Shown here: positions 1 to 64,000 of the stretch, in pieces
Layout: each line of letters begins with the position of its first letter
How positions within the stretch are numbered: the stretch's first letter is position 1
Virus record (IMG/VR): IMGVR_UViG_3300028840_003906
Strand: one strand, 5' to 3'
Length of the DNA: 64,000 nt
From: a virus
Notes under the pieces: model-generated
Told to the model about the DNA's origin: nothing
What the model saw: the letters and a program-made list of their open reading frames with translations, nothing else
Database searches by the model: none
Made by a program: the position numbers and the translations under genes

Positions 1-99
1 GAGGACGAACCGGTCAGGCTTGATGCGTATGGGTGCGCTGATCAGAGTGAGGTCGTCGACTCTTTTCCTGGCATCAGTGCGGATGGAGGAGGCTGGTAA

Positions 100-744
100 A
101 TGGAGGTTTTCAACACATACCCGCAGCAGCACCGGATTGAGCGTAGGTGGCCGGAAGCTTCTTGTTTCTTCGACCTGGACATATCAGCTGAGGATGTGAC
201 GATTCGGGAGATCCAATTTTGCCTTCAAGAGATACGGATCAATCCGTTGAAGGATCGGTACCAGAATCCGTTTTGCGTTTACGAAAACGGAAGTCTTCGC
301 GTGGTCAAGGATCCGCGTATGTTCCAGAAGACCAAGGAGCCGCCCGGAAAGAAGAGTTTGCTGCTAGAGAAGCTGATTGAGTTGGAGCGACACCCTGGAA
401 CGGGGGTCAATGAGCGACTGAGCGCGCGTGCGCGCATACAGGAGCTTCGTGGAAAGGGTGTCGAGACGAAGGGTGAGATGGTGGAGAATCTTTCGTTCCT
501 GAAGATCGATAGAAAGCAGCTCTTCATCGACAACATGGACGTGCTCAGCGGGGGCAGGTGTGGGAGGCTCCGTAGTGGAATGTGCGGGCTCCCTGGATCC
601 ACAGAAGAAACGCTTTTTGTGTACGTCGAGGCTTCGATAGCGGATGCCATCCAGATCTGGATCGATCACGCGCAGAATTGCGCCGATTGCTACGTCCGTG
701 TCGAGCCCGTCGGCGAGTCCAGGATGCTCAGGCTCCCTCTCTGA
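100..744 (+). CDS. hypothetical protein
   Basis: 214-aa ORF, GGAGG upstream; no family recognised. Confidence 0.6.
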   Translation: MEVFNTYPQQHRIERRWPEASCFFDLDISAEDVTIREIQFCLQEIRINPLKDRYQNPFCVYENGSLRVVKDPRMFQKTKEPPGKKSLLLEKLIELERHPGTGVNERLSARARIQELRGKGVETKGEMVENLSFLKIDRKQLFIDNMDVLSGGRCGRLRSGMCGLPGSTEETLFVYVEASIADAIQIWIDHAQNCADCYVRVEPVGESRMLRLPL

Positions 745-953
745 TCTTTTCCTCTTGACAAACTCTCGCATGGTGGTAAAACTCTTCCTCAGGAGACGAG
801 AAATGGAAAAGCGTACCGAAAAAATGGTCCCGATGACCCAAGACGCTACCACCCGCACCGGTGCTTCCCTGCATTGGTCTTCGTCCCTTTTCTGTTTGTA
901 TTCACTTCATAGTTTTAGCCTGTAAAGGCGCAGACTCTCAGCAAAACAAAACT

Positions 954-1042
954 GGAGAGCTGCGCTAATTGGCAGGCAGCACGCTTGGAAAGCGTGTCGG
1001 TCGGCGTGAGTCGGCTTGAGGGTTCGAATCCCTCGCTCTCCG
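954..1042 (+). tRNA. tRNA-Ser(GGA)
   Basis: GGAGAGC/GCTCTCC acceptor, CACGC-TTGGAAA-GCGTG arm, long variable arm, TTCGAAT T-loop, G73. Confidence 0.92.
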
Positions 1043-1048
1043 CTTCGG

Positions 1049-1062
1049 CGAACTTGAGTTCG
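1049..1062. promoter_or_regulatory. CGAACTTGAGTTCG palindrome (LexA-type box), copy 1
   Basis: exact 14-mer just after tRNA-Ser. Confidence 0.75.
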
Positions 1063-1093
1063 TCTGGCTCTTTGAAAATCGAGGATCCGTATT

Positions 1094-1181
1094 TGAGGAT
1101 TGACCGAGTGGCAATGGTACTCGACTCGAAATCGAAGGTCGTCGCGAGAGTGGCGCGGGGGTTCGATTCCCTCATCCTCAG
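1094..1181 (+). tRNA. tRNA-Ser(CGA)
   Basis: TGAGGAT/ATCCTCA acceptor, loop CTCGAAA, long variable arm, G73. Confidence 0.88.
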
Positions 1182-1187
1182 AATTGT

Positions 1188-1260
1188 GGTGGAGTTGGTC
1201 GAGCGGTTTAGACACAGGGTTGTGGCCCCTGGCACGCGGGTTCGAATCCCGTACTTCACC
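1188..1260 (+). tRNA. tRNA-His(GTG)
   Basis: 8-bp acceptor with G-1:C73, CAGGG-TTGTGGC-CCCTG arm. Confidence 0.92.
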
Positions 1261-1265
1261 CTGAT

Positions 1266-1356
1266 GGAGGGCTGGCCGAATGGTAAGGCACCCGGCTTGA
1301 ACCCGGAGGTCTTCGGCTTGGCGGTCGGAGTGTGGGATCGTTCCCCACGCCCTCCT
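1266..1356 (+). tRNA. tRNA-Ser(TGA), atypical T-loop
   Basis: GGAGGGC/GCCCTCC acceptor, loop CTTGAAC, long variable arm; T-loop ATCGTTC. Confidence 0.8.
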
Positions 1357-1361
1357 CTGAT

Positions 1362-1437
1362 GTCTCGGTGGCCGAGAGGCAAGGCATCTGGTTGCAACCC
1401 AGAATGGACGCCGGTTCGAATCCGGCCCGAGATTCCA
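1362..1437 (+). tRNA. tRNA-Cys(GCA)
   Basis: TCTGG-TTGCAAC-CCAGA arm, U73, encoded CCA. Confidence 0.93.
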
Positions 1438-1448
1438 TGGAGGTGGTC

Positions 1449-1676
1449 ATGAAAAAGAAGGATGCGAGGTACAGGCAATGCTTCATTGGGCGAGGATCGG
1501 TGCGCTGGACGGCGTGGCTGCCCGAGGGGCTGGCGAAGACGGGAAAGACGATCATTCCCCGGGGCCAGGAGCCTGCCACGGTTCTGAGGGCGTTCAGGGG
1601 CGTCTCAATCCGGCACGGAGATCTTATGGACCTTGCTTCGGAGCACAGGTACCACCGAGGACGGACAGATATTTGA
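1449..1676 (+). CDS. small hypothetical protein inside tRNA array
   Basis: GGAGGT RBS then ATG, 75 aa, fills gap between two tRNAs. Confidence 0.5.
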   Translation: MKKKDARYRQCFIGRGSVRWTAWLPEGLAKTGKTIIPRGQEPATVLRAFRGVSIRHGDLMDLASEHRYHRGRTDI

Positions 1677-1765
1677 GGAGGGCTGGCAGAATGGCATTGC
1701 GTCGGGTTGCTAACCCGTAGCCGTCGACTTGTATCGGCGCGGGGGTTCAAATCCCTCGCCCTCCG
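1677..1765 (+). tRNA. tRNA-Ser(GCT)
   Basis: GGAGGGC/GCCCTCC acceptor, loop TTGCTAA, long variable arm, G73. Confidence 0.9.
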
Positions 1766-1770
1766 CAGAT

Positions 1771-1844
1771 GGGTGGGTAGCTTTAATTAGGAAAGTCCCC
1801 GACTCCAAATCGGGAGGTTGAAGGTTCGAATCCTTCCTCACCTG
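1771..1844 (+). tRNA. tRNA-Trp(CCA)
   Basis: CCCGA-CTCCAAA-TCGGG arm, canonical T arm. Confidence 0.9.
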
Positions 1845-1850
1845 CTACAT

Positions 1851-1925
1851 GCGCCTCTGCCCCAAACAGGAAGAGGGACTGGTTTCAAAAGTCAGGAGAT
1901 CTCGGTTCGAGTCCGAGGGGGCGCA
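1851..1925 (+). tRNA. tRNA-Leu(CAA) with short variable loop
   Basis: GCGCCTC/GGGGCGC acceptor, CTGGT-TTCAAAA-GTCAG arm, 5-nt variable loop, A73. Confidence 0.75.
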
Positions 1926-1996
1926 CAGTTTGAATCTCACGAAATCGGATCCGTGAGAAACAAGGTGTCTTGTCGATCATGGATGAGGCACAACAT

Positions 1997-2082
1997 GCGC
2001 GAGTAGTCGAATGGAACAGACGGTGGACCGAGGCTCCACGGCTCCCGAAAGGGCACTCCGGGTTCGAATCCCGGCTCGCGTA
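1997..2082 (+). tRNA. tRNA-Leu(GAG)
   Basis: GTGGA-CCGAGGC-TCCAC arm (C33), long variable arm, A73. Confidence 0.88.
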
Positions 2083-2086
2083 CTAC

Positions 2087-2159
2087 GGATGGGTAGCTCA
2101 GTAGGTAGAGCACCGGATTGAAGATCCGGGTGTCGTCGGTTCAACTCCGACCCCATCCA
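2087..2159 (+). tRNA. tRNA-Phe(GAA)
   Basis: CCGGA-TTGAAGA-TCCGG arm (G37). Confidence 0.92.
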
Positions 2160-2164
2160 CTCTT

Positions 2165-2250
2165 GCGCGGATAGTCGAATGGAACAGACGGTGCGTTCAG
2201 GCCGCACGGCTGGCGAAAGCCCATTGAGGGTTCGAATCCCTCTCCGCGTA
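2165..2250 (+). tRNA. tRNA-Leu(CAG)
   Basis: GTGCG-TTCAGGC-CGCAC arm, long variable arm. Confidence 0.92.
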
Positions 2251-2256
2251 CTATTT

Positions 2257-2340
2257 GGGTCGGTAAACGCTAATGGTAGGCGAGCGGGCTGTAACCCCGT
2301 GGTGCTAGTCATCCTGTAGGTTCGAATCCTACCCGGCCCA
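2257..2340 (+). tRNA. tRNA-Tyr(GTA)
   Basis: GCGGG-CTGTAAC-CCCGT arm, long variable arm, A73. Confidence 0.9.
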
Positions 2341-2341
2341 C

Positions 2342-3820
2342 TCAGTTAATTTCTTTCCGATCCTCTGGGACCGGGTAGAGGCTTCCGGTCTGAATGAAGT
2401 CGTGGATGGCCGGGGAGATGTAGAGTCCTTCTGTCGCGCGCGTGATGGCGACGTACAGCAGGTTCATCTCGTCGTCGTCCAGGATTCCCTCCTGCGGATC
2501 CTCGTTGTGCGCGTCGATCAATCTGGTGAAGTCGCTCGCCAGATGCACAAACGGGAACTCCATGCCCTTGGATCGGTGTCCGGTGACGTAGGAGAGGTCG
2601 GAGAACCTTGCTCCAACGTCTCTGACCCTGACGATTTTCATGACCTCCGGAATCTGGCCGCCATACTCCTCGGCGATGATGCAGGCCGACTCGATCTCGG
2701 CGTTCTTTGCTTTCTGGCCGTACTCCCTCAGTTCCAGGAAATCGGAGAAGGACTTGATGAGCGGGTCTTTGGCCAATTCCTTCTGATCCGAGAAGAGGTA
2801 GTAGGCGTCGAGGATCGTCTGGAATCGGTAGTTCTTGTGATCTCCGCCGACAAACCCGAATGTTTTGTTTCCGTGGTGGCACTCGGAGGCGACCGATCGG
2901 AAGATGCTGATGTTCCCCCGGGAGATTGTGGTGTGCTTGATGCTGTCCGGGCAGTTGCTGATGTGAACCTTTGTGTGAAGTGGCTCGAAGCCCCTCAGGG
3001 GCAGTTTCTCGCCCTTGAATCGCCGGAGGAGGGTTGATGCCAAGTTGGCGACGTCCGGCCCAAAACGGAAGCTCTGGGAGAGCGAGAGGCGGATTGCGTC
3101 GTCGACCAGATCGAGTGCGTCGATGGCGCCCCTCCATCCGTAGATGGCTTGGTACGGATCCCCGACGACGATCTTCCTGCAGGTCTGGTTCTTGAAGATG
3201 TCCCAGACGCAGGGGGTGGTATCCTGGGCCTCGTCCAGGAGGATGTAGTTGAAGTTGAGCTTCGGCCCGGAGAGCTGGTAGAGCTTCAGGTATCCGTCGT
3301 GGGTCATCGGGAGGCTCTTGGGTCTCATGCTCTTCATGTCCTCCCAGACGAGGTCGGCCATCTGGGTGAGTGGCGGGATGTAGTCGGACTCGCTGTAGAA
3401 ATCGCGGACATGCTGGGGGATGTGGCTGTTGTTGATGTCCTCGTCTGCGGATGCCAGGAACACCCCCAGGATGTCGACCACGAAGTTGGCGATGACGAAG
3501 TTGGTCTCCAGGAGCCGGACGACGCGCCAGAGCGGAAGGCTGCCGCTGAGCATGCCTTTGTCTCGGTACTCGGCGCCGAAGGCGTGGTAGGCCAGGGAGT
3601 GGGTTGTCCTGCAGGAGACGTTCGCGGGCATCTTCCGCTCCGCTTCCAGCTGGATTGTCTTGTTGTAGGCAGCGTAGAGGATCTTGTCCACCGGTCGCTC
3701 TTCCGCGTACTGCTGGAGGGTGAATGTTTTCCCGGTACCGGCGAATGCCGAGATGAGGAGGGTTCCTCCCGCGTCCGGGGTGGCGCCGATGATGGCTTTC
3801 TGTTCATCTGTCAGGTTCAT
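2342..3820 (-). CDS. UvrD/FBH1-like superfamily 1 DNA helicase
   Basis: AFAGTGKT Walker A, LLDEAQD, VGDPYQAIYGWRG, SFRFG, HRSKGMEF, YVAITRA. Confidence 0.92.
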   Translation of the reverse strand: MNLTDEQKAIIGATPDAGGTLLISAFAGTGKTFTLQQYAEERPVDKILYAAYNKTIQLEAERKMPANVSCRTTHSLAYHAFGAEYRDKGMLSGSLPLWRVVRLLETNFVIANFVVDILGVFLASADEDINNSHIPQHVRDFYSESDYIPPLTQMADLVWEDMKSMRPKSLPMTHDGYLKLYQLSGPKLNFNYILLDEAQDTTPCVWDIFKNQTCRKIVVGDPYQAIYGWRGAIDALDLVDDAIRLSLSQSFRFGPDVANLASTLLRRFKGEKLPLRGFEPLHTKVHISNCPDSIKHTTISRGNISIFRSVASECHHGNKTFGFVGGDHKNYRFQTILDAYYLFSDQKELAKDPLIKSFSDFLELREYGQKAKNAEIESACIIAEEYGGQIPEVMKIVRVRDVGARFSDLSYVTGHRSKGMEFPFVHLASDFTRLIDAHNEDPQEGILDDDEMNLLYVAITRATEGLYISPAIHDFIQTGSLYPVPEDRKEIN

Positions 3821-4008
3821 TTTCTATTTTTCCTCTCTCCAGGAATCAGCTCCTGGCATCGTTTCGCTGGTAGTGTTGCCATCCTAAGTGGGTTTTGTCA
3901 ACTCAAGGGTGCGAGAAAAAATGGAGTTGACAAATCTCCGTTTCAAGGCTAAAGGTCTTATAAGATTCCTGGCGCGGTGCCAGGCATGAACAAAGAGGAA
4001 ACAGGAAA

Positions 4009-5025
4009 ATGAGAAACGAGACCAAGATCACTGCGGTCAAAACGTCGGACGGATTCTATATCACGGCGGCAATTGGACGTCATATAAGCGGGACTGGGCT
4101 TGAGGGACTTTTTCTCAACGGGGTGTTCGTGGCCGATTACGCCAAGGATACATTTCACAAGGAATGGCTGCATGTTCCGGAGGAGGTGAAGACCCTGCAA
4201 AGGAAGCTCCCCAGAGAGCGATTGAATAGGAGAATGCAGCTCATTGACAAGTCGATCGAATCCGAGAAGATACCGGCCACTATTGAGTTCGGGGATATTG
4301 TCGATCTTGATAGAGGCTGCGTGGAATGGGAAGAGGAGTATTCTCATCTGGTGTCGCTGTACAAGCAGGTCTGGGACGACGGGCCTGAGAGGTTTGAGGA
4401 TGTGGAGTTCTCTTTTGATGTCGTCCTGAGTGTCGACAAGATCGACGACGGCGGTCCGTTTGCATACTCTGTGGAGAGGGACAGAAAGCAGAAGCTGATT
4501 GAGCGGCACGATATCCAGGTCGATCTCATGGGGCAGATCATGTTTCCGGAGATCGCGCATCCTGCTCTTGCCTGCAAGCTTTCTTCGCAGCAGACATACG
4601 ACATCGTCCGGCAGCATGTGAAGGACAACCTGAATCCGGTTGCGGCTGAGATCACCTCCGATTACGACTTCTGTTTCACCGTGAAGAAGAAGATTCGTCT
4701 GGCTGAGGTGGAGAAGTTCACCGTCGATGTGAACAACAACATCTTCCAGAAGAGAAAACGCAAGCCGAAATACGAGGAGCGATACAGGAGAGAGCGTCTC
4801 GTAGAGGTCTTCGAGATGACAAGTGAGGAGAGGGGATACCAGGGTTACACACGCATCAAAGGGTTCACCGGAAAGAACCAGCGGGATCTGAAGGAAAAGA
4901 TCGACTTCTATCTGGAGTCTCTGATGGAATTCCTGAACAAGCCGCTGGTCGATTGCCCGGACTGCAAAGGGCTCGGCGTTGTTCTCGATAGCCAGACGGA
5001 GTCCGAGCGTAGGGATTCGAAGTAA
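4009..5025 (+). CDS. phage hypothetical protein with C-terminal CxxCxGxG
   Basis: 338-aa ORF downstream of TTGACA promoter. Confidence 0.75.
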   Translation: MRNETKITAVKTSDGFYITAAIGRHISGTGLEGLFLNGVFVADYAKDTFHKEWLHVPEEVKTLQRKLPRERLNRRMQLIDKSIESEKIPATIEFGDIVDLDRGCVEWEEEYSHLVSLYKQVWDDGPERFEDVEFSFDVVLSVDKIDDGGPFAYSVERDRKQKLIERHDIQVDLMGQIMFPEIAHPALACKLSSQQTYDIVRQHVKDNLNPVAAEITSDYDFCFTVKKKIRLAEVEKFTVDVNNNIFQKRKRKPKYEERYRRERLVEVFEMTSEERGYQGYTRIKGFTGKNQRDLKEKIDFYLESLMEFLNKPLVDCPDCKGLGVVLDSQTESERRDSK

Positions 5026-5028
5026 AAA

Positions 5029-5042
5029 CGAACTTGAGTTCG
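5029..5042. promoter_or_regulatory. LexA-type box copy 2
   Basis: CGAACTTGAGTTCG between stop and next RBS. Confidence 0.75.
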
Positions 5043-5055
5043 CTAGGAGGATGGA

Positions 5056-5277
5056 ATGGGAGATGTTGTCTCGATTGAAGAGAAGAAGGATTGGTTTTTC
5101 ACGTTCGGGTACGGGCAGCACGGTGGCGGCCTCAGGAACAACTACGTGAAGATCTATGGGACGTACGATTCTGCGCGGGCCGAGATGGTGCGTAGGTATG
5201 GAGAGGAATGGTCATTCCAGCATGGTTCTGCCGAGGATGCCGGGGTTGAGGAGTTTGGGTTGAAGGAGGTCAAGTAG
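5056..5277 (+). CDS. small phage hypothetical protein
   Basis: AGGAGG RBS; WFFTFGYGQ...YVKI...AR motif. Confidence 0.7.
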   Translation: MGDVVSIEEKKDWFFTFGYGQHGGGLRNNYVKIYGTYDSARAEMVRRYGEEWSFQHGSAEDAGVEEFGLKEVK

Positions 5278-5745
5278 ATGGGGAAGAAGGACCTGAATTT
5301 CGAGCATCAGGGGGACGGGTACGATTTTTTGGCTGCGGAGGTGACGGAGAACGGGGCGAAGCGAGACTGGTATGTCTGTGTGTCCCCGGACGGAAATCGG
5401 GATCTCTTCTGTCGGGTTGGAGAGGGTGCTCCGGAGTACTCTTCATGCACGATCGGGTCTACCGTGACGCCGACCACTCTTGAGCTTTCTGCGTACGTTC
5501 GAGGGTTCAAGTTCACGCAGGAGGAGCTTGCTGAGTTTGGGCACCGGTACCTGGAGGAGAAGCTTCAGAAGATGTCGGTGGATCAGCTGGCGAGGTTTAT
5601 GCCAGCCTGGGAGGATGAGTCTCTGCTCGGGCCGATGAACAAGCGGTGCGACAGGTGTTTTTCAAGAAACAGCATGCTTGCTGGTAATGATGTGCACGAG
5701 GGGTACGATGGGTTCCCGGTGTGCCAAGAATGCGGGGAGGTCTGA
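5278..5745 (+). CDS. hypothetical protein, C-terminal CxxC...CxxC
   Basis: coupled 155-aa ORF. Confidence 0.65.
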   Translation: MGKKDLNFEHQGDGYDFLAAEVTENGAKRDWYVCVSPDGNRDLFCRVGEGAPEYSSCTIGSTVTPTTLELSAYVRGFKFTQEELAEFGHRYLEEKLQKMSVDQLARFMPAWEDESLLGPMNKRCDRCFSRNSMLAGNDVHEGYDGFPVCQECGEV

Positions 5746-5746
5746 G

Positions 5747-6709
5747 GTGGATTTCAAGGAAAAAGCAAAACAGAACATGATTCTTAAGATCCGGGTTGGG
5801 TCGCATTTGTTCGGAACTTCGACGCCGGACAGCGACGAGGATTTCGTGGGGATCTTTATGCCATTCGACGAGACGGTGTACGGGTTTCGGAAATGTGATG
5901 AGGTGGATCTTGGGGTTGTGGACAAGGACGACACCGGTCGCAACACCAAGGACGCGATCGATTTCAAGCTCCATGAGTACAGGAAGTTCTTCAGGCTTGC
6001 GCTGGAGAACAACCCGAACATCTTGCACGCGCTGTTCGTGAACAAGGAGAACATTCTGTTTCAGGACGACTGCGGGTTCGCGGAGAACCTCCTGGAGCGG
6101 GCTGAGGAGTTCATCCACAAGGGTGCGTATCGGAGGTTCGTCGGATACGCGCATGCGCAACAGCACAAGATGAAGATCAAGCCGCAGAATTACGCTGATC
6201 TTGAGAGTGGGCTGGAGATCCTTCAAGGGTTCAGTGATCAGCTTGTAATGGCCGATGTTGTGAGATCGATCGGTTCGCTTGAGAATGGGCCGTTCAAGGA
6301 TATGGGAAACGGCAAGCATATAAAATGCGGGGATATCAATTTCGAGCGTGGTGTGTTTGTAAAGAAGGCCAGGAAGATGATTCAGGGCAGGCTGGACAAT
6401 GCGACGAATCGTCATGTCCTGTTTACGAAGTACGGATTTGACGTGAAGTTCGCTTCGAATCTGATTCATCTTCTGATGTCGGGGCGCGAGCTGATGGAGA
6501 CCGGGCGGATCGTCTTCCCGCTGACCTACGCTAAGGATGTCCTCGATGTCAAACAGGGGAAGTACACGCCTGAGGAGATCGAGAAGTGGGCCGATGACCT
6601 TCTGGAGGATGCGCGACAGGCGTACGAGAAGACCACGCTTCCGAGCGGGCCAGGGAGCGCGCTGGAGCAGTTTGCTATCAATGAAGTCCGATCCTGGATG
6701 AGGATGTAG
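5747..6709 (+). CDS. Pol-beta superfamily nucleotidyltransferase (RlaP-like)
   Basis: GSHLFGTSTPDSDEDFVG motif, NNPNILHALF, YGFDVKFASNLIHL. Confidence 0.88.
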   Translation: MDFKEKAKQNMILKIRVGSHLFGTSTPDSDEDFVGIFMPFDETVYGFRKCDEVDLGVVDKDDTGRNTKDAIDFKLHEYRKFFRLALENNPNILHALFVNKENILFQDDCGFAENLLERAEEFIHKGAYRRFVGYAHAQQHKMKIKPQNYADLESGLEILQGFSDQLVMADVVRSIGSLENGPFKDMGNGKHIKCGDINFERGVFVKKARKMIQGRLDNATNRHVLFTKYGFDVKFASNLIHLLMSGRELMETGRIVFPLTYAKDVLDVKQGKYTPEEIEKWADDLLEDARQAYEKTTLPSGPGSALEQFAINEVRSWMRM

Positions 6710-6718
6710 ATCCCAGAA

Positions 6719-6732
6719 CGAACTTGAGTTCG
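6719..6732. promoter_or_regulatory. LexA-type box copy 3
   Basis: CGAACTTGAGTTCG 10 nt after stop, upstream of AT-rich promoter region. Confidence 0.75.
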
Positions 6733-6999
6733 TTTTCATTCATGCCTCGTAACCTTCCGTTATAAAAAGAGAATTCGAGCTGGCGAAAGAAAGAGCTTGA
6801 CTTGGTCAAAAAAATCCAACATGTAATCCGGGAATCAAGATCCATCACAAGCAGCACACAGAGGGGAGGGAGGCTAACTATTATATGTGTTAAAAAACTC
6901 AGAAATCGCCATAAAAGAGTTGACTAACGCAGAAAGACGGATTAAGGTGTAGCTGACCTTGAGGATGCTGGCTGGGATGGCCAGAGAGGGAGATTTAGA

Positions 7000-7197
7000 A
7001 TGCCGACCAAAGAATACAGAGACGTGATCCATCTTCAGAAAAATGGTGTGTGGCCCGGTGGATCGGTGCCGGATTGGGTTCACGAGTTTCTGAAGAAGTA
7101 CGGTGTTGGGGCTCCTGCTGCCACTTCTCCGATTGTCATCGAGGAAGCGATGAGGCGCGAGATCGAGTCGCTTCGTGAGTTCCAGGGTGAATCTTGA
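7000..7197 (+). CDS. hypothetical protein
   Basis: 65-aa ORF after TTGACT-17-TAAGGT promoter. Confidence 0.55.
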   Translation: MPTKEYRDVIHLQKNGVWPGGSVPDWVHEFLKKYGVGAPAATSPIVIEEAMRREIESLREFQGES

Positions 7198-7330
7198 GAA
7201 TTGTCGATGATCTCATTGGCAGGGCTCAGGATCTCACTGTTTCTCGTGTCGATGATGCGACCAAGAAGGCCGAAAAGCTCATAGATGCGATCAGTAGGTA
7301 TCGGGTGTTTATTTTCAAGGCGGCCAGGGG

Positions 7331-7657
7331 ATGAGACACAAGGTCAAGATTGAGGAGATCATTCGGGAGTCGGACGGGGCGTCGTTCACCCGGGTCACTC
7401 TTCATGACCTCGCGGGATCTGACCTGTTTTCAGTGGAGTGCACAGGAGAGAATCCGAAGGAGGCACTTCTTGCCCTCGCTCACAGGATGCGACTGATTTC
7501 TGATGACGCTGCAGATGTTGCCGGGATGCTGTTTGACCAGGCGTGGGTCCCGGAGTTGACGGATACGAACTCAAGTTCGTCTCGCGGAATGCCGATCCTC
7601 CGTCTCGTGCCCTCGGAGGAAGATCTCCTGAAGGGTGATGAAGAAAAAGGAACTTGA
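7331..7657 (+). CDS. hypothetical protein
   Basis: 108-aa ORF. Confidence 0.55.
   Translation: MRHKVKIEEIIRESDGASFTRVTLHDLAGSDLFSVECTGENPKEALLALAHRMRLISDDAADVAGMLFDQAWVPELTDTNSSSSRGMPILRLVPSEEDLLKGDEEKGT
7566..7579. promoter_or_regulatory. LexA-type box copy 4 (reverse orientation)
   Basis: CGAACTCAAGTTCG inside ORF, 80 nt before tnpB. Confidence 0.65.
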
Positions 7658-7659
7658 GA

Positions 7660-8892
7660 ATGTCGAAGGATAAGCCACAACTTCGGGCATACAAGACGGA
7701 GGTTGATCCCAACAATAAGCAAGTCTCTCTTCTCTTGGGTTGCTGTGGGATGCGCCGTTTTGCCTGGAATTGGGCATTGGAGAGAATTAATTACAGGGAA
7801 CTTGAACCCAACGCCATGAAGTTGCACAAAGAGTGGAACAAGTGGAAAAAGGACAATCTGCCTTGGTGGCCTCAGTATTCCAAGGCAGCGCCCCAAGAGG
7901 CATTTCGTGATCTGCAACAAGCATTCTCCAGGTTCTTCAATGGACTCAAAGGCAAAGGACCAAGAGTCGGATACCCCAAGTTCAAGAACAAGCGTAAGTC
8001 GAAAAGGTCTTTTCGTTTGACCGGTGTGATTCATGTAGAGAAGAACCGGATCAAGGTACCCCGGATCGGGTGGTTGAGACTCAAGGAAAAAGCATATATC
8101 CCAGTTGGTGTGAAGGTGGCTTCTGTGACCATCTCCGAACGTGCTGGTCGATGGTTTGTGTCGGCACTTTGTCATCCCCACCAACAAGAGCCACCTCTGT
8201 TTCAAGGCGGAAAAGTTTTGGGCGCTGATCTTGGAAGCAAGGTTCTGGCTTATATTTCGGATGAACGACGTTTTGATAATCCCAAAGCATACCGCAAGCT
8301 GGAGAAACAACTGGCAAAGTTACAAAGGAGGTTTGCCAGACAACAAAAAGGAAGTCGTAGGAGAGAACGCACCCGTCAACGGATTGCTCGACTTCACTAC
8401 AAGATCGCCTGTATCCGTTTGGATTCGACACACAAGGCAACGACTGATATTGCGAGAACCAAGGAATTGTCAGTCGTTGTGCTTGAGGATCTCAATGTGA
8501 AGGAGATGGTGAAGAATCGGAGGTTTGCAAAGACGATCCAGGATGCCGCATGGGGAGAATTTCGCCGTCAGGTGGAATACAAGTCCAGGTGGAACGGATT
8601 TGAGATGGCACTAGCGCCAAGGTTCTTCCCGTCGTCAAAGACCTGTTCGGGGTGTGGTCATGTCAAATCCGAATTGGGTTTGGATGAACGAGTGTACATC
8701 TGTGGTGCATGTGGTTTGGAAATTGACCGTGACCTGAATGCGGCTTTGAATTTGAGGTTTTGGTATATAGAGAAAAACACCGTCAGTTCGACGGGAAGTG
8801 GACGTGGAGAAGATGTAAGACCCGGATCTACTTGTAGTAAGGGGCAGACTTCGTTGAAGCGTCAACCAAACATCAATTTGCCCTCCGGGTAG
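7660..8892 (+). CDS. tnpB: TnpB RNA-guided endonuclease
   Basis: RAYKTEV HTH, GADLG (RuvC-I D), VVLEDLNV (RuvC-II E), SSKTCSGCG...CGACG zinc ribbon, DRDLNAALNL (RuvC-III D). Confidence 0.95.
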   Translation: MSKDKPQLRAYKTEVDPNNKQVSLLLGCCGMRRFAWNWALERINYRELEPNAMKLHKEWNKWKKDNLPWWPQYSKAAPQEAFRDLQQAFSRFFNGLKGKGPRVGYPKFKNKRKSKRSFRLTGVIHVEKNRIKVPRIGWLRLKEKAYIPVGVKVASVTISERAGRWFVSALCHPHQQEPPLFQGGKVLGADLGSKVLAYISDERRFDNPKAYRKLEKQLAKLQRRFARQQKGSRRRERTRQRIARLHYKIACIRLDSTHKATTDIARTKELSVVVLEDLNVKEMVKNRRFAKTIQDAAWGEFRRQVEYKSRWNGFEMALAPRFFPSSKTCSGCGHVKSELGLDERVYICGACGLEIDRDLNAALNLRFWYIEKNTVSSTGSGRGEDVRPGSTCSKGQTSLKRQPNINLPSG

Positions 8893-8916
8893 ATTTGTCT
8901 AAGTTTTGGAGAACGG
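7660..8916 (+). mobile_element. non-autonomous TnpB-only element, IS607-like right end
   Basis: no tnpA adjacent; omega-RNA-like 3' region ending GTTTTGGAGAACGG; left end not resolved. Confidence 0.65.
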
Positions 8917-8989
8917 TTGAAAAACCTGTTTTTGTATGGCAGTATGGTCCTTCGATTTCGGTGCAGATGCCGAGGAGTGGAGAATCTAG

Positions 8990-9262
8990 ATGGAGTTCAA
9001 ATCAGACCAGGCAAACCAGGCGTACAAGGAGCTGATCCAGGGGATTTCGGAAAAGGCGATTCGGCTTTATGGTGACGTGAAGAAGATGGAAAGTGCTGGC
9101 GCTCTGGAACCGGAGGATGCTTTTCGTATGAACCTGGCGGTCGAGACGTTCCAGATGGAGTCTCACGCGCGCGCGATACAGGTGTCAGCTGGCGTGGAGC
9201 ACGATATGCTCTTGTTGAATGGCCAGATGGCGGCCACTGTCATGAGCCTGGAGAAGGATTGA
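8990..9262 (+). CDS. hypothetical protein
   Basis: 90-aa ORF with RBS. Confidence 0.65.
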   Translation: MEFKSDQANQAYKELIQGISEKAIRLYGDVKKMESAGALEPEDAFRMNLAVETFQMESHARAIQVSAGVEHDMLLLNGQMAATVMSLEKD

Positions 9263-9594
9263 TGACGCGATACAAGACACAGTTGCAGCGGTATCTGGAG
9301 TCGAAGACGGAGCCCAATGATACGTTTGGGTCGGTCTACGACTGGTACGGCGAGTCCGATGGGAAGAATGCAGTTGGTGAGTTGGTTGATGTCAAGCTCC
9401 CTGATGGCAGCTGGGAGATCGGGGCGATCATTCGGATGATCCACGAGGGGGGGCCATACGGGGGAAAGAGGAGGGTTTCGGTCCATATCAAGAAGGGGAC
9501 GAAGCAGTGGATCGTTGAGGTTTTCAGCAATCGGGACATCGAGTCTCGCGGTCGAATGCGCCCGGAGAGGGCGTGGGTTGGGTCTGGAGGATGA
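9259..9594 (+). CDS. hypothetical protein
   Basis: coupled ORF. Confidence 0.6.
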   Translation: MMTRYKTQLQRYLESKTEPNDTFGSVYDWYGESDGKNAVGELVDVKLPDGSWEIGAIIRMIHEGGPYGGKRRVSVHIKKGTKQWIVEVFSNRDIESRGRMRPERAWVGSGG

Positions 9595-9595
9595 T

Positions 9596-10135
9596 ATGAG
9601 TTTGGAAGGAAAAGTGGCCCTGGAGTCGTTGAGTCAGCAGATGGATTCGCTTCGTTTTTCGCTGGCCGAGATGCTCCAGAAGGCAGAGAGTGTGGAGCCT
9701 GATAAACGCGCGAAGTTCCAGGATCGGATTCGTCGCCTGAATCGAGAGGTCGAAGTCACGGCCGAGGAACTCGGCATCTCCAAGGAGGTCACGGTCCGGG
9801 TCAAGGGCTTCAGCGGCGAGGATGAGCAGTACGAGGTGACCTTCCCGATCTACGGGTGTGACGGGAATAGTTACTGGAAGATCGAGGACGCCCAGGGTGG
9901 CATGATCAGAACAACTGTCAAGGTTGAGCTTGATCTCGACCCGTGTTCGGGGTTTGTGAGGCTCGACTATGCAATGCAGAGAGGGCATGTCGATTTCCTG
10001 GATGGGGCTGGCGCGGACTATTGGCTCGGTCGTGGTGAGCACACCATGGACGGAGATCAGTTCGAGTGCCTCCTGGGCATGGCTTTCCGTAGGTTCGATG
10101 GCATTCGCGTCGATGTTGGGGCGATTGACGAGTGA
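9596..10135 (+). CDS. hypothetical protein, N-terminal coiled coil
   Basis: GGAGG RBS before ATG 9596. Confidence 0.65.
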   Translation: MSLEGKVALESLSQQMDSLRFSLAEMLQKAESVEPDKRAKFQDRIRRLNREVEVTAEELGISKEVTVRVKGFSGEDEQYEVTFPIYGCDGNSYWKIEDAQGGMIRTTVKVELDLDPCSGFVRLDYAMQRGHVDFLDGAGADYWLGRGEHTMDGDQFECLLGMAFRRFDGIRVDVGAIDE

Positions 10136-10656
10136 ACAGGGCGACCAAACAGAAGCTCTCGAAGCTCCGTGCGCTCGTTGATCATCCGGAGACTCCGTAC
10201 GAGGAGAGGGAGAACGCGAAGGCTCGCATCAATGAGATCGAGGAGCGTGTTCGCAAGGAAGAGGATCGGCGCCGGTACATGCATCTGAAGCCATCTGCCA
10301 GGGATATGGCGGAGCGAGTTTCCAGGAAAGGAATCACGGCATTCAAGGCAAAAGTAAGGGCAGAACCGATCGTTCCCGAGGAGGACATTGTCCATGACGC
10401 TTGGCCGTTCGGTTGGCGCGGTCAGAAGGAGCAACTCTCTGAAGGGGAGTACGAGTTTTCGAGCAACGCGGATGGGATGTGCTTCGCGTGGGAGTGTCCG
10501 GATTGTGGGGATCGGGTGGAGAGGCGCGAGGGCCGAAGGAAGATGCTGCAGGTCTCCGGGAGCCGTGAGTCCATCGAAAGGTACATCGCGCGCATGAGGG
10601 GCGCGGACAGGAATCAGCTCTGCGTCAAGTGCTGGAGGAAGTGGAGTGAGCAGTGA
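10132..10656 (+). CDS. DUF2786-like N-terminus plus CxxC zinc motifs
   Basis: KLRALVDHPETPYEERENAK; CPDC...CVKC. Confidence 0.6.
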   Translation: MNRATKQKLSKLRALVDHPETPYEERENAKARINEIEERVRKEEDRRRYMHLKPSARDMAERVSRKGITAFKAKVRAEPIVPEEDIVHDAWPFGWRGQKEQLSEGEYEFSSNADGMCFAWECPDCGDRVERREGRRKMLQVSGSRESIERYIARMRGADRNQLCVKCWRKWSEQ

Positions 10657-10868
10657 GCATTCACCCGAAGAAGAAACCGAAATACAGGGTGAAGACTTGT
10701 TTTGAGTGCTTGGCAAATCCTGAATTCGGAGTCTGGTCGACGATTTGCACAGGGGATCGGGATGAGATCGATGATTTCCTGGAGACGCACTTCGTGAACC
10801 CGGTTCGGATTGAGGTGTTTAATACGGAGAAGGGCTGGGTTGATATCACCAGTGGTTTTGGAGGATGA
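10653..10868 (+). CDS. hypothetical protein
   Basis: coupled 71-aa ORF. Confidence 0.55.
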   Translation: MSIHPKKKPKYRVKTCFECLANPEFGVWSTICTGDRDEIDDFLETHFVNPVRIEVFNTEKGWVDITSGFGG

Positions 10869-10869
10869 A

Positions 10870-11808
10870 ATGTCGAGAATGTTGATTGCTGAAAGTTTCG
10901 ATGGGCAGGAGCTGCCCGTATTTGAGGTCGATGGGAAGCCGCACTGGATCGCGAAGCAGGTCGGAGCCGCTCTCGGGTACGCGGGAGACGGGAGGGAGTT
11001 GCCGCAGTCGATAACTCAGAAGTGGTCTGATGAGTTTGTCGAGGGTGATGACTTCATTTTGCTGAGGGGCAAGGAACTCCGTGATTTCAAAGAGTTGTGT
11101 TCACTAGGCGGCGGTTCGCCGCTTAGTCCGAACACTCCTCATCTGATGCTGCTGACCGAGGAAGGTGTATACAACTGCGCGATCCTCAGTCGGAAGCCAG
11201 CAGGCAGGAGGCTGAGGAAATGGCTGAAGACCGAGGTTCTTCCCCAGATTGCGAGGAGCGGGAAGTACCTCGCGAAACCGTCCGCCGACATCGATCTTCT
11301 CAGGTTGGAATCGAGCGAGAGGATCGAGATGAAGAGGCTGGAGATTCAGCGGATCGAAGCCGAGACGGCATCCAAGAAGGTCGACATCGATCACTCTCGA
11401 AATGAAAGGCTTTGCCGAAAGCAGGAATCCGATGCTTACCGGATCGTCGGGAAGTCGATGTTTGAGAATGGTGACATATCGAAATCGGATCTCAGTAAGT
11501 ATCAGATCCATGCTGCGGAGCTTCTCGTTGGTGGTCGGATAGAGAGACTGCATGCGAGGGACGGGTCTGGTCCATGGAAGAGGGCACGCGATCTGGCCAG
11601 AGAATGGAAGGTTTCTGAGCAGAAGGTTGGTCGTGCGGCTGTTGCGCTTTCTTTGCGTGGAAACATCAAGGGGATGGTCAGGGAGGTGGTCTGCAGAAGG
11701 GAACATTCTTCTGGGTCATCTACCACGCATGAGTACAGCCGCAAGGCGCAGGCAAAAATCAAAGGTTACATCTTTGACCGACAGGCAAATATACAGGGTG
11801 TGGGATGA
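10870..11808 (+). CDS. Bro-N domain antirepressor-like protein
   Basis: DGKPHWIAKQVGAALGY, LLTEEGVY...SRKPAGRRLRKWL..EVLPQI. Confidence 0.9.
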   Translation: MSRMLIAESFDGQELPVFEVDGKPHWIAKQVGAALGYAGDGRELPQSITQKWSDEFVEGDDFILLRGKELRDFKELCSLGGGSPLSPNTPHLMLLTEEGVYNCAILSRKPAGRRLRKWLKTEVLPQIARSGKYLAKPSADIDLLRLESSERIEMKRLEIQRIEAETASKKVDIDHSRNERLCRKQESDAYRIVGKSMFENGDISKSDLSKYQIHAAELLVGGRIERLHARDGSGPWKRARDLAREWKVSEQKVGRAAVALSLRGNIKGMVREVVCRREHSSGSSTTHEYSRKAQAKIKGYIFDRQANIQGVG

Positions 11809-12599
11809 TCGATTTCGAAGACATAAGTTGCGATCTGAAGTTTGATTTTTTTCGCGAGGACACTGATGTCCGATCTCCTGAGTGTGGCGCAAGGGTGACA
11901 CACGTTCCGACTGGGATTTCGGCGTATGGTGGTGGGTACATTGGAAAAGGCCCAGTTGTCCGACGGAAGAACATGGACAGGGCCGTCAAGCAACTCCTCC
12001 GTGAGATGAACAAGAAAGGGGTCGAGATCAAATTTGGACCGATGCGAGCCCTTACGATTTGGCCCGAATGGCTGTTTGCGATTCAGCATCTTGGGAAGAG
12101 GGTCGAGAATCGAACATGGACCCAGAAGGGCGTGGTTGGCGAGAGGATCGTACTTCATGCTGGCGTGAACATCGGTGGTCGGCCTGGGAAAAGAGCCGCA
12201 GAAAGCGGCCTCTTGGCTCTCGGTGGCATGGCTGTGTTGAATGGCTGGTCTTGGATGCTTGATGATGAACTCAAATATATGAGCTTCGGTGGAACGGGGG
12301 ATGGACGTTATCCTGTCGATATGGTCATCGATTCTTCGTCTGGTGTTTCCGGGAAGAAGATCGCCAAAGGGGCATTTGTTGGAACTGCCGTTGTCTCAAA
12401 AATAACGAAGAGTGACATTTGGGGTGGGTACTCTGGATTTACTGTGCCACCATGGGGGGCGGACGGGCAGTATCACTGGCATCTTGATGGTTTGAGATTC
12501 TTCAAGGACCCTATTCCAGCGAAGGGGAAGCAGAAGCTTTGGCGACTTGCGGACGATCAGGTCCTGGCCATTTCTCATGCGGATGTGATTGGAGATTAG
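11805..12599 (+). CDS. ASCH domain protein with release-factor-like N-terminal segment
   Basis: GARVTHVPTGISA (RF-1-like, no GGQ); MRALTIWPEW...GKRVENRTW (ASCH). Confidence 0.75.
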   Translation: MIDFEDISCDLKFDFFREDTDVRSPECGARVTHVPTGISAYGGGYIGKGPVVRRKNMDRAVKQLLREMNKKGVEIKFGPMRALTIWPEWLFAIQHLGKRVENRTWTQKGVVGERIVLHAGVNIGGRPGKRAAESGLLALGGMAVLNGWSWMLDDELKYMSFGGTGDGRYPVDMVIDSSSGVSGKKIAKGAFVGTAVVSKITKSDIWGGYSGFTVPPWGADGQYHWHLDGLRFFKDPIPAKGKQKLWRLADDQVLAISHADVIGD

Positions 12600-12600
12600 G

Positions 12601-12873
12601 ATGGGAACATACGCGAACCAAAAGAGGGAGATCGTTGGTGCGACATTTTGCTTCTCCTGCAACCTGGAGACAGGAAAGATCCGGTTGTGCAAGGAGGCAA
12701 AGGCCAGGGTGGGCTGGGATTTCAAGCTGGTTGACGTGCTTGTTCTTGATGAGGATGGTGGCGCGGAGATCTTTGTCTTTTCCAAGCGTGCTACGGATGC
12801 CAGGATCAGGGCTGAGAGGCAGCTGAAGAGGTACCTCGAACGCCAGGATCGACCTGACGGGGTGGCTGCATAA
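12601..12873 (+). CDS. hypothetical protein
   Basis: 90-aa ORF. Confidence 0.55.
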   Translation: MGTYANQKREIVGATFCFSCNLETGKIRLCKEAKARVGWDFKLVDVLVLDEDGGAEIFVFSKRATDARIRAERQLKRYLERQDRPDGVAA

Positions 12874-12946
12874 TCGGTTTGGTTTCCGGTGCGATGCAAG
12901 GTATCATGTTGGGGTTCTGTTTCTGATTCGAAAGGAAAAAGCATAC

Positions 12947-13147
12947 ATGTCATTCGAGATCGGTGATGCCCAGATTGTTCATGAGACAGAGGATTCGCTT
13001 TTCATTGAGGCTCCGAAGTTCGGAGGGGATTCAGTCTGCATTCCGATGAGGCAGGTCTGGTTCAGTGAGTCTGATGCGAAAAAAGTGGGGGATGTCGGGA
13101 CGATTGTTGTCTCGGATTGGCTTGCAAAGAAAAGGGGATGGGTTTGA
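12947..13147 (+). CDS. hypothetical protein
   Basis: 66-aa ORF after TTGGTT-17-TATCAT. Confidence 0.6.
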   Translation: MSFEIGDAQIVHETEDSLFIEAPKFGGDSVCIPMRQVWFSESDAKKVGDVGTIVVSDWLAKKRGWV

Positions 13148-13734
13148 AGAAATACAATGTGATCCTTTCGGATTGCCCTTGGCAGTATGCGGACCGAGCC
13201 GGGTCCCGTGGGGTCGAGAACCACTACCGGACCATGAGCAACAAGGACCTGATGCACCTTCGTGTGGGAGACCTTGCCGCCGAGGATAGCGTCCATTTTC
13301 TGTGGGTCACGGGTCCTTTTATGCTGACGGGGATTCGTCTCCTGCAGGCGTGGGGGTTCACGTACAAAGGGGTGGCTTTCACTTGGGTGAAGAAGAACAA
13401 GAAGGCCGACACGTTCTTTACTGGGATGGGCCACTACACACGGAGCAATGCCGAGTTCGTTCTCATTGGGACGCGCGGAAGGTTGGAGCGCAAGTCCAGG
13501 AGTGTGCATTCGATCGTGGTGGCTCCGGTCATGAAGCATTCGGCGAAGCCAGAGGATGTTCGGGATAGGATCGTCGAGCTGTATGGTGATGTTCCAAGGC
13601 TGGAGATATTCGCTCGCAGCAAGTGTGAGGGTTGGGATCAGACTGGTCTGGAGCTGGACGGCAAGGATGTGAGGGACTTCATTGATGAGGTATCTCCGGC
13701 CCCGAGGCTGTCAGCTCTGTTGTCGCGAACTTGA
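13138..13734 (+). CDS. MT-A70 family adenine methyltransferase
   Basis: ILSDCPWQY, LWVT, WGFTY, GMGHYTRSNAE, HSAKP, LEIFAR. Confidence 0.92.
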   Translation: MGLKKYNVILSDCPWQYADRAGSRGVENHYRTMSNKDLMHLRVGDLAAEDSVHFLWVTGPFMLTGIRLLQAWGFTYKGVAFTWVKKNKKADTFFTGMGHYTRSNAEFVLIGTRGRLERKSRSVHSIVVAPVMKHSAKPEDVRDRIVELYGDVPRLEIFARSKCEGWDQTGLELDGKDVRDFIDEVSPAPRLSALLSRT

Positions 13735-13739
13735 GTTCG
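13726..13739. promoter_or_regulatory. LexA-type box copy 5
   Basis: CGAACTTGAGTTCG overlapping the stop codon. Confidence 0.75.
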
Positions 13740-13755
13740 CAGAAAGAGGTTCGAG

Positions 13756-14073
13756 ATGAAATCGTACTGGAATGTTTGTTGGATCATCCTGGTTGGACTG
13801 GTCCTTTCCACATACCTGCCGGGGTGCCATGACGATTGCAAGACGGGAAAGACCCGGTGCAATGGTGAGAAGGTGGAGACATGCAACACCGAGACGGACT
13901 GGGAGCTTTCCGCGAACTGCGCGAAGGTTGAGGATTTCGGACTCGGAATTTCGTGGACATGCTGTTTTCTGCCGGAGATTGAGATGCATACCTGCTTGCC
14001 AGCAGAGGAGTGTTCTGCGCTGGCGGACGCGGGGATCGATTCCGGAGTGGATTCCGGGGATGGAGGTGAATGA
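13756..14073 (+). CDS. Cys-rich lipoprotein
   Basis: hydrophobic signal, LPGC lipobox, multiple Cys. Confidence 0.7.
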   Translation: MKSYWNVCWIILVGLVLSTYLPGCHDDCKTGKTRCNGEKVETCNTETDWELSANCAKVEDFGLGISWTCCFLPEIEMHTCLPAEECSALADAGIDSGVDSGDGGE

Positions 14074-14696
14074 TGGCAAACCTGAAGGTGACAGGCCAAG
14101 AGGTCAGGGACTTTTGGAAGTACATGGAGAAGAAGTACGATTTCAAGGTTGTGCAGAAGAAGGACGCCGAGGAGATGCAACTCATCGGATGGGCCTTGGA
14201 GACCATGGGGATCCGGGACAAGAAGGGGTTCCTGAATAGCTGCGCGACGACGATCTGCCTCGGGGACGTGCGTAGGGTCTACATGCCGTACGAGATTGGG
14301 GTGGGGCGGCACAGCCACCTCCTGCATCAGATTGAGCTTTGTGCCCACGAGGCGCAGCATGTCGTTCAAGCGGATCGGGAGCGCGGGCAGCCGATGAAGT
14401 ATCTCCTGTCGGATGCGAACCGGGCCTTCTATGAGGCCGATGCATACCGGGCGACCATGGAGATGGAGTACTTCATGACGGGCAAGATGACGTCCCCGAG
14501 AGACCTGGCGAACATCCTCAGGGGGTATTCGATCGGGAAGGCTGATCGGCGCATTGCTGAGAAGCATCTCCGTATCGCCGCAGAGGTCGTCAAGCGCGGT
14601 GGGGTCATCACGGGGACCTCGAAGACTGCGATTCGGTGGTGGAAGAACAAGAAAAAGAGAGTTCCACTCCGGAAAGTTTCCTATTTCCGCGTGTAA
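14070..14696 (+). CDS. putative zinc metallopeptidase-fold protein
   Basis: HEAQH (HExxH) plus downstream EADAY. Confidence 0.6.
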   Translation: MMANLKVTGQEVRDFWKYMEKKYDFKVVQKKDAEEMQLIGWALETMGIRDKKGFLNSCATTICLGDVRRVYMPYEIGVGRHSHLLHQIELCAHEAQHVVQADRERGQPMKYLLSDANRAFYEADAYRATMEMEYFMTGKMTSPRDLANILRGYSIGKADRRIAEKHLRIAAEVVKRGGVITGTSKTAIRWWKNKKKRVPLRKVSYFRV

Positions 14697-14838
14697 GACT
14701 GCGTATCTTTTCTGAAAATAAAAGTTTCAGAAATCGACCCGGATGAGTTGACAAACGCTCTTTTCTGACGCAATACTACCAGTGCGAAGAGGGGAAGGCC
14801 CCGAAGATAGCCAGGAAGATCCTGGCAGGAGGTACAAG

Positions 14839-15366
14839 ATGGACAACGTTATAAGAACCGTCATCGGCAAATTGGTCAGCGGGCGCACTAAGGGTGACAA
14901 GGCGGCTCGGGCAGCGATCGAGCCCGGTGTGTATGAGGTCGATACGACGGTGCATGTCACTGGTAAGTTGACCGTCGGAGAGGATCATGAGATTGCTCCG
15001 ACGGCCTCTTTGTTGAACAAGGAGTTCTTCGCGATGGTCCTGCACAACGCGGGCGTGACGCGCGAGGCGGCGGTGAAGGCGATGGAGGAGGCGGCATCGG
15101 AGTACCTGCTGGGATGGACAGGGAGCGAAGAGGACAAGGAGGCTGCGAAGGAGGCCAGGAAGGAGAAGCTCGCCGAGTACGATCCCGAGGGCAAGATGGC
15201 TGGCCTGATCGACGGGTTCAAAGGAAGGCTTCCCATGGTCCCCTCGAAGGGCAAGACGACATGGAAAGGGAACTTCATCGAGGTCGAGGGGACTGCCACG
15301 ACCGAGATCGGAGAGGAAGGCGTCGCGGTCGAGACCGTCCTGGAGAAGACCGAGGACGTCGCATAG
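14839..15366 (+). CDS. hypothetical protein
   Basis: AGGAGG RBS, follows TTGACA promoter at 14748. Confidence 0.75.
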   Translation: MDNVIRTVIGKLVSGRTKGDKAARAAIEPGVYEVDTTVHVTGKLTVGEDHEIAPTASLLNKEFFAMVLHNAGVTREAAVKAMEEAASEYLLGWTGSEEDKEAAKEARKEKLAEYDPEGKMAGLIDGFKGRLPMVPSKGKTTWKGNFIEVEGTATTEIGEEGVAVETVLEKTEDVA

Positions 15367-15439
15367 AGCAAGTCAGGATCCACTCCCAGGGGGGTACCAG
15401 GTAATGCTGGCCCCCCTCGGCCAGTAGAAGGAGGCTGAT

Positions 15440-15736
15440 ATGAGTGCAGACAATTGGGCGATTTGCCCGAAGTGCAAAGAGAGGCTGATCGAGGAGAACC
15501 GCAAGGAGGTGGCTCGTGTCTCGGATGCATACGGGAAGGTGTCAGAGGAAGAATACGCCAGGATGAAGGCTGATCTTGAAAGCACGGATCCGCTGAACGG
15601 TATCAAGCATACGCTGCGGGAGGATTACGAGATTGGGGTTGAATCGGATGGGACATTCTGTGTGGACTTCCGGGCAAGCTGCAGTGAGTGTGATTTCTCT
15701 TTCAGTTACGAGAGGGAGATCACTCTGGATCAGTAG
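15440..15736 (+). CDS. phage hypothetical protein (MSADNWAICPKC)
   Basis: 98-aa ORF with two CxxC. Confidence 0.7.
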   Translation: MSADNWAICPKCKERLIEENRKEVARVSDAYGKVSEEEYARMKADLESTDPLNGIKHTLREDYEIGVESDGTFCVDFRASCSECDFSFSYEREITLDQ

Positions 15737-15810
15737 GGTTGATCTTTCGATCCTGGAAAAGTAGGATAAAGAAGATGCTGAATGTTTCACGGTTGACAAT
15801 GCGAGCGATA

Positions 15811-16122
15811 CGGACCCTGAGCGGTCAGGCGACGATTCGCCATATCGCTGTCGCAGATGTCCCGTGCGTGCGACGAGAGGAGGTTGTCCCGCTACGCGCC
15901 TTCGCGAAGAACATGGTGTACTCTCGCCATGCCGTCGCTGGACAAAGGGTCCGTCCAGGAATTGGACTCAAGCACCGTGCAATGCCGTCTAAGGGGCCAA
16001 GCCCCGAGGATCGCCCTCCCTAAGTATGTGCGCACCCATGTAGCGGTGGGAAACGTGCACCAGGAAAACGACAGAGAGTAAGAATGTGATGAGGGCACCC
16101 GGGAGACTGGGTGCCCTTTTTT
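15811..16122 (+). ncRNA. candidate structured noncoding RNA
   Basis: CGGACCCT/AGGGTCCG closing stem, several internal hairpins, terminator at end. Confidence 0.4.
16093..16122 (+). terminator. intrinsic terminator
   Basis: GGGCACCC-8nt-GGGTGCCC followed by T6. Confidence 0.9.
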
Positions 16123-16197
16123 CTGTTGTACCCTGAATTCCGTTTTGCTAGGATTGGTCATGAAATGCGGTTGTTGATCGAACAGAAGGTGGCACAG

Positions 16198-16581
16198 ATG
16201 AAGAACCTCCCTGTCATGGACTCGGACTTTGACAGCTCGAACGTCCACTCGATAGGGTATGATGAGCCGTCGATGACCCTGTTTGTTCGGTTCTGGAAAG
16301 AGAGCCTGAGCAAGCGATCTCAGGTTCCGGGGCCGATCTACAAGTACTACAAGGTTCCGAAGAAAATTTACCTTCAGATGTACTATGCGAAGTCCAAAGG
16401 GAAGTTCGTGTGGGAGCGTCTCCGGAAGAGGTACCGGTACACGATGATCGGTCGGCCTGGATGGCGCGGGCCGCTGAAAAAGAAGAGCCGACCGAAGGCA
16501 ATGAACCCAGCCAGAGAAGAGCGCAGGCGCAGCGCACCCAAGCGCAGATCCTCCAAGAAAAGACCAGCTGCCGCAAGATAG
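16198..16581 (+). CDS. KTSC domain protein with basic tail
   Basis: DSSNVHSIGYD...LFVRF...YKYYKVP...SKGKF. Confidence 0.88.
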   Translation: MKNLPVMDSDFDSSNVHSIGYDEPSMTLFVRFWKESLSKRSQVPGPIYKYYKVPKKIYLQMYYAKSKGKFVWERLRKRYRYTMIGRPGWRGPLKKKSRPKAMNPAREERRRSAPKRRSSKKRPAAAR

Positions 16582-16668
16582 TCGACTTTTTATAGTTGAC
16601 AAACCTCGATACAAGCTAAAACATGGTCATAGAAGATCATTCACTAGGGAATGATCAGGGAGGAGACC

Positions 16669-17889
16669 ATGAGACGGTTCATTTTAGCGGCGCTTTTCAT
16701 TCTCGGATGCGGCTCGGAGGCGGGATCGTATTGGGGGGTTGATGGCGGACAGGATGGCTGGGAAGATTCCAGCAGCGATGGTGACACCGATGCGGACACG
16801 GATTCCGACACGGACGCTGATGCCGACGCGGATGCGGACACGGATGCTGATGCGGATAGCGATGCGGACACAGACGCAGATACGGACGCGGACACGGACA
16901 CTCTGTCATGTTCAACGCCCTGGGAGACCAAGTGCTTCTGGGACGAGGTCTGGAAATGCGACCTGGATCGTTGGGTGTTTGATGAGGATTGTGCGTATGC
17001 AGGGAAACTCTGCAACGTAGACATGGATGGGAATGCAGCCTGTGTTGGATCAGGCGCCGACGCGGACACGGATGCCGACGCGGATGCGGATACCGACGCA
17101 GATGCAGATGCTGATACCGATGCGGACACGGACGCGGACAGCGACGCGGACACGGATACGGACACGGACGCGGATACGGACACTGTCGAGTGCACGGGGG
17201 CGGGGACGGTGTGTGATGGGACCAGGCTTGCCGAGTGCATCAGTGGGTCCTGGCACATCTGGATGGATTGTGTCGGTCTCGGAAAGGTGTGCGAAGGCGG
17301 TGAGTGTATCGAGGCGGCTGGCTCCGACGCGGATGCTGATACGGACGCGGATTCCGACGCGGATTCGGATGCAGATACCGACACGGACACTGACACGGAC
17401 ACGGATGTAGGGGTAGGTCCTCAGACTGGGGACGCCTGCGCTGATGGGGTTGGATTGCTGCAAGTGCTTGATGATTCGAGTGGGATCTGTTGGTACAACG
17501 CCAGGTATCTTGGGTCTGATCGGTATCAGGGGGCAATTGAATGGTGTCGGATGCTCGATGACAACGCGCAGACGAATTACGGGTGGCGTATCCCGACAGA
17601 AGACAATGCACTAGAGCTGATGACGAATTGCGAATGGATCAGTGGAACTGTCCCACCGTATTACCGTGCCCACTACCAGTGTGATCGGTTCGACCAGACG
17701 GAGATGGGCGAAGTGATGAGTTGGGGGATCGGGTACGATGTCTGGATTGATGGCACCGGTTACGGGTGGGGGACCGGTGGGGTGGATCTCTCCGAGGGGA
17801 TGATCGAGTACGACTTCTCGGTTGACTGGTCCGAAGCTGGGCCTCGGAATGTCGTTTGTGTTTTCGATGTTGATCTGACATCTGTCTAG
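16669..17889 (+). CDS. lipoprotein with three Asp-Ala/Thr repeat linkers and Cys-rich modules
   Basis: MRRFILAALFILGC lipobox; DADTD tracts. Confidence 0.85.
   Translation: MRRFILAALFILGCGSEAGSYWGVDGGQDGWEDSSSDGDTDADTDSDTDADADADADTDADADSDADTDADTDADTDTLSCSTPWETKCFWDEVWKCDLDRWVFDEDCAYAGKLCNVDMDGNAACVGSGADADTDADADADTDADADADTDADTDADSDADTDTDTDADTDTVECTGAGTVCDGTRLAECISGSWHIWMDCVGLGKVCEGGECIEAAGSDADADTDADSDADSDADTDTDTDTDTDVGVGPQTGDACADGVGLLQVLDDSSGICWYNARYLGSDRYQGAIEWCRMLDDNAQTNYGWRIPTEDNALELMTNCEWISGTVPPYYRAHYQCDRFDQTEMGEVMSWGIGYDVWIDGTGYGWGTGGVDLSEGMIEYDFSVDWSEAGPRNVVCVFDVDLTSV
16780..17405 (+). repeat. three blocks of 6-nt-period GAY-RCS coding repeats
   Basis: approx. 16780-16900, 17055-17185, 17325-17405. 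Confidence 0.85.
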
Positions 17890-17909
17890 GAAGTATCATC
17901 AGGAAAAGA

Positions 17910-17923
17910 CGAACTTGAGTTCG
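17910..17923. promoter_or_regulatory. LexA-type box copy 6
   Basis: CGAACTTGAGTTCG intergenic. Confidence 0.75.
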
Positions 17924-17940
17924 TGATGAGCGAGGGTGGA

Positions 17941-18156
17941 ATGAATCTTTACCTGGTGAGCAAGAAGTCGCAGAACGAGACGAGGACCGGCGTGATAGAA
18001 GTCGCCGAGATGAGTGTCGTAGGAATCTTCACGACGGAGAGCCGGGCAAACGATATGGCGGCAAAGTATGATGCCGATGTGACGTCATTCGTTGCCGACA
18101 AGGAGTCGTTCGTGGCGGTACAAAGGTGGGTGAACCCTGGCTTCGTCCAAGATTGA
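17941..18156 (+). CDS. hypothetical protein
   Basis: 71-aa ORF with RBS. Confidence 0.6.
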   Translation: MNLYLVSKKSQNETRTGVIEVAEMSVVGIFTTESRANDMAAKYDADVTSFVADKESFVAVQRWVNPGFVQD

Positions 18157-18226
18157 TGTTGACATATCGACTTCTTCGATGTAAAACGTCTCGTGATTTT
18201 CGCTCTTTGATGGCGGAGGTATTGGC

Positions 18227-18430
18227 ATGAGGTTGAGGCATTTTTCGGGTAAAATCTGTGATGTCGAAATCGTCGATAAGACGGAGCCTTTGCTCAGGGT
18301 GGGAGACGGTGATCCATTCGGTCCTCTGGTTGCCGGGATGATGTTTGAGTCTTTCCCGGAATGCATTGTTGATGTAGACGAGGACGAGGAGCGGCTCCTG
18401 AAGAAAGGTGGGTTTGTCATTGATCGATGA
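18227..18430 (+). CDS. hypothetical protein
   Basis: GGAGGT RBS. Confidence 0.55.
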   Translation: MRLRHFSGKICDVEIVDKTEPLLRVGDGDPFGPLVAGMMFESFPECIVDVDEDEERLLKKGGFVIDR

Positions 18431-18689
18431 GGCAATGAAGGAGATGGTCAGGAACTGGGCGGAGCATTCAGCGTCTGCGTTTGATGGGAAGCCGAGATCG
18501 GAGTGCGAGGAGAACTTGAAGGAGTCCTTTGTCAATTCGCTCAAGGTTGGTGCTCCTGTGATCCCGGAGTTGAAAACCGTGGTTGCCGGTTTTTCTTGGG
18601 ACGAAGAGAACAGGATTTCTGTTGAGACGGATCCGGAGAAGGTCACGGATGAGATGCTCGTGATAAGGGGGCAAGAATGGCTGGGATAG
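18408..18689 (+). CDS. hypothetical protein
   Basis: ORF; start uncertain. Confidence 0.5.
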   Translation: MGLSLIDEAMKEMVRNWAEHSASAFDGKPRSECEENLKESFVNSLKVGAPVIPELKTVVAGFSWDEENRISVETDPEKVTDEMLVIRGQEWLG

Positions 18690-18880
18690 GGATGCTGGAA
18701 GCTTTCGAGCTTTCTTCGGAGGTTGGAGATCAAGCGCTTACTGTGGACGAGCTGATGTTCATGGCGGCCGCGAGGAAACGAAAGGGCTGTGCGACGGTGC
18801 GGTCCACATTGACGGCTGATGACAGGCGGGAGGTGATCCGCCTTGGGATGAAGTGCAAACAGTGGAAGGAGCAGAACTGA
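18677..18880 (+). CDS. hypothetical protein
   Basis: coupled ORF. Confidence 0.5.
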   Translation: MAGIGMLEAFELSSEVGDQALTVDELMFMAAARKRKGCATVRSTLTADDRREVIRLGMKCKQWKEQN

Positions 18881-19233
18881 TGAAGAAGGAAGTAGCAGAG
18901 AAGAAGGTTGCAAAGAAGAAAGTCGCGAAAAAGAAAGTCGCGAAGAAGAAGGTCGCTGAGAAGGCCCCGAAGTTCGTGCCGCTGCATGACAACGTTCTGA
19001 TCGAAAAGGACAAGGCCGGTGAGGAGCGTAAGACGAAGGGTGGGCTCTTCATACCAGGTTCTGCGGACAAGCCGAAAAATACGGCCAAGGTGGTCGCTGT
19101 GGGGCCAGAGGTCGATGGGATCGTGGAAGGTGATACTGTTGTCGTCGGATCCTTCTCCGGGACAGACGTGGCGGTTGGAGAGGACGAATACGTCGTCGTC
19201 GGATTCTCCGACATCCTGGGCCTCTACAAATAG
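18880..19233 (+). CDS. groES: GroES co-chaperonin with N-terminal KKVAK repeats
   Basis: PLHDNVLI, KTKGGLFIP mobile loop, VVAVGP, GDTV, DILG. Confidence 0.9.
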   Translation: MKKEVAEKKVAKKKVAKKKVAKKKVAEKAPKFVPLHDNVLIEKDKAGEERKTKGGLFIPGSADKPKNTAKVVAVGPEVDGIVEGDTVVVGSFSGTDVAVGEDEYVVVGFSDILGLYK

Positions 19234-19300
19234 ACCGAATCCCGGTTGACAAATCTGCTAAAATGCAATAATAATAACCCTGTCGCAGAGTGCTGGCGAG

Positions 19301-19609
19301 ATGTCGGCGAGTGGCACAGAGGTTTTTATGAGGTATGAGGGGAACAGATTTTTGGAGAGCGATTGTGGAAGGATTCCAGTGGGACGTATTGTTCTTTGGA
19401 CTGTCGTTGCCATGGTGCTTTCTGGGTGGATCATTTCGGTGATCAGGATGGAGCCATTGAATCCGAACAGGGATCATGGGTTCGATGAGCGGAGGGATGC
19501 GCGGGATCTTTACGAGAGGGAAGTGACGGCGCTGGAGAGTATAGATCGATCGTTGAAAATCCTCTCAGCCAGTGTTGGTACGGGGCCAGGGAGAAGGGGT
19601 GGAAAGTGA
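19301..19609 (+). CDS. membrane hypothetical protein
   Basis: one hydrophobic segment. Confidence 0.55.
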   Translation: MSASGTEVFMRYEGNRFLESDCGRIPVGRIVLWTVVAMVLSGWIISVIRMEPLNPNRDHGFDERRDARDLYEREVTALESIDRSLKILSASVGTGPGRRGGK

Positions 19610-20004
19610 GCGCGAATACGAAGTACGGGTACTGCAGGGGGTGCGAGAAGTGGGTTCCGCGTGATGGGATGCTCTCAATCAATGTGACCGTTTACAACGA
19701 GCAGAACCAGGAGAAGAGAATACCTCTCCGGTTTTGCGAGAAGTGTCACAGCGAGAAGGAGGACGAGATCGAGAGCATGCGCTGGGACAATGTACTCCAT
19801 ACGGAGGCAGAGATTCAGGCTGATGTGGACCTGGCTGAGCGATCGGAACTTGACTTTGATCCGACGAAGTTGCTTGATAGGGCAGCTTCCGATGAGGAGC
19901 CTTCGGGTCCGGTTTTTAGAGATCCGGTCAAGCGCGATGTCGCCGGGGATGACTCAGAGGCAGCAATGCGAAAACAGGGGAAGAATGTCGATATGACCTA
20001 CTGA
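19606..20004 (+). CDS. CxxC zinc-ribbon protein with acidic tail
   Basis: CRGC...CEKC. Confidence 0.65.
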   Translation: MSANTKYGYCRGCEKWVPRDGMLSINVTVYNEQNQEKRIPLRFCEKCHSEKEDEIESMRWDNVLHTEAEIQADVDLAERSELDFDPTKLLDRAASDEEPSGPVFRDPVKRDVAGDDSEAAMRKQGKNVDMTY

Positions 20005-20051
20005 CGGTTCCCCATTTTGATGCGCCGCGCGATGCGGCGAGGAGGTTGAGA

Positions 20052-20531
20052 ATGAGCGAGTACAGAAGTTTTCTGGAGAAGGGCATAGAAACCCTGAAGA
20101 AGGAGCGTGCGGAGAAGGAGAGCAGGATCCGGGAGATCGATATCGAGATCCGCGTCAGGGAGGAGATGCTGGAGGGGGTTCCGGGGGAGAAGAAGGGGAG
20201 GTCGCGCCGGTTCAAGAGCGGAGAGGTCGAGAAGGCCGTCTTCGGCATTTTGCAGAGTTCTGGGAAGGCGATGACGTCGGTCGAGTTGGCTGAAAAGTAC
20301 CTGGAATCCGATGATGGCAACGGCAAGGACAGAGAGCAGGTTTTGCAGTCTTTTTCTGCTTTCCTGTCCTACCGGTTCAAGCTGGGAGTCGTGATTCGCG
20401 AGAAGGGGAGGATCCCGTATAGGTATTCGCTCCCTCCGGTCCAGATGGACATCGAAGATGGAAGCGGCCCGGATCCGGTCGTCAATAAAGAATTCGCGAA
20501 TCCTGGGATCGGCGAGGGTGGCGCGTCATGA
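20052..20531 (+). CDS. coiled-coil plus winged-helix-like protein
   Basis: GILQSSGKAMTSVELAEK pattern. Confidence 0.6.
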   Translation: MSEYRSFLEKGIETLKKERAEKESRIREIDIEIRVREEMLEGVPGEKKGRSRRFKSGEVEKAVFGILQSSGKAMTSVELAEKYLESDDGNGKDREQVLQSFSAFLSYRFKLGVVIREKGRIPYRYSLPPVQMDIEDGSGPDPVVNKEFANPGIGEGGAS

Positions 20532-21658
20532 CTCGTATCCTTGTGACAGGGGGACCGGTCGCCGCGAACCTCGATGCCGTGAAGCTGATCACGAATCGGT
20601 TCAAGGGTGGGCGCATGCTTGCTCTCGCGAACGAGCTGGCAAACGATGGTGCGCGAGTGACGTATCTCGCCAGCGAGATCCCGGGTCACATGCGCGTGCA
20701 TGAGAACTGCGAGTGGGTGAAGCACACTGGGTTCGACGACTACATGGAGAAGGTGTTGGCCATGGCGCCAGACTACGATGCTGTCGTTCTCGGGGCTGCG
20801 GTCGCTAATCTGATCCCGGATGAGCGTTGGAAGGAAATTGCATTGCAGGGCGGCAAGTTTCCGAGCCACAATTACTTGGAGGGAGATCCGGTGCAGGTTC
20901 TGATGAGGATCGCCCCTCGCGTTATCAATCGTGTTCATGCTGCAGCTCCAAGGACGAAGATCATCGGTTTCAAACTCCTGAGTGGGGTTTCGAGGAAGGG
21001 GTTGGTCGAGGCCGCGAAGATCACTCTTCAGGAGTCCAGGGCCAAGGTCGTGATAGCAAACGATGCCCGAAATCTGGACAAGAAGGTCATCGTGACTCCG
21101 GAGGGTGATCATGATCTGCAAGGTGAGCTTTCGCATCTCGTGATGGAGATCGCGTCTGATGAATACTACAGCACGGTCTCGGATTCAGGGATTGACACTT
21201 CGGACGAGGCCCTGGCGGCGATGGAGAGTTATGACGATCTGGCGAAGAAGGATCTGAAGATTCGATCACACGGGAGCGCATGGAATGGCATGATGTTTGG
21301 GTGCATTGCGACTCGCATAGAGGGCTCCGGCGATCCGAGTTTTGTGATTTCCAGCCGTGGGAAGGAACATCTTTCAGAGCGTTGTGTTGTGAGGTTTGTG
21401 GACCATGGGGCACGTCGAGTCTGTGTGGAGGGTCCGAAGAAGGCATCTTTGAATGCACCTCTTATTGACACGATCTTCCGTGAGTTCCCGTCGGCAAGGA
21501 CTGTGATTCATTACCACGAGGTGACGATCGACAGATGGGCGCTTCCGTATGCCCCGCCCGGGACGGTGCGGGATTCGGTTCGGGATTTGCCAGACTTGAA
21601 TACGAAAAGGTCGTTTGAGATTCGTGGCCATGGGACGTTTGTGATCATGGAGGATTGA
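20528..21658 (+). CDS. CoaB/DFP-like ligase domain fused to class II aldolase-like domain
   Basis: ILVTGGP...LDAVKLITN, AAVAN, IIGFKL, VIAND; C-terminal KKASLNAP...VIHYH. Confidence 0.8.
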   Translation: MTRILVTGGPVAANLDAVKLITNRFKGGRMLALANELANDGARVTYLASEIPGHMRVHENCEWVKHTGFDDYMEKVLAMAPDYDAVVLGAAVANLIPDERWKEIALQGGKFPSHNYLEGDPVQVLMRIAPRVINRVHAAAPRTKIIGFKLLSGVSRKGLVEAAKITLQESRAKVVIANDARNLDKKVIVTPEGDHDLQGELSHLVMEIASDEYYSTVSDSGIDTSDEALAAMESYDDLAKKDLKIRSHGSAWNGMMFGCIATRIEGSGDPSFVISSRGKEHLSERCVVRFVDHGARRVCVEGPKKASLNAPLIDTIFREFPSARTVIHYHEVTIDRWALPYAPPGTVRDSVRDLPDLNTKRSFEIRGHGTFVIMED

Positions 21659-21659
21659 G

Positions 21660-22316
21660 ATGGCAACCGAAGACTACATGGAGATGACCGGTGCTGAGTA
21701 CGAGCAGATGTATGCCCGTTTCCTGAGGAGGCCGGTGGACGAGATGCTTCTGGCTGCTGGGCAGATCGAAGGGATGATGGTGATGGATGTTTGTGCTGGT
21801 GGAATGCGCCTGAGCAAGCGTGCCTTTGAGCTTGGGGCTGACAGTGTCCTGGCGATTGATGCATCTGAGAAAATGATGTCGACTGGGCCTGATGGTGTGG
21901 CGAGGTCTGTTCAGGATGTTTCTGAGTGGAAACCGTCCTCGCACCCTGGTCTGAGGTGGCATCGTGTCTACTGCCAGCAGGGCATCAACTACTGGTTCGC
22001 TCGGGATCCGATTGCGAAGATTGCTCAGGAACTCCTTGATGATGGTGTGTTCATATTCAACACGTTCTCCAAGAAGCCGGATGAGGTTCCGGCCCGAAAG
22101 GAGTACATGATGAACGGGCACAATTTCGTCGAGGTGGGCTGGGTCGTCGGGGACACAGTGGTCCATGTTCAGACGCTCGACGACAGGAGTCACCTCTCGA
22201 CTTTTAAGTGGATATCCCATGCGGACTTCATGCGGATCCTTGGCGATTTTTTCGATGTACAGTGGCGCGACGATGGTCCGGCGAGGATGTACATTTGTCA
22301 AAAAAAAAGAAGTTGA
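21660..22316 (+). CDS. class I SAM-dependent methyltransferase
   Basis: VMDVCAGG...AIDASEKM. Confidence 0.8.
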   Translation: MATEDYMEMTGAEYEQMYARFLRRPVDEMLLAAGQIEGMMVMDVCAGGMRLSKRAFELGADSVLAIDASEKMMSTGPDGVARSVQDVSEWKPSSHPGLRWHRVYCQQGINYWFARDPIAKIAQELLDDGVFIFNTFSKKPDEVPARKEYMMNGHNFVEVGWVVGDTVVHVQTLDDRSHLSTFKWISHADFMRILGDFFDVQWRDDGPARMYICQKKRS

Positions 22317-22386
22317 CAAACGAGTGAAACGGGCTTATTACTGCATAACGATTCCGGTCGAGGTGGCTGGAGAAAGGTAGAGGAAA

Positions 22387-23172
22387 ATGCCAAGGAAAGA
22401 AGAGCCGGTCAAGGCGGTCTGCGATGGATCGAGGGATGGTGATACGACGGAAACACATCCGGCGTTCGGCCAGATCCTTGTTTCAAAGAGGAGTCATGGA
22501 GGGGCGTGTAGGCTCTACGGGACTCCGTTGGACTTTCATCCTAGCACGATCAGTATCACGATCAGGCATTCGGAGCGTATTCATGGGCTGTCACATGATC
22601 GGTACTATGCGCGTGGTTTGCCAATTACTGAGATCGAAATGTCGGCAGCGCAGTTTACTGAGATGCTCATGGGAATGAACGAGGGTGGCGGCATTCCTTG
22701 CACGATTCGGGCGACCGAGTCGGACCAAAACATCCCGGCGATTCCATTCGATGACATGAATGAGGTCGAGAGGATCGAGCAGCATTTCACGGATGACGTC
22801 GAAGAACTCAATGCGAAGGTCCGGAAGATGCGGGACCGGGCCGAGGAATTGCTTTCTCAGCCCAGGCTCAAGAAGGCGGACAAGAATGAGCTGCTCGGGC
22901 TGATCTCTCTGGTTCAGAGGTTCTACTGGGATCACTCTCCATTTGTAATGAAGTCCTTCCGTGAGTCGGTGCAGAATGGGGTCAATGTGGCCAAGCGTGA
23001 GCTGGATGCTTTCATTGGCGTCATGGCGCAGCAAACAGGAATCGATGCTCTTCGGAGCATGTCGGTTCCGGATCAGATGCGAAAACTGGCAGGTCCGTCG
23101 GATGAGCAGCAGCGACTCCCGGAGAAGCCAAACAACGATCCGGGCGAAGATTTCCCGGAAGAGGAGAAGTGA
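22387..23172 (+). CDS. phage hypothetical protein
   Basis: 261-aa ORF after TTGACA-17-TATTAC promoter. Confidence 0.75.
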   Translation: MPRKEEPVKAVCDGSRDGDTTETHPAFGQILVSKRSHGGACRLYGTPLDFHPSTISITIRHSERIHGLSHDRYYARGLPITEIEMSAAQFTEMLMGMNEGGGIPCTIRATESDQNIPAIPFDDMNEVERIEQHFTDDVEELNAKVRKMRDRAEELLSQPRLKKADKNELLGLISLVQRFYWDHSPFVMKSFRESVQNGVNVAKRELDAFIGVMAQQTGIDALRSMSVPDQMRKLAGPSDEQQRLPEKPNNDPGEDFPEEEK

Positions 23173-23174
23173 AG

Positions 23175-23975
23175 ATGAAAAAGGTGCATTTGTTGTTGAT
23201 CGATCCGCAGAACGATTTTGCGAACCCGTCGGGATCTCTGTTTGTCCCGGGGGCCGACCTGGACATGGAGCGCGTGTCCCAGATGATCAAGCGCGTCGGA
23301 GACAAGCTGGCGGACATTCACGTCACGCTGGACCAGCATCATCTCCTGGATGTCGCGCATCCGTCGATGTGGAAGGATCAGGACGGGAATCAGCCCGCCC
23401 CGTTCACGATCATCACGGCCGGTGACATTCGCAACGGAGTGTGGTCCACGGTGATGCCGTCCTTGACGGACCGTATGGTCGCGTACACCGAGGCGCTGGA
23501 GGCTGGGGGTCGGTACCCGCTCTGTATCTGGCCGCCACACTGCCTGATTGGAACACCGGGGGCCAACATCGTCGCGCCGATCCGGGATGCGCTCGACTTC
23601 TGGGTGGGACAGAGCCCGTCGACGGTCAACTTCGTGTCCAAGGGGTCGAACATCTGGACGGAGCACTACTCGGGCGTGAAGGCCGAGGTGCCGGATCCCA
23701 GTGACCCCACAACACAGCTCAACACGGGGCTGATTAAGGCCCTGGAAGATGCGGACGAGATTCTCATCGCGGGCGAGGCGGGGTCGCATTGCCTGGCCAA
23801 CACGGTGCGCGACATCGCCGACAACTTCTCGGATGACAGCTTCATCGCCAAGTTCGTGCTGATCGAAGATGGCACGAGCCCGGTTCCGGGTTTCGAGGAC
23901 ATGCAGGACAAGTTCATCGACGAGATGAAGGCGCGCGGGATGCGCACGATCAAGGCGGACGAGGTTCTTCGGTAG
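23175..23975 (+). CDS. pncA: nicotinamidase / isochorismatase-family cysteine hydrolase
   Basis: LLIDPQNDF, TLDQH, WPPHC, SKG, GEAGSHC. Confidence 0.88.
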   Translation: MKKVHLLLIDPQNDFANPSGSLFVPGADLDMERVSQMIKRVGDKLADIHVTLDQHHLLDVAHPSMWKDQDGNQPAPFTIITAGDIRNGVWSTVMPSLTDRMVAYTEALEAGGRYPLCIWPPHCLIGTPGANIVAPIRDALDFWVGQSPSTVNFVSKGSNIWTEHYSGVKAEVPDPSDPTTQLNTGLIKALEDADEILIAGEAGSHCLANTVRDIADNFSDDSFIAKFVLIEDGTSPVPGFEDMQDKFIDEMKARGMRTIKADEVLR

Positions 23976-24043
23976 CCCAGGCCGCAGGAGACGGAAGAAA
24001 AAAAGAAATGTCCCGAGATGGGGCACAACTGAAAGGATGAGAG

Positions 24044-24796
24044 ATGCCGAGATTGAATGACAACGCAATGGAAGAGAAGATCCTTCCCAACACCTCCTTC
24101 GGGTACAGCGCGACTCGGATCGAGGAGCTGGGGGCGACCGAGTACACCCTGGTGGATCTGGTGGTCGATACCAGCGGCAGTGTCGACGCCTTCAAGGGCG
24201 AGATGGAGGCCGCGATCAAGGAGGTGGTCAACGCCTGCAAGAAGTCGCCGAGGGCCGACAATCTGATGATCCGATTCGTGACCTTCGACGACGCCATGGG
24301 CGAGATCCACGGCTACAAGCTCCTGGAGAACTGCAACCTCTCCGACTACGACGGGGTCCTGCAGTGTGGCGGGATGACGGCGCTGTACGACGCCTCCGAG
24401 AACGCGGTCATGTCGGCGACGGACTACGCCAAGGACCTGACCGAGAACGACTTCGCGGTGAACAGCATCGCGATCTTCATCACCGACGGGTGCGACAACC
24501 GGTCGACGGTGAGTCCGGCCTCCGTCAAGAAGGCCCTGGAGGAGGCTGTGCGCGGCGAGGCGACCGAGAGCATGGTCACCATCCTGATCGGGGTCGGAGT
24601 GGGCTCCTACGCCGACGTGAGCAACGCTCTGAAGCGCTTCAAGGACGAGGCCGATCTGACCCAGTACGTCGAGACCAAGGACGCGGACGCCAACACCCTG
24701 GCCAAGCTGGCCGAGTTCGTGTCCAAGTCGATCAGTGCCCAGAGCCAGTCGCTCGGTACGGGCGGGGCGTCGCAGCCCATGTCGCTGAGCATCTAG
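24044..24796 (+). CDS. vWA (TerY-like) domain protein
   Basis: MIDAS VDTSGS, GMTALYDA, ITDG. Confidence 0.9.
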   Translation: MPRLNDNAMEEKILPNTSFGYSATRIEELGATEYTLVDLVVDTSGSVDAFKGEMEAAIKEVVNACKKSPRADNLMIRFVTFDDAMGEIHGYKLLENCNLSDYDGVLQCGGMTALYDASENAVMSATDYAKDLTENDFAVNSIAIFITDGCDNRSTVSPASVKKALEEAVRGEATESMVTILIGVGVGSYADVSNALKRFKDEADLTQYVETKDADANTLAKLAEFVSKSISAQSQSLGTGGASQPMSLSI

Positions 24797-24993
24797 TGCG
24801 TTGTGTTGCCTGCCAGAAGGAGATTCCTTACGGCGGAATTGCGATCAGTTTTGATGGAGATTTCGTCTGTAACCAGGATTGCAAGAGGCTGTACAGGAAG
24901 CAGATGGACTACCTGTGCAGCCAGATTCTTCCGGATGAGGGTCTCACGGAGCAGTACATCATGGGTAAGATCGATATCCCGGAGGATCTCTGA
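24796..24993 (+). CDS. small Cys-rich protein
   Basis: GTG overlapping stop; CVAC...FVCNQDC. Confidence 0.5.
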   Translation: MRCVACQKEIPYGGIAISFDGDFVCNQDCKRLYRKQMDYLCSQILPDEGLTEQYIMGKIDIPEDL

Positions 24994-25005
24994 AGGGGAG
25001 ACGTC

Positions 25006-26082
25006 ATGAAGACATCAGATGAAATTGAAAAAAGGTTCAAGAGTTCGATGCGCAAGGCTGCCATAGCAATTGGGGTTGTGATCACTTTGTTGGTGGTAAC
25101 CATCGTGATTCTTGCTGCCTCGATCTCTGCGGAGATAGATGCCTGCGGTGGTGTGGCTAAGTGCCTTGGGGGGGCTGTCAGGGAGTTCGACGACGCACGG
25201 AAGGGCGAACAGGTTATGCAGGTTGATCATGCTTTTGTAATTGGGGATTCACACAAGGTCTGCGAGGACTACGCGAGATCTGGATTCACGGATGACCGGG
25301 ATGAGCACCAGCCTCACATCGGATACGCTTTTTTGTCTGACGGCTGCTCCGGGAGCGATGACACTGATTTCGGGGCCAGGCTTCTGGTGTCTTCTGCGGA
25401 GGATTTCTTCCGGAGACGGCGAGACATCGAGGATTTGAACGACATGCGGAGCATCATCTTGAATGCTTCGTTCGCTCAGAGGTCTCTCGCGCTGAAGCAG
25501 GAGTGTCTCGATGCTACCCTTCTCGGGGTGTGGGCTGGTTCGAGGGTTCACATTCTTGGGATGGGGGACGGTCTCATCGTCATAAAGATGAAGTCCGGGA
25601 ATATCATCGTGTTCGACATCGAGTCGCCCTGCGGGTACCCGATCTACCCTTCGTATCTCCTCGATCGGTATCGCCTTCAGGGAGTGCAGAAGGAGATGCA
25701 GAAGGTTGAAGAGAAGGGGTGGCATGTTGGGTATACCTTCTTTGGCGAGGATGGCTTCGTGGATTACGACAAGCGATTCTTCTGGAGCAACAATGCAGCG
25801 GTCTTCATGCAGGAGTGGTCCCGGGATGATGAGGATGATCATGATGGGGACTGCATCGAGACGGTGGCCTTGTTCTCTGACGGCGTGAAGAGCTTCTTGG
25901 ACAGTAGACGTGAGACGGTTCCATGGGAGGCCGTTGTTCGCGAGATGATCGCATTCAAGGGCCACAGGGGGCAGTTTGTAAAGAGGCGGATGCATGGCTT
26001 CCTGCGCGCGTGTGAGCGAAGGGGATGGAGCCATCATGACGATGTCTCGATGGCGGCTGTGTACCTCGGAAGCAGTGGTTGA
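25006..26082 (+). CDS. PP2C-like phosphatase; N-terminal TM segment or internal start at 25216
   Basis: CEDY, LSDGCSG, GMGDG, SDG, HHDDVS. Confidence 0.88.
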   Translation: MKTSDEIEKRFKSSMRKAAIAIGVVITLLVVTIVILAASISAEIDACGGVAKCLGGAVREFDDARKGEQVMQVDHAFVIGDSHKVCEDYARSGFTDDRDEHQPHIGYAFLSDGCSGSDDTDFGARLLVSSAEDFFRRRRDIEDLNDMRSIILNASFAQRSLALKQECLDATLLGVWAGSRVHILGMGDGLIVIKMKSGNIIVFDIESPCGYPIYPSYLLDRYRLQGVQKEMQKVEEKGWHVGYTFFGEDGFVDYDKRFFWSNNAAVFMQEWSRDDEDDHDGDCIETVALFSDGVKSFLDSRRETVPWEAVVREMIAFKGHRGQFVKRRMHGFLRACERRGWSHHDDVSMAAVYLGSSG

Positions 26083-26152
26083 CAAACCGGAATTGTGATG
26101 CAATAGTGTCCTCAAGATCGCTGCCAAGGTGGCAGCAGAAGGAGTTCAGGGA

Positions 26153-27373
26153 ATGGAATCAATTATCACGAGTTTGCTGGACAACGACATGTACAAGTTC
26201 TCGATGCAGAGTGCTGCGTTCGAGCTTTTTCCTGATGCGATGGTCGAGTATGCCTTGATCTTCCGGCATGAGGCGGGGCTTCCGGCTGGGTTCAGAGTAT
26301 GTCCTTCGGGGTTTGTTGCGGAGCTTCGGCGCCAGATCGATGCGCTTTGCGAACTCAAGTTCGCCGAGGATGAGATTGACTATCTCTGTCAGATTTGTCC
26401 TTTCTTGAGTAGCGAGTATCTGGACTGGCTCCTGAAGTTCAAGTTGTCATCGCTGAATATTCGCGTCATGGACAACGGCGTGGCCATGCCGGGGATCAGG
26501 ATCCAGGGGTCTTGGATCGATACGATCCTCTTCGAGGTTCCATTGATGGCAATCATCTCGGAGTTGTACTTCAAGATGAGCCCGCCGTCTCGCAGGCGAC
26601 CGATTGCTGTCCTGGATCAGCAGGACATGGGAAAGGCTGTTGCTCTGTCTGAGGTGGCGCCGTTCGTTGAGATGGGAACGCGCAGGCGGTTTTCGAAGTC
26701 AAATCAGAAGCGTGTCGTCAGCATTCTGAAGAACTACGGTGGCATGAATTTCATGGGGACCAGTAATGTTCTTCTTGCGCGCGACCTTGGGATCAAGCCG
26801 ATCGGGACCATGGCGCACGAGTGGATCATGTTTCACGCGGCGGCATACGGGTACCGGTCAGCGAACCAGAAGGCCATGGAGGGATGGGAGGATGTGTTCG
26901 GTGAGAATCACGACATGCTCCTGGCCCTGACCGATACGTACACGACGGGGACATTCTTCGAGAACATGGATCCCGGCAACGGGATACCGACTGACATTTT
27001 TGATTGGAAGGGGTTCAGACAGGACAGCGGGGATCCTTCGGTCTTCATTTCGAGGCTCAGGAGGTTCTTCTTCGAGAACCAAGCTCCGATGGGGAACAAG
27101 ACGGTCGTGTTTTCGGATGGGCTGAGCGTCGATGATGTCCAGGGGATCCATGGCCAGGTCGAAGGCGACTTCAAAGACGTTTACGGGATCGGGACACACT
27201 TCTCGAATGATGTCGGTGCGAAACCGTTGAACATGGTCATAAAGATGACGGCTGCTGACCCATGTGGGTGCGGGTACATGATCCCAACGGTGAAGCTGTC
27301 GGATACCAAGGGGAAGCACACGGGGAGATCTGAAGTGGTCGAGAACTGCAAGTGGCAGCTTGGAATCGAATAG
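26153..27373 (+). CDS. pncB: nicotinate phosphoribosyltransferase
   Basis: LLDNDMYKFSM, ILFEVPLMA, EMGTRRR, GTSN, GTMAHEW, LTDT, RQDSG, VFSDGL, GIGT. Confidence 0.95.
   Translation: MESIITSLLDNDMYKFSMQSAAFELFPDAMVEYALIFRHEAGLPAGFRVCPSGFVAELRRQIDALCELKFAEDEIDYLCQICPFLSSEYLDWLLKFKLSSLNIRVMDNGVAMPGIRIQGSWIDTILFEVPLMAIISELYFKMSPPSRRRPIAVLDQQDMGKAVALSEVAPFVEMGTRRRFSKSNQKRVVSILKNYGGMNFMGTSNVLLARDLGIKPIGTMAHEWIMFHAAAYGYRSANQKAMEGWEDVFGENHDMLLALTDTYTTGTFFENMDPGNGIPTDIFDWKGFRQDSGDPSVFISRLRRFFFENQAPMGNKTVVFSDGLSVDDVQGIHGQVEGDFKDVYGIGTHFSNDVGAKPLNMVIKMTAADPCGCGYMIPTVKLSDTKGKHTGRSEVVENCKWQLGIE
26350..26363. promoter_or_regulatory. LexA-type box copy 7 (reverse, intragenic)
   Basis: CGAACTCAAGTTCG within pncB. 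Confidence 0.6.
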
Positions 27374-27382
27374 GAGGATCTG

Positions 27383-28174
27383 ATGGAAGAATATGTTCTG
27401 CGGGTGCTGGAGAGGGAGATCGACAATGTTGTCGAGTGGATTCGGAACTTCGTGAAGAATGCCGGTGCGGACGGCGTGGTGGTAGGGCTCAGCGGTGGAG
27501 TGGACTCTGCGGTTGTGGCTGCGCTGGCGGTCAAGGCGCTGGGGGTGGACAACGTGACAGCCTTGGCTCTCCCATGCGAATCGGACCCATCTGACCTGGA
27601 AGACGCGCAGTTGGTGGCCGATCATCTCGATCTGGGGTTGTCGGTCTACGATCTTGAGGTTCCATTCAATGTTTTCAGGGTCTATCTTGATGTGGACAAG
27701 TTCCAAGGGATCATGCCGGAAAACAACAGGCTGAAGAATGCGAACGGAAATCTGAAGGCTCGGATGCGGATGACGGCCCTCTACAACGAGGCGCTGCTGA
27801 GCAACTACCTGGTCATCGGGACTGGCAACAAGAGCGAGCTGGCGGTTGGTTACATCACAAAGTGGGGCGATGGCGGGGTTGACTTCGAGCCTCTCGGCGA
27901 CTTTTACAAGACGGAGGTGGTCGAGATGGCTCGGATGCTTGGGTTGCCGGAGCGGATCTGTTCTCGTACGCCGACACCGGGGAATGTGAAGGGCGTGACT
28001 GACGAAGGTGAGCTTGGGATGAATTACAAGGACCTGGACCTGGAGCTGAAGCGCATCAATAACATTCGACCGGAATGCATCTCGGGAGACCGAACAAAGA
28101 AGGTCGTCGATATGATCAAGAATGCGTATCACAAGAAGAAGATGCCTCCGTTCTTCGATCGGAGGTTGGGCTGA
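27383..28174 (+). CDS. nadE: NH3-dependent NAD+ synthetase
   Basis: GLSGGVDSA, NLKARMRM, GTGNKSE, TKWGDGG; no glutaminase domain. Confidence 0.95.
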   Translation: MEEYVLRVLEREIDNVVEWIRNFVKNAGADGVVVGLSGGVDSAVVAALAVKALGVDNVTALALPCESDPSDLEDAQLVADHLDLGLSVYDLEVPFNVFRVYLDVDKFQGIMPENNRLKNANGNLKARMRMTALYNEALLSNYLVIGTGNKSELAVGYITKWGDGGVDFEPLGDFYKTEVVEMARMLGLPERICSRTPTPGNVKGVTDEGELGMNYKDLDLELKRINNIRPECISGDRTKKVVDMIKNAYHKKKMPPFFDRRLG

Positions 28175-28542
28175 TGTTCAACGTGGTGATTGCCGGTGGG
28201 CGTGACTTTGACGATTACGCCCTGTTGAAGAGCAAGATGGACAGCCTCTTGTCTGCGAGGGTGAAGGCGGAAGGTGGGATCTTGGTCATCAGTGGCGGCG
28301 CGAAGGGTGCCGATACTCTCGGCGAGAAGTATGCAGAGGAGAACGAACTCATCATCGCGAGGTTTACGCCTGACTGGGATCGTTTCGGGAAGGCTGCTGG
28401 CCCGAAAAGGAATGCTGAGATGGCGAAGGCAGCTGACGCTGTGGTAGTATTCTGGGACGGGGCGTCCAGGGGTTCCATGAGCATGATTGAAGAGGCCAAG
28501 AAGCACGATTGTATGTTGCGTGTTGTGAGGTATCAGAAATGA
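28174..28542 (+). CDS. SLOG superfamily (YspA/DUF2493-like) protein
   Basis: IAGGRDF, ISGGAKGAD, GKAAGPKRN, FWDG.SRG. Confidence 0.9.
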   Translation: MFNVVIAGGRDFDDYALLKSKMDSLLSARVKAEGGILVISGGAKGADTLGEKYAEENELIIARFTPDWDRFGKAAGPKRNAEMAKAADAVVVFWDGASRGSMSMIEEAKKHDCMLRVVRYQK

Positions 28543-30227
28543 GGTATAAGCTCGCTGGCGGTGGAAATGTGAGCCTCTCGAAACGTGAATTCGTTGGGGC
28601 TGGTGGCGAAGGATCTGTCTACGTCAAAGGGGCGAACGCGTACAAAATTTATGCGGACCCGTCTCGGATGATTCCGGAGGGGAAGATCCGGGAGCTGTCC
28701 TCCATCTCGGACTCCAAGGTCATCAAGCCGATCGATGTGTTGCTCGGAAAGAACAACAGGCCGGTCGGGTATTCCATGGGGTTCGTAAAGGATGCGATTC
28801 CTATTTGTCAGCTTTTCACGAAGGCGTACAAGAAGCGGAACGGAATCGGGACATCGGATGTCGTCGACATCGTCAAGTGCATGCAGAGCAGCCTTGTCGA
28901 CATTCACTCGGCTGGCGTCCTGGTTGTCGATCTGAACGAGATGAACCTTCTGGTTCGATCCGGGGACGTTTTCTGGATCGATGTGGACAGCTACCAGACG
29001 CGGAGTTATCCGGCGACGGCGATTATGGACAGTGTTCGGGACTGGAAGGCGAACGGGAGATGGTCCAAGGAGACCGACTGGTTTTCATGGGGGATCGTGA
29101 CTTTCCAGTTGTTCGCCGGGATTCACCCGTTCAAGGGGAAGCACCCAAATGTCAAGAAGATGTCCGATCGGATGCTGAATGGGATTTCGGTATTCAACGC
29201 GGATGTGAGCGTCCCGAAGATGGTCCCGAGTTTTGACCTGATACCCAAGGAGTACCGGGATTGGTATCGGGCTGTCTTTGAGGACGGGAAGCGGTGCCCG
29301 CCTCCGAGCGTGATTGAGAAGCTGGCGGTGCAGATTGTTCCACGTCGAATTTCCAGCACGGATCTCATTGAGATCTTCGAGCTGGCCGAGTTCGACAGCG
29401 ATGTCGCTCTCGTCGATTCGATCGGCGCGTTTGAGATGGTGGCGACAGAGGGTGGGTTTTCTAAATCAAGGAGCTGGAAGGGTGGGCAGGTTGAGGCAGA
29501 CACACCTCAGTTCTTCGCCGCTACAACGAAAGGAGTGCCGATCCTTGGGGCGGTAGACAGGGGGCGGGTGCAGCTCCGTGATTCGGCGTCTGGGGCGGAA
29601 ATAGGGGAACCCTGGGCGGCCAGGGGGGCGATGGTGTACGAGGGCCGCATCTATAGCCAGATGGGCGAGAACATTGTCGAGGCTGAGGTCCGGGAGGTTG
29701 GTAACGGAAAGCATCTCGTGTCGCAGAGGGTTGTGGCGAATGTGATGCCGGAGGCGACCCAGATTTTCGACGGGGTTGTGATCCAGAACATGCTCGGGAG
29801 TTGGTACGCTTCAGTGTTCCCGGAGTCCGGGAAGAACTACCAGGTTTGGCTGGAGGATCTGGATGGGTACCGTCTTGTGGACGCGAAGCACGACCGAGGG
29901 GTCTTGATCGTGATCGGGGAGAAGTTGGGCAAGTACGACAAATTTGTGTACCGCTTCGAGCGCGGGTACGTACGCGCGATCATGTTCTGGAAGGATGCGG
30001 ACATCTCCTATCAGGGGATCAACTTTGTGACACTGGAGAAGGGGGTGTGCGCTCACATTGATGAGAATGAGGACCTGGTCCTCTTTGGTTCTCGGCCAGG
30101 CTACGGAGATGTCAAGAAGATCCAGGATCCTGTTCTCGGGGGCGACATGCGGCTTTTCAAGAAGAACGACGATGTCCTTTTCGCGAAGGGGAACAAGGTC
30201 TTCAGGTTGAGCATGAGGAAGAAATGA
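28539..30227 (+). CDS. Ser/Thr kinase-like protein (TerY-P triad type) with long C-terminal region
   Basis: GAGGEG loop, AYKIY, VVDLNEMN, IDVDSY. Confidence 0.88.
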   Translation: MRYKLAGGGNVSLSKREFVGAGGEGSVYVKGANAYKIYADPSRMIPEGKIRELSSISDSKVIKPIDVLLGKNNRPVGYSMGFVKDAIPICQLFTKAYKKRNGIGTSDVVDIVKCMQSSLVDIHSAGVLVVDLNEMNLLVRSGDVFWIDVDSYQTRSYPATAIMDSVRDWKANGRWSKETDWFSWGIVTFQLFAGIHPFKGKHPNVKKMSDRMLNGISVFNADVSVPKMVPSFDLIPKEYRDWYRAVFEDGKRCPPPSVIEKLAVQIVPRRISSTDLIEIFELAEFDSDVALVDSIGAFEMVATEGGFSKSRSWKGGQVEADTPQFFAATTKGVPILGAVDRGRVQLRDSASGAEIGEPWAARGAMVYEGRIYSQMGENIVEAEVREVGNGKHLVSQRVVANVMPEATQIFDGVVIQNMLGSWYASVFPESGKNYQVWLEDLDGYRLVDAKHDRGVLIVIGEKLGKYDKFVYRFERGYVRAIMFWKDADISYQGINFVTLEKGVCAHIDENEDLVLFGSRPGYGDVKKIQDPVLGGDMRLFKKNDDVLFAKGNKVFRLSMRKK

Positions 30228-30228
30228 G

Positions 30229-30660
30229 ATGGGGTGGGAGAATGCATTCACTGGGGAGTCTGACGAAGGGGAGAAGGTTCTAGAGTGTCCGGACTGCGGG
30301 GCGGAGATGCACTTGGTGGATACCCGGAAGGGTCGGTTTTACGCTTGCGAGAGGTTTCCGGCTTGCAGAGCAAACCACGGGTGCCATCCAGATGGATCTC
30401 CTCTCGGCGTTCCGGCTTCAGAGGATACGAGGGAGGCGAGGAAGCAGGCGCACTATTGGTTTGATGCGTTGTGGAAGTCTGGGCAGTACACAAGGGGCGC
30501 AGCATACAGGAAGCTGCAGTCATATATGAAGATGACGAGGAGGGAGTGTCACATAGGCAAGTTTTCAAAGGTCCAATGCGAGAGGGTAGTGATTTTTGCG
30601 AAAGGAGCCTGCCAGATCTATGGTATCGATCCGGATAGGATCTGGGAGGAGAACGAATGA
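30229..30660 (+). CDS. DUF3268-like zinc-finger protein
   Basis: CPDC, GCHPDG.PLG.PA, AH..FD.LWK, CHIG.F. Confidence 0.85.
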   Translation: MGWENAFTGESDEGEKVLECPDCGAEMHLVDTRKGRFYACERFPACRANHGCHPDGSPLGVPASEDTREARKQAHYWFDALWKSGQYTRGAAYRKLQSYMKMTRRECHIGKFSKVQCERVVIFAKGACQIYGIDPDRIWEENE

Positions 30661-30962
30661 ACGAGATCAGGGTTTTTCAGGCTTGTCACGCGGAGAGGAA
30701 GACGTTCAAGGCGGTAGTTCCTTCTGCGTCCAATCCGGACGAGAAGTATGAGATCAGTGGCGTGGTCCTGAATGGGCAGGTCTCCTGCACTTGCCCTGGA
30801 TTCAAGTATAGGGGTTCGTGTAAGCACGTGACGGTGAAGGTCGAGACATGCGGGTGGAACGCGATTACATCACCTGAGCCGCAGACGATGGAGCAGAAGA
30901 AGAATCACGTCTGTCCACGCTGCGGTTCGATGACGATGGAGTTTGGAACCGGCGAGCTTTGA
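30657..30962 (+). CDS. SWIM zinc-finger protein
   Basis: SCTCPGFKYRGSCKH. Confidence 0.85.
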   Translation: MNEIRVFQACHAERKTFKAVVPSASNPDEKYEISGVVLNGQVSCTCPGFKYRGSCKHVTVKVETCGWNAITSPEPQTMEQKKNHVCPRCGSMTMEFGTGEL

Positions 30963-31015
30963 GTTTGCACGCCATCTGAAGTAGTATTGATGCTGTTTCT
31001 GAAATGGAGGTTTTG

Positions 31016-31831
31016 ATGAGGTTTTTGGTTTTGATTTTGTTTTTCTTGGTTGCCTGTGATGAGCCAGCCGAGGTCGTTCAGGTTGAGGATCCGGTCGATC
31101 ACAAGGTGTTCGAGATCTACGGCTGCGATCATATCGATCCAGATCCATTGCCGGTGAGCGACATTTCCAAGATGAAGGATCCGCAGTCGTTCCCAACGAA
31201 GGAGCACCTGAAGACAATCGGTCGCATGGCCCGAGGAATCGTCTTGATGAAGGACGGTATGTATTGGGAGTGCGGAAGGGTGCTCACGGAGAAGGAGGAC
31301 ATCCAAGACCTGGCGATCAAGTACGCGTTTGAGATTGTGCGTGCCGCCTATGAGGTGTCGGACCGTGGAGATGATCCAGATTTCATCTTGAATCCATGGG
31401 GGCTCGCCGGGACGATCCAGAACGAGAGTGGGTTCGACAGGTGTGCCCTGGGGCCGCACCCGAGGAATTCGGCGTACGAGCTTGGAATCCTGAAGAAGAA
31501 GAGGCGATCCATCTCTCATACAGAGGCGGAGATTTTGAAGGTCGTCACTCATCCGAAGATGCAAGCGTTGTACGCGAGGAGCGGTTTTGATCTTGGGACG
31601 GCGCAGTTGCTTTCTCGGTTTTATGAGGATCCCAAAGACTACAAAAATATGCTATCGTTGCGAGGCAGCACTGTAGAAGCAGCGAGGAGCATGAGGGATC
31701 GTTCAAGGACGTGTCAGACGGAGTTTCCGGATAGGCCATGGAGGTGTTGGCCTGGGAGGGATTCCGAGCGATATGACGCGAGGGTTTCGAGATGGGCGCT
31801 CGAACTCGGCTGCGGACCTGAAGGTATTTGA
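31016..31831 (+). CDS. lipoprotein with possible lytic-transglycosylase fold
   Basis: FLVAC lipobox; NESGFD and DLGTAQL resemble SLT motifs. Confidence 0.6.
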   Translation: MRFLVLILFFLVACDEPAEVVQVEDPVDHKVFEIYGCDHIDPDPLPVSDISKMKDPQSFPTKEHLKTIGRMARGIVLMKDGMYWECGRVLTEKEDIQDLAIKYAFEIVRAAYEVSDRGDDPDFILNPWGLAGTIQNESGFDRCALGPHPRNSAYELGILKKKRRSISHTEAEILKVVTHPKMQALYARSGFDLGTAQLLSRFYEDPKDYKNMLSLRGSTVEAARSMRDRSRTCQTEFPDRPWRCWPGRDSERYDARVSRWALELGCGPEGI

Positions 31832-31913
31832 TTTTCGTTGATCGCACACGGGGTACCCTTCCCTGGCCCTGTTGCTCCGTGTGCGGTCGGCGATTTTTTT
31901 TCGGAGTTGACAG

Positions 31914-32447
31914 ATGACGAATGAGACGAGGCTCCAGGAAGTTCTCTCAGCCGGTCCGGATCTCAGGACAGTCAAAGAGTGGCAGATGATCAACAATTCG
32001 ATGCTCGGGGATGGACTTCCAGGTATCACGACAAAGGTTGAGATCGGTGGCCATGATTTGTACCTCAAGACTGTGTGGTTTCGTGGGAGGGTTGTCCGGA
32101 TTGATATCACCCTTTCGCGTGGGACGGTTGCCGGAGAGGATGTTCCGAAATCTGGCCATGCGGTGAGCTTGGAGGCGACCAGGTTCGATTTGGCGAGGTC
32201 TTGGTTGGAGAATGAGTGCCGGATGGCGTCGAATCTTCTCCAAACCGGCAGCGCGGGCATCGGGACGATCATTGAGGAGTGGACGATGGTCAGCGGGTTC
32301 CCGTCTGGGCATTGTCCACAGTTGCCCCCAATGGGGCCTGACGGGCCGGAAGAGGGCGCTACGTTCCAGTGTGGGCCGCTCCATGCCATTGCCATGATTC
32401 TTCGCAAAAGGCTGCCGGACTGGGCCGAGCAGATGAAGGGGATATGA
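31914..32447 (+). CDS. stand-alone TSCPD-like domain
   Basis: GITTKVEIGGHDLYL...ASNLLQ.G pattern. Confidence 0.55.
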   Translation: MTNETRLQEVLSAGPDLRTVKEWQMINNSMLGDGLPGITTKVEIGGHDLYLKTVWFRGRVVRIDITLSRGTVAGEDVPKSGHAVSLEATRFDLARSWLENECRMASNLLQTGSAGIGTIIEEWTMVSGFPSGHCPQLPPMGPDGPEEGATFQCGPLHAIAMILRKRLPDWAEQMKGI

Positions 32448-32644
32448 TGGCTGAGTATCTGGATTATTTGGTTGGGTTTGGTGTTGGGATGTTGGTCATG
32501 GGGGTTCCGCTGGTTGTTTTCATTCGACGCTCAGGGATGTACAAGTTCCTGTGGGAGAACGAGAAGGCCGGGAACTATATCATGACGCAAAGGTTGTCCA
32601 AGCTCGAATATGAGCGAGCTGATATTGAAGGAGATGAGGAATGA
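32444..32644 (+). CDS. small membrane protein
   Basis: N-terminal TM helix. Confidence 0.6.
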   Translation: MMAEYLDYLVGFGVGMLVMGVPLVVFIRRSGMYKFLWENEKAGNYIMTQRLSKLEYERADIEGDEE

Positions 32645-33690
32645 AAAGAGGAAAGAAGAAGGACAGGAATGCTGCAGTTGGGCCGATGACTCCGTTTCAG
32701 AGGGTTCAAGCCCCGGAGGGGTCAGAAGAGATTGGTATCGTCGCGGCATTCGAGAACAACCGGTACAACGTGATCCTGAAGAAGACGTTGTCGCAGGGGT
32801 ACTCGGTGCAGGATGAAAACGGCAACGCGGTCCCCATGGAGGTCATGGAGATGATGATCTACCGGGTGGACAAAAAGAAGAAAGAGATCCCCTGGGAGGA
32901 GAAGCAGAATATCAAGAACGAAATCATGGGTCCGATGTCGGATGCGGTCGAGATCTTCCCGTCGGAGATGCGGCGTCAGCATTCGATTAGGGACTACTGT
33001 ACGCACCTATGGGTATTCCCTCCGGGGATCCCTGTCATGGTGGGGTACTTCCCGAAGTCCATGGAGCAGGCGATGTCTGAGCCGACCCTCGATGACATGC
33101 ATGTCGATGAGAACGATCTAAAGGTCTTCCTGGTCGAGGACGATGATGTGCAGCAGGTTTTTGGAGATGAGGATGAAGCCAAGTCCTCCTATGAAGAGGC
33201 TGGGAATGATTTCCCGGGTGGAATCGTGATTCAGCTTTCCGAGGCGCCATTGGAGGGGGACGGCAGTGTGTGGACGGACCTTGCGAAGGCGAAGATCGCC
33301 AGGGTTCTCCAGGTTTCAGACGCGATCGATCGGGAGAACGGTGATGCGTTTGACTCTAACGCGCTCACGGTGAACACCAACGGGCCGGAGACGGATCAGG
33401 ACGAGCTGGAAGACGAGTACGGCGTGGTGGACGAGTCTCCGAGCGGCGACGAGGAGAACGTGATGGCTCCTGAGTACATGCAGATGGGCGTTGAGCAGAT
33501 GCAGCAGAATCGTCGTGCTACGCTCGGGAAGTCCATCGAGAAGTTCGCTGGATTGATCGAGGAACGCAAATTGGCTGCGGCTGAGGCGAAGAAGTCCGAG
33601 GCGGAAGAGGCGAAAGAGGAAGAGGAAGCCGCTGCCGAACTCGACGCGATGCGGCAGGAGATGTTGGGGTCCAAGAAGAAGAATGGGTGA
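32641..33690 (+). CDS. acidic hypothetical protein
   Basis: 349-aa ORF; IKNEIMG...AVEIFP...HLWV phage-type motif. Confidence 0.75.
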   Translation: MKRGKKKDRNAAVGPMTPFQRVQAPEGSEEIGIVAAFENNRYNVILKKTLSQGYSVQDENGNAVPMEVMEMMIYRVDKKKKEIPWEEKQNIKNEIMGPMSDAVEIFPSEMRRQHSIRDYCTHLWVFPPGIPVMVGYFPKSMEQAMSEPTLDDMHVDENDLKVFLVEDDDVQQVFGDEDEAKSSYEEAGNDFPGGIVIQLSEAPLEGDGSVWTDLAKAKIARVLQVSDAIDRENGDAFDSNALTVNTNGPETDQDELEDEYGVVDESPSGDEENVMAPEYMQMGVEQMQQNRRATLGKSIEKFAGLIEERKLAAAEAKKSEAEEAKEEEEAAAELDAMRQEMLGSKKKNG

Positions 33691-34069
33691 TCGTGGAACT
33701 CGTGACGCGGCTGTCCAGGCGAAGATCGAGAAGGCTCGGATAGAGCTTTGGACAGCACGCGACATGGTTTTTGTCCTGGACCGGAAGCGCGGGATACAGA
33801 CGATTCCTCGCTTTACCAAGTGTGAGAAACCGCCGTACACGAAGAAGATCAAGACTTACCTCAAGAACTTCGAGGAGAAGAGTATGACTCGCCCAGATGG
33901 GGTGAGTGCTGTCTGTGTGAAGTTGGAGGGGATGTTGCGATATATTTGGAGGACGGACGTTTTGACACGCCAGGAATATGTCAAGATCAAGGAAGAGGAG
34001 AAGACCCGTGAAGCGAGAGTACTTGGATCGAAGCTCGGGCGGTCTGTGGGTGAAGGGAGTGATGGGTGA
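33683..34069 (+). CDS. hypothetical protein
   Basis: coupled ORF. Confidence 0.6.
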   Translation: MGDRGTRDAAVQAKIEKARIELWTARDMVFVLDRKRGIQTIPRFTKCEKPPYTKKIKTYLKNFEEKSMTRPDGVSAVCVKLEGMLRYIWRTDVLTRQEYVKIKEEEKTREARVLGSKLGRSVGEGSDG

Positions 34070-34571
34070 TGATTCTATCGGACTCTTCTGGAAGCCCCGG
34101 TTCGTCACGAAGGGTTCTAGAGTAGAGGTTTACGATTTCAACGGGGAGATCGAGGCGACTTACAATGCTGGGAACGTTGACTGGGGTGAGGAATGGAGGT
34201 CTTGTGGAGATGTTCCCTTGGTCGACGATATGGTGGAGATGTCCGGGTTGGATGCGTTCAGGGATTTCTCGTTCGCTATCATGCGTCACGCTGTTCGCCT
34301 GGTCGTGTGCGGGTACGGGGATACTCCATCTGATGCCATTGAGATGTTCTCCGATTTCAAGAAGAAGGATTTTGTGGTCGAGGACAAGTATCAAGTCATC
34401 GGTGACCATGGGGAGTTCTCCGGTCTGAGTGGAAACATCGTCAGGGTCGTCCGGGAGGGCGACGACGAGAAGCTGGTTGGTCACATGCAGGTCAGGGAGC
34501 AGGTTTTCTCGTTTGGACTCGAAGATCCGAAACTGTTTACCTCCTTTTTCATCGCTACGCGCCTTTTCTGA
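34062..34571 (+). CDS. hypothetical protein
   Basis: coupled ORF. Confidence 0.6.
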   Translation: MGDDSIGLFWKPRFVTKGSRVEVYDFNGEIEATYNAGNVDWGEEWRSCGDVPLVDDMVEMSGLDAFRDFSFAIMRHAVRLVVCGYGDTPSDAIEMFSDFKKKDFVVEDKYQVIGDHGEFSGLSGNIVRVVREGDDEKLVGHMQVREQVFSFGLEDPKLFTSFFIATRLF

Positions 34572-34678
34572 ATTTTAAAAAATCCGAAGAAACCGGTTGC
34601 TTTTTGTTTTGTGTGATTTAAAGTCCCTAGTGCAACGAGGATCACGGCGAAGATCGCCGACGAAAAAGGAGATGGCAG

Positions 34679-35722
34679 ATGACGAAAGAAGCAAAGAACA
34701 CCACACCCGAGAAAACCGACGACATCATCACGGTCCCTTGGCAGGGTGCGGGAGTTGCTGTCAACGAGGACGAGATCAAGACGGCCGAGCAGCTGATGGT
34801 CGAGGCTGACCTGGACTGGAAAGTGGTCGAGCGGCCGCTCAGCTTCACGCCGGATCCGATGAGCCCCATGCGCGAGGTCGAGGTCAAGACTCACAAGATG
34901 ATCATGCGCGACACGGATCATGCGCCACTGGGGGTCGTTGGCATCGGCTGGACGCCTTTCCAGAACCACGAGGCTTTCGATTTCGTCGACAAGCTGATCG
35001 AGGCCGGGGCGCTCAGGTACCACAGCGCGGGATCTTTCAAGAACGGCAGCGTGATTTGGATTCAGGCCGAGTTCGCCCAGTCCGAGATCCTGCCCGGCGA
35101 TGTCCACAAGAAGTACCTCCTCCTGGTCAGCTCCTTCGATGGGAGCTTCTCGATTCGGATCGGAGAGACTGATATTCGCGTCTCCTGCATGAACACGCTC
35201 CGGATGGCGCTGGTTGATGCGGCGGTTGCCGAGAAGGACAAGATCAGCGAGATCCGGATCCGGCACACCCAGAGCCTCAAGGAGAAGGTTGCGGCTGCCG
35301 AGAAGGCGATTCTGATGGCGCGCGCCAGGAGCCTCAGGATGGACAGTTTCATGAAGGCACTCACTCGGCTCCACATGACCAGCGAGATGTGGACGGACTT
35401 CGGGCTGCAGATGATCCCGAAGCCGGAGGAAGGGAAGCGCACAACTCGATCGGACAACAACCGGAATGCCATCCTGGGCCTCGCCGCCACGGGACGTGGG
35501 CAGGACATTCCCGGGGTTGCCGGGACCGGATACGCGGCTTTCAACGCGGTCACAGAGTTCGTCAATTACAAGCGGAGCAGCCGGGGAGAGGGCGAGCTTC
35601 AGAAGCAGCACAATCGCTTCAAGAGCACCCTGATTGGGCAAAGCGGAAAGATGGTCGCGCACGCGGCGACGGTTCTCAACGGCTACCTGGTTAACCAGGG
35701 CCTCCAGGTCGAGACGGTCTAG
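34679..35722 (+). CDS. DUF932 (phage/plasmid TIGR03299-like) protein
   Basis: LDWKV, WTPFQNHEAF, SAGS..NG, SSFDGS, RVSCMNTL, IRHT. Confidence 0.9.
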   Translation: MTKEAKNTTPEKTDDIITVPWQGAGVAVNEDEIKTAEQLMVEADLDWKVVERPLSFTPDPMSPMREVEVKTHKMIMRDTDHAPLGVVGIGWTPFQNHEAFDFVDKLIEAGALRYHSAGSFKNGSVIWIQAEFAQSEILPGDVHKKYLLLVSSFDGSFSIRIGETDIRVSCMNTLRMALVDAAVAEKDKISEIRIRHTQSLKEKVAAAEKAILMARARSLRMDSFMKALTRLHMTSEMWTDFGLQMIPKPEEGKRTTRSDNNRNAILGLAATGRGQDIPGVAGTGYAAFNAVTEFVNYKRSSRGEGELQKQHNRFKSTLIGQSGKMVAHAATVLNGYLVNQGLQVETV

Positions 35723-35741
35723 CTCCCTCCCTCCTTCGAGG

Positions 35742-35755
35742 CGAACTTGAGTTCG
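35742..35755. promoter_or_regulatory. LexA-type box copy 8
   Basis: CGAACTTGAGTTCG 20 nt upstream of TTGACA at 35776. Confidence 0.78.
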
Positions 35756-35836
35756 CATTCCCCGAAAAAACGAGTTTGACAACAGACGATCCGATGATCT
35801 ATAAATAGTCATCTGAGTTGTTGATGAAAGGTTGAC

Positions 35837-36154
35837 ATGTTTGAGGAGATGGAAGTTGGGGAAATCTTGCGTGACCTGCGCAGTATCAAAGTTCCTCCCA
35901 AGACAAGAGAGTTCATTGACCGGGCACGAGACTATCTCGAAAAGAACGGTGGTCTCTCTGTCGATGTGCAGATGAAGGTGAGGAGGATCTGTCAGCGATA
36001 CCGGGTGCAGATGAAAGAGCTTCATGCTTCGCGAGAGCGTGCGAGGCGTACCAATGGGCTCAAGCGTATGGGGATAACCCGTGCTGAGGCGGAGATGCGA
36101 GTGGAGCAGAGGCGGAAAGAGCAAGAGCTTCTTCGTCAGGACGTAGGATTTTGA
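35837..36154 (+). CDS. hypothetical protein
   Basis: 105-aa ORF. Confidence 0.65.
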   Translation: MFEEMEVGEILRDLRSIKVPPKTREFIDRARDYLEKNGGLSVDVQMKVRRICQRYRVQMKELHASRERARRTNGLKRMGITRAEAEMRVEQRRKEQELLRQDVGF

Positions 36155-36164
36155 GGGGTTTCGG

Positions 36165-36482
36165 ATGTCAAAAACACGTATCGATCAGTCTGTCATTGAT
36201 GCCGTCAAAGAGATCGTGATGATCGTTCGGCACTTCGTAGATCACCCGGAGGATGTTGAGGTCAATGTGCGGCCGGGTCCGTATCGAATCACGGTCGAGC
36301 TATACACGCACGCGCGCGACGTCGGCCAGGTTGTCGGAAGGAATGGGCATGTCGCGTCGTCGCTTCGATCCTTCCTGACGGCGGTTGCTGGGAAGCACAG
36401 AATCAAGGTCGACCTTGACTATGTCACCGAGGAAGATAACGCCAGGAGAGCCCAGAAAAGTGGGCCTATTCGAGTTGACTAA
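36165..36482 (+). CDS. khpA: KhpA-like KH-domain RNA-binding protein
   Basis: VDHPEDVEV, DVGQVVGRNG (GxxG). Confidence 0.85.
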   Translation: MSKTRIDQSVIDAVKEIVMIVRHFVDHPEDVEVNVRPGPYRITVELYTHARDVGQVVGRNGHVASSLRSFLTAVAGKHRIKVDLDYVTEEDNARRAQKSGPIRVD

Positions 36483-36559
36483 GATCGCGAATTAAGCGAG
36501 TATCCTTCTCGTACATGATACCTCTTGATTTCCCGGTAGGTCCGGGAGGAAGGTGTTCT

Positions 36560-36952
36560 ATGACGAGAGTCTTGAAGCTTGGGATCCCTACTGTCGGAAA
36601 AGTCGAGTTCATGAAAGAGGCGGAGGATGCGGCCATGATCTGCTGGGTTCCAGCGGATGGTCTCTCCTACAATTTGACGGTTTGCCGTGTCCCTGGGAAG
36701 ATCGAGAAGGGAATGGGGGCTCCGTTCATTGTCTCCCTTGGAGGCAGTGGGGTTCCGGAGACGGCGTATCCGGTTGGCCCGTTGAGTCTCTATCACGTCA
36801 GTTGGGTCATGGAGAAATGGAAGATAGGAAAAATGGAGGACGCAAAGGTCCTGTCATCTCTTCTGAACTGGTCGATGGGGACGGCTCCGATCAGCAAGAA
36901 GTATGCGATGGAAACGATGCGGGAGGTGATGGTGGCATGGGAGGCGTCATGA
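36560..36952 (+). CDS. hypothetical protein
   Basis: ORF with RBS. Confidence 0.6.
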   Translation: MTRVLKLGIPTVGKVEFMKEAEDAAMICWVPADGLSYNLTVCRVPGKIEKGMGAPFIVSLGGSGVPETAYPVGPLSLYHVSWVMEKWKIGKMEDAKVLSSLLNWSMGTAPISKKYAMETMREVMVAWEAS

Positions 36953-37362
36953 GTTCGATTGTTCCGGCCGAGGACGAGGAGGGGCTCGAACTCGGGACCC
37001 TGGTTCTGTTCTCAATGGGGGAGGCCCTTGCGGGGCTTCGGAAGGTGACCGGCCTGGATGTTCCGGTTGTGAAGCTTGGGAATGGTGATCTCCGGATAGA
37101 GGAGCAGGACCCTGGGCAGCCATGGAGGGATCGCCTTGTAAGGCTCCTGGATGCCGCACGTTTCGCCTGTGAGTCTGGGGCGGCCAGTGACCCAGGCGAG
37201 GCTTCCGAGGCCATCCTCCGGGCGGATGGTTGGACCTGGACGCCTTTCACGTTCAGGACGCCGGTGTGGATGGACGATCACGCCGAGGTTTTTCACGGAG
37301 ATATCATTGAGGAGTTTGAGGTGCTTTCATGGCTCGAAACATATTCATCGGTGACACGGTAA
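36949..37362 (+). CDS. hypothetical protein
   Basis: coupled ORF. Confidence 0.6.
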   Translation: MSSIVPAEDEEGLELGTLVLFSMGEALAGLRKVTGLDVPVVKLGNGDLRIEEQDPGQPWRDRLVRLLDAARFACESGAASDPGEASEAILRADGWTWTPFTFRTPVWMDDHAEVFHGDIIEEFEVLSWLETYSSVTR

Positions 37363-37586
37363 GAACAGCCTACGGTGATGGGGAGGTGGTGGATGCTCGG
37401 TCTTGGAGGGAGGCCATCTCTGGCATGAATGACTATGAGGCGAAGGAGTTTTCTGACAAGTGTCGAGTGGAAGCCGGGAACAATTTCACCGAGGATTGGG
37501 TTGAGATTCTTGTTAATGTTGGCGGCATGAAACGAAGATTACTGGGCAAGGATGTCCAGGTGCTGGAGGGGCGGAATGACGGCTAG
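37329..37586 (+). CDS. hypothetical protein
   Basis: 85-aa ORF. Confidence 0.55.
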   Translation: MARNIFIGDTVRTAYGDGEVVDARSWREAISGMNDYEAKEFSDKCRVEAGNNFTEDWVEILVNVGGMKRRLLGKDVQVLEGRNDG

Positions 37587-38160
37587 AGCGAGTCTCAGGG
37601 TTCTTGCAAGCAAGATCAAAGATACGAAGAAAAAGACAGAGAAAGCCCGTGTGAAAAAGATAAAAAAACGGGAGGAAAACAAGAAGAAAAATGTCCCGAC
37701 TTGGAGTCTTGCCCCACCGCCCAGTGGACAAAACGGAAAAAAGAGGTTAAAAATAGGACAGGTGAGGTCGTGGTTCTATGAAGGGGTCACGCAGAGAACA
37801 AGGGGAGTCATTACGGTTCCTCCGGAGAACAAGTTTTGGACTGGCGCGGATTACGGGATAGCGAAGCATATGATCGAGGCGTACGAGGAGGAGTACGAAT
37901 TGATCAGGGATGCGATCTTCCTTCTCTGCGACAGTTGGGACGATATGGTGAAGGACAGCAAGGGGAGGCTGTATGGTCTTCCTACAATGAAGTTCTTGTG
38001 GAGCAATCACTCATCGCTCTTTGCGGCTGTTCAGCGCGGGGAAACATACATTTCGATTTCCAAGCTGTGGAGTGGAAAAGGGAAGGGTGGCGTGGTTCGG
38101 AAGGGTGTCGGAGTCGGAGAGTGGGTTGATCCCGGGGATGACGATGCTGGAGGCTTCTGA
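37576..38160 (+). CDS. basic hypothetical protein, possible initiator partner of DnaC
   Basis: coupled to dnaC-like gene. Confidence 0.6.
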   Translation: MTARASLRVLASKIKDTKKKTEKARVKKIKKREENKKKNVPTWSLAPPPSGQNGKKRLKIGQVRSWFYEGVTQRTRGVITVPPENKFWTGADYGIAKHMIEAYEEEYELIRDAIFLLCDSWDDMVKDSKGRLYGLPTMKFLWSNHSSLFAAVQRGETYISISKLWSGKGKGGVVRKGVGVGEWVDPGDDDAGGF

Positions 38161-38828
38161 TGGACAATGTCGTGAGTATCAAAACGAAAGATTTGAAGCG
38201 CAATGACATGGAGAGGATGAGGATTCCTCGGCGGTATTGGCGCTCCGATCCTGCCAAGATATCTGGACATTCTCCGCTAAATGATGGCGTGAGCGTGAAG
38301 AGTGTCGTTCGCGATTACATCAAGCGGATCCCGGAGATGGTCCAGGATGGTCTTGGGATTCTATTCTATGGACCCAACGGCACTGGGAAGACGTCGGCGG
38401 CGGTGTGTATTGCGAAGGCGTTTCGTCGTCGGCTTCGCACGGTCCTCTACGTCGAGGCAGCGAGCCTGAAGACACATGTGGCGGAGCGTCAGCATTTCGA
38501 CGAGTCGCAGACGTACATGGATCGCGCATTGACGGTCGATGTTCTTGTCCTGGATGATCTTGGGAAGGGCGTAGAGGATGGCACTGGGTTCGGGACAAAC
38601 TTGATTGACCAGTTGATTCGCACGAGGAACTCGAACAACAGGATCACGATCATCACGTCCAATCTCGTGCCAAAGAAGAAGGGTGAGGACCAGAGCGATA
38701 CGCTTGTTGAGATACTGAAGGGGTCAACGATCCATGCTTTGAAGGAGCACGTGATAGCCGTTCGGGTTGACGGTGTGGATCGCCGGGATGAAACTGCTGC
38801 GTCGAACAGGAATAGACTGGTCAACTGA
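38160..38828 (+). CDS. dnaC: DnaC/IstB-like AAA+ helicase loader
   Basis: GPNGTGKT, VLVLDDLG, TIITSN. Confidence 0.9.
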   Translation: MDNVVSIKTKDLKRNDMERMRIPRRYWRSDPAKISGHSPLNDGVSVKSVVRDYIKRIPEMVQDGLGILFYGPNGTGKTSAAVCIAKAFRRRLRTVLYVEAASLKTHVAERQHFDESQTYMDRALTVDVLVLDDLGKGVEDGTGFGTNLIDQLIRTRNSNNRITIITSNLVPKKKGEDQSDTLVEILKGSTIHALKEHVIAVRVDGVDRRDETAASNRNRLVN

Positions 38829-40210
38829 TGAAAGAAAAAAAGTCTCGAAGGCGTGGCGATAGGGATATGCGCCCCGTGAATTCGTTGGATGGAAGGATCC
38901 CGCCGTACAATGTTGAGGCGGAGGCTTCGGTTCTGGGATCCGTTCTTTTGAACAATGGCTGCATCGAAGATGTGGACGGGATCATTGAGGCTGATAGTTT
39001 CTACGTGGAGTCGAATCGGCGCATCTATCAGGCTATGATGCAGCTTCACACGGAAGGTGAGCCGATTGATCATGTCACCCTGGGGAACTGCCTGAAGAAG
39101 GCTGGGGATCTGGAGAAGATCGGTGGCGCCGTGGCTCTTGCGAACCTGACGGATGCCGTGGCGTCATCTGCGAATGTTGCGAGCTATGCTGGGATCGTAC
39201 GGGAGGCGCACGGGATTCGTGGTGTCCTGTATGCGGCACAGGAGCTTGTTGCGGCTGGGTACTCTGACTATGGGCCGAACGATATGATCGAGGGCGTTGA
39301 GGCGGTTGTGGAGGCATCCGCCAAGCTGACTGCTGCCAGGATGCCGACTCCGATGTCTGAGCTTGGGCAGGGTGTGCTGGACATGTACCAGAAGGTGGCG
39401 AGTGGGCACCGTGGGATCCCTCTTCCGTGGCCGACGATCGACGCAATGACATCCGGGCTGTGGCTTGGGACGATTACGATGTTTGTGGCCCGTCCTGGTG
39501 TTGGAAAGACATTTGTGGCAATCATCGCTGCTCGGCACGCATGGATGAAGGGGTTTCCTGTTCTCATCGTCTCTCCAGAGATGGAGAAGGATGAGGTGGC
39601 CGAGCGGTTCTTCGTGCTGGATGCGGATGTGAGTTACCGCGATCTTGTTCACGGTCAGATTCCAGACATGGTCTACCCACAGTTGGAGATGTCGGTGGAG
39701 CGGTGGAAGAGTCGGGATGGTCTGTGGATCATGGATAGCAATGATGATCTTTCTCCTCGTGGGATAGAGGCGAAGATAAAGGCTTGTAGACCGGCCCTCG
39801 TGGGGGTCGATTCAATGTATGACCTGGACATCAAAGGGGAGAAGAGGGACCGGCTGATTATGGGGCTCGACTGGATGAAGAAGACCAGGAGGAAGCTCAA
39901 CGTTGCGTACTTGGGGTTCGCGCAGCAAAACAGAAAGGCTGAGGTTGCAGAGAAGGATGGAGGAGGGGCGCGGCTCGGGACGATTGCGCTGGCGGATGAG
40001 GTTGGCCAGGATGCGCACTCCGTGTACGCCATGGAGCAGGACAAGGACATGAAGGACGATTCGATCATGCGGATCAAACCTCTGAAGCTGCGTCGTGGGC
40101 AGATGATCAAGCCGTGGGTCCTCACGGACTGGGACTTTGACAAGATGAAGTACGGCGAGATTCAGGATGAAGAGGAAGAGGAGTTTGTGGACGTTGAGAA
40201 AGAGTTTTAG
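38828..40210 (+). CDS. dnaB: DnaB replicative helicase
   Basis: PPYNVEAEASVLG, ARPGVGKT, SPEM, AQQNR. Confidence 0.93.
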   Translation: MKEKKSRRRGDRDMRPVNSLDGRIPPYNVEAEASVLGSVLLNNGCIEDVDGIIEADSFYVESNRRIYQAMMQLHTEGEPIDHVTLGNCLKKAGDLEKIGGAVALANLTDAVASSANVASYAGIVREAHGIRGVLYAAQELVAAGYSDYGPNDMIEGVEAVVEASAKLTAARMPTPMSELGQGVLDMYQKVASGHRGIPLPWPTIDAMTSGLWLGTITMFVARPGVGKTFVAIIAARHAWMKGFPVLIVSPEMEKDEVAERFFVLDADVSYRDLVHGQIPDMVYPQLEMSVERWKSRDGLWIMDSNDDLSPRGIEAKIKACRPALVGVDSMYDLDIKGEKRDRLIMGLDWMKKTRRKLNVAYLGFAQQNRKAEVAEKDGGGARLGTIALADEVGQDAHSVYAMEQDKDMKDDSIMRIKPLKLRRGQMIKPWVLTDWDFDKMKYGEIQDEEEEEFVDVEKEF

Positions 40211-40322
40211 CACCTGTTGACAAAACGTCGAGAGTCATGCAAGATATGCCGAGGCTGGTCACCTGATCTAGTGGAGATCATCGGACCGAAAGCAGTGCTC
40301 AATGAAGCACATGGAGGAAGTC

Positions 40323-41189
40323 ATGCTGGGAAATTACGGAAGCAAAGGATGGGAGCTGCCCGAAGACGAAGAGGGTGATGGCGACGGAGGTGGCGGAAAG
40401 TTCTCCGAAGAGGAGCGTCTTTTCAGGTTCCGGTTCAAGATGAAAGATGCGGCGAACAACCCGCTGAAGGTTGGGACCCCGGTTACGCACAGGGTTCTTT
40501 TCCTGAACGGTACGCCGTATTCGTACTACGAACACGGGACGTGGAAGTTCAAGGGGTGCGGCCACTACAGCATCATGTGTCTTGGGAGGAACAAGATCGA
40601 CGATCGCGGGTGTCCGCTGTGTGACAAGAACTTCGGTGACGACTGGCCAGCATTCATTGGCCTGTTCGGAATCATCGATATGGGACAGGTCGAGTACTTG
40701 CCGGGTGGGCAGATCAAGCTGCATCATCGCACCTGGACCAACAAGGACAACGAGGAGATCGAGGATGCTTTCCCGAGGGTCCTCCTCGGAGCCAAAAAGG
40801 GATCCAAGAAGAGCCCTGGTGTCCTGAAGAAGCTTGCGTGGTATGCCGATCGGCACGGAGGAACCCTGGAAGGGACTGTCTGGGACACAAGCCGGAGTGG
40901 CGATAAGGAGGCTGGTGTCGGCGAGGACTGGAACTACGTCGAGCGCGTGGCGCCGGAGGACTACGCCAAGTACCTGCAGGACCTGGGCGCGGATCCGGAT
41001 AAGCTGAACGTCGATCCAATCACGAACTGGAACGAGATCTGCAAACCGCTCTCTTATGAGGCGGTCTGCCGCATCGCTGGCAAGCCTCTGCCGGGTGGCG
41101 CGAAGCAGGGCGGTTCTCAGACGGATGGTGCCGGGTATGAAGGCGGTGGCGGATACGATGGTCCGCAAGACGATGATATACCCTTCTGA
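40323..41189 (+). CDS. single-stranded DNA-binding protein (phage type)
   Basis: CPLC, acidic Gly-rich tail ending DDDIPF, position in replication module. Confidence 0.75.
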   Translation: MLGNYGSKGWELPEDEEGDGDGGGGKFSEEERLFRFRFKMKDAANNPLKVGTPVTHRVLFLNGTPYSYYEHGTWKFKGCGHYSIMCLGRNKIDDRGCPLCDKNFGDDWPAFIGLFGIIDMGQVEYLPGGQIKLHHRTWTNKDNEEIEDAFPRVLLGAKKGSKKSPGVLKKLAWYADRHGGTLEGTVWDTSRSGDKEAGVGEDWNYVERVAPEDYAKYLQDLGADPDKLNVDPITNWNEICKPLSYEAVCRIAGKPLPGGAKQGGSQTDGAGYEGGGGYDGPQDDDIPF

Positions 41190-41248
41190 TATGCCATTCT
41201 AGACAAGCCTCCTGGGATGGTTTAGTCTTGTCCCAGGAGGTATTTGTC

Positions 41249-41695
41249 ATGAAGGTATGCAGAAAGTGTGGAGAAGAGAAGGCCCTTGGTGAATTTTATC
41301 GTCATCCACAGATGAGGGATGGTCGATTGAATGTTTGTAAGGATTGCAAGCGGAAATATCAAAAAGATCGTCCTGCTGATGTGAAGGCTAAGATCGAGAG
41401 GAAAAGGGGTCAGAATCCAGAGAGGAAGAAGAAGGCTTATGAGCGGCTTTGCAGGTGGAGGAAAGAGAATCCAGAAAAAGCAAGAGAGCAGGCTCGTAGG
41501 TATCCAGAAAAGCGAAGGGCGAGGAATATTGTCTCCAGGGCTGTTCGGGATGGAAAGCTGACCAAGATGCAATGTGAAGTTTGTGGATCTGAGAAGGTTC
41601 ACGCCCATCACGAGGACTATTCGAAGCCGTTAGTTGTTGAGTGGCTTTGTGCGAAGTGTCATCGGAAGAGGCACGAGTTGGAGGATGACAGTTGA
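41249..41695 (+). CDS. HNH-type endonuclease
   Basis: CRKC...CKDC; CEVC...HHEDYSKPL...WLCAKCH. Confidence 0.85.
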   Translation: MKVCRKCGEEKALGEFYRHPQMRDGRLNVCKDCKRKYQKDRPADVKAKIERKRGQNPERKKKAYERLCRWRKENPEKAREQARRYPEKRRARNIVSRAVRDGKLTKMQCEVCGSEKVHAHHEDYSKPLVVEWLCAKCHRKRHELEDDS

Positions 41696-43239
41696 AAGTT
41701 CTGATTTCAGGGTTGGCTTGGCTTCCGATGGCGGAGCTTCAGACGCACCATATCCAGAACATCAAGCGTGAGCTTACGATCCAGCCAAAGAAGACCACCG
41801 ATATCCAGACGAAGAAGGATCCGGAGCCCATCTTCCTGTGGGAGGAGGATCGGGAGAACGGCCTGATCGGCGTCCCGAGGAACTACTACGATGGTCGCAA
41901 GGGAGCCGATCATGAAGAGGTGATCGATGTCTCGTACGGTGCCCCGATGGCTGAACAGAAGACGCTGTTTTCTGCGGATGGGCCGTATGCAGAGCAGGAA
42001 GATGCACTCAGGACAATGGCCTATGCTTTTGAGGATCGGAAGTATGGTGGTGTTTTTTTGCGTGCAGATCCAGGATTCGGGAAAACTATTTGTGGAATCG
42101 AGTTTGCCCGAAGGATCGGAAGAAGGACGCTGATTCTGGTTCACAAGGACTTCCTCCTGCGTCAGTGGAGGAAGAGGATTCTTGGCATCATGCCGGACGC
42201 CAAAATCGGAATCATCAAGCAGTCGAAGTGTGAATTTGATCAGCTGGAGAAGACTGGCGAGTCGCCTGACTTTGTGATTGGTATGTTGCAGTCGATTTCC
42301 CGGGATGACGGGTTCAAGTACCCGGATCAGATGTACTCTGCGTTTGGTCTTGTTGTGAGCGACGAGGCCCATCGCGTCGGCGCTGGCAGTTGGGCTGGTA
42401 TTATTCCAAGGTTTCGGGCAGCGTGGCGCCTTGGTCTGACAGCGACTCCTCGTCGAAAGGATGGGGCGCAGGGGGTATTTTTCTCGCACATTTCTCCTGT
42501 CACATATTCAGCTGATACGAAGATGATGAAGCCGAAGCTGCGAAGGATTAGAACGACGTCTACGCTTCGGAGGATCGCCAGGGGGAATTACAAGGTTGCG
42601 GTGTCGAACCTCAACAGCGCTCAGATCATCAACCAGCTGGCGGCCGACGATTTTCGATCTCGGGACATTGTTGATGACATGGTTGAGGCTGTGAAGAATG
42701 GCCGCAAGGTCATGGTTGTGAGCCGGAGGCTGGAGCATCTCAAGAAGATGTCGGATACGTTGAGCGGTATTTTGTTCAACATGAATCTCGGATTTTTCCC
42801 GAGGATCGATTTCTACACGAGTGAATGGTACACGGGCGAGAAGTGGGAGTCCCACAAGATGAGCAAGAGTGGAAAGCTCCTGCATAGGAAGGGAGATCCG
42901 AAGTTCAAGAAGAGGTCGGAGGCAGATCTGGAGAAGGCAGAGTCGGCGAACATCCTGTTCTGCACCTTCCAGATGATGGAGGAGGGGTTGGACGTTGCAT
43001 CTGCGGATGTTCTCGTGATGGCCACTCCCGAGTCCGACATTGAGCAGTTGGTCGGAAGAATTCAGAGGTGGTGCCTTCCGAAGGATGGCAAGTGCGAGAA
43101 GATGTGTCCCTGGCGTGCGGGGCAGTGCAAGGGGAAGCCTCAGCCGATTGTCGTGGATGTGCTCGATGAGCAGATTCCGAGAATGGTCTCGAAGTACAAT
43201 CGAAGGAAGAGGTTCTACAAGAAGATCGGGATGATTTGA
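41692..43239 (+). CDS. superfamily 2 (DExH) helicase
   Basis: GFGKT, DEAH, GLTATPRRKDG, EEGLDV, QLVGRIQR. Confidence 0.93.
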   Translation: MKVLISGLAWLPMAELQTHHIQNIKRELTIQPKKTTDIQTKKDPEPIFLWEEDRENGLIGVPRNYYDGRKGADHEEVIDVSYGAPMAEQKTLFSADGPYAEQEDALRTMAYAFEDRKYGGVFLRADPGFGKTICGIEFARRIGRRTLILVHKDFLLRQWRKRILGIMPDAKIGIIKQSKCEFDQLEKTGESPDFVIGMLQSISRDDGFKYPDQMYSAFGLVVSDEAHRVGAGSWAGIIPRFRAAWRLGLTATPRRKDGAQGVFFSHISPVTYSADTKMMKPKLRRIRTTSTLRRIARGNYKVAVSNLNSAQIINQLAADDFRSRDIVDDMVEAVKNGRKVMVVSRRLEHLKKMSDTLSGILFNMNLGFFPRIDFYTSEWYTGEKWESHKMSKSGKLLHRKGDPKFKKRSEADLEKAESANILFCTFQMMEEGLDVASADVLVMATPESDIEQLVGRIQRWCLPKDGKCEKMCPWRAGQCKGKPQPIVVDVLDEQIPRMVSKYNRRKRFYKKIGMI

Positions 43240-43246
43240 GGTTGGT

Positions 43247-43768
43247 ATGAACAAGGATCGAAAGGCTTACTTCGAGAACTACTACCAGGAGAAGAAGGGG
43301 GAGTTGCTCCAGCGGAGGAATGAGCGGTACAAGAGCGATCCTGAGTATCGCGAGAAGGCCAAGGAGCGCGCGCGTGCATGGAGGGCCAAGAAGAAGCAGC
43401 AGCGGGATGAGGAGCGCGAGAAGCTCAGGGCCGAGGGGAAGCTTGAGAATGAGGGAAAGCGGCCCAGGAAGCCCGTTCTCGTGATTGTGGGGGGGCGTAC
43501 GTTGACGGCGTACCCCATGAAGATTGTGGCAGAGAAGCTGGATCGATCCGTGGGGGCGATCAACTACTGGTCGAAGATTGGGTTGTTGCCGCATACGCCG
43601 ATTCGAACGAAGGGCGGCAACCGGCTGTATACCGAGGGGATGATTCTTGTCATGCAGATGGCGATCTCTCGGCGCGGGAGGATTTCGAAGACCGATACCA
43701 CGTTCCGTGATGAGATAATTGCGGGGTGGGAGGAGTTGGGTATTCCAGTTGACAAAACCGATGAATGA
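43247..43768 (+). CDS. MerR-like HTH protein
   Basis: VAEKLDRSVGAINYW..GLLP...GGNRLYT. Confidence 0.8.
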   Translation: MNKDRKAYFENYYQEKKGELLQRRNERYKSDPEYREKAKERARAWRAKKKQQRDEEREKLRAEGKLENEGKRPRKPVLVIVGGRTLTAYPMKIVAEKLDRSVGAINYWSKIGLLPHTPIRTKGGNRLYTEGMILVMQMAISRRGRISKTDTTFRDEIIAGWEELGIPVDKTDE

Positions 43769-43821
43769 TGCAAAAGTGCATCACGTTGAACCGTGGCAAG
43801 ATGCCATGCGGAGGTTGAAAG

Positions 43822-44385
43822 ATGGGAAGTGAGATAGGGGAAGGGAAAAATGTTCTGCGATACTCGGTTGGCAAGAACCCGGAGCGTGTCGTCAAGGCGG
43901 AGCACAAGGACGACGGGAATCCGGTCGAGCACACCGATGAGGATCTGAGCAATTTCACGGTCAGTTTTTCGCGCACGATCGCGCTCAAGAACTACGAGTT
44001 CGCGCGTGTCGGAATGGGGATCAAGGTTGGCATCCCGTTCGACGCGGACAAGAGCCACCGTAATCAGACGTACAATCGGATGCGGGATGCCATCACCGAG
44101 ATGTTGGACCGCGAGGAGTCCGTTATTCGGGCGCAGGATCGGGATGTCCAGCCGATCGATTTGAGTGATGTCGGGGAGAACGTGGTCGTCTGGATTGATT
44201 ACGGTATGACGTTCAAGACCGGAAAGTCGATGGATTCGCAGAAGATCGACATCACGCAGTCGCGTCGCCTGGAGAACGGGTCCGATTTCGAGGCAGCGGT
44301 CGAGGCACTGGGGGAAGAGGTCGGTCGTCGCATTGGTGAGCAGCGAGATGCTGTCACAAGCGGCGAGGGGAAGGTCGGTTTTTAG
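43822..44385 (+). CDS. hypothetical protein
   Basis: 187-aa ORF after TTGACA at 43749. Confidence 0.7.
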   Translation: MGSEIGEGKNVLRYSVGKNPERVVKAEHKDDGNPVEHTDEDLSNFTVSFSRTIALKNYEFARVGMGIKVGIPFDADKSHRNQTYNRMRDAITEMLDREESVIRAQDRDVQPIDLSDVGENVVVWIDYGMTFKTGKSMDSQKIDITQSRRLENGSDFEAAVEALGEEVGRRIGEQRDAVTSGEGKVGF

Positions 44386-44402
44386 GGGCGAGTCCGAAGA
44401 AG

Positions 44403-44416
44403 CGAACTTGAGTTCG
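44403..44416. promoter_or_regulatory. LexA-type box copy 9
   Basis: CGAACTTGAGTTCG 3 nt before tRNA-like gene. Confidence 0.75.
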
Positions 44417-44419
44417 CAT

Positions 44420-44492
44420 GGGTTGGTAGCTCAATTGGTAGAGCATCGCGTTACCTATAGGGCGTATGCTGGTTCGAATCCGGCCCTGTCCA
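44420..44492 (+). pseudogene. degenerate tRNA (poorly paired anticodon stem)
   Basis: intact D arm GCTC/GAGC and T arm; anticodon stem has 2 mismatches. Confidence 0.6.
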
Positions 44493-44502
44493 TTGGAGGT
44501 AG

Positions 44503-44769
44503 ATGATGATATTGACGCATGGCGAGAAGATGGTGTGGGCCGCTGCATTCGTTGACGAGTTCATGCCTGGGTTCAAGGAGCCAGGAGAAAACTGCATTGA
44601 CACTGAGAAGTGGGAGCAGTACGAGATCGATCTTGCGGCCATGGCAGCGGAGTCGGCGTGTGGAGCCGTGTGCCGGATGCGGGACGCGAAAGAAAGGGTG
44701 GAGCATGGGTTCGGAGAGGACAGCGACGTGACACAGATGATTCGAGCTATGCTAGGAGACGACGGATGA
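44503..44769 (+). CDS. hypothetical protein, paralog 1
   Basis: LTHGEKMVWAAAF N-terminus. Confidence 0.65.
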   Translation: MMILTHGEKMVWAAAFVDEFMPGFKEPGENCIDTEKWEQYEIDLAAMAAESACGAVCRMRDAKERVEHGFGEDSDVTQMIRAMLGDDG

Positions 44770-45035
44770 AGATGACTCATGGGGAAAAGGTCCTTTGGGC
44801 GGTCGTCTTTGATCGTCGAAGAAGGGAAGTTGTGAAAGAGATGGCCCGTGATGGAAAGGGGATGCTTGATTCCAGATCCATGGATGCGCAGATCGAGAAG
44901 TCTTTCACAGAGGGAGTGGAGGTTGCACATCTTGTTGTTTCTGAATTGAGGGTGGCAAGAGGGAAGATGGTGGCATTTCGTGGGGAGGACGACGACGCTG
45001 TCCAGATGCTATCTGATGTGTTGGGGGTGGATTGA
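44766..45035 (+). CDS. hypothetical protein, paralog 2
   Basis: MTHGEKVLWAVVF N-terminus. Confidence 0.65.
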   Translation: MKMTHGEKVLWAVVFDRRRREVVKEMARDGKGMLDSRSMDAQIEKSFTEGVEVAHLVVSELRVARGKMVAFRGEDDDAVQMLSDVLGVD

Positions 45036-45119
45036 TCTGAGGTTCGTTTTCGCCGTGTTTTGAACTTGATATCGTCAGCGGATTGGCGATGTTCATAGAA
45101 GAAAAAAAGGAGAAAAAAG

Positions 45120-46250
45120 ATGATACTTCTCGGCCTTTTGGCCATCCCGATTCTGATCGGGTTGGGGGCAATGATTCTCGGAAAAGGAAAGTTCACGTGG
45201 AAGGAGTTCCTGGTTCAGGAGGTGGTCCTTCTCGTGGTCATTGGGGGTGGTTACGGAGCTTCGGTCCTGGCCGCGAGATGGGGCGCCGCGTCCGATGTTG
45301 AGATCTGGAATGGGAAGGTTGCCCGGAAGGACAAGGGCACGCATGGGTGCTGTCACGACTACCCCTGCAATCCACACCCATGCAACTGCGACACGAATGG
45401 GGACTGCGATACTTGCTGGGATACCTGTTACGAGCACAGCCATGACGTGTACTGGGATGCGAAGTCGACCAACGGGGAGACCGTGTACAGCAATCGATGC
45501 AACGCGCCAGGTACGAGTACTCCGAGACGGTGGGCTCAGATTCAGATCGGCGAGCCGACAGCCGTCGAGCACAGCTACCAGAACTACATCAAGGCGAACC
45601 CGGACACCGTGCTGAGGCGTCAGGGTGCTGCCGAGAAGTTCAGAGGGCTCCTGCCCGCGTACCCGCGCGTGTACGACCACTACCGCATTCGGCAGTTCTT
45701 GTTCGTGAAGATCAAAGTGGACCCATCGGCGTTGAAGTTCATGAACGAGGTCCTCATGGAGATGAACGGGGATTTGGGGGCCAGGAAGCAGCTCAACATC
45801 ATCTTTGTGGTGGCGCGTACGGACGATCCATCCTATGCGGAGGCGCTGAGGGAGCACTGGATTGGCGGAAAGAAGAACGACTTGGTGGTGGTGATGGGTG
45901 CGAAGGAGTATCCGAAGTTGGATTTCGTGGAGGTAGTGACCTGGTCTAGGAGCGAGGAGATGAAGCTTGCGATCCGAGATCGGATCATGGAGACGGAGGA
46001 GTTCGGCCACGAGAAAGTCTTCAGTATCGTCCGGGAGGAGGCTGGGAAGAAGTTCGTCCGGCAGGAGATGGCGGAGTACGAGTACCTGATGTCCTCGGTC
46101 GAGCCGCCGACATGGGCGATCGTTTTGAATTTTGTGGTTGGCCTGATCGCATCGGTCGGCCTGGCTATCTATTTTTGGCTGAAAGACCCGTTCGGCGATA
46201 GGCGTCGGTACGGATATGGGTTCCATCGATCAAGGGACTGGAACTACTAG
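45120..46250 (+). CDS. membrane protein with Cys/His-rich soluble domain
   Basis: N- and C-terminal TM segments; CCHDYPC motif. Confidence 0.8.
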   Translation: MILLGLLAIPILIGLGAMILGKGKFTWKEFLVQEVVLLVVIGGGYGASVLAARWGAASDVEIWNGKVARKDKGTHGCCHDYPCNPHPCNCDTNGDCDTCWDTCYEHSHDVYWDAKSTNGETVYSNRCNAPGTSTPRRWAQIQIGEPTAVEHSYQNYIKANPDTVLRRQGAAEKFRGLLPAYPRVYDHYRIRQFLFVKIKVDPSALKFMNEVLMEMNGDLGARKQLNIIFVVARTDDPSYAEALREHWIGGKKNDLVVVMGAKEYPKLDFVEVVTWSRSEEMKLAIRDRIMETEEFGHEKVFSIVREEAGKKFVRQEMAEYEYLMSSVEPPTWAIVLNFVVGLIASVGLAIYFWLKDPFGDRRRYGYGFHRSRDWNY

Positions 46251-46259
46251 GAGGAGAAG

Positions 46260-46847
46260 ATGAGTAGAGGAATCATTGTTTTGTTGTGCGTGATCGGAGT
46301 GGTCGTTTTGTTCGGAGGGGGGTATGGGTGTAGCGCGCTCGGGTACCGACAGGACTGCGTGAAAGCAGAGGCCGGGATCCAGGCGCAGTACAAGCAGAAC
46401 CAGAACAACTACGACAACATGTGGAAGCGCTTCAAGGAGGTCGCTGCGGTCCCGAAGATGTACGCCAAGGACCTGAAGGATCTGTGGGACGGCGCCATGA
46501 AGCAGCGGTACCAGGGCGAGGGGAACGGACAGCAGCCGATCTTCAAGTGGATCCAGGAGCACAACCCGCAGCTCGATGCGTCGGTTTACAAGCAGCTGCA
46601 GCGAACCCTGGAGGCTGGGAGGAAGTCCTTCGAGGCCGACCAGAAACAGCTCATCGCGAAGAAGCAGCAGTACGAAGTGGTCCTGAAAGGCAACCGATCT
46701 CTGTTTTTCAACATGTGGTTCGGGTTTCCGAGGATCGATCTCGACGAGTTCGACATCGTGACATCGGACAAGACGGAGGAGGTTTTCAAATCGAAGAAGG
46801 ACAATGGCGTCCTGTTCGGTGACGACGTGAAGCCTGCGGAGAAATGA
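46260..46847 (+). CDS. LemA-like membrane-anchored protein
   Basis: TM anchor then EAGIQAQY...YDNMWK; resemblance by recall. Confidence 0.65.
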
Positions 46848-47323
46848 AGAACCTGACCAACCGACAGGAGGAGGTCCTGAGAGTCATCGTCGAATTCATC
46901 CGCGAGCATATGGCCCCTCCGACGATCCGGGAGATCGGGGACATGGTTGGGATTTCCTCGACGAATGGAGTGATGGACCATCTCAAGGCGCTCCAGAGAA
47001 AGGGTTGGCTCAAAGAGGGGATAGAGGGGCACGCGAAGAGCCGCAAGGTTGCCCTCACGGGGAGGGCGCGGCTCTACCATGGGCTGTTCTTCTCTCGGGA
47101 GGATGTCGGCCTGTACAAGGCAGCTGTGGCCGACTTGTCGGCTCTTTTCGATGCCGGGGCGGATGGTCTCGATTTGTCCGTGTGTACGACGGCAGAGCAC
47201 GGGGCGGATGTTGCCTTGCGGACAGTGAAGAAGATGCTGGAGGCTCACGTAAAAATCGATCCTTTGGAGAAAAAAGAGGTTGACAAACCCATCGAACAGC
47301 AGCATGATACACGGGCGAGTTGA
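46844..47323 (+). CDS. LexA-type DNA-binding domain protein lacking S24 peptidase domain
   Basis: LTNRQEEVL...PPTIREIG...[17 protein letters not shown]; 159 aa. Confidence 0.88.
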
Positions 47324-47456
47324 GAGGGATAAACTTCTCGGAAAGAGAAGCCTGGCTCAACAAAAACAGGACCTGGGGAGGTCGCCGAGAGGTAAAGATC
47401 CAAGGCGTAAACACGCACGAGCTGGTGGAAGGCCAGCGTTTTGATCTTTGAAAATT

Positions 47457-47616
47457 CGCCGAGAACTGATGAGATACTTCAGCAAAGCCATACGAGGCCG
47501 AAGTTCCAGGTTCGATTCCTGGGTTCCCCACTCCTCGATATTCGAGGGTTCATTTGGGGAACTAGCCCAATGGTAGGGCGCGGAATGCAAAGCGTATCTA
47601 ATGAATTCTCTCGGCG
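47457..47616 (+). ncRNA. circularly permuted tRNA-like RNA (YrlA-type Y RNA candidate)
   Basis: T arm and GTTCCCCA precede GGGGAAC and D arm; terminal pairing. Confidence 0.55.
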
Positions 47617-47643
47617 TTTTTCTTCTTTTTGCTCATTGAAAAT

Positions 47644-48006
47644 GGGTCCGACACGGTTTCGACTTGCATGAACGAAGTGTGTAGTGCAGGCTCCGGATGG
47701 TCTATCCGGATCAAAAATTGACCGAACAAGTAATTGTCGAAAATTACGAACCAATGCAGGCGGCTGCTTAAACCACCCCTGCCGTCAGACTGGCCGAGCT
47801 TCTCATAGGCCCGATCCTGGCGTCATCAATGAGGATCGCCCTGCGCGGGCAACCCTAAGCGCACGGGTTAAAAAAATGGGTTGCGAAACCTCCGCTGCTC
47901 AGTCTGGTTGCAAACGGGTGGCGGTTGAAATTATGACCGGGCTAAGCCTGTGAATGATCTGCTCATGGAGCATGTGAGGACCCGAGTTCGACTCTCGGCG
48001 GATCCA
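47644..48006 (+). ncRNA. ssrA: tmRNA
   Basis: GGGTCCG/CGGATCC acceptor with G3:U70, GGTTTCGAC, CTAAGCCTGTGAA, T arm, tag ORF ending AAA-stop. Confidence 0.93.
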
Positions 48007-48129
48007 CTTTCGGCTTCGGAACAGTGCCGTAAACTGTTGCCCTGGTGGAGGTGCCGGGAGGCGCCCCGGGCCAAGTAAACTTGCTACAGTTGATCCATGC
48101 GGACGCTGGCAGATTGAAAGGCCCATTTT

Positions 48130-48168
48130 AGCGGGATAGAGAAATGGTAACTCACGGGTCTCAGCCTG
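48130..48168 (+). pseudogene. 5' fragment of tRNA-Met
   Basis: AGCGGGA, D arm, CGGGT-CTCA-GCCTG (4-nt loop), no T arm. Confidence 0.6.
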
Positions 48169-48815
48169 GGAGCGTTATGGATGGAAGATCAAAGGGTGGA
48201 GTTGAGAATGGAAAAAGGCTGAGGTCCCGTGCGGTTGCCAGGTATTACGAGGATCCCAATGTTTGTGAGAATTGTGGTTCTGTCATCAGGGTTGGAGATG
48301 GTGACAGGGTTTACGATGTGAGGAAGAAGCGTTTTTGCAACAGAAGTTGTGCCGCCTCGTTCAATAACCGGAAGCATCCAAAGAGATTAGCTCGGGAGAC
48401 TTGTGTGTGCGAGGATTGCGGTGATGTTGTTGTCCTGAAGCCGCAGCGTGGTGGAGGATACGTCCAGAGGCGGTTTTGTGACACGTGTGCGAAGGCTAGG
48501 AGGATAGGAGGGAAGCCTATTGGTCTACGCACAAAGGGGGAGGTTTTCTCTGGGTCAAAGAACTGGATATCGGCACGTTCCAGCATAAGGAAGGATGCTT
48601 GGCGAGTGTTTGAGGGTTCAGGGGCCGAGAGGGTGTGTGAGGTGTGCGGGTATAGTTTGCATGTGGATGTGTGTCACATCAAACCGGTTTCGGATTTTGG
48701 GGATTCGGCTCTCGTGAGCGAAGTCAATGATATCTTAAATCTCATTGCTTTGTGTCCCAACCATCACTGGGAATACGACAATGGGCATCTTGATTTGATG
48801 CGGGACAGACAGTAA
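48144..48815 (+). CDS. HNH homing endonuclease
   Basis: CEVCGY...HVDVCHIKP...NLIALCPNHHWEYD; start uncertain. Confidence 0.9.
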   Translation: MVTHGSQPGSVMDGRSKGGVENGKRLRSRAVARYYEDPNVCENCGSVIRVGDGDRVYDVRKKRFCNRSCAASFNNRKHPKRLARETCVCEDCGDVVVLKPQRGGGYVQRRFCDTCAKARRIGGKPIGLRTKGEVFSGSKNWISARSSIRKDAWRVFEGSGAERVCEVCGYSLHVDVCHIKPVSDFGDSALVSEVNDILNLIALCPNHHWEYDNGHLDLMRDRQ

Positions 48816-48874
48816 TGGTGCTGTGACGGTCTCATAAGCCGTAATCAGTGTCGGTTCGAATCCGGCTCCCGCTA
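48799..48874 (+). tRNA. tRNA(CAT) Met-type
   Basis: ACGGT-CTCATAA-GCCGT arm, T arm, 1:72 mismatch. Confidence 0.8.
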
Positions 48875-48902
48875 CTAAAGTGATAGACAGAGTGGTCCTG
48901 TT

Positions 48903-49118
48903 TTGATGGAAAGGATGGTGGGGACGATGCCAAATGGGGATTTCTTGAATCCGCGTTACCGCGATGGGAATGAGTACCTGACGAACAGGCAGCTCAAGAA
49001 GAAGTACGGATATGTCCCTCGCATCAACTCTGACGACTATGATTGCGAGAAGGACTATCTTGGTGAGCTTGAGGATGCGCGGGAGCATGGTTACGAGGAT
49101 GATGAGCGTTATCCGTAA
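48903..49118 (+). CDS. small hypothetical protein
   Basis: 71-aa ORF between RNA genes. Confidence 0.5.
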   Translation: MMERMVGTMPNGDFLNPRYRDGNEYLTNRQLKKKYGYVPRINSDDYDCEKDYLGELEDAREHGYEDDERYP

Positions 49119-49120
49119 GG

Positions 49121-49134
49121 CGAACTTAAGTTCG
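49121..49134. promoter_or_regulatory. LexA-type box copy 10 (perfect palindrome)
   Basis: CGAACTTAAGTTCG. Confidence 0.75.
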
Positions 49135-49138
49135 TTTT

Positions 49139-49284
49139 GAGCGAGTGGCGGAATGGATACGCCGGGATCGCAGACCAAGAGTGATGGGTCAACGGCTGTT
49201 GGAAGACTCTGACTCGTTATGGTAGGACCTGGTGACCAGGTTCGGATTCTCAGCAGCGTGCATGTTCGAGTCATGTCTCGCTCA
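49139..49284 (+). tRNA. tRNA-like gene (Leu-type D arm) with 77-nt anticodon loop
   Basis: GAGCGAG/CTCGCTC acceptor, D and T arms intact. Confidence 0.55.
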
Positions 49285-49321
49285 TTTTTGGATCTTTGAA
49301 AATCGAAGTTTTGTTGATCGT

Positions 49322-49437
49322 GTCCCAGTAGTGCCAATTGGTAGAACGCTGTACGTAAGAATCGGCCGCGCCGTGGGAAACCTAGTGGTCGTAAGCTGCA
49401 TACGCAGAGGTTGCAGGTTCGAGTCCTGCCTGGGGTA
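49322..49437 (+). tRNA. tRNA-like gene with 49-nt anticodon loop
   Basis: GTCCCAG/CTGGGGT acceptor, D and T arms; insert bounded by CGTAAG repeats. Confidence 0.55.
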
Positions 49438-49656
49438 CAAGGTGCGGAATGGTCTTTGTGGCGACGAAGTGCACCTTTATAAAAAGTCATGAGGAACACA
49501 AGGACATCCCGGAAAGACGGGGCGAAGCCTGATTAGCGTGACCATGCCGCGCCAGGCGGGGAAAGGTATGGGGGCCTTTACTGACTTCACCCAAAATGGA
49601 AACTGACCACCGGACGAGAGATCGTGCTTGGGTGGATCCAGGAGAGAGACCTGGGG

Positions 49657-49781
49657 ACCATAGAGGCGGAAATGGTATACGCTATCCGTCTTCCGGTTGG
49701 GCGGAGAGGGTGAGTGCTAGATGGAGCAACTTTAAATGGAAGTACCGACAGCCCGTGCAGGTTCGAGTCCTGCCTGTGGTT
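49657..49781 (+). tRNA. tRNA-like gene (Leu-type D arm) with expanded middle
   Basis: ACCATAG/CTGTGGT acceptor, GCAGG-TTCGAGT-CCTGC T arm. Confidence 0.45.
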
Positions 49782-49790
49782 CTGATTTTT

Positions 49791-50022
49791 ACGCGGGTAG
49801 CCAAATGGTAAAGGCGGCCGTGCAGGAAAACCCCGACGGGGGGATACGAAAACCTCGGACCAGTGGTCAGTTGAATTCGGCATGGTGTCACGAGCGCTTG
49901 CGAATGGGGGAGCAGGAAAAGCCGACGGGCGTAATACGAGGAGTCAGTGGGGCGCGCGTAGCTGATAACTCTGAGGCTCTCTTGATCGAATGTCGTTGGG
50001 GGTTCGAATCCCTCCCTGCGTG
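49791..50022 (+). tRNA. tRNA-like gene (Ser/Tyr-type D arm) with approx. 150-nt insert
   Basis: ACGCGGG/CCTGCGT acceptor, GCC/GGC D stem, T arm. Confidence 0.5.
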
Positions 50023-50036
50023 CTATTTGAAGGAGG

Positions 50037-50702
50037 ATGTTGATGAAGGTGAAGTGCAAGAGCTGCGGAGCGTTTGTTGATGTGAAGGGTGACGAGCTGA
50101 CTGACGGCGATCAGGTCAGTGCGGTTCTGGTAACTCTCGTTTTATTGGCTACGTTGGCGAATGGCTTCTGGGCTTTTGATACCTGGAGGGATAAAAAAGG
50201 ATATCGGTCTGAGATCGAGGCCGAGTACAAGGATGAGTGTTGGGTTGCCGAGATCCAGAAGGAAATCAAGGTTCCGAAGCCGACAAGCGAAGAGCGATGG
50301 TGCGAGGCCCATGGTCACTGTGGGCCTGCAAGAGAGACCCTGGCTTCCGAGTTGGGGGATTGCCGGGAAGAGATGAGGATCACTGTTCGTGACCACAATA
50401 GGGCTCTGACTGAGATTGAGCAATGCCGGTATTGGCGCAAGGAGAACGAAGAGCACTTCAAGTATCTCGAAAAAGAGATCGGGTTCTACAACGATCGGTG
50501 CATGGAGTTGTACTGCGCGGAGCAGATGCACGAATGTGAGTATCATCTTGACGGGCTTCATCAGTCTTGGATCGAGTGCGAGGATGGCAGGTACGATCGG
50601 GAGGTCTATCTTGGCTACCTGGCCGAAGAGTACCGACGTTCTCATGGGGAAGGGTGGTCGAAAGAGAAGGCCATGGAGTGGTATCGAGAGGAGGAATACT
50701 GA
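50037..50702 (+). CDS. membrane-anchored coiled-coil protein
   Basis: CxxC, TM segment, coiled coil. Confidence 0.7.
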   Translation: MLMKVKCKSCGAFVDVKGDELTDGDQVSAVLVTLVLLATLANGFWAFDTWRDKKGYRSEIEAEYKDECWVAEIQKEIKVPKPTSEERWCEAHGHCGPARETLASELGDCREEMRITVRDHNRALTEIEQCRYWRKENEEHFKYLEKEIGFYNDRCMELYCAEQMHECEYHLDGLHQSWIECEDGRYDREVYLGYLAEEYRRSHGEGWSKEKAMEWYREEEY

Positions 50703-51004
50703 TGCTATGGTTCAAGAACAGGTTGGAGCCAGATCCTTCTGAAACCAGGGTGGTTCCGAGGCCGGAGGTGGGCACGGTCTATGTGAATAGGGACAATGAG
50801 GACCTTTTCGCGCGTGTTGTTGAGATTTTCGGTGATCTGGTTATGTACAACGTCTTCTCGTCGGATCGGAGGTGGAAGTGTGGAAGACGCAAGGTGCGGG
50901 CTGTGTTCCATTTTGCCGAGAGGTATGATACGGAGCGACCATTGTACAATGGTGATGAAATTGTACTTTTCATCAGGAAAAAGGATCAGGAGTTTGTAGA
51001 TTAA
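50702..51004 (+). CDS. hypothetical protein
   Basis: coupled ORF. Confidence 0.55.
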   Translation: MLWFKNRLEPDPSETRVVPRPEVGTVYVNRDNEDLFARVVEIFGDLVMYNVFSSDRRWKCGRRKVRAVFHFAERYDTERPLYNGDEIVLFIRKKDQEFVD

Positions 51005-51101
51005 AGCGTCACCGTGGAGGGGCGCACCGAAACATGAACTCAAGGCCGTGTGAAGGTGTGTCGGCAGGATATCCTGCTGGGTTCGATTCCCAGACGCTTT
51101 T
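51003..51101 (+). tRNA. aberrant tRNA-like element
   Basis: AAAGCGT/ACGCTTT acceptor, CTGGG-TTCGATT-CCCAG T arm; D and anticodon arms non-canonical. Confidence 0.4.
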
Positions 51102-51103
51102 CA

Positions 51104-51222
51104 GGGCGAGTAGCTCAGAGGGAGAGCAGGGTGCGTAGGGCAGTGTTGGGTTCGACTCCCATTCAGGAAGGTCCCCGTAAGTCCGCAACGCCCGGTCCCA
51201 GGTTCGAGTCCTGGTTCGCTCA
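51104..51222 (+). tRNA. tRNA-like gene (Val-like body) with 55-nt anticodon loop
   Basis: GGGCGAG/TTCGCTC acceptor, GCTC/GAGC D stem, GGGTG/CGCCC stem, T arm. Confidence 0.6.
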
Positions 51223-51286
51223 CAGAGAGAGATGCACAGCGGACGTGATCCGCTGGGGGTTTTGGTGAACACGGCATCTCTCCTTT

Positions 51287-51358
51287 GCGCTTCTAGCTCA
51301 ATGGTAGAGCCCTCGATCGATAATCGAGAGGTTCCCGGTTCAACCCCGGGGGAGCGCA
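51287..51358 (+). tRNA. tRNA-Ile(GAT), C33
   Basis: CTCGA-TCGATAA-TCGAG arm. Confidence 0.85.
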
Positions 51359-51466
51359 CAAAGTAGGTTGACAAAACTTCGAAAAGAAGCATAATGACCG
51401 GGCATGGATCGCAGCAAGGGTGCTGCGCATGTCAGAGAAAATGGCAACGAAAAAGAGGTGAGAAAA

Positions 51467-51802
51467 ATGGTTGTTTCAGACAAGAATCCGAACACGCTGG
51501 TGAACAAGAGTCAGGAGAAGATGGAGGTGGCGATCATGGCCCCGGGGGCCAACCGAGACAACACCGATGTCGTGGTCGAAAACAGGGGTGAAGACGATCG
51601 GTTCCTTAGTGTCCGGGTCACCGAGGCCGATCTCCCGGAGGTGTTCCAGGACAAGATCGACGTGAGCATCGACCACGGGTTCCAGATTGATCCCAAGTTC
51701 GACGCGACGAAGGTCAAGGTTGGAATCAAGGATGGCATCATCTTCGTGAAGATTCCGGTGCGCGATGAGGTGTTCACGAAGGTCGAGATCGACGAGGAGT
51801 AG
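51467..51802 (+). CDS. small heat-shock (Hsp20) protein
   Basis: APGANRDNTDVVVE...KVGIKDGIIFVKIP. Confidence 0.75.
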   Translation: MVVSDKNPNTLVNKSQEKMEVAIMAPGANRDNTDVVVENRGEDDRFLSVRVTEADLPEVFQDKIDVSIDHGFQIDPKFDATKVKVGIKDGIIFVKIPVRDEVFTKVEIDEE

Positions 51803-51806
51803 GCCG

Positions 51807-52880
51807 ATGCCCGATCTGATCAGATACGGTATTGGTAGGGACTACCTGCCGGACTGGGGGATCCAAGAGGCTCTTCGTGAGGTTTACCAGAACTTCATGG
51901 ACTGGGGCGAGTACATCGAGGAGGCCCGTGTCATCACGGAGGATCATAAGATTTGTGGTATGGAGAGGGAGGCTGTCGAGAACTTCGGTGGGTCGGCCCA
52001 AGAAGTCAGGATGACGAACGACTTCAATCCGTCTGATCTCGGGTTTCTGAAGATAGGGTGCTCTGGGAAGCGTGATGACAGCCGGGCCGTCGGGAAGCAC
52101 GGTGAGGGGCTCAAGATGTCGGCGATGGTCATCGTCCGAGCTGGTGGCCACTTCCGTTTTGCGTTCGACAACAAGATGTTCATGGGTGTGTTCTACCAGG
52201 ATGACCTGATGGGAGAGTGCTTTGGGTTTGAGGTCACAGGGAATAGCCCTGTGGACGGCTTCACGCTTGAGTTCACGGTGCCGGTTGAGGAGTTTGAGAA
52301 GTACCGGGTCAAGAAGATCGATCCAGATGACGTGATCTTTGAGAACGCATTCGGCCAGATGATCAAGAGGGATCCCGGGACGGTGTACGTTGGCGGCCAC
52401 TTTGTGTGCGTGGAGGATGGGTTGAACCATGCGTACAATTTCAGTCCGGAGTTCGTGCAGCTGGATCGGGACCGGAGCGTTCCAAGGGCGTTCGATGTCG
52501 ACTATGCGGCTTCGAGGATCGTGGAGCGTTCGAACGAGATGTCCATCGAGGATCTGGTTGGTCGTGAGGGGACGTATGTGGAGCGTGTCCCAGAGAAGGT
52601 TGCCAAGGCGTTTGAACCGGAGCTTTCGGGTGGCGGGAAGGTGATCTTTCGGACGAAAGACGGTGGCATTCAGGCTCCGTTCAAGGTCGGCGAGAGCCTC
52701 ATGAAGAGGCCGGAGAACAAGAAGAAGGTCAAGAAGCTGCGGTACTCCATGAGCAAGAAGAGGACTCCCCATACGATGCTGAAGGAGTTCTTTGACCGAT
52801 ACCATGTTCATCTCCCTGAGATGGCGAAGATCGACGCTGACAACCTCGTCGCGAAGTCGAAGGGATGGAAGAAGAAATGA
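51807..52880 (+). CDS. GHKL-family ATPase
   Basis: EALREVYQNFMD (N box), IGCSGK, GKHGEGLK. Confidence 0.85.
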   Translation: MPDLIRYGIGRDYLPDWGIQEALREVYQNFMDWGEYIEEARVITEDHKICGMEREAVENFGGSAQEVRMTNDFNPSDLGFLKIGCSGKRDDSRAVGKHGEGLKMSAMVIVRAGGHFRFAFDNKMFMGVFYQDDLMGECFGFEVTGNSPVDGFTLEFTVPVEEFEKYRVKKIDPDDVIFENAFGQMIKRDPGTVYVGGHFVCVEDGLNHAYNFSPEFVQLDRDRSVPRAFDVDYAASRIVERSNEMSIEDLVGREGTYVERVPEKVAKAFEPELSGGGKVIFRTKDGGIQAPFKVGESLMKRPENKKKVKKLRYSMSKKRTPHTMLKEFFDRYHVHLPEMAKIDADNLVAKSKGWKKK

Positions 52881-53476
52881 TCACCATAGAGATTGACAGG
52901 TCGACGATTCGCCCTAATCCGAACGCTGGGAGGACGTTGCACAAGGTGCCAGGTCAGTCTTCGGGTGTTTTGTCCTTTCGTGGATCGTGTCCGGTTGCAA
53001 ATGGTCTTTCCATCCTGAACGACGTTATGAAAATATTGTCGGAGGCTGGCATTGAGATATTCAGGTTTAGCCGGTGCAGGGGAGATCTTTTCATTGATGG
53101 GGGGTTCTCACCGTATGATAAGGAATTGGATCGGATTAGGTCGGCCCACCATGATGTGAAGAAGATTGCTGGACTCATGGTGGAGGAGTTTGTTTGTGGG
53201 GTTCATACGGAGGTTCAGAGTTTTCGGAGCCTGACTCCGTCTCCGGCCTATCTTTATGAGTACCATGATCGCAACGTTGTGTGCAGAGAGTGCGGCTGCA
53301 GTTTTCCGCATGGCGATCTGGAGGCGGACTACGATGGGTACGGAGAAGATGATGAGGTTTGGTCAAATTCCATTTGCCCGGTGTGCGGAGAGTGGGACTG
53401 TTGCGATTTCGTGTTTGAGGAGCTGTCTTCTGAGATGATCGATGAGTTGGGCGTCGGTGCGGAAGAAAGTTGTTGA
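52877..53476 (+). CDS. hypothetical protein with zinc ribbon
   Basis: CREC...CPVC. Confidence 0.6.
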   Translation: MITIEIDRSTIRPNPNAGRTLHKVPGQSSGVLSFRGSCPVANGLSILNDVMKILSEAGIEIFRFSRCRGDLFIDGGFSPYDKELDRIRSAHHDVKKIAGLMVEEFVCGVHTEVQSFRSLTPSPAYLYEYHDRNVVCRECGCSFPHGDLEADYDGYGEDDEVWSNSICPVCGEWDCCDFVFEELSSEMIDELGVGAEESC

Positions 53477-53533
53477 CAAATTTCGAGGAGTGAGTAGTAT
53501 ACAGGACGTGGCTGAGAACTGGGGAGACATTCC

Positions 53534-53606
53534 AGGAAACTAGCTCATTTGGCAGAGCAAAAGGCACATAACCTTTGGGTAGATGGTTCGATTCCATCGT
53601 TTTCAA
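53534..53606 (+). tRNA. tRNA(CAT), A33
   Basis: AAAGG-CACATAA-CCTTT arm, D and T arms, 1:72 mismatch. Confidence 0.8.
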
Positions 53607-53773
53607 CGAAAAAATGTCTTTGAAACTCTCTCGGCCCTCTTTTCTGATTCACTTCTCTAAGAACTGAAAAAGTCGATACAGGTTTTGGATATAAACTAGC
53701 TCGACTTTCGGGTTTTCTTGGGGATTTTTTCCCTCACAGCTGATCACATCTGAGAGAGATGGGAGGTTGAACG

Positions 53774-55390
53774 ATGAAGGACATCATGCAAGCTGGAGGA
53801 CTGTGGAAGGCACCGAGCGCAATCGAGGCGCAGGAGGCGGCTTCCGTTGTGCGATCTTTCCTGGACGTGGCAACCACGTCGTACGGAAGGGCGACCCACT
53901 ACAACACCCGTGAGGAGCAGGTTGCGGCCGAGCGTCGTGTCCACGACACGCTCTTCGGGCAGGGGCGAGATCTGTACGAGGCGCTCCTTCTGATGCCGGG
54001 GGTGACGGATCGGGCTCGCCAGATCGGAATCGGAAAGCTGCTCTCGAACCCGAGGAGTCCGGGGTCGGACATGTTCTTGAACCCATCCCTGGAGCGGGAG
54101 ATTCTCGTGCATCTGATCGGCCAGTTGCCGGTTCCGAGGATGTTCAAGCTCTTTGATGCCTTCCGGGGCAAGGGGGATGCTCTTGGTGTGAAGCGTTCGA
54201 ACAACGCGCGGACCAGGAAGTTGGTCCTGTCGACGATCTTGGGATCGCGGAGGCTTGATCTCTGGGCAGTGAAGTACCGCTCGAAGATGAAGCGCGTCCT
54301 CGGGCATGTCTGGGGGGTTCGGCGTGCGAGCATCATTGCGTCGATCTTGAAGAAGGATGGTCGGACGTGGACCAAGAAGGAGAAGGATATCCTCCGGGAC
54401 AACGTCCTCAAGTTCGTCGGCAACAACAAGAGGGAGTACGTCTTCGAGTGTATCGCGTTCGTCTTCGGTCGGCGTGACCGGCTGAAGGTCCGGCTCCTGA
54501 AGGCGTTCGTGGACGCGCGCGTGGACATTCTGGCTGGTGAGAAGCTCCCGATGGAGGTCCTGGAAGGGATCCGGGGGACGTATCACCCGACGATCGGGGC
54601 CGGGGAGTTGCTGAAGATCAAGGCCAGATCCGGAACGATGACGGACCATAACAAGCGGGTGGTTCAGAAGCGTGCGAACAAGGCGGGGGTCAAGGTTGAT
54701 ATGGATCCGCTGCGGTACGATCCGGTCGATTTGTACATCCACGCATTCGAGAATGGTGTGGACGCGGATATCGTCGCGGCGCTCAAGAAGAAGGCGCAGT
54801 CGGCGGCGGCGGCCCTCCCGGTTCGGTACGAGAACGTGGCGATCCTGGTGGATGCTTCGCGCTCGATGAAGGGGAGCAAGGAGCAGCCGATGAGGCCGCT
54901 GGCCACGGCGCTCTCTCTTCGGGATATGCTGCAGGAGACTTCGGACGACTCGATGATCCTGTATTGCGGTGGCGTCCTGGGGGACGACCAGAAGGTTGTC
55001 AAGCCGCAGGGTGACACGTCGCTCGCAGAGGGCCTCCTTGGCGCTTTGGGGCGCAACCCGGACGCCGTGTACGTTCTGTCGGACGGGTACGAGAACGCGC
55101 CAGCAGGGCGCTTCCAGGACGTCCTCGTGGCGGCTAGGGGGATTGGCATCAAGACGCCGGTTTTCCATATGAACCCGGTGTTCGCTGCAGAGGGTGGCTC
55201 TGTTAGGCAGCTCTGCGACAATATCGAGGGGGCGACGACCATGCCGGTCAAGTCGCCGTCGGCTCTGGCGACCACGATGCTTCGGGGTCTCCTGGAGTCG
55301 GATCCGCAGCGCGGAATCAATGCGTTGGTTCAGAGTGCGCTGAGGGGGTCCACAATCGAGAGCTTGGCTCTCATTGGAGGTGAGTCATGA
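53774..55390 (+). CDS. TROVE/Ro60-like helical domain plus vWA protein
   Basis: LPVPRMFKLF...NNARTRK...AVKYR; vWA VDASRSM, GDTSLA, LSDGYEN. Confidence 0.75.
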   Translation: MKDIMQAGGLWKAPSAIEAQEAASVVRSFLDVATTSYGRATHYNTREEQVAAERRVHDTLFGQGRDLYEALLLMPGVTDRARQIGIGKLLSNPRSPGSDMFLNPSLEREILVHLIGQLPVPRMFKLFDAFRGKGDALGVKRSNNARTRKLVLSTILGSRRLDLWAVKYRSKMKRVLGHVWGVRRASIIASILKKDGRTWTKKEKDILRDNVLKFVGNNKREYVFECIAFVFGRRDRLKVRLLKAFVDARVDILAGEKLPMEVLEGIRGTYHPTIGAGELLKIKARSGTMTDHNKRVVQKRANKAGVKVDMDPLRYDPVDLYIHAFENGVDADIVAALKKKAQSAAAALPVRYENVAILVDASRSMKGSKEQPMRPLATALSLRDMLQETSDDSMILYCGGVLGDDQKVVKPQGDTSLAEGLLGALGRNPDAVYVLSDGYENAPAGRFQDVLVAARGIGIKTPVFHMNPVFAAEGGSVRQLCDNIEGATTMPVKSPSALATTMLRGLLESDPQRGINALVQSALRGSTIESLALIGGES

Positions 55391-56367
55391 CAAGACGGAA
55401 CATGTCAATGGACGACATCCTGTTCGGCATAGGGCACGGACGTCGTCAGACGGTCGGAAACATGGATGTCATCCCGCTTGTGGATGAGGGTGCCGATCGT
55501 GGAGAGGAGTTCATGCCTCCGACGGAAGTCGAGGTCGGGACTGAGGAATACGGAACGGTCAGCATGAGGCACAGCGGGGATTCCCCGACGGTCATGCCGA
55601 CAGGGTCGTGCTGGGTTGTCAAGGAGCGTGCGCAGGATCATGCAATCGGCAGCGGTGTGCTCTTGGCTCCTGGGGACTCGAAGACGATCCGGGACGCCAT
55701 GTGCATCCAGTCTTCGCAGAGCGGCATGATTCGGCGACAGGTCCAGGATCTGACGATTTTGCCGGTTGGTCTGCGAACGAGGGCTCTTGCCCTACGTGGA
55801 CGACAGGATTATTCGAAGCTCTGGGGGAGCATTGGCGAGTTCAACAAGGGATACGGATCCAGTGATGAGCAAGCCCTGGTCTACTTCCTGAGGAACTTTG
55901 GCAAGCAGCTGGATCAGTTTGTTGCCGAGTTCGAGTTGGTTCCTGGTCAGGTTGGCGCGATCATTCTGGTGAACGGAAAGCTGGTCGGCGTCGAGGTGGC
56001 TCCAAACAGTTTGTTCTGGGAGTCGATTTGGGAGCCGATGATCCGGGTCTGCTACGGCTCGTTCGCGATTCGGTATGCCGATCAGGCTGCTCCGACGAGG
56101 CGCCAGCTGGATGTCTCCACGAAGACCCTCGATGGTCTTTGGGATGCGTATCAGAAGGCGGCCCAGGATGATCATGATCGGACTGAGTTGATCGTCGGCA
56201 AGGTTCGAGAGGATCGCCTCCTGACCGGGACGATTGACCAGGCAGCTGGGGGCTACGAAATGAAGACGGTCGGGTCCCCCGGTGGAACAGAGCTGGCTGG
56301 TCAGATTGTCCAGCGAGCAGGCCACAAGGCCGCATCCTACCTTTCCATGTGCGTCAAGGTCGATTAG
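55387..56367 (+). CDS. ARPP-family protein
   Basis: AQDHA, CIQ, FVAEFELVPGQVGAIILVNG; resemblance by recall. Confidence 0.7.
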   Translation: MTRRNMSMDDILFGIGHGRRQTVGNMDVIPLVDEGADRGEEFMPPTEVEVGTEEYGTVSMRHSGDSPTVMPTGSCWVVKERAQDHAIGSGVLLAPGDSKTIRDAMCIQSSQSGMIRRQVQDLTILPVGLRTRALALRGRQDYSKLWGSIGEFNKGYGSSDEQALVYFLRNFGKQLDQFVAEFELVPGQVGAIILVNGKLVGVEVAPNSLFWESIWEPMIRVCYGSFAIRYADQAAPTRRQLDVSTKTLDGLWDAYQKAAQDDHDRTELIVGKVREDRLLTGTIDQAAGGYEMKTVGSPGGTELAGQIVQRAGHKAASYLSMCVKVD

Positions 56368-56444
56368 GTCGATGAGTTTGCACCTGTCGCTTGCAATCAC
56401 AATTCACACAGAGTTAAGGTGTCCATCTGCTGACGGAGGGATCT

Positions 56445-57821
56445 ATGGACAGGAGTAGTATCATTCGGGCCTTTTCGAAGGCCGTGAACCGTAAACATGG
56501 TTGCACGATGGGGCTCGCGAGGAACATTGCGAGCGTGGACATTCCGAGGCTCGACACGGGGAGTTTGAGCTTCAATGTGGCGCTTGGAGGTGGCATCCCT
56601 GTTGGGCGTCTGACAATGTTTCGGGGAAAGTACTCGTCTGGAAAGACGACGGAGGCTCTTCGGGTTGCTGCGAACGCGCAGGATCTTTGTGCGAACTGTC
56701 TGCGTCCGGTCGACGATTTCGCGGTGATCGAGTCTGGTGTTGATGACGAAACTGGCGAGGTGATATACGAGGCGATTGGGACCTGTGACTGCTACAGCGA
56801 AGGTCTCTTCAAGCCGGTGCCGTATCCTGAGGAGTATTCGGACCGGATGAAGGGAACGTTCAAGCAGATCGAGATCGAGGTGATGGACGAGAAGTCCGGG
56901 AAGATGAAGAAGAAGAAAACGACTTTGTACAAGGAGCGGCTCAAGAGGTATGAGGAGAATTCATACGAGCCGTATCGCATCGTCTTCTTTGACTTCGAGG
57001 GGACCCTGGATCTGGAGTGGGCGGAGCGCATTGGTGTGGATACGAGGATTTTGCTAGTGGATCGACCTGGTACCGCAGAGGAGGGCATCGACGTGTATGA
57101 CGAGCTACTCCGTACGGGCGCGGTGGACCTCTTCCTGCTCGATTCGATTGCTGCCATGACGCCCAGCGTGGAGATTGAGAAGAGCACGGAGGATGGGCGC
57201 ACACGGGCCGCACAGGCGATCCTAGTGAACCAGTTCGTGCGGAAGATCACTGCTTCGGCCAATGATTGCAAGAAGTTCTATGATCGGTCCGTGACGCAGA
57301 TCTGGATCAATCAGGAGCGCGACAGCATGGATCCGTTCAACCCGAAGACGATGCCGGGTGGGCATGGGCAGGAGTTCGGTGCTTCGGTGATCGTCTCGTT
57401 CTGGCCGAGCAAGTGGAACTCGGACGCCATGGATGATGATGTCAAAAAGGACTTCCAGATTCAGATCGGGAAGGAAGTCCGGCAGAACTTCAAGGTCGAG
57501 AAGAGCAAGGTATCGACTCCGAAGGCGACCGGCATGTTCGTCATGTGTATCAGTGGTGCAGAGTCCGGGCAGATTGATGAGTTCAAATATGTCCTGGATC
57601 AGGGGGAGCGGTATGGGCTCTGGCACGAAGAAGGGAAGGCGCCGAAGAAGAAGTGGTATCTTTCTGATGAGGAGTTCACGAAAAAGGCGTCGCTCCTGGC
57701 TCGGGTTCGGGAGCCAGAAGTTTTCAAGTCGATGAAGAAGGAGCTTCTGAGAAGGATGCTCGAAAAGATCAAGGGAACGGCAGAGGGAATCGAAAGGGAA
57801 GCCGAGAATGCCGAAGGGTAG
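56445..57821 (+). CDS. recA: RecA/UvsX-like recombinase with Cys-containing insertion
   Basis: TGSLSFNVALGGGIPVGR, GKYSSGKT, DFEG, DSIAAM, INQER, PGG. Confidence 0.9.
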   Translation: MDRSSIIRAFSKAVNRKHGCTMGLARNIASVDIPRLDTGSLSFNVALGGGIPVGRLTMFRGKYSSGKTTEALRVAANAQDLCANCLRPVDDFAVIESGVDDETGEVIYEAIGTCDCYSEGLFKPVPYPEEYSDRMKGTFKQIEIEVMDEKSGKMKKKKTTLYKERLKRYEENSYEPYRIVFFDFEGTLDLEWAERIGVDTRILLVDRPGTAEEGIDVYDELLRTGAVDLFLLDSIAAMTPSVEIEKSTEDGRTRAAQAILVNQFVRKITASANDCKKFYDRSVTQIWINQERDSMDPFNPKTMPGGHGQEFGASVIVSFWPSKWNSDAMDDDVKKDFQIQIGKEVRQNFKVEKSKVSTPKATGMFVMCISGAESGQIDEFKYVLDQGERYGLWHEEGKAPKKKWYLSDEEFTKKASLLARVREPEVFKSMKKELLRRMLEKIKGTAEGIEREAENAEG

Positions 57822-57990
57822 AAGAAAAAGGGTCGGAGACTTCCGGGTTGGGGACAAGGTTGAGGTGAAGGGGGTCGAAGCGAAGGTGGTCGCCTTCCCG
57901 ACCAGGAGGACAGCAGTTGTCGAGTCAAGTGGGGTAGTCAAGGAAGTCTCGACGCTAGATCTGGAGAAAAGAGAAGGCGATGAAGATTGA
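57808..57990 (+). CDS. small KOW/SH3-like protein
   Basis: FRVGDKVEV. Confidence 0.55.
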   Translation: MPKGRRKRVGDFRVGDKVEVKGVEAKVVAFPTRRTAVVESSGVVKEVSTLDLEKREGDED

Positions 57991-58192
57991 GCTGAGGGCC
58001 GTGAAAAGGGGGGACCGTGTTCAAAAGCTCCTGGGGCGCGGAGGGGTTGTCGGTGTTGGCGCTCCGGAGGATGGAGTGATCGTCAGCGTGAAGCACGGGC
58101 ATCGGGTGTATGTCCCGTTTTCCGAGATAGATCATGTCCGTTCATGTGGCGGCATGGTTACTTTCGAACAAATCCAAAATGAAGAAGCCTAA
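57980..58192 (+). CDS. small hypothetical protein
   Basis: coupled ORF. Confidence 0.55.
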   Translation: MKIELRAVKRGDRVQKLLGRGGVVGVGAPEDGVIVSVKHGHRVYVPFSEIDHVRSCGGMVTFEQIQNEEA

Positions 58193-58559
58193 TAGGTATC
58201 TACAGGGTCCGAGCGAGAACCCGGACGGGCAAGAGGCGCGTATTGCCGATCGGTTTGGCGGGAAGAAGGTCGCTGGATCTGGATCGTCCAAGTACAGCAA
58301 GGGTGACGTTCGGGATGTCGAGTGGTCTCCTGTGGACGATTTGGACAGGATAGAGTTTCTGGTCGAGTGCAAGCAGACGATTCATGCGAGCCTTTCGGTG
58401 AAGTGGGAGTGGCTTCGGAAGATCTCCAGGGAGGCGAACGCTGTGGGCGGTGAGCCTGCTCTGGCGATTGAGATCAAGGGTGGCGTGGATGATCCGATGG
58501 TGGACAGGGACTGGGTGATGGTCCCGGCGCGTGTTTTTGAGAAGTTGAAGCGAACTTGA
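58179..58559 (+). CDS. PD-(D/E)xK Holliday-junction-resolvase-like nuclease
   Basis: EARIA...GSGS...KGDV...LVECKQT. Confidence 0.82.
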   Translation: MKKPNRYLQGPSENPDGQEARIADRFGGKKVAGSGSSKYSKGDVRDVEWSPVDDLDRIEFLVECKQTIHASLSVKWEWLRKISREANAVGGEPALAIEIKGGVDDPMVDRDWVMVPARVFEKLKRT

Positions 58560-58564
58560 GTTCG
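58551..58564. promoter_or_regulatory. LexA-type box copy 11
   Basis: overlaps stop codon; 9 nt upstream of TTGAAT-17-CAATAC. Confidence 0.78.
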
Positions 58565-58641
58565 TTTTAGGAGTTGAATAAACAGCCAAAGTGTGGCAAT
58601 ACTCTTGTTTCGGATCACTGCCGATGATGGCGGGAGGAAGC

Positions 58642-61334
58642 ATGGCCGACGCAGAAAAATGTCCAGAGTGTGGTGAGCCTGCTGTGGCTCGGTGTGGGTG
58701 TCCGATCAGAGAGCGTGTTTGCGCGAATCGGCACTACTGGCACACTTGCCCGGTGCACGGGACGATTGTGAATGATATCGGGGATCACAAGAATCCATGC
58801 GCGTGTACGTGCGGGAGGGGTGACAATGATGAATGATGAGAATGGATTGTGTGGATTTTGTCGGGCTGATCTGTCGAATCTTGAGTCGTCCGAGAAGGTT
58901 CAAATGGGAGGAAGTTGCCATCTGACGGGCGAGTTTAGCTTCTTCGTCTGCAAGAGGTGCTTCGATGAAAAGATAGATGACGGCGGTGGCGTGTCTGTTG
59001 GTGATTCTGCTCCATGGAGAGAGTATGACCACGAAGGGAAAGCCGAATCGGGAGAAGAGTAAGTCTCCGAGGCATAGCCTTCACTGGTGCTACGCTTGTG
59101 ATCTGGCGTTGGTGGGAGATGGGCAGAAGTGCCCGAACTGCGGAACGAGAAACCTTCCGAAGAGGAGGAAGAAGTGAGTTTTCCTGACAATCCAAAGCGT
59201 CCACTGAGGCGGATCATTACGGAGTCGATGTTCGATTTCGGCTTCTGTGACTTCTGCGGGAGTTCCCTGAAGAGTCGATTCATCTTCTTCGGTTCTCGTG
59301 GTTGCGTGCAGCCTCTTTGCGAGAACTACTACCGGAGGGATCGCCAGGCCACCGTTCGTTGTCCTTGGTGCGGAGACGATACGGTGGTCGAAAAGGGGAA
59401 AGATGGGCGCTGTACATGGTGTGGAAACTATCATAGGTGGGAAGGCGACCGGCTGATGTGGAATCAGGTCAAAGGGTAGCATGGGCAACATGAGAAGATT
59501 GGAAAAGATGTATGGAGGGTACGACGGGGACAAGTGTTCGAATGTGTACCGGTCTACCCACCAGCTTGAAATGTGTGGGTATGGCCCTGATGAAATACAT
59601 CCTGTCTCTGTGAGAGAGGCGGCGGAAGGAGAGCAGGAGACGCATTGGGGTTGGGAGAGTTCGGAAGATCGCTCGTGGAGCATGATATGGCCGCATCTCA
59701 CGCAACTTGAAATGTGTTTCACTTACGGGATTGAGGCTGCCGAGTCTTCTGGTAGTGGGCGTCGCGTCCGGCTGGTTGTTGATCGGACAAAGTGAAAGGG
59801 CTGTGCGATGGTGAAGATGAGTTGCTCAGAGTGTAGCATCGAAGGCGTCGCTGGCTTGAGCATTGGATTCAGGGCAGAAGTAGACCAGGATGCTGTACAT
59901 GAAGCTGGCGGGTTTTCTGGCGCCAAGGATGATGATGGTGTTGGAGCTTCGCTCGTTATAACCCGCATGGTTACGGAGGCGGATGTTCCTGACGAGGAGT
60001 TTTACGATTGGGCCAGGGGTGAGATGGAACTCCAGGACAGCGGGGCCTTCAGTGTATGTCCACCTGCTGGCGAGGTCATAACGGTTTTTAAGCAGAGAAG
60101 GTTTGCGTGGCCCAGGGTCTATGAGTTCAATGATTCATACGTCGAGAAGGCCACGCCATCCGATGACGGAGAGCGGATGGAGGCTATATTTAAATACTCC
60201 AGCATGAAGGAATGGCCCTGGTACCGTGCTGCCTGGTGGTGGGTGAAGAGCTGGTTCGGGAGGTAGGAATGGGTGTGATCGGCTACTTGAAGTACCTGTT
60301 CGGAAAGGACAGCCGCACCGACTACGAGCGGGCGGTTGGCCTCGGCCTGACGGACAAGAACCGCTGGGAGGATGACATCGATCATCATCCGATGTCCGAG
60401 CGTCTGATGGCGTTTCTGAAGGATCACGACTTTCAGGATTACGATGACTTCTTTTGCTGGAAGTCTGGTGGTGACGGGGACAACGGGGAGGTTCTCATGT
60501 ACGAGATGGATGCTTTTTTCGAGCTGATGGAAAAAGGAGGATGATTCCATGATCAAAGCTGGGATGACACCGTTGAATCCAGAAGTGGTTCTGGATCGTG
60601 ACAGTAGAAGGCTCCTGTTCCACTGCAAGCTGAAGATTCAGCGTGAGGACAATTGCATCGAGGTATCGGCCAACTCGGGTACCCCAGAGGGGGCCGTGGA
60701 TGGTGTCGAGTTGGCCATCAAGAATCTGCTCGGAGCAGCGACTGTCGAGCTGAAGGAGTGGCGCGAGATCGTGATGAAAGACAAGGCTGGTGACTGAATG
60801 GGCAGGGTGAGAAAACATCCGAGGTTCGGTCCAGTGTGCATGTGTGACTGCCACAAGGATGGAACAGACATTCGCGAGTTTATGCCGTGCTGCATGCTGT
60901 ACCGGGCGAAGTATATCAACGCGGACGGGACGCTGGACGAGGAGCGGCTGCTGGCGATCTACGAGGAGCGTGGCATTCCTCTGTGGACATGGAGAGATCA
61001 CCTCCGGTCCTGGTGGAGGGGGACCTGGATCTTCAAGAGGTGGGACCGGTGGATGTGGTTCCGTCGCCTCAGGAGGTTTAGGATGCCCGCGATTCGGAAG
61101 GCATACCCTTGTTTGAACGCGGACGATATCGTGAGCACGCAGCCGATGGCAGTCCCTGTGGTGGGAGTAGGCTTTGGTGCAAGTGGGACGATCAAGAAGT
61201 CCCATGTTCGCGAAGATGGGGTGCGCGTGATTGATGATTTCGATCTCAAGACGGTGAGCATTGTGAGTGAGGATCAGTTGTTGGATCCTCGTTGTGCGAT
61301 TGAGTATGGAGAAGAGGATGGGCGACAAAAGTAA
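58642..61334 (+). other. run of about 9 small coupled hypothetical ORFs, several Cys-rich
   Basis: ORF track 58642-58836, 58772-59062, 58977-59177, 59129-59479, 59481-59795, 59808-60266, 60269-60544, 60549-60797, 60798-61334; several starts uncertain. Confidence 0.6.
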
Positions 61335-62064
61335 GATTCACTGGACAGATGCGACGTGGAACCCAGTGACTGGGTGTGCCAGGGTTTCGGGTGGGTGTTG
61401 GAACTGCTACGCGGAGAAGATGCACAAACGACTCCGGGCTATGGGGAGTGAGAAGTACAATCACGATTTCAGTGAGGTTCGATGTCACGATGACGAGAAG
61501 CTGCTTTCTCAGCCAGCGCGATGGGCGAAGCCTCGCAGGATCTTCGTGAACTCGATGGGGGATTTGTTTCACCCGGATGTTCCGTTCGAATTCATGGACA
61601 AGGTTTACCAGGCTATGATGGCCGGTCCGCAGCACACTTATCAGGTACTCACGAAGAGAGCTGGTCGGATGAAGGCATATTTGGATTCTGCTCCGTTCGA
61701 TGTTCCAGGGAATATCCATCACGGTGTGACCGTAGAGAACGACTTCAATACTGATCGGATAGACACTCTGCGGCGCACCAGGTGTCCGGTCAAGTTCGTT
61801 TCTTTCGAGCCGCTTCTGAGGTTGATCGGGTTTGTTGATTTGAACGGGATCGACCAGGTCATCATCGGTGGAGAGAGTGGTCCCGGGGCGCGTGAGATGA
61901 GAGAAGTTTGGGCTGAGTCGATCGTGGCAGAGGCGGATCGGGACGGTGCCAAGGTTTTCATGAAGCAGTTTGGAACCTTCTGGGCTAATGAAAACTGTCT
62001 CAAGGGCAAGGGTGATGACATGGCGTCTTGGCCCAGCTGGGCAAAGCGCAGGGAGCAGATCTGA
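61318..62064 (+). CDS. DUF5131 (phage Gp37/Gp68) radical-SAM-like protein
   Basis: IHWTDATWNPVTGC..VS.GC.NCYA, FVNSMGDLFH, LTKR, SFEPLL, IIGGESG. Confidence 0.93.
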   Translation: MGDKSKIHWTDATWNPVTGCARVSGGCWNCYAEKMHKRLRAMGSEKYNHDFSEVRCHDDEKLLSQPARWAKPRRIFVNSMGDLFHPDVPFEFMDKVYQAMMAGPQHTYQVLTKRAGRMKAYLDSAPFDVPGNIHHGVTVENDFNTDRIDTLRRTRCPVKFVSFEPLLRLIGFVDLNGIDQVIIGGESGPGAREMREVWAESIVAEADRDGAKVFMKQFGTFWANENCLKGKGDDMASWPSWAKRREQI

Positions 62065-62160
62065 TGGTGATGGGAACGATTGGTGGAGTTGCAGCTGCCG
62101 TGATACTGGTGTGGCTCGTCTGGGTTGAGTTGAAAGAGAAACGAAAGAAAGAGGAGAGAG

Positions 62161-62724
62161 ATGCAGCAAAAAGAGAAAGAAGCCCTGAGTGATATTCTTT
62201 TCGGTGATGGGAGGAAGGCTACGGCTGACGAGATCGTCGTCGGCGTGTCTCGACTGAAGGAGGCATCTGCAGGTCAGGCCAAGATCATTCAGGGGCTGAA
62301 GGAGAACATCCGCGCCAAGGATGTGGAGATCGACAGGCTTACGATCCAGGCCAATGCGGCGAAGGCATCTGGTGCCGCGAAGCATGAGGAGGTTCTTGCT
62401 CAGCTCAGGGAGTTCTACGGGAATGGCCTGACTTGGGACAACCTCGTCGAGATCGCCGGAGGAGCCGTCACACACCTTCGATCGCAGAAGATGCTCATGG
62501 AGGCTGCCGACACCGAGATGCGGCGCCTGAAGCGCATTGTCGAGGGGATGCCGGGCGAAGAGGCGTCGAACCATGGAAGCATTCCGGATTTGAAGGAGCC
62601 ACCGAGTGCGACCATCTTCGAGCATCGCCTGAGTCGCCTGGAGGATGATCTGGCTGTCTTTCGCATGGCTGGAAGGGCGATCTCGCGCTTTTTCGATCTG
62701 GACTCAAGGGGGCAGAAAGAGTAG
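62161..62724 (+). CDS. coiled-coil hypothetical protein
   Basis: 187-aa ORF. Confidence 0.65.
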   Translation: MQQKEKEALSDILFGDGRKATADEIVVGVSRLKEASAGQAKIIQGLKENIRAKDVEIDRLTIQANAAKASGAAKHEEVLAQLREFYGNGLTWDNLVEIAGGAVTHLRSQKMLMEAADTEMRRLKRIVEGMPGEEASNHGSIPDLKEPPSATIFEHRLSRLEDDLAVFRMAGRAISRFFDLDSRGQKE

Positions 62725-62759
62725 ACTCAAGCCTGCTGGGGATTACAATCCCATAGGTG

Positions 62760-62773
62760 CGAACTTGAGTTCG
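62760..62773. promoter_or_regulatory. LexA-type box copy 12
   Basis: CGAACTTGAGTTCG 27 nt before ATG 62801. Confidence 0.75.
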
Positions 62774-62800
62774 TTGCTGCTGACACAGGAGGAGTTGCAG

Positions 62801-63184
62801 ATGTTCAGTTGTACGAGGACCGAAACCAAACTCATCATGGAAGAGAAGGCCGCTGGCATCGTTCGGAGGTATCCGAAGGGGGAGTGTCCGTACAAGGTCG
62901 GTGATGAGATCGCTTTCACGTCCCGGTTCATTCCCTGGATGAGGGATGACAAGTCGGTTCCCTTTGCGAAGGCGACGATCACGAGCCTTCGTCCGGGGAC
63001 GGTGGATCAGTTTCGGAAGGACAACAAGATGGCCGAGCATGACGGGTTTGCCAATGGGAACACTTGGCACGGCCATCTGAATCAGTTCTACCGTGGAATC
63101 AAGGACGGCGAGTCGGTGTACCACATCTCTTTCCGTCTGACCGAGGTGGACAAGCAGGCCGGGCAGCAGAGGGATCCCGGCTAG
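62801..63184 (+). CDS. ASCH/PUA-like protein
   Basis: AGIVRR...YKVGDEI...ATITSL...AEHDGF; AGGAGG RBS. Confidence 0.65.
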   Translation: MFSCTRTETKLIMEEKAAGIVRRYPKGECPYKVGDEIAFTSRFIPWMRDDKSVPFAKATITSLRPGTVDQFRKDNKMAEHDGFANGNTWHGHLNQFYRGIKDGESVYHISFRLTEVDKQAGQQRDPG

Positions 63185-63241
63185 TAGACTCTGTTGAAAA
63201 GTTGAGTTTGATGTCGGCATGGATTGCCGGTGGGAGGTTGT

Positions 63242-64000
63242 ATGCTCGGACAGTTTACGAGAGATCAGAACATGCCGGAATGTCCGTATGAGTCGTCGAC
63301 GAAGGTCGCCGATTCGATCAAGGTGTACTGGCATGAGAAAGGGTGGGTTCAAAATGTCACCCTGGATCCGAAGGACAAGATCTGGAAGGAGTGGTGGATC
63401 GGGGCGTCAGGTCTCCACAACGCGTGCCCGCGCATGTACGCTCTCATGTGTGCGGCTGGGTATGCGGGGGAGTTGAAGGCAGGGTTGGTGCCTCCGGGAA
63501 GTCTCTGGAACTTCGCCCAGGGGCACATGTACCACGATCTCTTTCAGTATCGGATCCTTCCGTCGTTCCCTGGGGCGATGCTGCTCGGGAAGTGGGAGCG
63601 GATGGTTTCTGGGACAGGGGAGGGGGTTCGCCACACTCCTAGCGAGGGATGTAGCGTCAGGTCAAAGGTGATGGTCAAGGAGGAGACCCAGTTCGTGAAC
63701 GAGGTTCCGGATGGTGTTCTTCTTGAGCGGGGTTGGGGGCCGAAGCCGCCGGGGGACGGATGGAAGTACTCTGAGCCGAAGGTCAGGATTCCGGATCTTC
63801 GTGCGGTTATCAAGTTGGATGGGATTGTCGACTGGAATCAGGACGGAGACCTGGAGATCCAGGAGATCAAGACCGAGAAGGAGAGTGCCAGGGAGGACCT
63901 GCACCCGTCGTTCGGTGGGAGGCCGCGTCAGAAGCATGTTGAGCAAGTGAACCTGGCCATGCTTGGGACTGGAATCGACCGTGCTCGAATCATCTACGTG
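63242..64000 (+). CDS. PD-(D/E)xK (Cas4-like) exonuclease, runs off window
   Basis: open frame from ATG 63242; CPR, GHMYH, KLDGIV...QEIKT, QVNL. Confidence 0.8.
   Translation, partial: MLGQFTRDQNMPECPYESSTKVADSIKVYWHEKGWVQNVTLDPKDKIWKEWWIGASGLHNACPRMYALMCAAGYAGELKAGLVPPGSLWNFAQGHMYHDLFQYRILPSFPGAMLLGKWERMVSGTGEGVRHTPSEGCSVRSKVMVKEETQFVNEVPDGVLLERGWGPKPPGDGWKYSEPKVRIPDLRAVIKLDGIVDWNQDGDLEIQEIKTEKESAREDLHPSFGGRPRQKHVEQVNLAMLGTGIDRARIIYV

Follow-up and report, generated by a model that had tools for sequence, protein, structure and literature searches.

The palindrome and the genes around it

The window considered here is a 64,000-nt stretch of a 124.7-kb phage contig (G000) through which a short palindrome is scattered. 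CGAACTTGAGTTCG is found exactly in its + form at 1049, 5029, 6719, 13726, 17910, 35742, 44403, 58551 and 62760 and in its reverse form at 7566 and 26350, with a TTAA-centre variant at the single position 49121, and an exact search therefore recovers all twelve copies that a sequence-only reading of the window had listed. Ten of them lie at gene or tRNA boundaries, as that reading had it, and the other two (7566 and 26350) lie within ORFs. The phage's own RecA, also recognised earlier, is encoded at 56445-57821 (PF00154, E 3e-35). The sites and the features next to them are as follows.

1049..1062, palindrome copy with TTGA centre on the + strand, between tRNA-Ser 954-1043 and tRNA-Ser 1093-1182
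5029..5042, palindrome copy; the stop codon of a Gad1-like gene is 3 nt before and the next start codon 13 nt on
6719..6732, palindrome copy; stop codon 9 nt before, TTTT directly after
7566..7579, palindrome copy with TCAA on the + strand, within a short ORF that precedes a TnpB gene; orthologous site retained in G003
13726..13739, palindrome copy; its central TGA doubles as stop codon for an MT-A70 methyltransferase gene; same place in G002, G003 and G004
17910..17923, palindrome copy; intergenic gap of 51 nt, next start 17 nt downstream
26350..26363, palindrome copy within a 406-aa gene, encoding the peptide CELKFA; the G002 orthologue has CELQFA
35742..35755, palindrome copy with a conserved promoter 20 nt downstream
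35776..35805, + strand, sigma-70-type promoter TTGACA-18 nt-TATAAA, serving a 105-aa gene (35837-36154) and a KH-domain gene (36165-36482)
44403..44416, palindrome copy; stop codon 17 nt before, tRNA-like gene 2 nt after; the site has orthologues in G002, G003 and G004
46844..47323, + strand, P0001, a truncated LexA homologue with N-terminal winged helix, helical tail and no S24 peptidase
49121..49134, TTAA-centre variant, fully palindromic, 2 nt past a stop codon
58551..58564, palindrome copy; its central TGA doubles as stop codon for a Holliday-junction resolvase gene; the site has orthologues in G002 (GG centre), G003 and G004
62760..62773, palindrome copy; a conserved 127-aa gene (62801-63184) starts 27 nt downstream and has a site 27-41 nt upstream in 6/7 genomes

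At up to two mismatches the window has 25 strand-matches to the palindrome against 0.69 expected from shuffles, a number that none of 100 shuffles equalled; one further 2-mismatch match, at 54403, is at chance level. The LexA-box core GAAC-N4-GTTC has 12 matches in the window where 1.45 are expected, and all 12 are copies of the palindrome. Over the full contig the motif R-CGAACT-TG-AGTTCG-Y occurs exactly 26 times (14 in + and 12 in - orientation), with 2 variants in addition, and a reversed-pattern control on the same contig gave 0 matches. The purine and pyrimidine flanks noted earlier hold in 26/26 exact copies, the pairs being A..C (5), A..T (6), G..C (9) and G..T (6), with no covariation between them.

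The site is laid out as two 7-bp half-sites (R-CGAACT) flanking a 2-bp centre, 16 bp in total, and all 16 positions are invariant inside any one genome. The symmetry reaches positions 6 and 9 (T and A), and as these are symmetric yet could not pair in a 2-nt loop, double-stranded DNA bound by a dimer is favoured over a hairpin. The sequence data support the prediction that the palindrome is a dyad-symmetric protein-binding site and not a product of chance.

Placement between cistrons

All genes are on one strand, with sites in both orientations, and there are about 30 copies per genome, mainly in the small gaps separating co-directional cistrons. Across 7 genomes 149/193 sites are outside called genes or at their ends, although the gene maps come from a crude in-house ORF caller and the counts of deep and boundary sites are approximate. 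The typical order is stop codon, site and ribosome-binding site, with a minority of copies embedded in genes, and where the gap is short, 12-19 nt separate the end of the site from the start codon. The spacing of sites along the genome is fairly even; the variable region at 72-96 kb of the contig, with genes that have no orthologues, holds 10 sites at a higher density.

Promoters are a minor part of this pattern. A strong promoter lies downstream of just 1-3 sites per genome, and in the G000 contig 1/28 sites is ahead of one, about 20 nt upstream of its -35. The copies at 35742 and 58551 had both been placed just upstream of -35 boxes; this stands for 35742 (TTGACA-18-TATAAA), where the site-plus-promoter layout is retained in G002, G003, G006 and G007, each with its own version of the motif, but not for 58551, downstream of which two scans were made for a promoter and none passed. 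Of the 26 exact copies and 2 variants of the full contig, most lie between cistrons and few at promoters.

Sites at the ends of genes may be thought of as points of recombination or module junctions by which genes are shuffled, in the manner of PeSL elements or integron attC, and the higher density in the variable region (the 10 sites at 72-96 kb) and the precedent of PeSLs in T4-like phages (PMC2839356, PMC4122927) would fit with this. Such a role, raised in the sequence-only reading as a marker of module junctions, is most improbable, as there is no enrichment at synteny breakpoints: in six pairwise comparisons conserved and non-conserved junctions were equally site-bearing (odds ratios 0.5-1.2, all non-significant). 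Furthermore, in-gene sites are at the same codon across the family, and a promoter is joined to only 1-3 sites per genome.

Lineage versions of the site

The palindrome is a feature of a clade of uncultured 157-195 kb T4-like jumbo phages. The 14-mer recurs without change in G003 and G004, whose core proteins have 57-68% identity to those of G000 (25 core proteins), and the core-protein tree is ((G002,G003),G000),G004,((G006,G007),G008). Other members have versions of their own, with a GG centre in G002 (30 copies), arms of CGAACC in G006 (33 copies), CG[AC]ACA in G007 (41 copies) and CGCATG in G008 (13 copies). A 6-2-6 layout is common to all of these and both half-sites are altered together. 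CGAAC arms are kept by many lineages, with G+C from 32 to 67%, and more distant relatives have CGCATG or CGCAAT arms in an unchanged layout. The same orthologous gene pairs flank sites in different genomes, with orientation flipping freely, and between the sister phages G002 and G003 the centre differs at six or more orthologous sites.

Copies inside genes follow these versions and are kept at the same codon throughout the family. Within the orthologue of the 26350 gene a K-to-Q change in G002 makes G002's CC/GG centre. The in-gene site of gene idx175 (peptide RTQVR) shows the motif of each lineage, by means of synonymous codons in G006 and of the peptides RTRVR in G007 and RMRMR in G008. Since the in-gene sites carry the lineage's own version, a double-stranded DNA site and a co-evolving symmetric protein are indicated. 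Coding sequences are bent to keep the site, arms change symmetrically and half-sites assort independently; with the system traceable from 75% down to 39% core-protein identity, this is an unusually clear natural experiment.

The independent assortment is seen in G007, where the 41 sites comprise 11 with CGAACA/CGAACA, 9 with CGCACA/CGCACA and 21 mixed, as in binomial assortment of half-sites, and the mixed copies are as common at gene boundaries as the others. This bears on the suggestion, also made earlier, that the motif is processed as RNA. A hairpin in polycistronic transcripts could be a processing site, a 5' or 3' stabiliser or a weak terminator, as with the intercistronic hairpins of T4, and the location between stop codon and ribosome-binding site, the single coding strand and the copies with an A-run before and a T-run after (fold -9 to -10.5 kcal/mol) are in keeping with it. 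It is nevertheless hardly to be expected, as the core stem has just 5 pairs (-4.4 kcal/mol, z -0.9), covariation is absent from the flanks and positions 6 and 9 are symmetric but unpairable. Both orientations are present, yet there are only two loops, which are mutual reverse complements. A mid-stem mismatch leaves 21/41 G007 sites, about half, unable to pair, and the independent assortment of two half-site variants in one genome is taken to rule the hairpin out.

A truncated LexA homologue and the LexA box

P0001 is 159 aa long and matches PF01726 (LexA_DNA_bind) over residues 1-57 (E 1.7e-20) and the E. coli LexA DNA-binding domain 1lea (E 1e-7). In its structure model the winged helix has a pLDDT of 84-94 and the tail is helical at low confidence. 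The domain search gave no match to Peptidase_S24 (PF00717), in agreement with the earlier description of a LexA winged helix lacking that domain, and the cleavage site (VAAG) and GESM serine block of full-length relatives have no counterpart. PF01726 is confined to G000, G003 and G004 (3/9 large genomes); it was searched for and not found in the complete G002 and in G006-G010. The gene is non-syntenic and its products share 37-40% identity between genomes with an identical 16-mer. The recognition helix of P0001, STNGVxDHLKAL, is that of Myxococcus-type LexA, and STNxVxD is conserved in all three phage proteins.

As an observation in its own right, the LexA domain occurs in exactly the three TG-centre genomes and the arms are those of a classical Gram-positive LexA box, a coincidence that may not be accidental.

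The sequence-only reading had proposed that this LexA mimic runs a palindrome regulon. P0001 may, like its G003 and G004 homologues, bind the palindrome in this sub-clade, whether as the regulator itself or superimposed on sites that were already there. The CGAAC/GTTCG arms at 4-bp spacing match the LexA-box core GAAC-N4-GTTC, the domain is in all three TG-centre genomes and absent from GG-centre G002, the STNxVxD helix is conserved and there is precedent for a truncated LexA homologue binding a palindrome (GIL01 gp6, PMC6182141). The presence of the motif in relatives that lack the gene, which the sequence-only reading had itself named as a refuting outcome, makes this unlikely. The complete 194.9-kb genome of G002, sister of a LexA-bearing phage, has no LexA domain, yet its 30 sites have remained, with arms that do not vary and a centre that is new and equally fixed, and loss of the binder would predict decay rather than concerted change, so these sites count against P0001. 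The orthologous sites of G006, G007 and G008 also occur without a LexA domain, and the gene is divergent and out of synteny where the 16-mer is identical. Cellular LexAs with the same helix use a different site: the boxes upstream of two Myxococcus-type lexA genes fit CTRHAMRYBYGTTCAGS, to which the phage palindrome is mismatched at 6/17 positions. Judged on sequence, P0001 is an accessory gene of one sub-clade, with a role as main binder of the palindrome unlikely, and by analogy with GIL01 gp6 it more likely acts on host Myxococcus-type SOS boxes or on a few phage promoters.

The other proposal was that the palindrome is wired to the host LexA, the sites being host LexA boxes that connect the phage to the SOS response or act as a LexA sponge. 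The sites do fit the Gram-positive-type consensus CGAAC-N4-GTTCG, and CGAAC arms are found in many lineages over the G+C range given above. This is very improbable given that 16 positions are invariant per genome, unlike natural SOS boxes, and that arms and centre differ between related phages, with the G002/G003 differences in centre, CGCAC half-sites in G007 and CGCATG or CGCAAT arms in G008 and distant relatives. The majority of sites are also away from promoters.

A proposed roadblock system

The explanation preferred here is that the palindrome is probably a 16-bp double-stranded DNA site read, at both half-sites, by a symmetric sequence-specific protein other than P0001. As the binder co-evolves with the phage lineage it is most likely phage-encoded. 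By analogy, and as a best guess, the protein on its sites would be a roadblock to transcription or an insulator, dividing the roughly 180-kb, single-strand gene array into units, and read-through would be held back until the protein had been removed, or titrated out as the genome replicates. When the core proteins were searched for domains that might mark the binder, only a MerR-like HTH turned up, and its recognition helix fails to follow the changes in the motif. A 105-aa early protein that is conserved offers a weak lead, with no recognisable DNA-binding fold.

A symmetric site could also serve some other process on DNA, for instance compacting or positioning the genome (ParB/KorB-, Noc- or SlmA-like), replicating it, or nuclease protection or targeting. 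This shares with the roadblock explanation the evidence for a symmetric binder, and the fairly even spacing of sites and a core ParB_N-methyltransferase fusion, with a site upstream of its gene in 4/7 genomes, may point the same way. It is improbable, as such systems usually tolerate in-gene sites and these sites are strongly intercistronic; an HTH was looked for in the fusion and none detected.

Returning to the roadblock explanation, a wider version can be entertained only tentatively. A lineage-wide and undescribed control system may exist, in which a symmetric phage protein occupies 30-40 intercistronic sites, its specificity having been re-set repeatedly together with all sites, including those in genes, to form a roadblock or timer titrated out by replication. 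An uncleavable LexA domain captured in one sub-clade might then exploit the SOS-box likeness of the site, so that phage timing is either coupled to the host SOS regulon or set free of it.

Comparison with known systems

Measured as a LexA (SOS/Cheo) box, the palindrome fits in sequence (12/12 window copies), whilst only 1/28 sites is ahead of a strong promoter and 13-41 sites occur in genomes without a LexA domain (G002, G006, G007, G008). P0001 has the winged helix of the LexA repressor family and lacks the Ser-Lys dyad of the S24 peptidase and the Ala-Gly cleavage site. A perfect CGAAC-N4-GTTCG repeat near a LexA domain is thus not by itself an SOS regulon, a caution for annotation. The truncated homologue GIL01 gp6 (66 aa) binds its own palindrome rather than the SOS box of the host and, from position -43.5, activates a single late promoter (PMC6182141); P0001 is longer, with a helical tail. 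Compared with intrinsic terminators and RNA hairpins, compensatory pairing is missing from both the mixed G007 sites (21/41) and the flanks.

The PeSL cassettes of T4-type phages are composites of promoter and hairpin linked to indels (PMC2839356, PMC4122927). They too are short conserved intergenic elements in T4-like genomes, and the 35742 copy is followed by an early-type promoter, but most copies here lack a promoter, base pairing is not maintained and the sites show no association with breakpoints. Cluster A stoperators (L5, Bxb1) are tens of near-invariant sites in short intergenic gaps genome-wide, with lineage-specific versions that co-evolve with the binding protein, and they block transcription elongation (PMC9283540, PMC6550527). 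The palindrome resembles them in its many near-invariant short-gap sites and lineage-specific versions. A stoperator is asymmetric, binds a monomer and has one orientation relative to transcription, and the phages concerned are temperate, with an identified immunity repressor (PMC9283540, PMC6550527), whereas the palindrome is symmetric, without fixed orientation, and its binder is predicted only.

Dispersed invariant palindromes are known from few phage groups, and the closest published analogue is found in Cluster O mycobacteriophages (Corndog), which have more than 30 copies per genome of the 17-bp repeat TGTTCGG-NNN-CCGAACA, with invariant 7-bp arms and an asymmetric centre without orientation bias (PMC4351075). 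These repeats are mostly intergenic, with some in genes, are mostly off promoters and are not tied to rearrangements; a dimeric protein is predicted as the binder and the function is still open (PMC4351075). The present sites share the tens of copies, invariant arms, short asymmetric centre and lack of orientation bias, and are likewise mostly off promoters and not at rearrangement breakpoints. They differ in belonging to unrelated T4-like jumbo myoviruses and in having a centre of 2 bp rather than 3 bp, and here the motif can be followed to 39% core identity, with symmetric changes in the arms and in-gene copies that track the lineage.

The repeated site in the window and on the contig

The sequence-only reading had placed exact copies of a palindrome at eleven positions of the window; CGAACTTGAGTTCG or its reverse form is present at all eleven, and the TTAA variant at 49121 was also confirmed. 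There are 25 strand-matches to this 14-mer in the window at two or fewer mismatches, against 0.69 from shuffles, and no GAAC-N4-GTTC occurs in the window outside the palindrome sites. The window represents positions 120-64119 of a 124,752-bp IMG/VR phage contig (phage G000) that is ~68% complete, and when 8 kb was compared with published phages by megablast no match was obtained. Exact copies number 26 over the whole contig, divided 14 to 12 between the two orientations, and are joined by one TTAA and one TTGT variant; a reversed-pattern control on the contig gave 0 matches. With T at position 6 and A at position 9, the symmetry of the site is R-CGAACT / NN / AGTTCG-Y, seven-base arms with a two-base centre, the purine at -1 and the pyrimidine at +1 being always present and showing no covariation with each other.

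In our own ORF map 186 of 187 genes on the contig lie on the + strand and gene boundaries hold ~21 of the 28 sites, on a contig that is 88% coding. The central TGA of the site is the stop codon of the preceding gene in four copies, and the following gene ends in this way:

13144-13734, + strand, MT-A70 methyltransferase gene, stop codon formed by the TGA of a palindrome copy

A number of other genes were observed in the window, some of them next to copies of the site:

954-2341 and 47644-48007, + strand, tRNA array (12 genes) and a phage tmRNA, the tag peptide of the latter being VENYEPMQAAA
2342-3820, - strand, UvrD-like helicase, the sole minus-strand gene called on the 124.7-kb contig
4009-5025, + strand, 338-aa protein matching Pfam Gad1 (Gabija anti-defence 1) along the full length (E 2e-73), a palindrome copy lying after its stop codon
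7654-8892, + strand, TnpB / IS605 OrfB-type gene with OrfB_IS605, Cas12f1-like TNB and HTH domains
28539-30227, + strand, 562-aa protein weakly matching a protein-kinase domain (E 3e-7, slightly under the Pfam cut-off)
44419-44493, + strand, tRNA with a four-base anticodon (ccta), amino acid unassigned (ARAGORN), 2 nt after a palindrome copy

The TnpB gene was not picked by the codon-usage gene caller, which suggests a recent arrival. The tRNA with the four-base anticodon may serve in quadruplet decoding or suppression, or may instead be a tRNA-like RNA.

Versions of the site in related phages

When IMG/VR was scanned for the 16-mer, several large many-copy contigs were found and sites were then counted on whole records. 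Reciprocal best hits of G000 number 88-91 with G002 and G003 and 62 with G004, and the major capsid protein is T4 gp23-like at 28-31% identity.

Table. Sites in related large phage genomes
G002: 194.9 kb, terminal repeats, CheckV 100%; 30 sites, GG/CC centre in 20
G003: 176 kb, terminal repeats; 22 sites
G004: 157 kb, terminal repeats; 26 sites
G006: CGAACC-YR-GGTTCG; 33 sites
G007: CG[AC]ACA-CG-TGT[GT]CG; 41 sites
G008: CGCATG-CG-CATGCG; 13 sites
G009: no repeated motif; 0 sites

An alignment of the prohead protease gave 80 related loci, in which the commonest repeated words include additional lineage-specific versions of the site, with CCAG, CCGG, TCGA and ACGT as further centres and CGCAAT-CG-ATTGCG in more distant relatives. 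A 6-2-6 layout within a G...C frame is common to all versions. The tree from 25 core proteins is ((G002,G003),G000),G004,((G006,G007),G008). DnaB orthologues are called at ~2.6 kb in G003 (L142:5601-8204), G004 (L152:16515-19124) and G008 (L269:9589-12174) against 1.3 kb in G000, G002, G006 and G007, and these long calls may be inteins or merged ORFs.

Evidence for a double-stranded DNA site

The two arms always change as mirror images of each other: the T/A pair of positions 6 and 9 is C/G in G006 and A/T in G007. Within G007 the half-site variants combine 11 : 21 : 9, which is the binomial expectation. The mixed sites of G007, which would have a mismatch in the middle of a 5-bp stem, are placed at gene boundaries as frequently as the pure sites, orthologous sites flip orientation between genomes, and the core stem as RNA would be worth only -4.4 kcal/mol. 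The mirrored arms, free assortment of half-sites, non-covarying flanks, orientation flips and weak RNA stem together argue for double-stranded DNA read by a symmetric protein.

It is apparent that each genome keeps its own version of the site in matched places. Upstream of a gene for a 105-aa protein nothing is conserved across five genomes except the site and a TTGACA-18-TATAAA promoter, the site lying 20-23 nt before the -35 box in its own version in each of the five. Within a structural-module gene (contig 110915-111772) the codons of the peptide RTQVR spell the site; G006 reaches its own motif version here by synonymous codons, with the peptide becoming RTRVR in G007 and RMRMR in G008. Similarly the 26350 copy encodes CELKFA and its G002 counterpart CELQFA, giving the CC/GG centre of G002, and at least six orthologous intergenic positions have GG/CC in G002 and TG/CA in G000 and G003. 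Such lineage-matched sites at a promoter, in genes and at orthologous gaps point to a strongly selected element that co-evolves with a trans factor. As judged from these comparisons, the site is shown to be a symmetric double-stranded DNA element, strongly selected, intercistronic and co-evolving with the phage lineage.

Other roles for the site fit less well. A recombination site at module junctions, the alternative offered by the sequence-only reading, is not supported, sites being equally frequent at junctions with and without conserved gene adjacency (odds ratios 0.5-1.2). Nor is the site a general promoter element, a strong promoter following only 1-3 sites per genome. An automated promoter scan found nothing after the 58551 or 35742 copies, the 35742 promoter being missed because it ends in TATAAA, which the scan rule excluded.

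The LexA-like protein and the motif

The window does encode a LexA domain without an S24 peptidase, as had been claimed:

46844-47323, + strand, P0001, 159 aa, PF01726 over residues 1-57 (E 1.7e-20)

P0001 is without the cleavage site and serine block found in full-length LexA proteins, and its tail is modelled as low-confidence helices. The proteins closest to it are full-length LexAs of Myxococcaceae-like bacteria, in their N-terminal domains (~53% identity), a few short LexA forms were found on other phage or plasmid contigs, and a related-locus search with P0001 as sole query gave no relative. A phage protein with a LexA DNA-binding domain and nothing else is of a known kind, GIL01 gp6 being such a protein that activates a late promoter from its own palindrome (PMC6182141). 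The contigs of two other short forms (L013, L014) have no CGAAC-N4-GTTCG site. On the plasmid-like L014 four tandem copies of the palindrome TCCGAACATTCGGA occur at 3621-3704, inside a 641-aa gene just upstream of the truncated LexA P0002, and may serve P0002 as an iteron or operator set.

The earlier proposal of a regulon run by a LexA mimic is made unlikely by the distribution of the gene. In six-frame searches with Pfam and our own profile the LexA domain was found in G000, G003 and G004 only, where the genes are in different genomic places and 37-40% identical, with a best match in G002 of E 0.61. From the core-protein tree G002 is therefore the sister of LexA-bearing G003; the gene has been lost from G002 or was never there, yet 30 sites with invariant arms remain. 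On this phyletic pattern the motif, as read from sequence, is a property of the phage lineage and not of the LexA-like gene, and P0001 is unlikely as the general binder. That P0001 binds the site within the G000/G003/G004 sub-clade is also improbable, even though the arms match the LexA core and the gene is present in exactly the three genomes with a TG centre, a coincidence worth testing. Besides the phyletic distribution, the recognition helix of P0001 (STNGVxDHLKAL) is the Myxococcus-type version, and the operators upstream of two Myxococcus-type lexA genes fit, as read from sequence, CTRHAMRYBYGTTCAGS, which has the GAAC-N4-GTTC core in common with the phage site but departs from it at 6 of 17 positions, and which is not enriched in the window (1 match at two or fewer mismatches against 2.0 expected). 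Binding by the host LexA is less probable still, given that the sites are invariant within each genome, differ between sister phages and have non-LexA arms in G007, G008 and beyond.

Candidate binders

No clear binder candidate came from a count of residues that G000, G003 and G004 have in common and G002 does not. A MerR-like HTH core protein (43247-43768) does not track the motif because its recognition helix is identical in the CGAACC and CGAACA classes, and wider scans with DnaB and MerR-like alignments gave only 8-9 loci, which is not enough to test covariation. Neither Pfam nor PHROG gave a match for the 127-aa gene that follows the 62760 site; judged by eye only, its product resembles an ASCH/PUA-type domain and not a regulator. 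A G002 ORF (48210-48593), close to the position that corresponds by synteny to the LexA-like gene of G003, has an HTH-like stretch with no significant similarity.

A weak lead is the conserved early 105-aa protein (35837-36154), which every motif-bearing genome has and motif-less G009 lacks, with a site copy upstream of its promoter and a basic helix 'RERA-xx-TN' that varies between motif classes. The protein is modelled as a plain helical bundle, for which no fold match was significant, and an atlas search returned hypothetical proteins only. Two further genes were observed downstream of sites:

36165-36482, + strand, KH-domain protein of the KhpA type (PF13083, E 3.5e-14), co-transcribed from the promoter that is conserved after the 35742 site and one of the family's best conserved small proteins (70-73% identity in G002-G004)
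L278:6842-8206 (contig 66842-68206), core ParB_N-N6/N4 methylase fusion, with a site ~120 nt upstream

A possible mechanism and known systems

The binder would be encoded by the phage and would act on transcription elongation or the insulation of transcription units, a role suggested by analogy with stoperators (PMC9283540, PMC6550527) and by the shared direction of nearly all genes and the small number of strong promoters. Replication of the genome may bring release by titration. Stoperators and PeSLs differ from the phage site in defining features, and of the features described so far the 17-bp repeat of the Cluster O mycobacteriophages (PMC4351075) comes nearest to it.

Follow-up and report, generated by a model that had tools for sequence, protein, structure and literature searches.

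Gene content of the locus

The window analysed was a stretch of 64,000 nucleotides from a contig of an uncultured large phage (IMG/VR record IMGVR_UViG_3300028840_003906; G000). The contig comprises 124,752 bases and is 68% complete by CheckV. A PncA identical to the one described here is encoded on another contig of 184,888 bases, and the genome size is about 185-195 kb. The locus was compared with the closest relative (G001), which is complete and syntenic, with a complete sister phage (G003), and with 61 viral loci carrying a related nicotinamidase, in which NAD genes were counted within 10 kb.

A sequence-only reading had grouped pncA, pncB, nadE and a SLOG gene as one NAD+ regeneration set. 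All four genes were found to be intact and on the plus strand (Table 1); however, pncA and pncB are not contiguous, as the vWA gene, a 68-aa ORF and the PP2C gene lie between them. The operon packing is tight, with overlapping stops and starts, and a kinase/beta-propeller gene is positioned directly 3' of the SLOG gene. The 68-aa ORF had no family match in the profile searches and no tblastn match in the related loci.

Table 1. Genes and other features of the NAD locus, in positions of the window.
Feature	Position	Strand	Remarks
Nicotinamidase (PncA-like)	23175..23975	+	266 aa, divergent subfamily, insertion of about 45 residues
vWA protein	24044..24796	+	MIDAS motif intact; conserved Ser/Gln-rich C-terminal tail
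68-aa ORF, putative	24803..25009	+	3' end overlaps PP2C start
PP2C-type phosphatase	25006..26082	+	Hydrophobic N-terminal segment
Promoter-like site	26079..26107	+	TTGACA-17-TGcAATAGT, overlaps PP2C stop
PncB, nicotinate phosphoribosyltransferase	26153..27373	+	406 aa; ORF opens at GTG 26129
NadE, NH3-dependent NAD+ synthetase	27383..28174	+	263 aa
YAcAr-family SLOG protein	28174..28542	+	122 aa; insertion specific to this phage
Atypical Ser/Thr-kinase-like domain with C-terminal beta-propeller fusion	28539..30227	+	Pkinase match, motifs, structure

The NAD enzymes

The pncA ORF opens at GTG 23169, and GAGGAG is present 8 nt upstream of the ATG. The protein scored below the cut-offs of Pfam Isochorismatase PF00857 (24.3 bits vs 27) and NCBIfam PRK11609/NF008623 (26 bits vs 174). 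Among 40 diverse homologues, no substitution occurs in the catalytic triad (D10/K156/C206), which aligns with that of yeast Pnc1, or at the metal ligands (D53/H55/H122). An Asp-His-His metal site separates nicotinamidases from other isochorismatase-like hydrolases. The AlphaFold2 model had a pLDDT of 96.1, and the top 12 PDB matches in Foldseek were all nicotinamidases. By its motifs, PncA is predicted to be a divergent, catalytically complete nicotinamidase; given the sub-cut-off family scores and the conserved insertion, its substrate could differ. The subfamily is a cellular family too, clustering by phylum, and sometimes directly adjoins PncB.

PncB carries both NAPRTase domains (PF17767 and PF04095) and scored 318.8 bits against TIGR01514, above the equivalog cut-off of 269.55, with only a weak match (24 bits) to the phage Nampt family. 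Its best PDB match was 2IM5, in which GTHPHEW aligns with the histidine of GTMAHEW; the histidine of this GTxAHEW motif is presumably the autophosphorylation site. The likely start codon, ATG, is preceded by AGGAG. NadE scored 223 bits against TIGR00552 (cut-off 63.65); the SGGVDS PP-loop is present and the glutaminase domain is absent. Among its nearest structures (2E18, 3P52 and 3FIU) are enzymes of the NaAD type as well as an NMN synthetase, that of Francisella (3FIU); the best match is Pyrococcus 2E18, not 3FIU. The intact motifs first noted for all three enzymes were confirmed.

The sequence-only reading had also assigned pncB a TTGACA promoter of its own. The site exists, with TTGACA-17-(TG)cAATAGT at 26079-26107 giving 10/12 matches, and in G001 a TTGACA likewise overlaps the PP2C stop; however, promoter-like sites across the region were not above chance (4 found vs 3.8 expected).

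Recent capture of these genes from a host, under relaxed selection, had been raised as an objection. The genes are not recent captures: PncB shares about 43% identity with its nearest cellular counterpart and 47-49% with the phage relatives. For each gene compared with G001, the divergence at codon position 3 exceeded that at positions 1 and 2; the ORFs were intact, and the divergence appears to be of the purifying type.

The SLOG gene

The SLOG protein matched PF10686 (YAcAr) with 57.8 bits (gathering cut-off 28.2) and phrog_289, a common phage family, with 106.9 bits. The coupling to nadE proposed earlier is reflected in an ATG at 28174 that overlaps the nadE stop (TGATG), and the SLOG stop in turn overlaps the kinase ATG at 28539 (ATGA), so that translation is predicted to be coupled to both neighbours. 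None of the 61 related viral loci contains the gene. Because of this absence and its membership of the common phrog_289 family, the SLOG gene does not belong to the NAD module, and its earlier inclusion there was abandoned; it is most simply a common phage gene, unrelated to the operon into which it was inserted.

The conserved cassette

The vWA protein scored 23 bits against Pfam VWA, just under the cut-off, and its DxSxS..T..D motif is conserved across 50 homologues. The phosphatase scored 30.8 bits against PF13672 (cut-off 24), with the Asp motifs conserved across 48 homologues. The kinase scored 30.4 bits against Pkinase, again just under the cut-off; its Lys, DLNEMN and IDVDS motifs are conserved, and the C-terminal beta-propeller was recognised by structure.

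All three genes are present beside the nicotinamidase gene in 58 of the 61 viral loci. PncB and NadE were both found in 13/61, with NadD too in 3 of those 13. At least one of PncB, NadD and NadE was present in 25/61 loci, and the four-gene cassette had none of the three within 10 kb in 36/61. The NAD genes have been inserted into the cassette repeatedly, in varying order. G003 retains PncA and the trio, has lost nadE, and carries pncB as a stub without the catalytic domain. The same cassette order is present in bacterial chromosomes among housekeeping genes, including those of Capsulimonadaceae, where its neighbours are leuA, leuB and sugar-kinase genes, and in some bacteria PncA is directly beside PncB. 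A cassette of nicotinamidase, vWA, PP2C and kinase/beta-propeller is thus common to bacteria and large phages. Because of the contrast between 58/61 and 13/61 loci and the loss in G003, the conserved unit is PncA with the phospho-signalling trio, to which PncB and NadE are additions. The loss of nadE and of the PncB catalytic domain in G003 also implies that full salvage is not needed for the core function of the cassette.

The real function could be the removal of nicotinamide, with PncA and the trio clearing or controlling it and PncB and NadE acting as optional users of the product. Such clearance could free NAD-consuming enzymes of the phage or the host from product inhibition, or deny nicotinamide to competing phages that need it for NARP1/NARP2. 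The cassette-only loci and the state of G003 are consistent with this, as is the identity to G001, which is highest in the block for PncA and vWA (76-77%) and lower for PncB and NadE (51-57%). However, nicotinamide inhibits SIR2-type NADases, as established in sirtuin enzymology, and clearing it would therefore favour the host defence. The repeated insertion of NAD genes and the bacterial pairing of PncA with PncB argue that the nicotinate is meant for reuse, and host PncB, NadD and NadE could finish the route where the phage has none. We therefore consider removal as the real function unlikely.

The trio also resembles the TerY-P triad of vWA, PP2C and Ser/Thr kinase (Anantharaman et al. 2012, Gao et al. 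2020, as cited in PMC11090510). On their own, TerY-P-like trios act against phages (Gao et al. 2020, cited in the same source), and the cassette might accordingly be a phage-borne defence or superinfection exclusion system to which the NAD genes are secondary. The likeness is one of domain composition: three matching domain types in one operon, an intact MIDAS, and kinase and phosphatase motifs that appear active. However, the TerY-P kinase ends in a Zn-ribbon or OB fold, whereas the kinase here ends in a beta-propeller, and TerY-P is accompanied by restriction or tellurite genes, whereas this trio is accompanied by nicotinamidase and NAD genes. In PADLOC (E<=0.01), neither the vWA nor the PP2C protein gave a match, the kinase matched PD-T4-6 and mad6 weakly, and no TerY-P model was matched by any of the three. 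The housekeeping setting of the cassette in Capsulimonadaceae also argues against a defence function, and a nicotinamidase is no obvious toxic effector. A defence system of this kind is highly improbable.

The adenylyltransferase step

The phage genes cover three of the four steps from nicotinamide to NAD+. The earlier observation that NadD/NadM is missing from the window was extended to the whole contig, in which no match to CTP_transf_like PF01467 (NadD/NadM/NadR) was found; the complete G001 had no such match above the cut-off. PRPS-like (PF13793), Nudix, PnuC (PF04973), Nampt and second PRTase genes were likewise lacking from both G000 and the complete G001. As neither the contig nor its complete closest relative encodes a recognisable adenylyltransferase, adenylylation would most likely proceed through the host NadD, which was the best fit of the three options first offered. 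PncB and NadE were encoded without NadD in 10 of the 13 cassettes that have both, and host dependence is therefore the common state. NadD lies inside the same cassette in the related loci L033, L036, L055 and L062, and the intended chemistry is therefore the standard four-step route.

A phage adenylyltransferase could nonetheless sit in the missing third of the 68%-complete contig, or be too divergent to be recognised, which would make the phage pathway complete. Some relatives of the cassette do encode NadD, and a 160-aa ORF of G001 has HxGH and SSSRLR motifs and scored 18-19 bits against CTP_transf_like. However, that ORF has only one homologue in 5.8 billion proteins, a poor fold prediction (pLDDT 49.5), and no counterpart in G000, G003, G004 or G005, and the complete G001 is without an above-cut-off match. 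A hidden phage adenylyltransferase is thus quite unlikely.

The other two options would make the phage self-sufficient without NadD, either through a NadE that makes NMN from NaMN, or through a Namat-like PncB that uses ADPR-PP to make NaAD. NadE does belong to the short NadE group that includes the Francisella enzyme, and NadD-free cassettes are common. However, NMN would still need an adenylyltransferase, so amidation of NaMN is no way round the missing step, and NadE is closest to the Pyrococcus structure. The use of ADPR-PP finds no support, given the lack of a PRPS-like maker of this substrate in G000 or G001 and the PncB scores, which are above the NAPRTase equivalog cut-off and weak for phage Nampt. 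Self-sufficiency by either means was judged very unlikely.

Proposed route

We consider it fairly probable that the locus is a phage copy of the widespread four-gene cassette, extended with PncB and NadE, which recycles nicotinamide to NAD+ through the host NadD. Nicotinamide is the base set free by any NAD+ cleavage. PncA would deamidate it to nicotinate, which PncB would combine with PRPP in an ATP-driven reaction to give NaMN; the host's essential NadD would convert NaMN to NaAD, and the phage NadE would use ammonia to convert NaAD to NAD+. The enzyme identities fit this Preiss-Handler-type order, as first suggested. The net result would be to maintain or replenish the cell's NAD+ pool during infection, and the vWA/PP2C/kinase trio would probably act as a phosphorylation switch on NAD recycling. 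The benefit would be largest when host NADases (SIR2, TIR or similar) or the infection itself drain NAD+. A counter-defence role against NAD-destroying systems is a candidate only. Hosts usually own PncA, PncB and NadE, and a gain from the phage copies is an assumption; we infer the enzyme activities and the benefit to the phage.

Comparison with known systems

The distinction from NARP1 and NARP2 drawn in the sequence-only reading held, and extends to NARP3, as no PRPS-like, Nampt, PnuC or NadR gene was found. NARP1 (Adps and Namat) recycles ADP-ribose through ADPR-PP, and NARP3 (PnuC and NadR) relies on nicotinamide riboside import (Sci Adv 2026, PMC13464706). Both are encoded by phages and replenish the NAD+ that bacterial immunity has consumed, a candidate role here too. 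With respect to NARP1, PF13793 was not matched in the contig and the sole NAPRTase-family gene is the PncB equivalog; with respect to NARP3, neither PF04973 nor PF01467 was matched.

NARP2 (Nampt and Nmnat) of Vibrio phage KVP40 is the experimental precedent for a phage salvage route that overcomes NAD-depleting defences (Osterman et al. 2024, bioRxiv 10.1101/2024.02.11.579819). In both cases NAD+ would be rebuilt from nicotinamide, PRPP and ATP. However, NARP2 is an amidated route via NMN with two enzymes, one of them the adenylyltransferase, whereas the present route would be deamidated, via nicotinate, NaMN and NaAD, with three phage enzymes and no adenylyltransferase. A second PRTase, PF01467 and Nudix, the last often accompanying NARP2, were all lacking from the contig.

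Bacterial salvage I (PncA-PncB with NadD and NadE) has the same enzymes in the same reaction order; the set here differs in being virus-borne, in lacking NadD, and in the distance of PncB from its nearest cellular relative (about 43% identity).

The idea of such a phage pathway is not new, since phage Preiss-Handler gene sets are already known from sequence. The pncB-nadD-nadE clusters of 'NAD-jumbo phages', such as Kuafu_71, were published in 2024 and proposed to serve phage NAD+ supply and counter-defence (Microbiome 2024, PMC11662467), and the same gene order was present in 9/10 more distant viral loci. The two sets share phage PncB and NadE, a deamidated NAD+ synthesis and a clustered arrangement, and both are sequence-predicted. 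The present locus differs in having no NadD and an added nicotinamidase, which would make nicotinamide the entry point, in being interleaved with the vWA/PP2C/kinase genes, and in its smaller genome, those of the NAD-jumbo phages being >200 kb.

Organisation of the gene block

Open reading frames (ORFs) on the + strand pack positions 23175-30227 with hardly any gaps. An operon-like packing of this block is indicated by its ribosome-binding sites and by stops that overlap the next start (TGATG at nadE/SLOG, ATGA at SLOG/kinase and at 68-aa ORF/PP2C). The genes for the nicotinamidase, PncB, NadE and SLOG proteins, which the sequence-only reading had described as a set, are all confirmed; however, the set is interrupted by genes for a vWA protein, a PP2C phosphatase and a kinase. 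The TTGACA site ahead of pncB exists, and TTGACA is found at the equivalent place in the closest relative phage (G001), where it overlaps the PP2C stop. Shuffled sequence, however, yields promoter-like sites of this type as often as the region does. The ORF adjoining pncA upstream (22387-23172; phrog_6452, no known function) shows 69% identity to its counterpart in G001. With a stop 2 nt ahead of the pncA ATG, this ORF may share the transcription unit of pncA.

Genes of the block, in window positions
Feature	Position	Strand
Nicotinamidase, PncA-like	23175-23975	+
vWA	24044-24796	+
68-aa ORF	24803-25009	+
PP2C	25006-26082	+
PncB	26153-27373	+
NadE	27383-28174	+
SLOG	28174-28542	+
Kinase	28539-30227	+

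The source contig (G000; 124,752 bases, with the window at bases 120-64119) was rated 68% complete by CheckV, with terminal repeats absent. The window has a G+C content of ~55% and a positive GC skew in all 2-kb windows, and a DNA search of it against isolated phages gave no match. Outside the window, at 121,000-124,752, the contig end falls within collagen-like repeat genes, which probably account for the assembly break there.

Identity of the NAD enzymes

PncB scored 318.8 bits against TIGR01514 (equivalog cut-off 269.55) and NadE 223 bits against TIGR00552 (equivalog cut-off 63.65), with the GTMAHEW and SGGVDS motifs, respectively, as expected. The family scores of the nicotinamidase were 24-26 bits, under the curated cut-offs, and its identity was therefore examined further by family, motifs and structure. 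The family comprises 5,223 proteins at E<=0.001, mostly of 265-270 aa, and the D/K/C triad and D/H/H metal site are invariant across 40 diverse members. The top 12 PDB matches of an AlphaFold2 model (pLDDT 96) were all nicotinamidases. Within the phage collection searched, the nicotinamidase was present only in uncultured huge-phage records. Identical PncA and PncB were also found on a 184,888-base contig.

A conserved cassette in viral loci

Viral contigs carrying the nicotinamidase yielded 61 loci, and in 58 of these the vWA, PP2C and kinase genes adjoin it. They usually follow in this order, and the cassette often stands as a bare four-gene unit among otherwise unrelated neighbours. Profile searches within 10 kb of the 61 nicotinamidase loci identified no further NAD gene in 36, PncB and NadE in 10, PncB only in seven, NadD only in three, PncB with NadD and NadE in three, NadE only in one, and NadD with NadE in one. 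In four loci (L033, L036, L055 and L062) the NAD genes, including NadD, are placed within the cassette. The SLOG gene, a member of the common phage family phrog_289, matched none of the 61 loci and is absent from G001. Taken together, the 58/61 linkage, the variable NAD genes and the absence of SLOG from all loci define PncA and the signalling trio (vWA, PP2C and kinase) as the conserved unit. PncB, NadE and NadD are recurrent add-ons to it, and the SLOG gene is a local insertion outside it. A 2021 paper (PMC7824862) reports YAcAr SLOG domains from jumbo phages.

NadD was lacking from 10 of the 13 cassettes with PncB and NadE, whereas nine of 10 cassette-free phage loci found via PncB had pncB-nadD-nadE; the loci are phylogenetically non-independent, and both counts are descriptive rather than a test. 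These other phage Preiss-Handler clusters include fused enzymes, namely NadD-NadE (L005:1859-3235) and NadD-Nudix (L003:11233-12363). Loci L021, L036, L051 and L055 carry ORFs of 658-726 aa with a weak NadE profile match (42-68 bits); their length makes them candidate glutamine-dependent NAD synthetases.

The vWA, PP2C and kinase trio

In the vWA protein the MIDAS motif is intact. Its C-terminal tail, which is conserved and Ser/Gln-rich with several SQ pairs, makes the protein a candidate substrate of the neighbouring kinase. The Asp motifs of the PP2C are kept, as are the glycine-rich loop, Lys, DLNEMN and IDVDS motifs of the kinase. The window PP2C has a hydrophobic N-terminal segment resembling a membrane anchor, a region not conserved in relatives. 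Over its C-terminal 300 residues the kinase folds into a beta-propeller resembling those of bacterial sensor proteins; the nearest Atlas clusters are mostly viral.

By its domain composition, the trio is a TerY-P-like triad, an arrangement of vWA, PP2C and Ser/Thr kinase outlined in PMC11090510. The TerY-P kinase, however, has a Zn-ribbon or OB fold, and the phage kinase has neither; a PADLOC search gave no match of the trio to the curated TerY-P defence models.

The cassette in bacteria

At least 583 members of the nicotinamidase subfamily were matched in bacterial genomes and MAGs. Complete Capsulimonadaceae chromosomes show the order PncA-vWA-PP2C-kinase-PncB, with leuA, leuB, a sugar kinase, a sigma factor and a flavin reductase as neighbours; this setting is cellular and not that of a prophage. 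In some bacteria PncA directly adjoins PncB and the trio is absent. In a nicotinamidase tree of 142 sequences (FastTree, local support values only), the bacterial sequences group by phylum with viral sequences interspersed. The tree needs 15 changes between virus and bacterium labels, at least five of them forced by well-supported branches, and the window nicotinamidase lies in a virus-only clade (n = 7).

The missing adenylyltransferase

The reported absence of NadD and NadM from the window was borne out when the search, PRPS included, was widened. The CTP_transf_like family (NadD, NadM, NadR) is absent from both the source contig (68% complete) and G001, a phage genome of 194,905 bases with terminal repeats that was rated 100% complete. 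Neither contained a PRPS-like, Nudix, PnuC, NAD-dependent ligase or second NAPRTase-family gene. The absence of these gene types leaves three ideas unsupported here: the use of ADPR-PP, an NrtR-type regulator, and the supply of NAD for a phage LigA.

The missing adenylylation would most simply be supplied by host NadD. Most bacteria cannot do without this enzyme, since NaMN is the point at which the de novo and salvage routes meet. The two ways round it that had been suggested fare worse. If PncB used ADPR-PP to make NaAD directly, a source of this substrate would be required, and nothing was found in the contig that could make it. If NadE amidated NaMN, the resulting NMN would still need an adenylyltransferase.

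A 160-aa ORF of G001 (G001:171213-171695, equivalent to L013:1474-1956) was considered as a hidden adenylyltransferase. It has HxGH and SSSRLR/ISSTxxR-like motifs, a CTP_transf_like score below the cut-off and an adjoining collagen-like gene. It was rejected as a conserved partner: it is missing from four related genomes, has a single homologue in a large protein collection and no PDB match, and its model is poor (pLDDT 49.5). A second small nucleotidyltransferase, in the related genome G005, looks to be of cytidylyltransferase/RfaE type and unrelated.

Relatives and selection

G001 is syntenic with the window block, with identities of 76% for PncA, 77% for vWA, 51% for PncB, 57% for NadE and 60% for the kinase; PP2C is also present. 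The complete genome of a sister phage (G003; 176,267 bases) has intact PncA, vWA, PP2C and kinase genes. Its pncB is only a 121-aa N-terminal stub (L015:13744-14109), NadE is missing at the cassette locus, and the NAPRTase catalytic domain is absent genome-wide. G003 is thus a case in which the add-ons pncB and nadE were lost naturally, and it shows PncB and NadE to be dispensable.

For a short-range dN/dS test, metagenomes were scanned for closely related PncB proteins; none exceeded 49% identity, and codon-position distances against G001 were used instead. All six genes compared showed 0.43-0.59 differences per site at third codon positions and 0.12-0.35 at first and second positions. The nearest relatives of PncB are phage proteins (47-49% identical; cellular proteins ~43%). 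The refuting condition named in the sequence-only reading, recent host capture under relaxed selection, does not hold.

Interpretation and comparison with known systems

NAD+ depletion is a major anti-phage strategy of bacteria. The observation of the NAD genes is confirmed, and its interpretation as a Preiss-Handler-type anti-defence route is partly supported; by analogy with NARP2 (Nampt and Nmnat), an anti-defence role of the gene set is plausible. A more specific reading, which we consider unlikely, is that the cassette would be a dedicated sensor switch that turns on nicotinamide recycling when NAD+ is cleaved, for example by SIR2/TIR defence, so that the phage would carry a regulated deamidating NAD+ reconstitution borrowing only host NadD. 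If true, NAD-depletion immunity would face a fourth counter, distinct in mechanism, and a metabolic pathway would for the first time be shown to be wired to a phospho-switch of the TerY-P-like kind.

Experiments have established three phage pathways of NAD+ reconstitution, none of them via nicotinate. Should NAD+ be restored by the set in infected cells, this would add a fourth route, reliant on a single host enzyme (NadD), and the very widespread, undescribed nicotinamidase-kinase/phosphatase/vWA cassette of bacteria and large phages would gain a defined function. Should NAD+ not be restored, the set would be an ordinary auxiliary metabolic module.

Literature text searches found no paper tying the nicotinamidase to the trio. 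NARP1 (Adps and Namat) and NARP2 were described by Osterman et al. (bioRxiv 10.1101/2024.02.11.579819), where PncA, PncB, NadE and nicotinic acid are unmentioned; NARP3 consists of PnuC and NadR (PMC13464706). Passages of a November 2026 review (PMC13728456) deal with NARP1 and NARP2 only, and none of these with a deamidated route. A 2024 study (PMC11662467) predicted from sequence both phage pncA and Preiss-Handler clusters (pncB, nadD, nadE) of jumbo phages. The window set is a variant of this phage Preiss-Handler theme that is NadD-less, led by a nicotinamidase and embedded in a conserved phospho-switch cassette.

What the first reader, a model, noticed from the sequence alone, without database searches (positions are those of the whole stretch)
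49139..51222. Family of tRNA-shaped genes with structured inserts in the anticodon arm sharing a boundary motif
Seen: five genes (49139, 49322, 49657, 49791, 51104) keep acceptor, D and T arms but are 116-232 nt long. Right after the 5' anticodon stem the sequence reads CGCAGA (49169), CGTAAG (49354) and CGTAGG (51134). It is probably TGCAGG at 49821, and TGCAAA in the permuted RNA. Two inserts end in CGTAAG followed by exactly 7 nt before the 3' stem. Read as 37/38 introns, the first three give Leu anticodons CAG, TAA and TAG with G33; TAA and TAG are the two Leu anticodons missing from the first array. A strict bulge-helix-bulge is only partly present (51104), and I see no group I core. Inference: a new short intron class, anticodon-nuclease decoys, or repurposed tRNA scaffolds.
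Basis: partly seen in the sequence, partly recalled or inferred. Interest (0 to 1): 0.78.

Follow-up and report, generated by a model that had tools for sequence, protein, structure and literature searches.

The report
Leucine-tRNA-shaped shell RNAs in phage
An uncultured T4-related phage carries a tight cluster of six genes that keep the body of a leucine tRNA but have the decoding arm rebuilt with 40-150 extra bases. They are most likely stable non-decoding tRNA mimics sitting in an RNA quality-control island, not tRNAs with a new kind of intron.

Summary
A sixth tRNA-like RNA lies at 51003-51100. Acceptor, D and T arms are intact in all five (77 of 78 pairs).

Three genes read C-G-(Leu anticodon)-R in exact register, a fourth one base off. 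G33 occurs in 0 of 267 ordinary tRNAs of this lineage. CGTAAG occurs 6 times in 64 kb, 3 of them here.

The inserts are not one class. They share no similarity. #3 is expanded in the variable arm, #4 in two arms, and #1 is ambiguous. No group I core, ribozyme, splicing endonuclease, RtcB or RNA ligase was found. The closest relatives (67-70% protein identity) lack the array.

Context is new: the 538-aa gene 2.5 kb downstream folds as Ro60 (Z 17), beside a YrlA-like RNA and a tmRNA.

Best reading (about 0.45): stable tRNA-Leu-derived scaffold or decoy RNAs, comparable to T4 RNA C and D. Rivals are an unknown splicing route (0.2) and decaying genes (0.2).

This scan has noted other mini-inserts in phage tRNA-Leu genes on other DNA. 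These are a different shape.

The parts
49139..49284 (+). #1: tRNA-shaped RNA with a class II (Leu-type) D arm. Reads CGCAGAC after the 5' anticodon-stem strand GGGAT. About 70 extra nt. A73.
   Evidence: ARAGORN -i. Coordinates. Two iso-energetic folds, a 3-way junction or a 10-bp variable-arm-like helix ending 2 nt before the T stem.
49322..49437 (+). #2: class I tRNA body. Stem CTGT(A)/(C)GCAG encloses 49 nt that begin CGTAAG and hold a second CGTAAG 7 nt before the 3' strand. The insert is a rod capped by a GAAA loop. A73.
   Evidence: RF00005 29.9 bits.
49440..49656 (+). Element X: unclassified conserved RNA-like element between #2 and #3. It carries two GNCGAA(N)G matches.
   Evidence: 87-94% identity of its core to L009 7126-7177, and an 18-nt exact match in L010. 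A few compensatory pairs. Motif hits at 49463 and 49521.
49657..49781 (+). #3: class II Leu-type body with A8 and T73. A 7-bp/7-nt hairpin (loop TCCGGTT) sits at the anticodon-arm position. A variable arm GGGT...GCCC encloses about 41 nt.
49791..50022 (+). #4: paralogue of tRNA-Leu(CAG) with about 150 extra nt in two domains. Each domain starts with a 29-nt module GCAGGAAAA-hairpin-ATACGA. G73.
   Evidence: The 5' and 3' ends best match the tRNA-Leu(CAG) of this genome and of G002. Internal repeat has p<0.002. GCAGGAAAA occurs only at 49822 and 49912 in the window.
51003..51100 (+). #0: sixth tRNA-like RNA, not in the finding's list. It has an 8-bp acceptor-like stem, a T arm, a variable-arm hairpin and an extended anticodon arm tipped by a loop containing CTCAAGG (Leu CAA-like).
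   Evidence: Fold z = -4.35, 0 of 200 shuffles as stable. Weak tRNA-Sec and mascRNA-type matches.
51104..51222 (+). #5: class I tRNA body. Stem GGGTG/CGCCC encloses 55 nt that begin CGTAGG, contain a T-arm-like hairpin (TGGG-TTCGACT-CCCA) and end CGTAAG + 7 nt. A73.
47457..47625 (+). YrlA-like RNA with a circularly permuted tRNA domain. It carries GCCGAAG (matching GNCGAAG) at 47497 and TGCAAA at the anticodon-loop position.
   Evidence: RF02553 28 bits, below gathering; 29-33 bits in L009 and L010. Conserved in G001 and G002 with a terminal stem plus T-run. Motif.
47644..48009 (+). tmRNA.
   Evidence: ARAGORN and RF00023, 117 bits.
48144..48815 (+). HNH endonuclease gene next to tRNA-Met (48799-48875).
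   Evidence: Pfam HNH_2, E 3.8e-9. tRNA-Met.
49121..49134 (.). LexA-box-type palindrome (TTAA variant) 5 nt upstream of #1.
   Evidence: Read. Noted by earlier readers.
51287..51359 (+). tRNA-Ile(GAU) with C33, closing the island. A strong promoter-like site follows at 51368-51395.
53534..53607 (+). tRNA-like gene directly upstream of the Ro60 gene. Its counterpart in relatives has a different anticodon in almost every phage.
53774..55390 (+). Divergent Ro60/Rsr homologue (HEAT ring plus vWA domain with a DxSxS site).
   Evidence: AF2 model pLDDT 81. Foldseek top 13 hits are all Ro60. VIA Z 17.0, rmsd 4.5 A over 404 residues to Thermus phage phiLo Ro60, and Z 15-16 to Xenopus and human Ro60. 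Pfam TROVE misses it.

Best explanation
The five genes, plus a sixth at 51003-51100, are non-decoding stable RNAs built on tRNA bodies that are mostly derived from tRNA-Leu.

Inferred life cycle: they are transcribed with the surrounding RNA island, cut out at the acceptor stem by RNase P and RNase Z like array tRNAs, and stabilised by the intact tRNA core.

The anticodon arm and/or variable arm has been turned into a long irregular rod or multi-hairpin domain. The start of the old anticodon loop is kept (Y32, a Leu anticodon triplet, R37), but U33 is replaced by G. In the predicted folds of #2, and in a suboptimal fold of #5, G33 is partly paired with the insert, so no U-turn loop forms and the RNA cannot decode.

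The role I think most likely is a tRNA-Leu mimic that binds a protein which recognises tRNA-Leu. The first candidate is an uncleavable bait for a host tRNA-directed nuclease. The second is a partner or substrate of the phage's own Ro60/Y-RNA particle.

Shown here: the anatomy, the non-randomness, the G33 anomaly and the Ro60 context. Inferred: expression, processing, lack of splicing and the binding partner.
For: Cores are intact while the decoding arm is not. 77 of 78 acceptor, D and T pairs are Watson-Crick or G-U. The T loop TTCGANT, G18G19 and A14 are present in 5 of 5.

The genes are spaced 2-10 nt from their neighbours, as in tRNA arrays, with no internal promoter or terminator.

The expansions differ in place and share no similarity. 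That fits cargo or rod domains better than one intron type.

G33 is found in register in #1, #2 and #5, against 0 of 267 canonical tRNAs of the lineage (T 247, C 16, A 4).

The anticodon-loop motif is repeated inside the insert in #2, #4 and #5. Leu triplets CAG, UAA, UAG and CAA are all displayed across #1, #2, #5, #0 and the YrlA-like RNA.

Context: a Ro60 homologue lies 2.5 kb downstream on the same strand, with a YrlA-like RNA and a tmRNA upstream. Phage Ro60 is known to bind several Y-like RNAs encoded upstream of its gene (PMC12135203), and Y RNAs mimic tRNA (PMC4201824).

Precedent: T4 RNA C (139 nt) and RNA D (119 nt) are stable RNAs of unknown role at the end of the T4 tRNA cluster, beside a homing endonuclease. 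ARAGORN reads the 3' part of RNA C as tRNA-Leu(UAA)-like.

Relatives carry other Leu-type shells. One family (L013, L015, L016) shows covarying hairpins and a non-conserved 'anticodon'.

G000 lacks the PF09414 RNA ligase that G001 and G002 carry, although the syntenic interval is inside the record.

TTA and CTA are rare codons, so there is little decoding need.
Against: There is no expression or processing data.

No relative carries these particular genes, so conservation and covariation cannot be tested.

The inserts are not more stable than shuffles.

The strict Ro60-site motif GNCGAA(N)G is absent from all five.

No tRNA-Leu-specific nuclease is known for the host, which is itself unknown.

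Conserved boundary motifs around unconserved interiors (#2 versus #5) is also what introns look like.

The record is only about 68% complete.
Confidence: 0.45

Rival explanations
1. These are intron-bearing tRNA-Leu genes. An unknown protein-dependent route removes the insert at or near position 37/38, between the repeated loop motifs, and yields tRNA-Leu(CAG), (UAA) and (UAG).
For: Read as 37/38 introns, #1, #2 and #5 give CAG, UAA and UAG in exact register.

UAA and UAG are absent from the intact set, whereas relatives G001 and G002 carry Leu(UAA) in the homologous array.

#2 and #5 share conserved ends (CGTARG ... CGTAAG + 7 nt + CGC) around unrelated interiors. Their 3' halves are more alike than 98% of unrelated tRNA pairs.

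Deleting one 36-nt repeat unit from #2 gives the arm CTGTA-CGTAAGC-TGCAT.

A73 is present in #1, #2 and #5.

Phage tRNA introns of unknown mechanism have been reported (Lak phages, PMC6784885). A distant relative has a classical group I intron in tRNA-Leu(UAA) (L017).
Against: No group I core or ribozyme was found at E<=10, while the L017 control is detected.

No EndA, RtcB, Rnl1 or PF09414 ligase is present in the record.

The products would carry G33, which is never seen in 267 canonical tRNAs, and a mismatched 31-39 pair in #2 and #4.

The 3' boundaries have no common rule across the five. #3 and #4 do not fit a single anticodon-loop intron.

CAG would be supplied three times over. TTA and CTA codons are 1.1% and 2.3% of Leu.
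Confidence: 0.2
2. These are decaying tRNA paralogues or recombination scars. Former tRNA-Leu genes were disrupted by insertions or out-of-register recombination near a homing endonuclease, and now have no function.
For: The genes are absent from the nearest relatives, where the tRNA-Met to tRNA-Ile gap is 300-500 nt instead of 2.4 kb.

The inserts are unique sequence with no significant folding signal.

#5 holds a stray T-arm copy, and #2, #4 and #5 hold duplicated loop motifs, as unequal recombination could leave.

An HNH gene and a tRNA-Met stub lie next door.

#3 has A8, T73 and a loop without U33 or R37. #4 has G73.
Against: 77 of 78 core pairs and all T loops are intact. By contrast, the two copies of the #4 module have already diverged to about 79% identity and are unalignable beyond 29 nt.

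Acceptor stems differ between the genes yet stay fully paired.

G33 at the same position in three or four different bodies is not expected from independent decay.

No simple recombination path reproduces the observed layouts. Phage genomes rarely keep about 1 kb of dead DNA.
Confidence: 0.2
3. These are processing punctuation only. The tRNA-like folds serve as RNase P and RNase Z sites that cut the polycistronic island transcript around the small ORFs, and the RNAs themselves have no further role.
For: The genes are interleaved with ORFs 48903-49118, 50037-50702 and 50702-51004. No promoters or terminators lie inside the island.
Against: This does not explain the retained Leu-type loop starts, G33, the repeated motifs, or why two to three such elements sit head to tail.
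Confidence: 0.08

Closest known systems
Phage T4 RNA C (species 1, 139 nt) and RNA D (species 2, 119 nt)
   Same: They are small stable RNAs encoded at the end of a T4-type tRNA cluster beside a homing endonuclease gene. They fall in the same size range and have a partial tRNA fold. ARAGORN reads the 3' part of RNA C as tRNA-Leu(UAA)-like with a long variable arm. Their role is still unknown (PMC3014915).
   Different: No sequence similarity. RNA C has a 5' extension rather than an expanded anticodon arm. There are six copies here. The G33 plus Leu-triplet motif was not examined in T4 beyond noting CGTAAG in RNA C.
YrlA-type bacterial and phage Y RNAs with Ro60/Rsr (Chen et al. 2014, PMC4201824; Thermus phage phiLo Yrl1 and Yrl2, PMC12135203)
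   Same: They are tRNA-mimicking non-coding RNAs encoded within a few kb upstream of a Ro60 gene on the same strand. The anticodon-arm position continues as a long irregular helix. A true YrlA-like RNA and a Ro60 homologue are present in this island.
   Different: The five are not permuted, since their ends are at the acceptor stem. They lack the GNCGAA(N)G motif and do not match RF02553. Binding to Ro60 is untested.
'Enigmatic' introns in phage tRNA genes (Lak megaphages, Devoto et al. 2019, PMC6784885), and the tRNA-shaped mini-inserts in phage tRNA-Leu noted elsewhere in this scan
   Same: These are non-group-I inserts in the anticodon region of phage tRNA genes, often tRNA-Leu, with an unknown removal route.
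   Different: Those inserts are short (22-64 nt), conserved, often themselves tRNA- or minihelix-shaped, and leave a canonical U33 loop when removed. Here the inserts are 42-153 nt and not minihelices. They sit in different arms and would leave G33.
Group I (IC3) intron of tRNA-Leu(UAA), cyanobacteria and plastids
   Same: It interrupts a tRNA-Leu anticodon loop. A classical example is present in a distant Ro60-bearing relative (L017 3018-3205, RF00028 E 7.7e-8).
   Different: No catalytic core is present, the insert is too short, the boundaries are wrong, and there is no U before or G at the end of the insert.
Engineered 'tRNA scaffold' RNAs (own knowledge: Ponchon and Dardel 2007) and gammaherpesvirus tRNA-miRNA hybrids
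   Same: A tRNA body is used to give processing and nuclease resistance to a foreign RNA placed in or beside the anticodon arm.
   Different: Those are artificial, or eukaryotic-viral with the cargo downstream of the tRNA. No natural bacterial-virus case is known to me.

Membership tests
Group I intron in a tRNA anticodon loop | Conserved catalytic core (P3-P9) detectable with RF00028 | tested here: not met
   No match at E<=10 in 47500-51500 or at E<=1 in the whole record. Positive control L017 gives E 7.7e-8.
Group I intron in a tRNA anticodon loop | 5' exon ends in U, intron ends in G, size of roughly 200 nt or more | tested here: not met
   Inserts are 42-153 nt. Boundaries follow R37 and show no consistent terminal G.
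Protein-spliced (bulge-helix-bulge) tRNA intron | Splicing endonuclease available | tested here: not met
   PF01974 is absent from G000-G003, and the control rings only in archaea. The host is bacterial, because the phage carries a tmRNA.
Protein-spliced (bulge-helix-bulge) tRNA intron | 3-4-3 bulge-helix-bulge at the exon-intron junctions | tested here: inconclusive
   Minimum-energy and suboptimal folds show 4x4 or 5x5 internal loops or a 3-way junction, not a BHB. No dedicated BHB search was run.
tRNA-shaped mini-intron / Lak-type phage tRNA intron | The insert itself folds as a tRNA or an acceptor-T minihelix | tested here: not met
   Only #5 has a T-arm-like hairpin, and its flanks do not pair as an acceptor stem. 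The other inserts have none.
tRNA-shaped mini-intron / Lak-type phage tRNA intron | Gene copies with and without the insert show exact excision to a canonical tRNA | not testable with these tools
YrlA-type Y RNA | Encoded near, and on the same strand as, a Ro60 gene | tested here: met
   The Ro60 fold protein is at 53774-55390. The five lie 2.5-4.6 kb upstream on the + strand.
YrlA-type Y RNA | GNCGAA(N)G motif near the 5' end in a terminal stem; match to RF02553 | tested here: not met
   The motif is absent from all five. RF02553 matches only 47503-47579, plus 51070-51135 at E 6.4.
YrlA-type Y RNA | Bound by Ro60 | not testable with these tools
   Needs immunoprecipitation or a gel-shift assay.
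Decoding tRNA-Leu | Cloverleaf core with 7-bp acceptor, D and T arms and conserved tertiary bases | tested here: met
   The exception is A8 in #3.
Decoding tRNA-Leu | 7-nt anticodon loop with U33 | tested here: not met
   The loop region is 46-153 nt. G33 is seen where 0 of 267 lineage tRNAs have G.
Decoding tRNA-Leu | Discriminator A73 | tested here: inconclusive
   A73 in #1, #2 and #5; T in #3; G in #4.
T4 RNA C / RNA D type stable RNAs | Non-tRNA stable RNA gene within a T4-type tRNA cluster, partly tRNA-like, 100-250 nt | tested here: met
   Layout and size match. Stability of the RNAs here is not known.
T4 RNA C / RNA D type stable RNAs | Sequence homology to T4 rnaC or rnaD | tested here: not met
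   blastn of 47500-51500 against 50,697 phage records found only tRNA-Ile-like hits.

The most novel reading that the evidence does not exclude
The shells are conditional spare tRNAs. The insert is flanked by two copies of the anticodon-loop motif (CGTARG ... CGTAAG; GCAGGAAAA ... GCAGGAAAA). A sequence-specific RNase, possibly the host's own tRNA-Leu anticodon nuclease, cuts both copies, and a ligase then rejoins the ends. That would be a new protein-dependent intron class in a bacterial virus, one that turns a defence nuclease into the maturation enzyme for nuclease-resistant G33 tRNA-Leu.
Probability: 0.07. Interest if true: 0.9.

Novelty: new variant of a known kind. Interest (0 to 1): 0.55.

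Why it matters
Phage tRNA clusters have held unexplained stable RNAs since T4 RNA C and RNA D were sequenced about fifty years ago.

Here the same kind of object appears six times in one phage, and it is clearly derived from tRNA-Leu. LeuRS ignores the anticodon (own knowledge), so such shells could in principle still be charged.

The shells carry a base, G33, that ordinary tRNAs of this lineage never have. They sit in one island with a Ro60 homologue, a Y-like RNA and a tmRNA. That links three topics: tRNA mimicry, Ro60 RNPs and tRNA-directed immunity.

It also gives a compact, clonable test bed of about 4 kb for asking what tRNA-shaped non-coding RNAs do for a phage.

If the shells are spliced instead, this would be a new tRNA intron route in bacteria.

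Tried and rejected
Group I intron or any Rfam ribozyme or riboswitch in the inserts: nothing at E<=10.

Phage-encoded splicing or repair enzymes: TROVE by Pfam, RtcB, Rnl1, the PF09414 ligase and EndA are all absent from the record. The ligase of G001 and G002 has no counterpart in the syntenic 80-98 kb interval of G000.

Homologues for covariation:
- phages collection blastn;
- IMG/VR protein-anchored loci;
- whole records of 13 relatives;
- the single metagenome scan;
- two exact-pattern scans of IMG/VR;
- protein search with the embedded 221-aa ORF, which found only an identical copy on 4 contigs.

Similarity among the inserts is not significant. Similarity of the inserts to anything else in G000, G001, G002 or the other loci covers only the T-arm piece of #5.

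Minihelix or tRNA-in-tRNA reading of the inserts, a lead from earlier scan notes: rejected, because the flanks of the #5 T-like hairpin do not pair.

Ro60-site motif in the five: absent. A shared 5' motif of the YrlA-like RNA and the Ro60-adjacent tRNA-like gene in relatives was searched in the window and was at chance level.

A 'rnaC' hit in the bacterial Schlafen paper was a false match to a reagent name.
Full report
WHAT IS THERE. The window is bases 120-64119 of a 124,752-bp IMG/VR virus record, about 68% complete. Default ARAGORN and Rfam at gathering score find two ordinary tRNAs, a tmRNA and nothing else between 47.6 and 51.4 kb.

With introns allowed, ARAGORN calls exactly the five genes of the finding, 117-233 nt long, and no other intron-type gene anywhere in the record. 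Twenty dinucleotide shuffles of the whole record gave one such call in total.

All five have a fully paired 7-bp acceptor stem, a D arm with A14, G18G19 and A21, and a T arm with the loop TTCGANT. That is 77 of 78 core pairs. They are spaced from each other like members of a tRNA array. A sixth tRNA-like RNA at 51003-51100 folds far better than its shuffles, z -4.35.

THE BOUNDARY MOTIF.

In #1, #2 and #5 the numbering from the D stem puts them exactly at positions 32-37: C32, G33, then CAG, UAA or UAG, then R37. In #4 the motif is one base out of register if a normal 5-bp stem is drawn, although the 5' and 3' ends of #4 are clearly those of a tRNA-Leu(CAG) paralogue. #3 has no such motif.

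Among 267 distinct canonical tRNAs from this phage and its relatives, position 33 is T in 247, C in 16, A in 4 and G in none. So G33 is a specific mark of these genes.

CGTAAG occurs only six times on the + strand of the whole window. Three of these are in #2 and #5 and one lies just upstream of #1. In both #2 and #5 the second copy is followed by 7 nt and then the 3' stem strand.

The 3' halves of #2 and #5 are more alike than 98% of unrelated tRNA pairs. The '7 nt' coincidence is therefore probably shared descent. In #4 the loop motif GCAGGAAAA heads a 29-nt module that is repeated 90 nt downstream, p<0.002.

THE INSERTS ARE NOT ONE KIND OF THING. They share no significant similarity with each other. 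They share none with anything else in this genome, in two complete relatives or in about 40 other loci, apart from a T-arm-like hairpin inside #5.

None of the five RNAs is more stable than its shuffles.

Folding of the central regions and comparison with class II Leu tRNAs of relatives give this picture:
- #2 and #5 are class I bodies in which a good anticodon stem encloses 49 and 55 nt, forming an irregular rod.
- #3 has a 7-bp/7-nt hairpin at the anticodon-arm position, and its extra 41 nt sit inside the variable arm (GGGT...GCCC, then GT, then the T stem, as in normal Leu tRNAs).
- #1 has two equally good folds: a three-way junction, or a 10-bp variable-arm-like helix.
- #4 has two expanded domains.

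A single 'intron at 37/38' therefore describes at best three of the five.

TESTS OF THE INTRON READING. No group I core or other catalytic RNA is detected at E<=10. A classical tRNA-Leu(UAA) group I intron in a distant relative is detected, which serves as a positive control.

The record has no splicing endonuclease, RtcB, T4 Rnl1-type or PF09414 ligase. Relatives G001 and G002 do carry a PF09414 ligase. The syntenic interval lies inside this record and lacks it.

Spliced products would carry G33 and, in #2 and #4, a mismatched 31-39 pair.

In favour of the intron reading, UAA and UAG are indeed the Leu anticodons missing from the intact set, and G001 and G002 have a Leu(UAA) gene in the homologous array that this phage lacks. 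Against that, TTA and CTA are only 1.1% and 2.3% of Leu codons in crude ORF calls.

The inserts are also not the tRNA- or minihelix-shaped mini-inserts that this scan has noted in other phage tRNA-Leu genes. Nor do they resemble the conserved 'enigmatic' introns of Lak phages (PMC6784885).

RELATIVES. Thirteen IMG/VR loci and twenty metagenome loci were anchored on the downstream 538-aa protein. The nearest complete genomes, G001 and G002, are 67-70% identical in that protein and collinear with this record.

They keep the order YrlA-like RNA, tmRNA, tRNA-Met, tRNA-Ile, tRNA-like gene, 538-aa gene. Their Met-to-Ile gap, however, is 300-500 nt instead of 2.4 kb and holds none of the six shells. 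It does hold element X (49440-49656), which is conserved.

Each relative has one different Leu-type shell elsewhere. A more distant clade has a 201-nt tRNA-shaped family within 3 kb upstream of the same protein. That family shows covarying hairpins and a first 'anticodon' that is not conserved.

tRNA-Leu-derived shells are therefore recurrent but fast-turning-over accessories of this lineage. For the five genes themselves, no covariation test is possible.

CONTEXT. The 538-aa protein has no Pfam, PHROG or PDB sequence match. Its AlphaFold model (pLDDT 81) matches Ro60 over its whole length. The top 13 Foldseek hits are all Ro60. VIA gives Z 17.0 to Thermus phage phiLo Ro60 and Z 15-16 to Xenopus and human Ro60, with vWA domains next.

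Upstream lies a YrlA-like RNA with a permuted tRNA domain and a GCCGAAG motif.

Ro60 proteins bind Y RNAs encoded nearby on the same strand. Bacterial Y RNAs mimic tRNA (PMC4201824). The phiLo phage Ro60 binds two Y-like RNAs encoded upstream of its gene and recruits host PNPase (PMC12135203). The five shells lack the strict Ro60-site motif, so calling them Y RNAs is not justified.

CLOSEST PRECEDENT. T4 encodes RNA C (139 nt) and RNA D (119 nt) at the end of its tRNA cluster, next to the segB homing endonuclease. Their roles are unknown (PMC3014915). ARAGORN with introns reads the 3' two-thirds of RNA C as a tRNA-Leu(UAA)-like fold. The present island has the same setting, with an HNH gene at 48144-48815, but no sequence similarity to T4.

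VERDICT. The best-supported reading is that these are stable, non-decoding tRNA-Leu-derived scaffold or mimic RNAs.

I favour a bait for a tRNA-directed host factor, for four reasons. G33 sits next to the anticodon, where anticodon nucleases act. All Leu triplets are displayed. The loop motif is repeated. This genome lacks the repair ligase of its relatives. This specific role is inference only.

An unknown splicing route and plain gene decay remain live rivals. RNA data would settle it quickly.

Noticed in passing
window 53774-55390: A 538-aa protein with no Pfam, PHROG or PDB sequence hit folds as a full-length Ro60/Rsr (HEAT ring plus vWA/MIDAS). VIA gives Z 17 to Thermus phage phiLo Ro60. 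It is conserved in at least 30 related phage contigs.
   Followed up: yes
window 53534-53607; L009 9772, L010 9769, L011 9745, L012 9483, L018 9733 and others: A tRNA gene of about 74 nt sits directly upstream of the Ro60 gene in nearly every relative, but its anticodon differs almost every time (Met, Arg, 'stop' UUA, Cys ACA, Ser, Ile, Tyr AUA, Ala...). This suggests a non-decoding tRNA-like partner or processing signal.
   Followed up: partly
window 49440-49656: Unclassified element X between #2 and #3. Its core is 87-94% identical in G001 and has an 18-nt exact match in G002. It shows a few compensatory pairs and two GNCGAA(N)G matches. It may be a second Y-like RNA.
   Followed up: partly
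window 51003-51100: A sixth tRNA-like RNA, not in the finding's list of five. It has an 8-bp terminal stem, a T arm, a variable-arm hairpin and an extended anticodon arm with CTCAAGG at the tip. Fold z is -4.35.
   Followed up: partly
window 44419-44493: A tRNA with an oversized anticodon loop (ARAGORN reads the anticodon as 'ccta'). L009 has a counterpart read as 'ttca'. It may be a suppressor or frameshift-type tRNA, or another mimic.
   Followed up: no
window 51287-51359 and 1997-2083; relatives: C33 replaces U33 in tRNA-Ile(GAU) and tRNA-Leu(GAG) here and in 16 of 267 tRNAs of the lineage. This is an unusually high rate and may reflect pressure from anticodon-loop nucleases.
   Followed up: partly
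G001 44191-44657, G002 144391-144874, window 1851-1926: Many Leu tRNAs of this lineage are only 73-77 nt long, with a short variable loop (class I shape), instead of the usual class II shape.
   Followed up: no
L013 6939-7139, L015 8420-8624, L016 7052-7252 (and 7295-7425): A conserved 201-nt tRNA-shaped RNA family lies within 3 kb upstream of the Ro60 gene in a more distant clade. It has covarying hairpins, a non-conserved first anticodon loop and a conserved CTCCAAA loop just before the T arm.
   Followed up: partly
L017 2993-3293: A classical group I intron (RF00028, E 7.7e-8) splits tRNA-Leu(UAA) between U34 and A35 in a distant Ro60-bearing relative.
   Followed up: yes
L009 about 7270-7460, L010 about 7280-7460: A small, very basic ORF with a CxxC motif and a strong ribosome-binding site lies just upstream of tRNA-Ile in both relatives. 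It is absent from this window.
   Followed up: no
G001 132067-132570, G002 66854-67291: The PF09414 RNA ligase present in both complete relatives is missing from the syntenic, sequenced interval of this phage. This phage is also the one with the shell array (three genomes only).
   Followed up: partly
T4 NC_000866 70908-71046: T4 RNA C contains CGTAAG, and its 3' part is called tRNA-Leu(UAA)-like by ARAGORN with introns allowed.
   Followed up: partly
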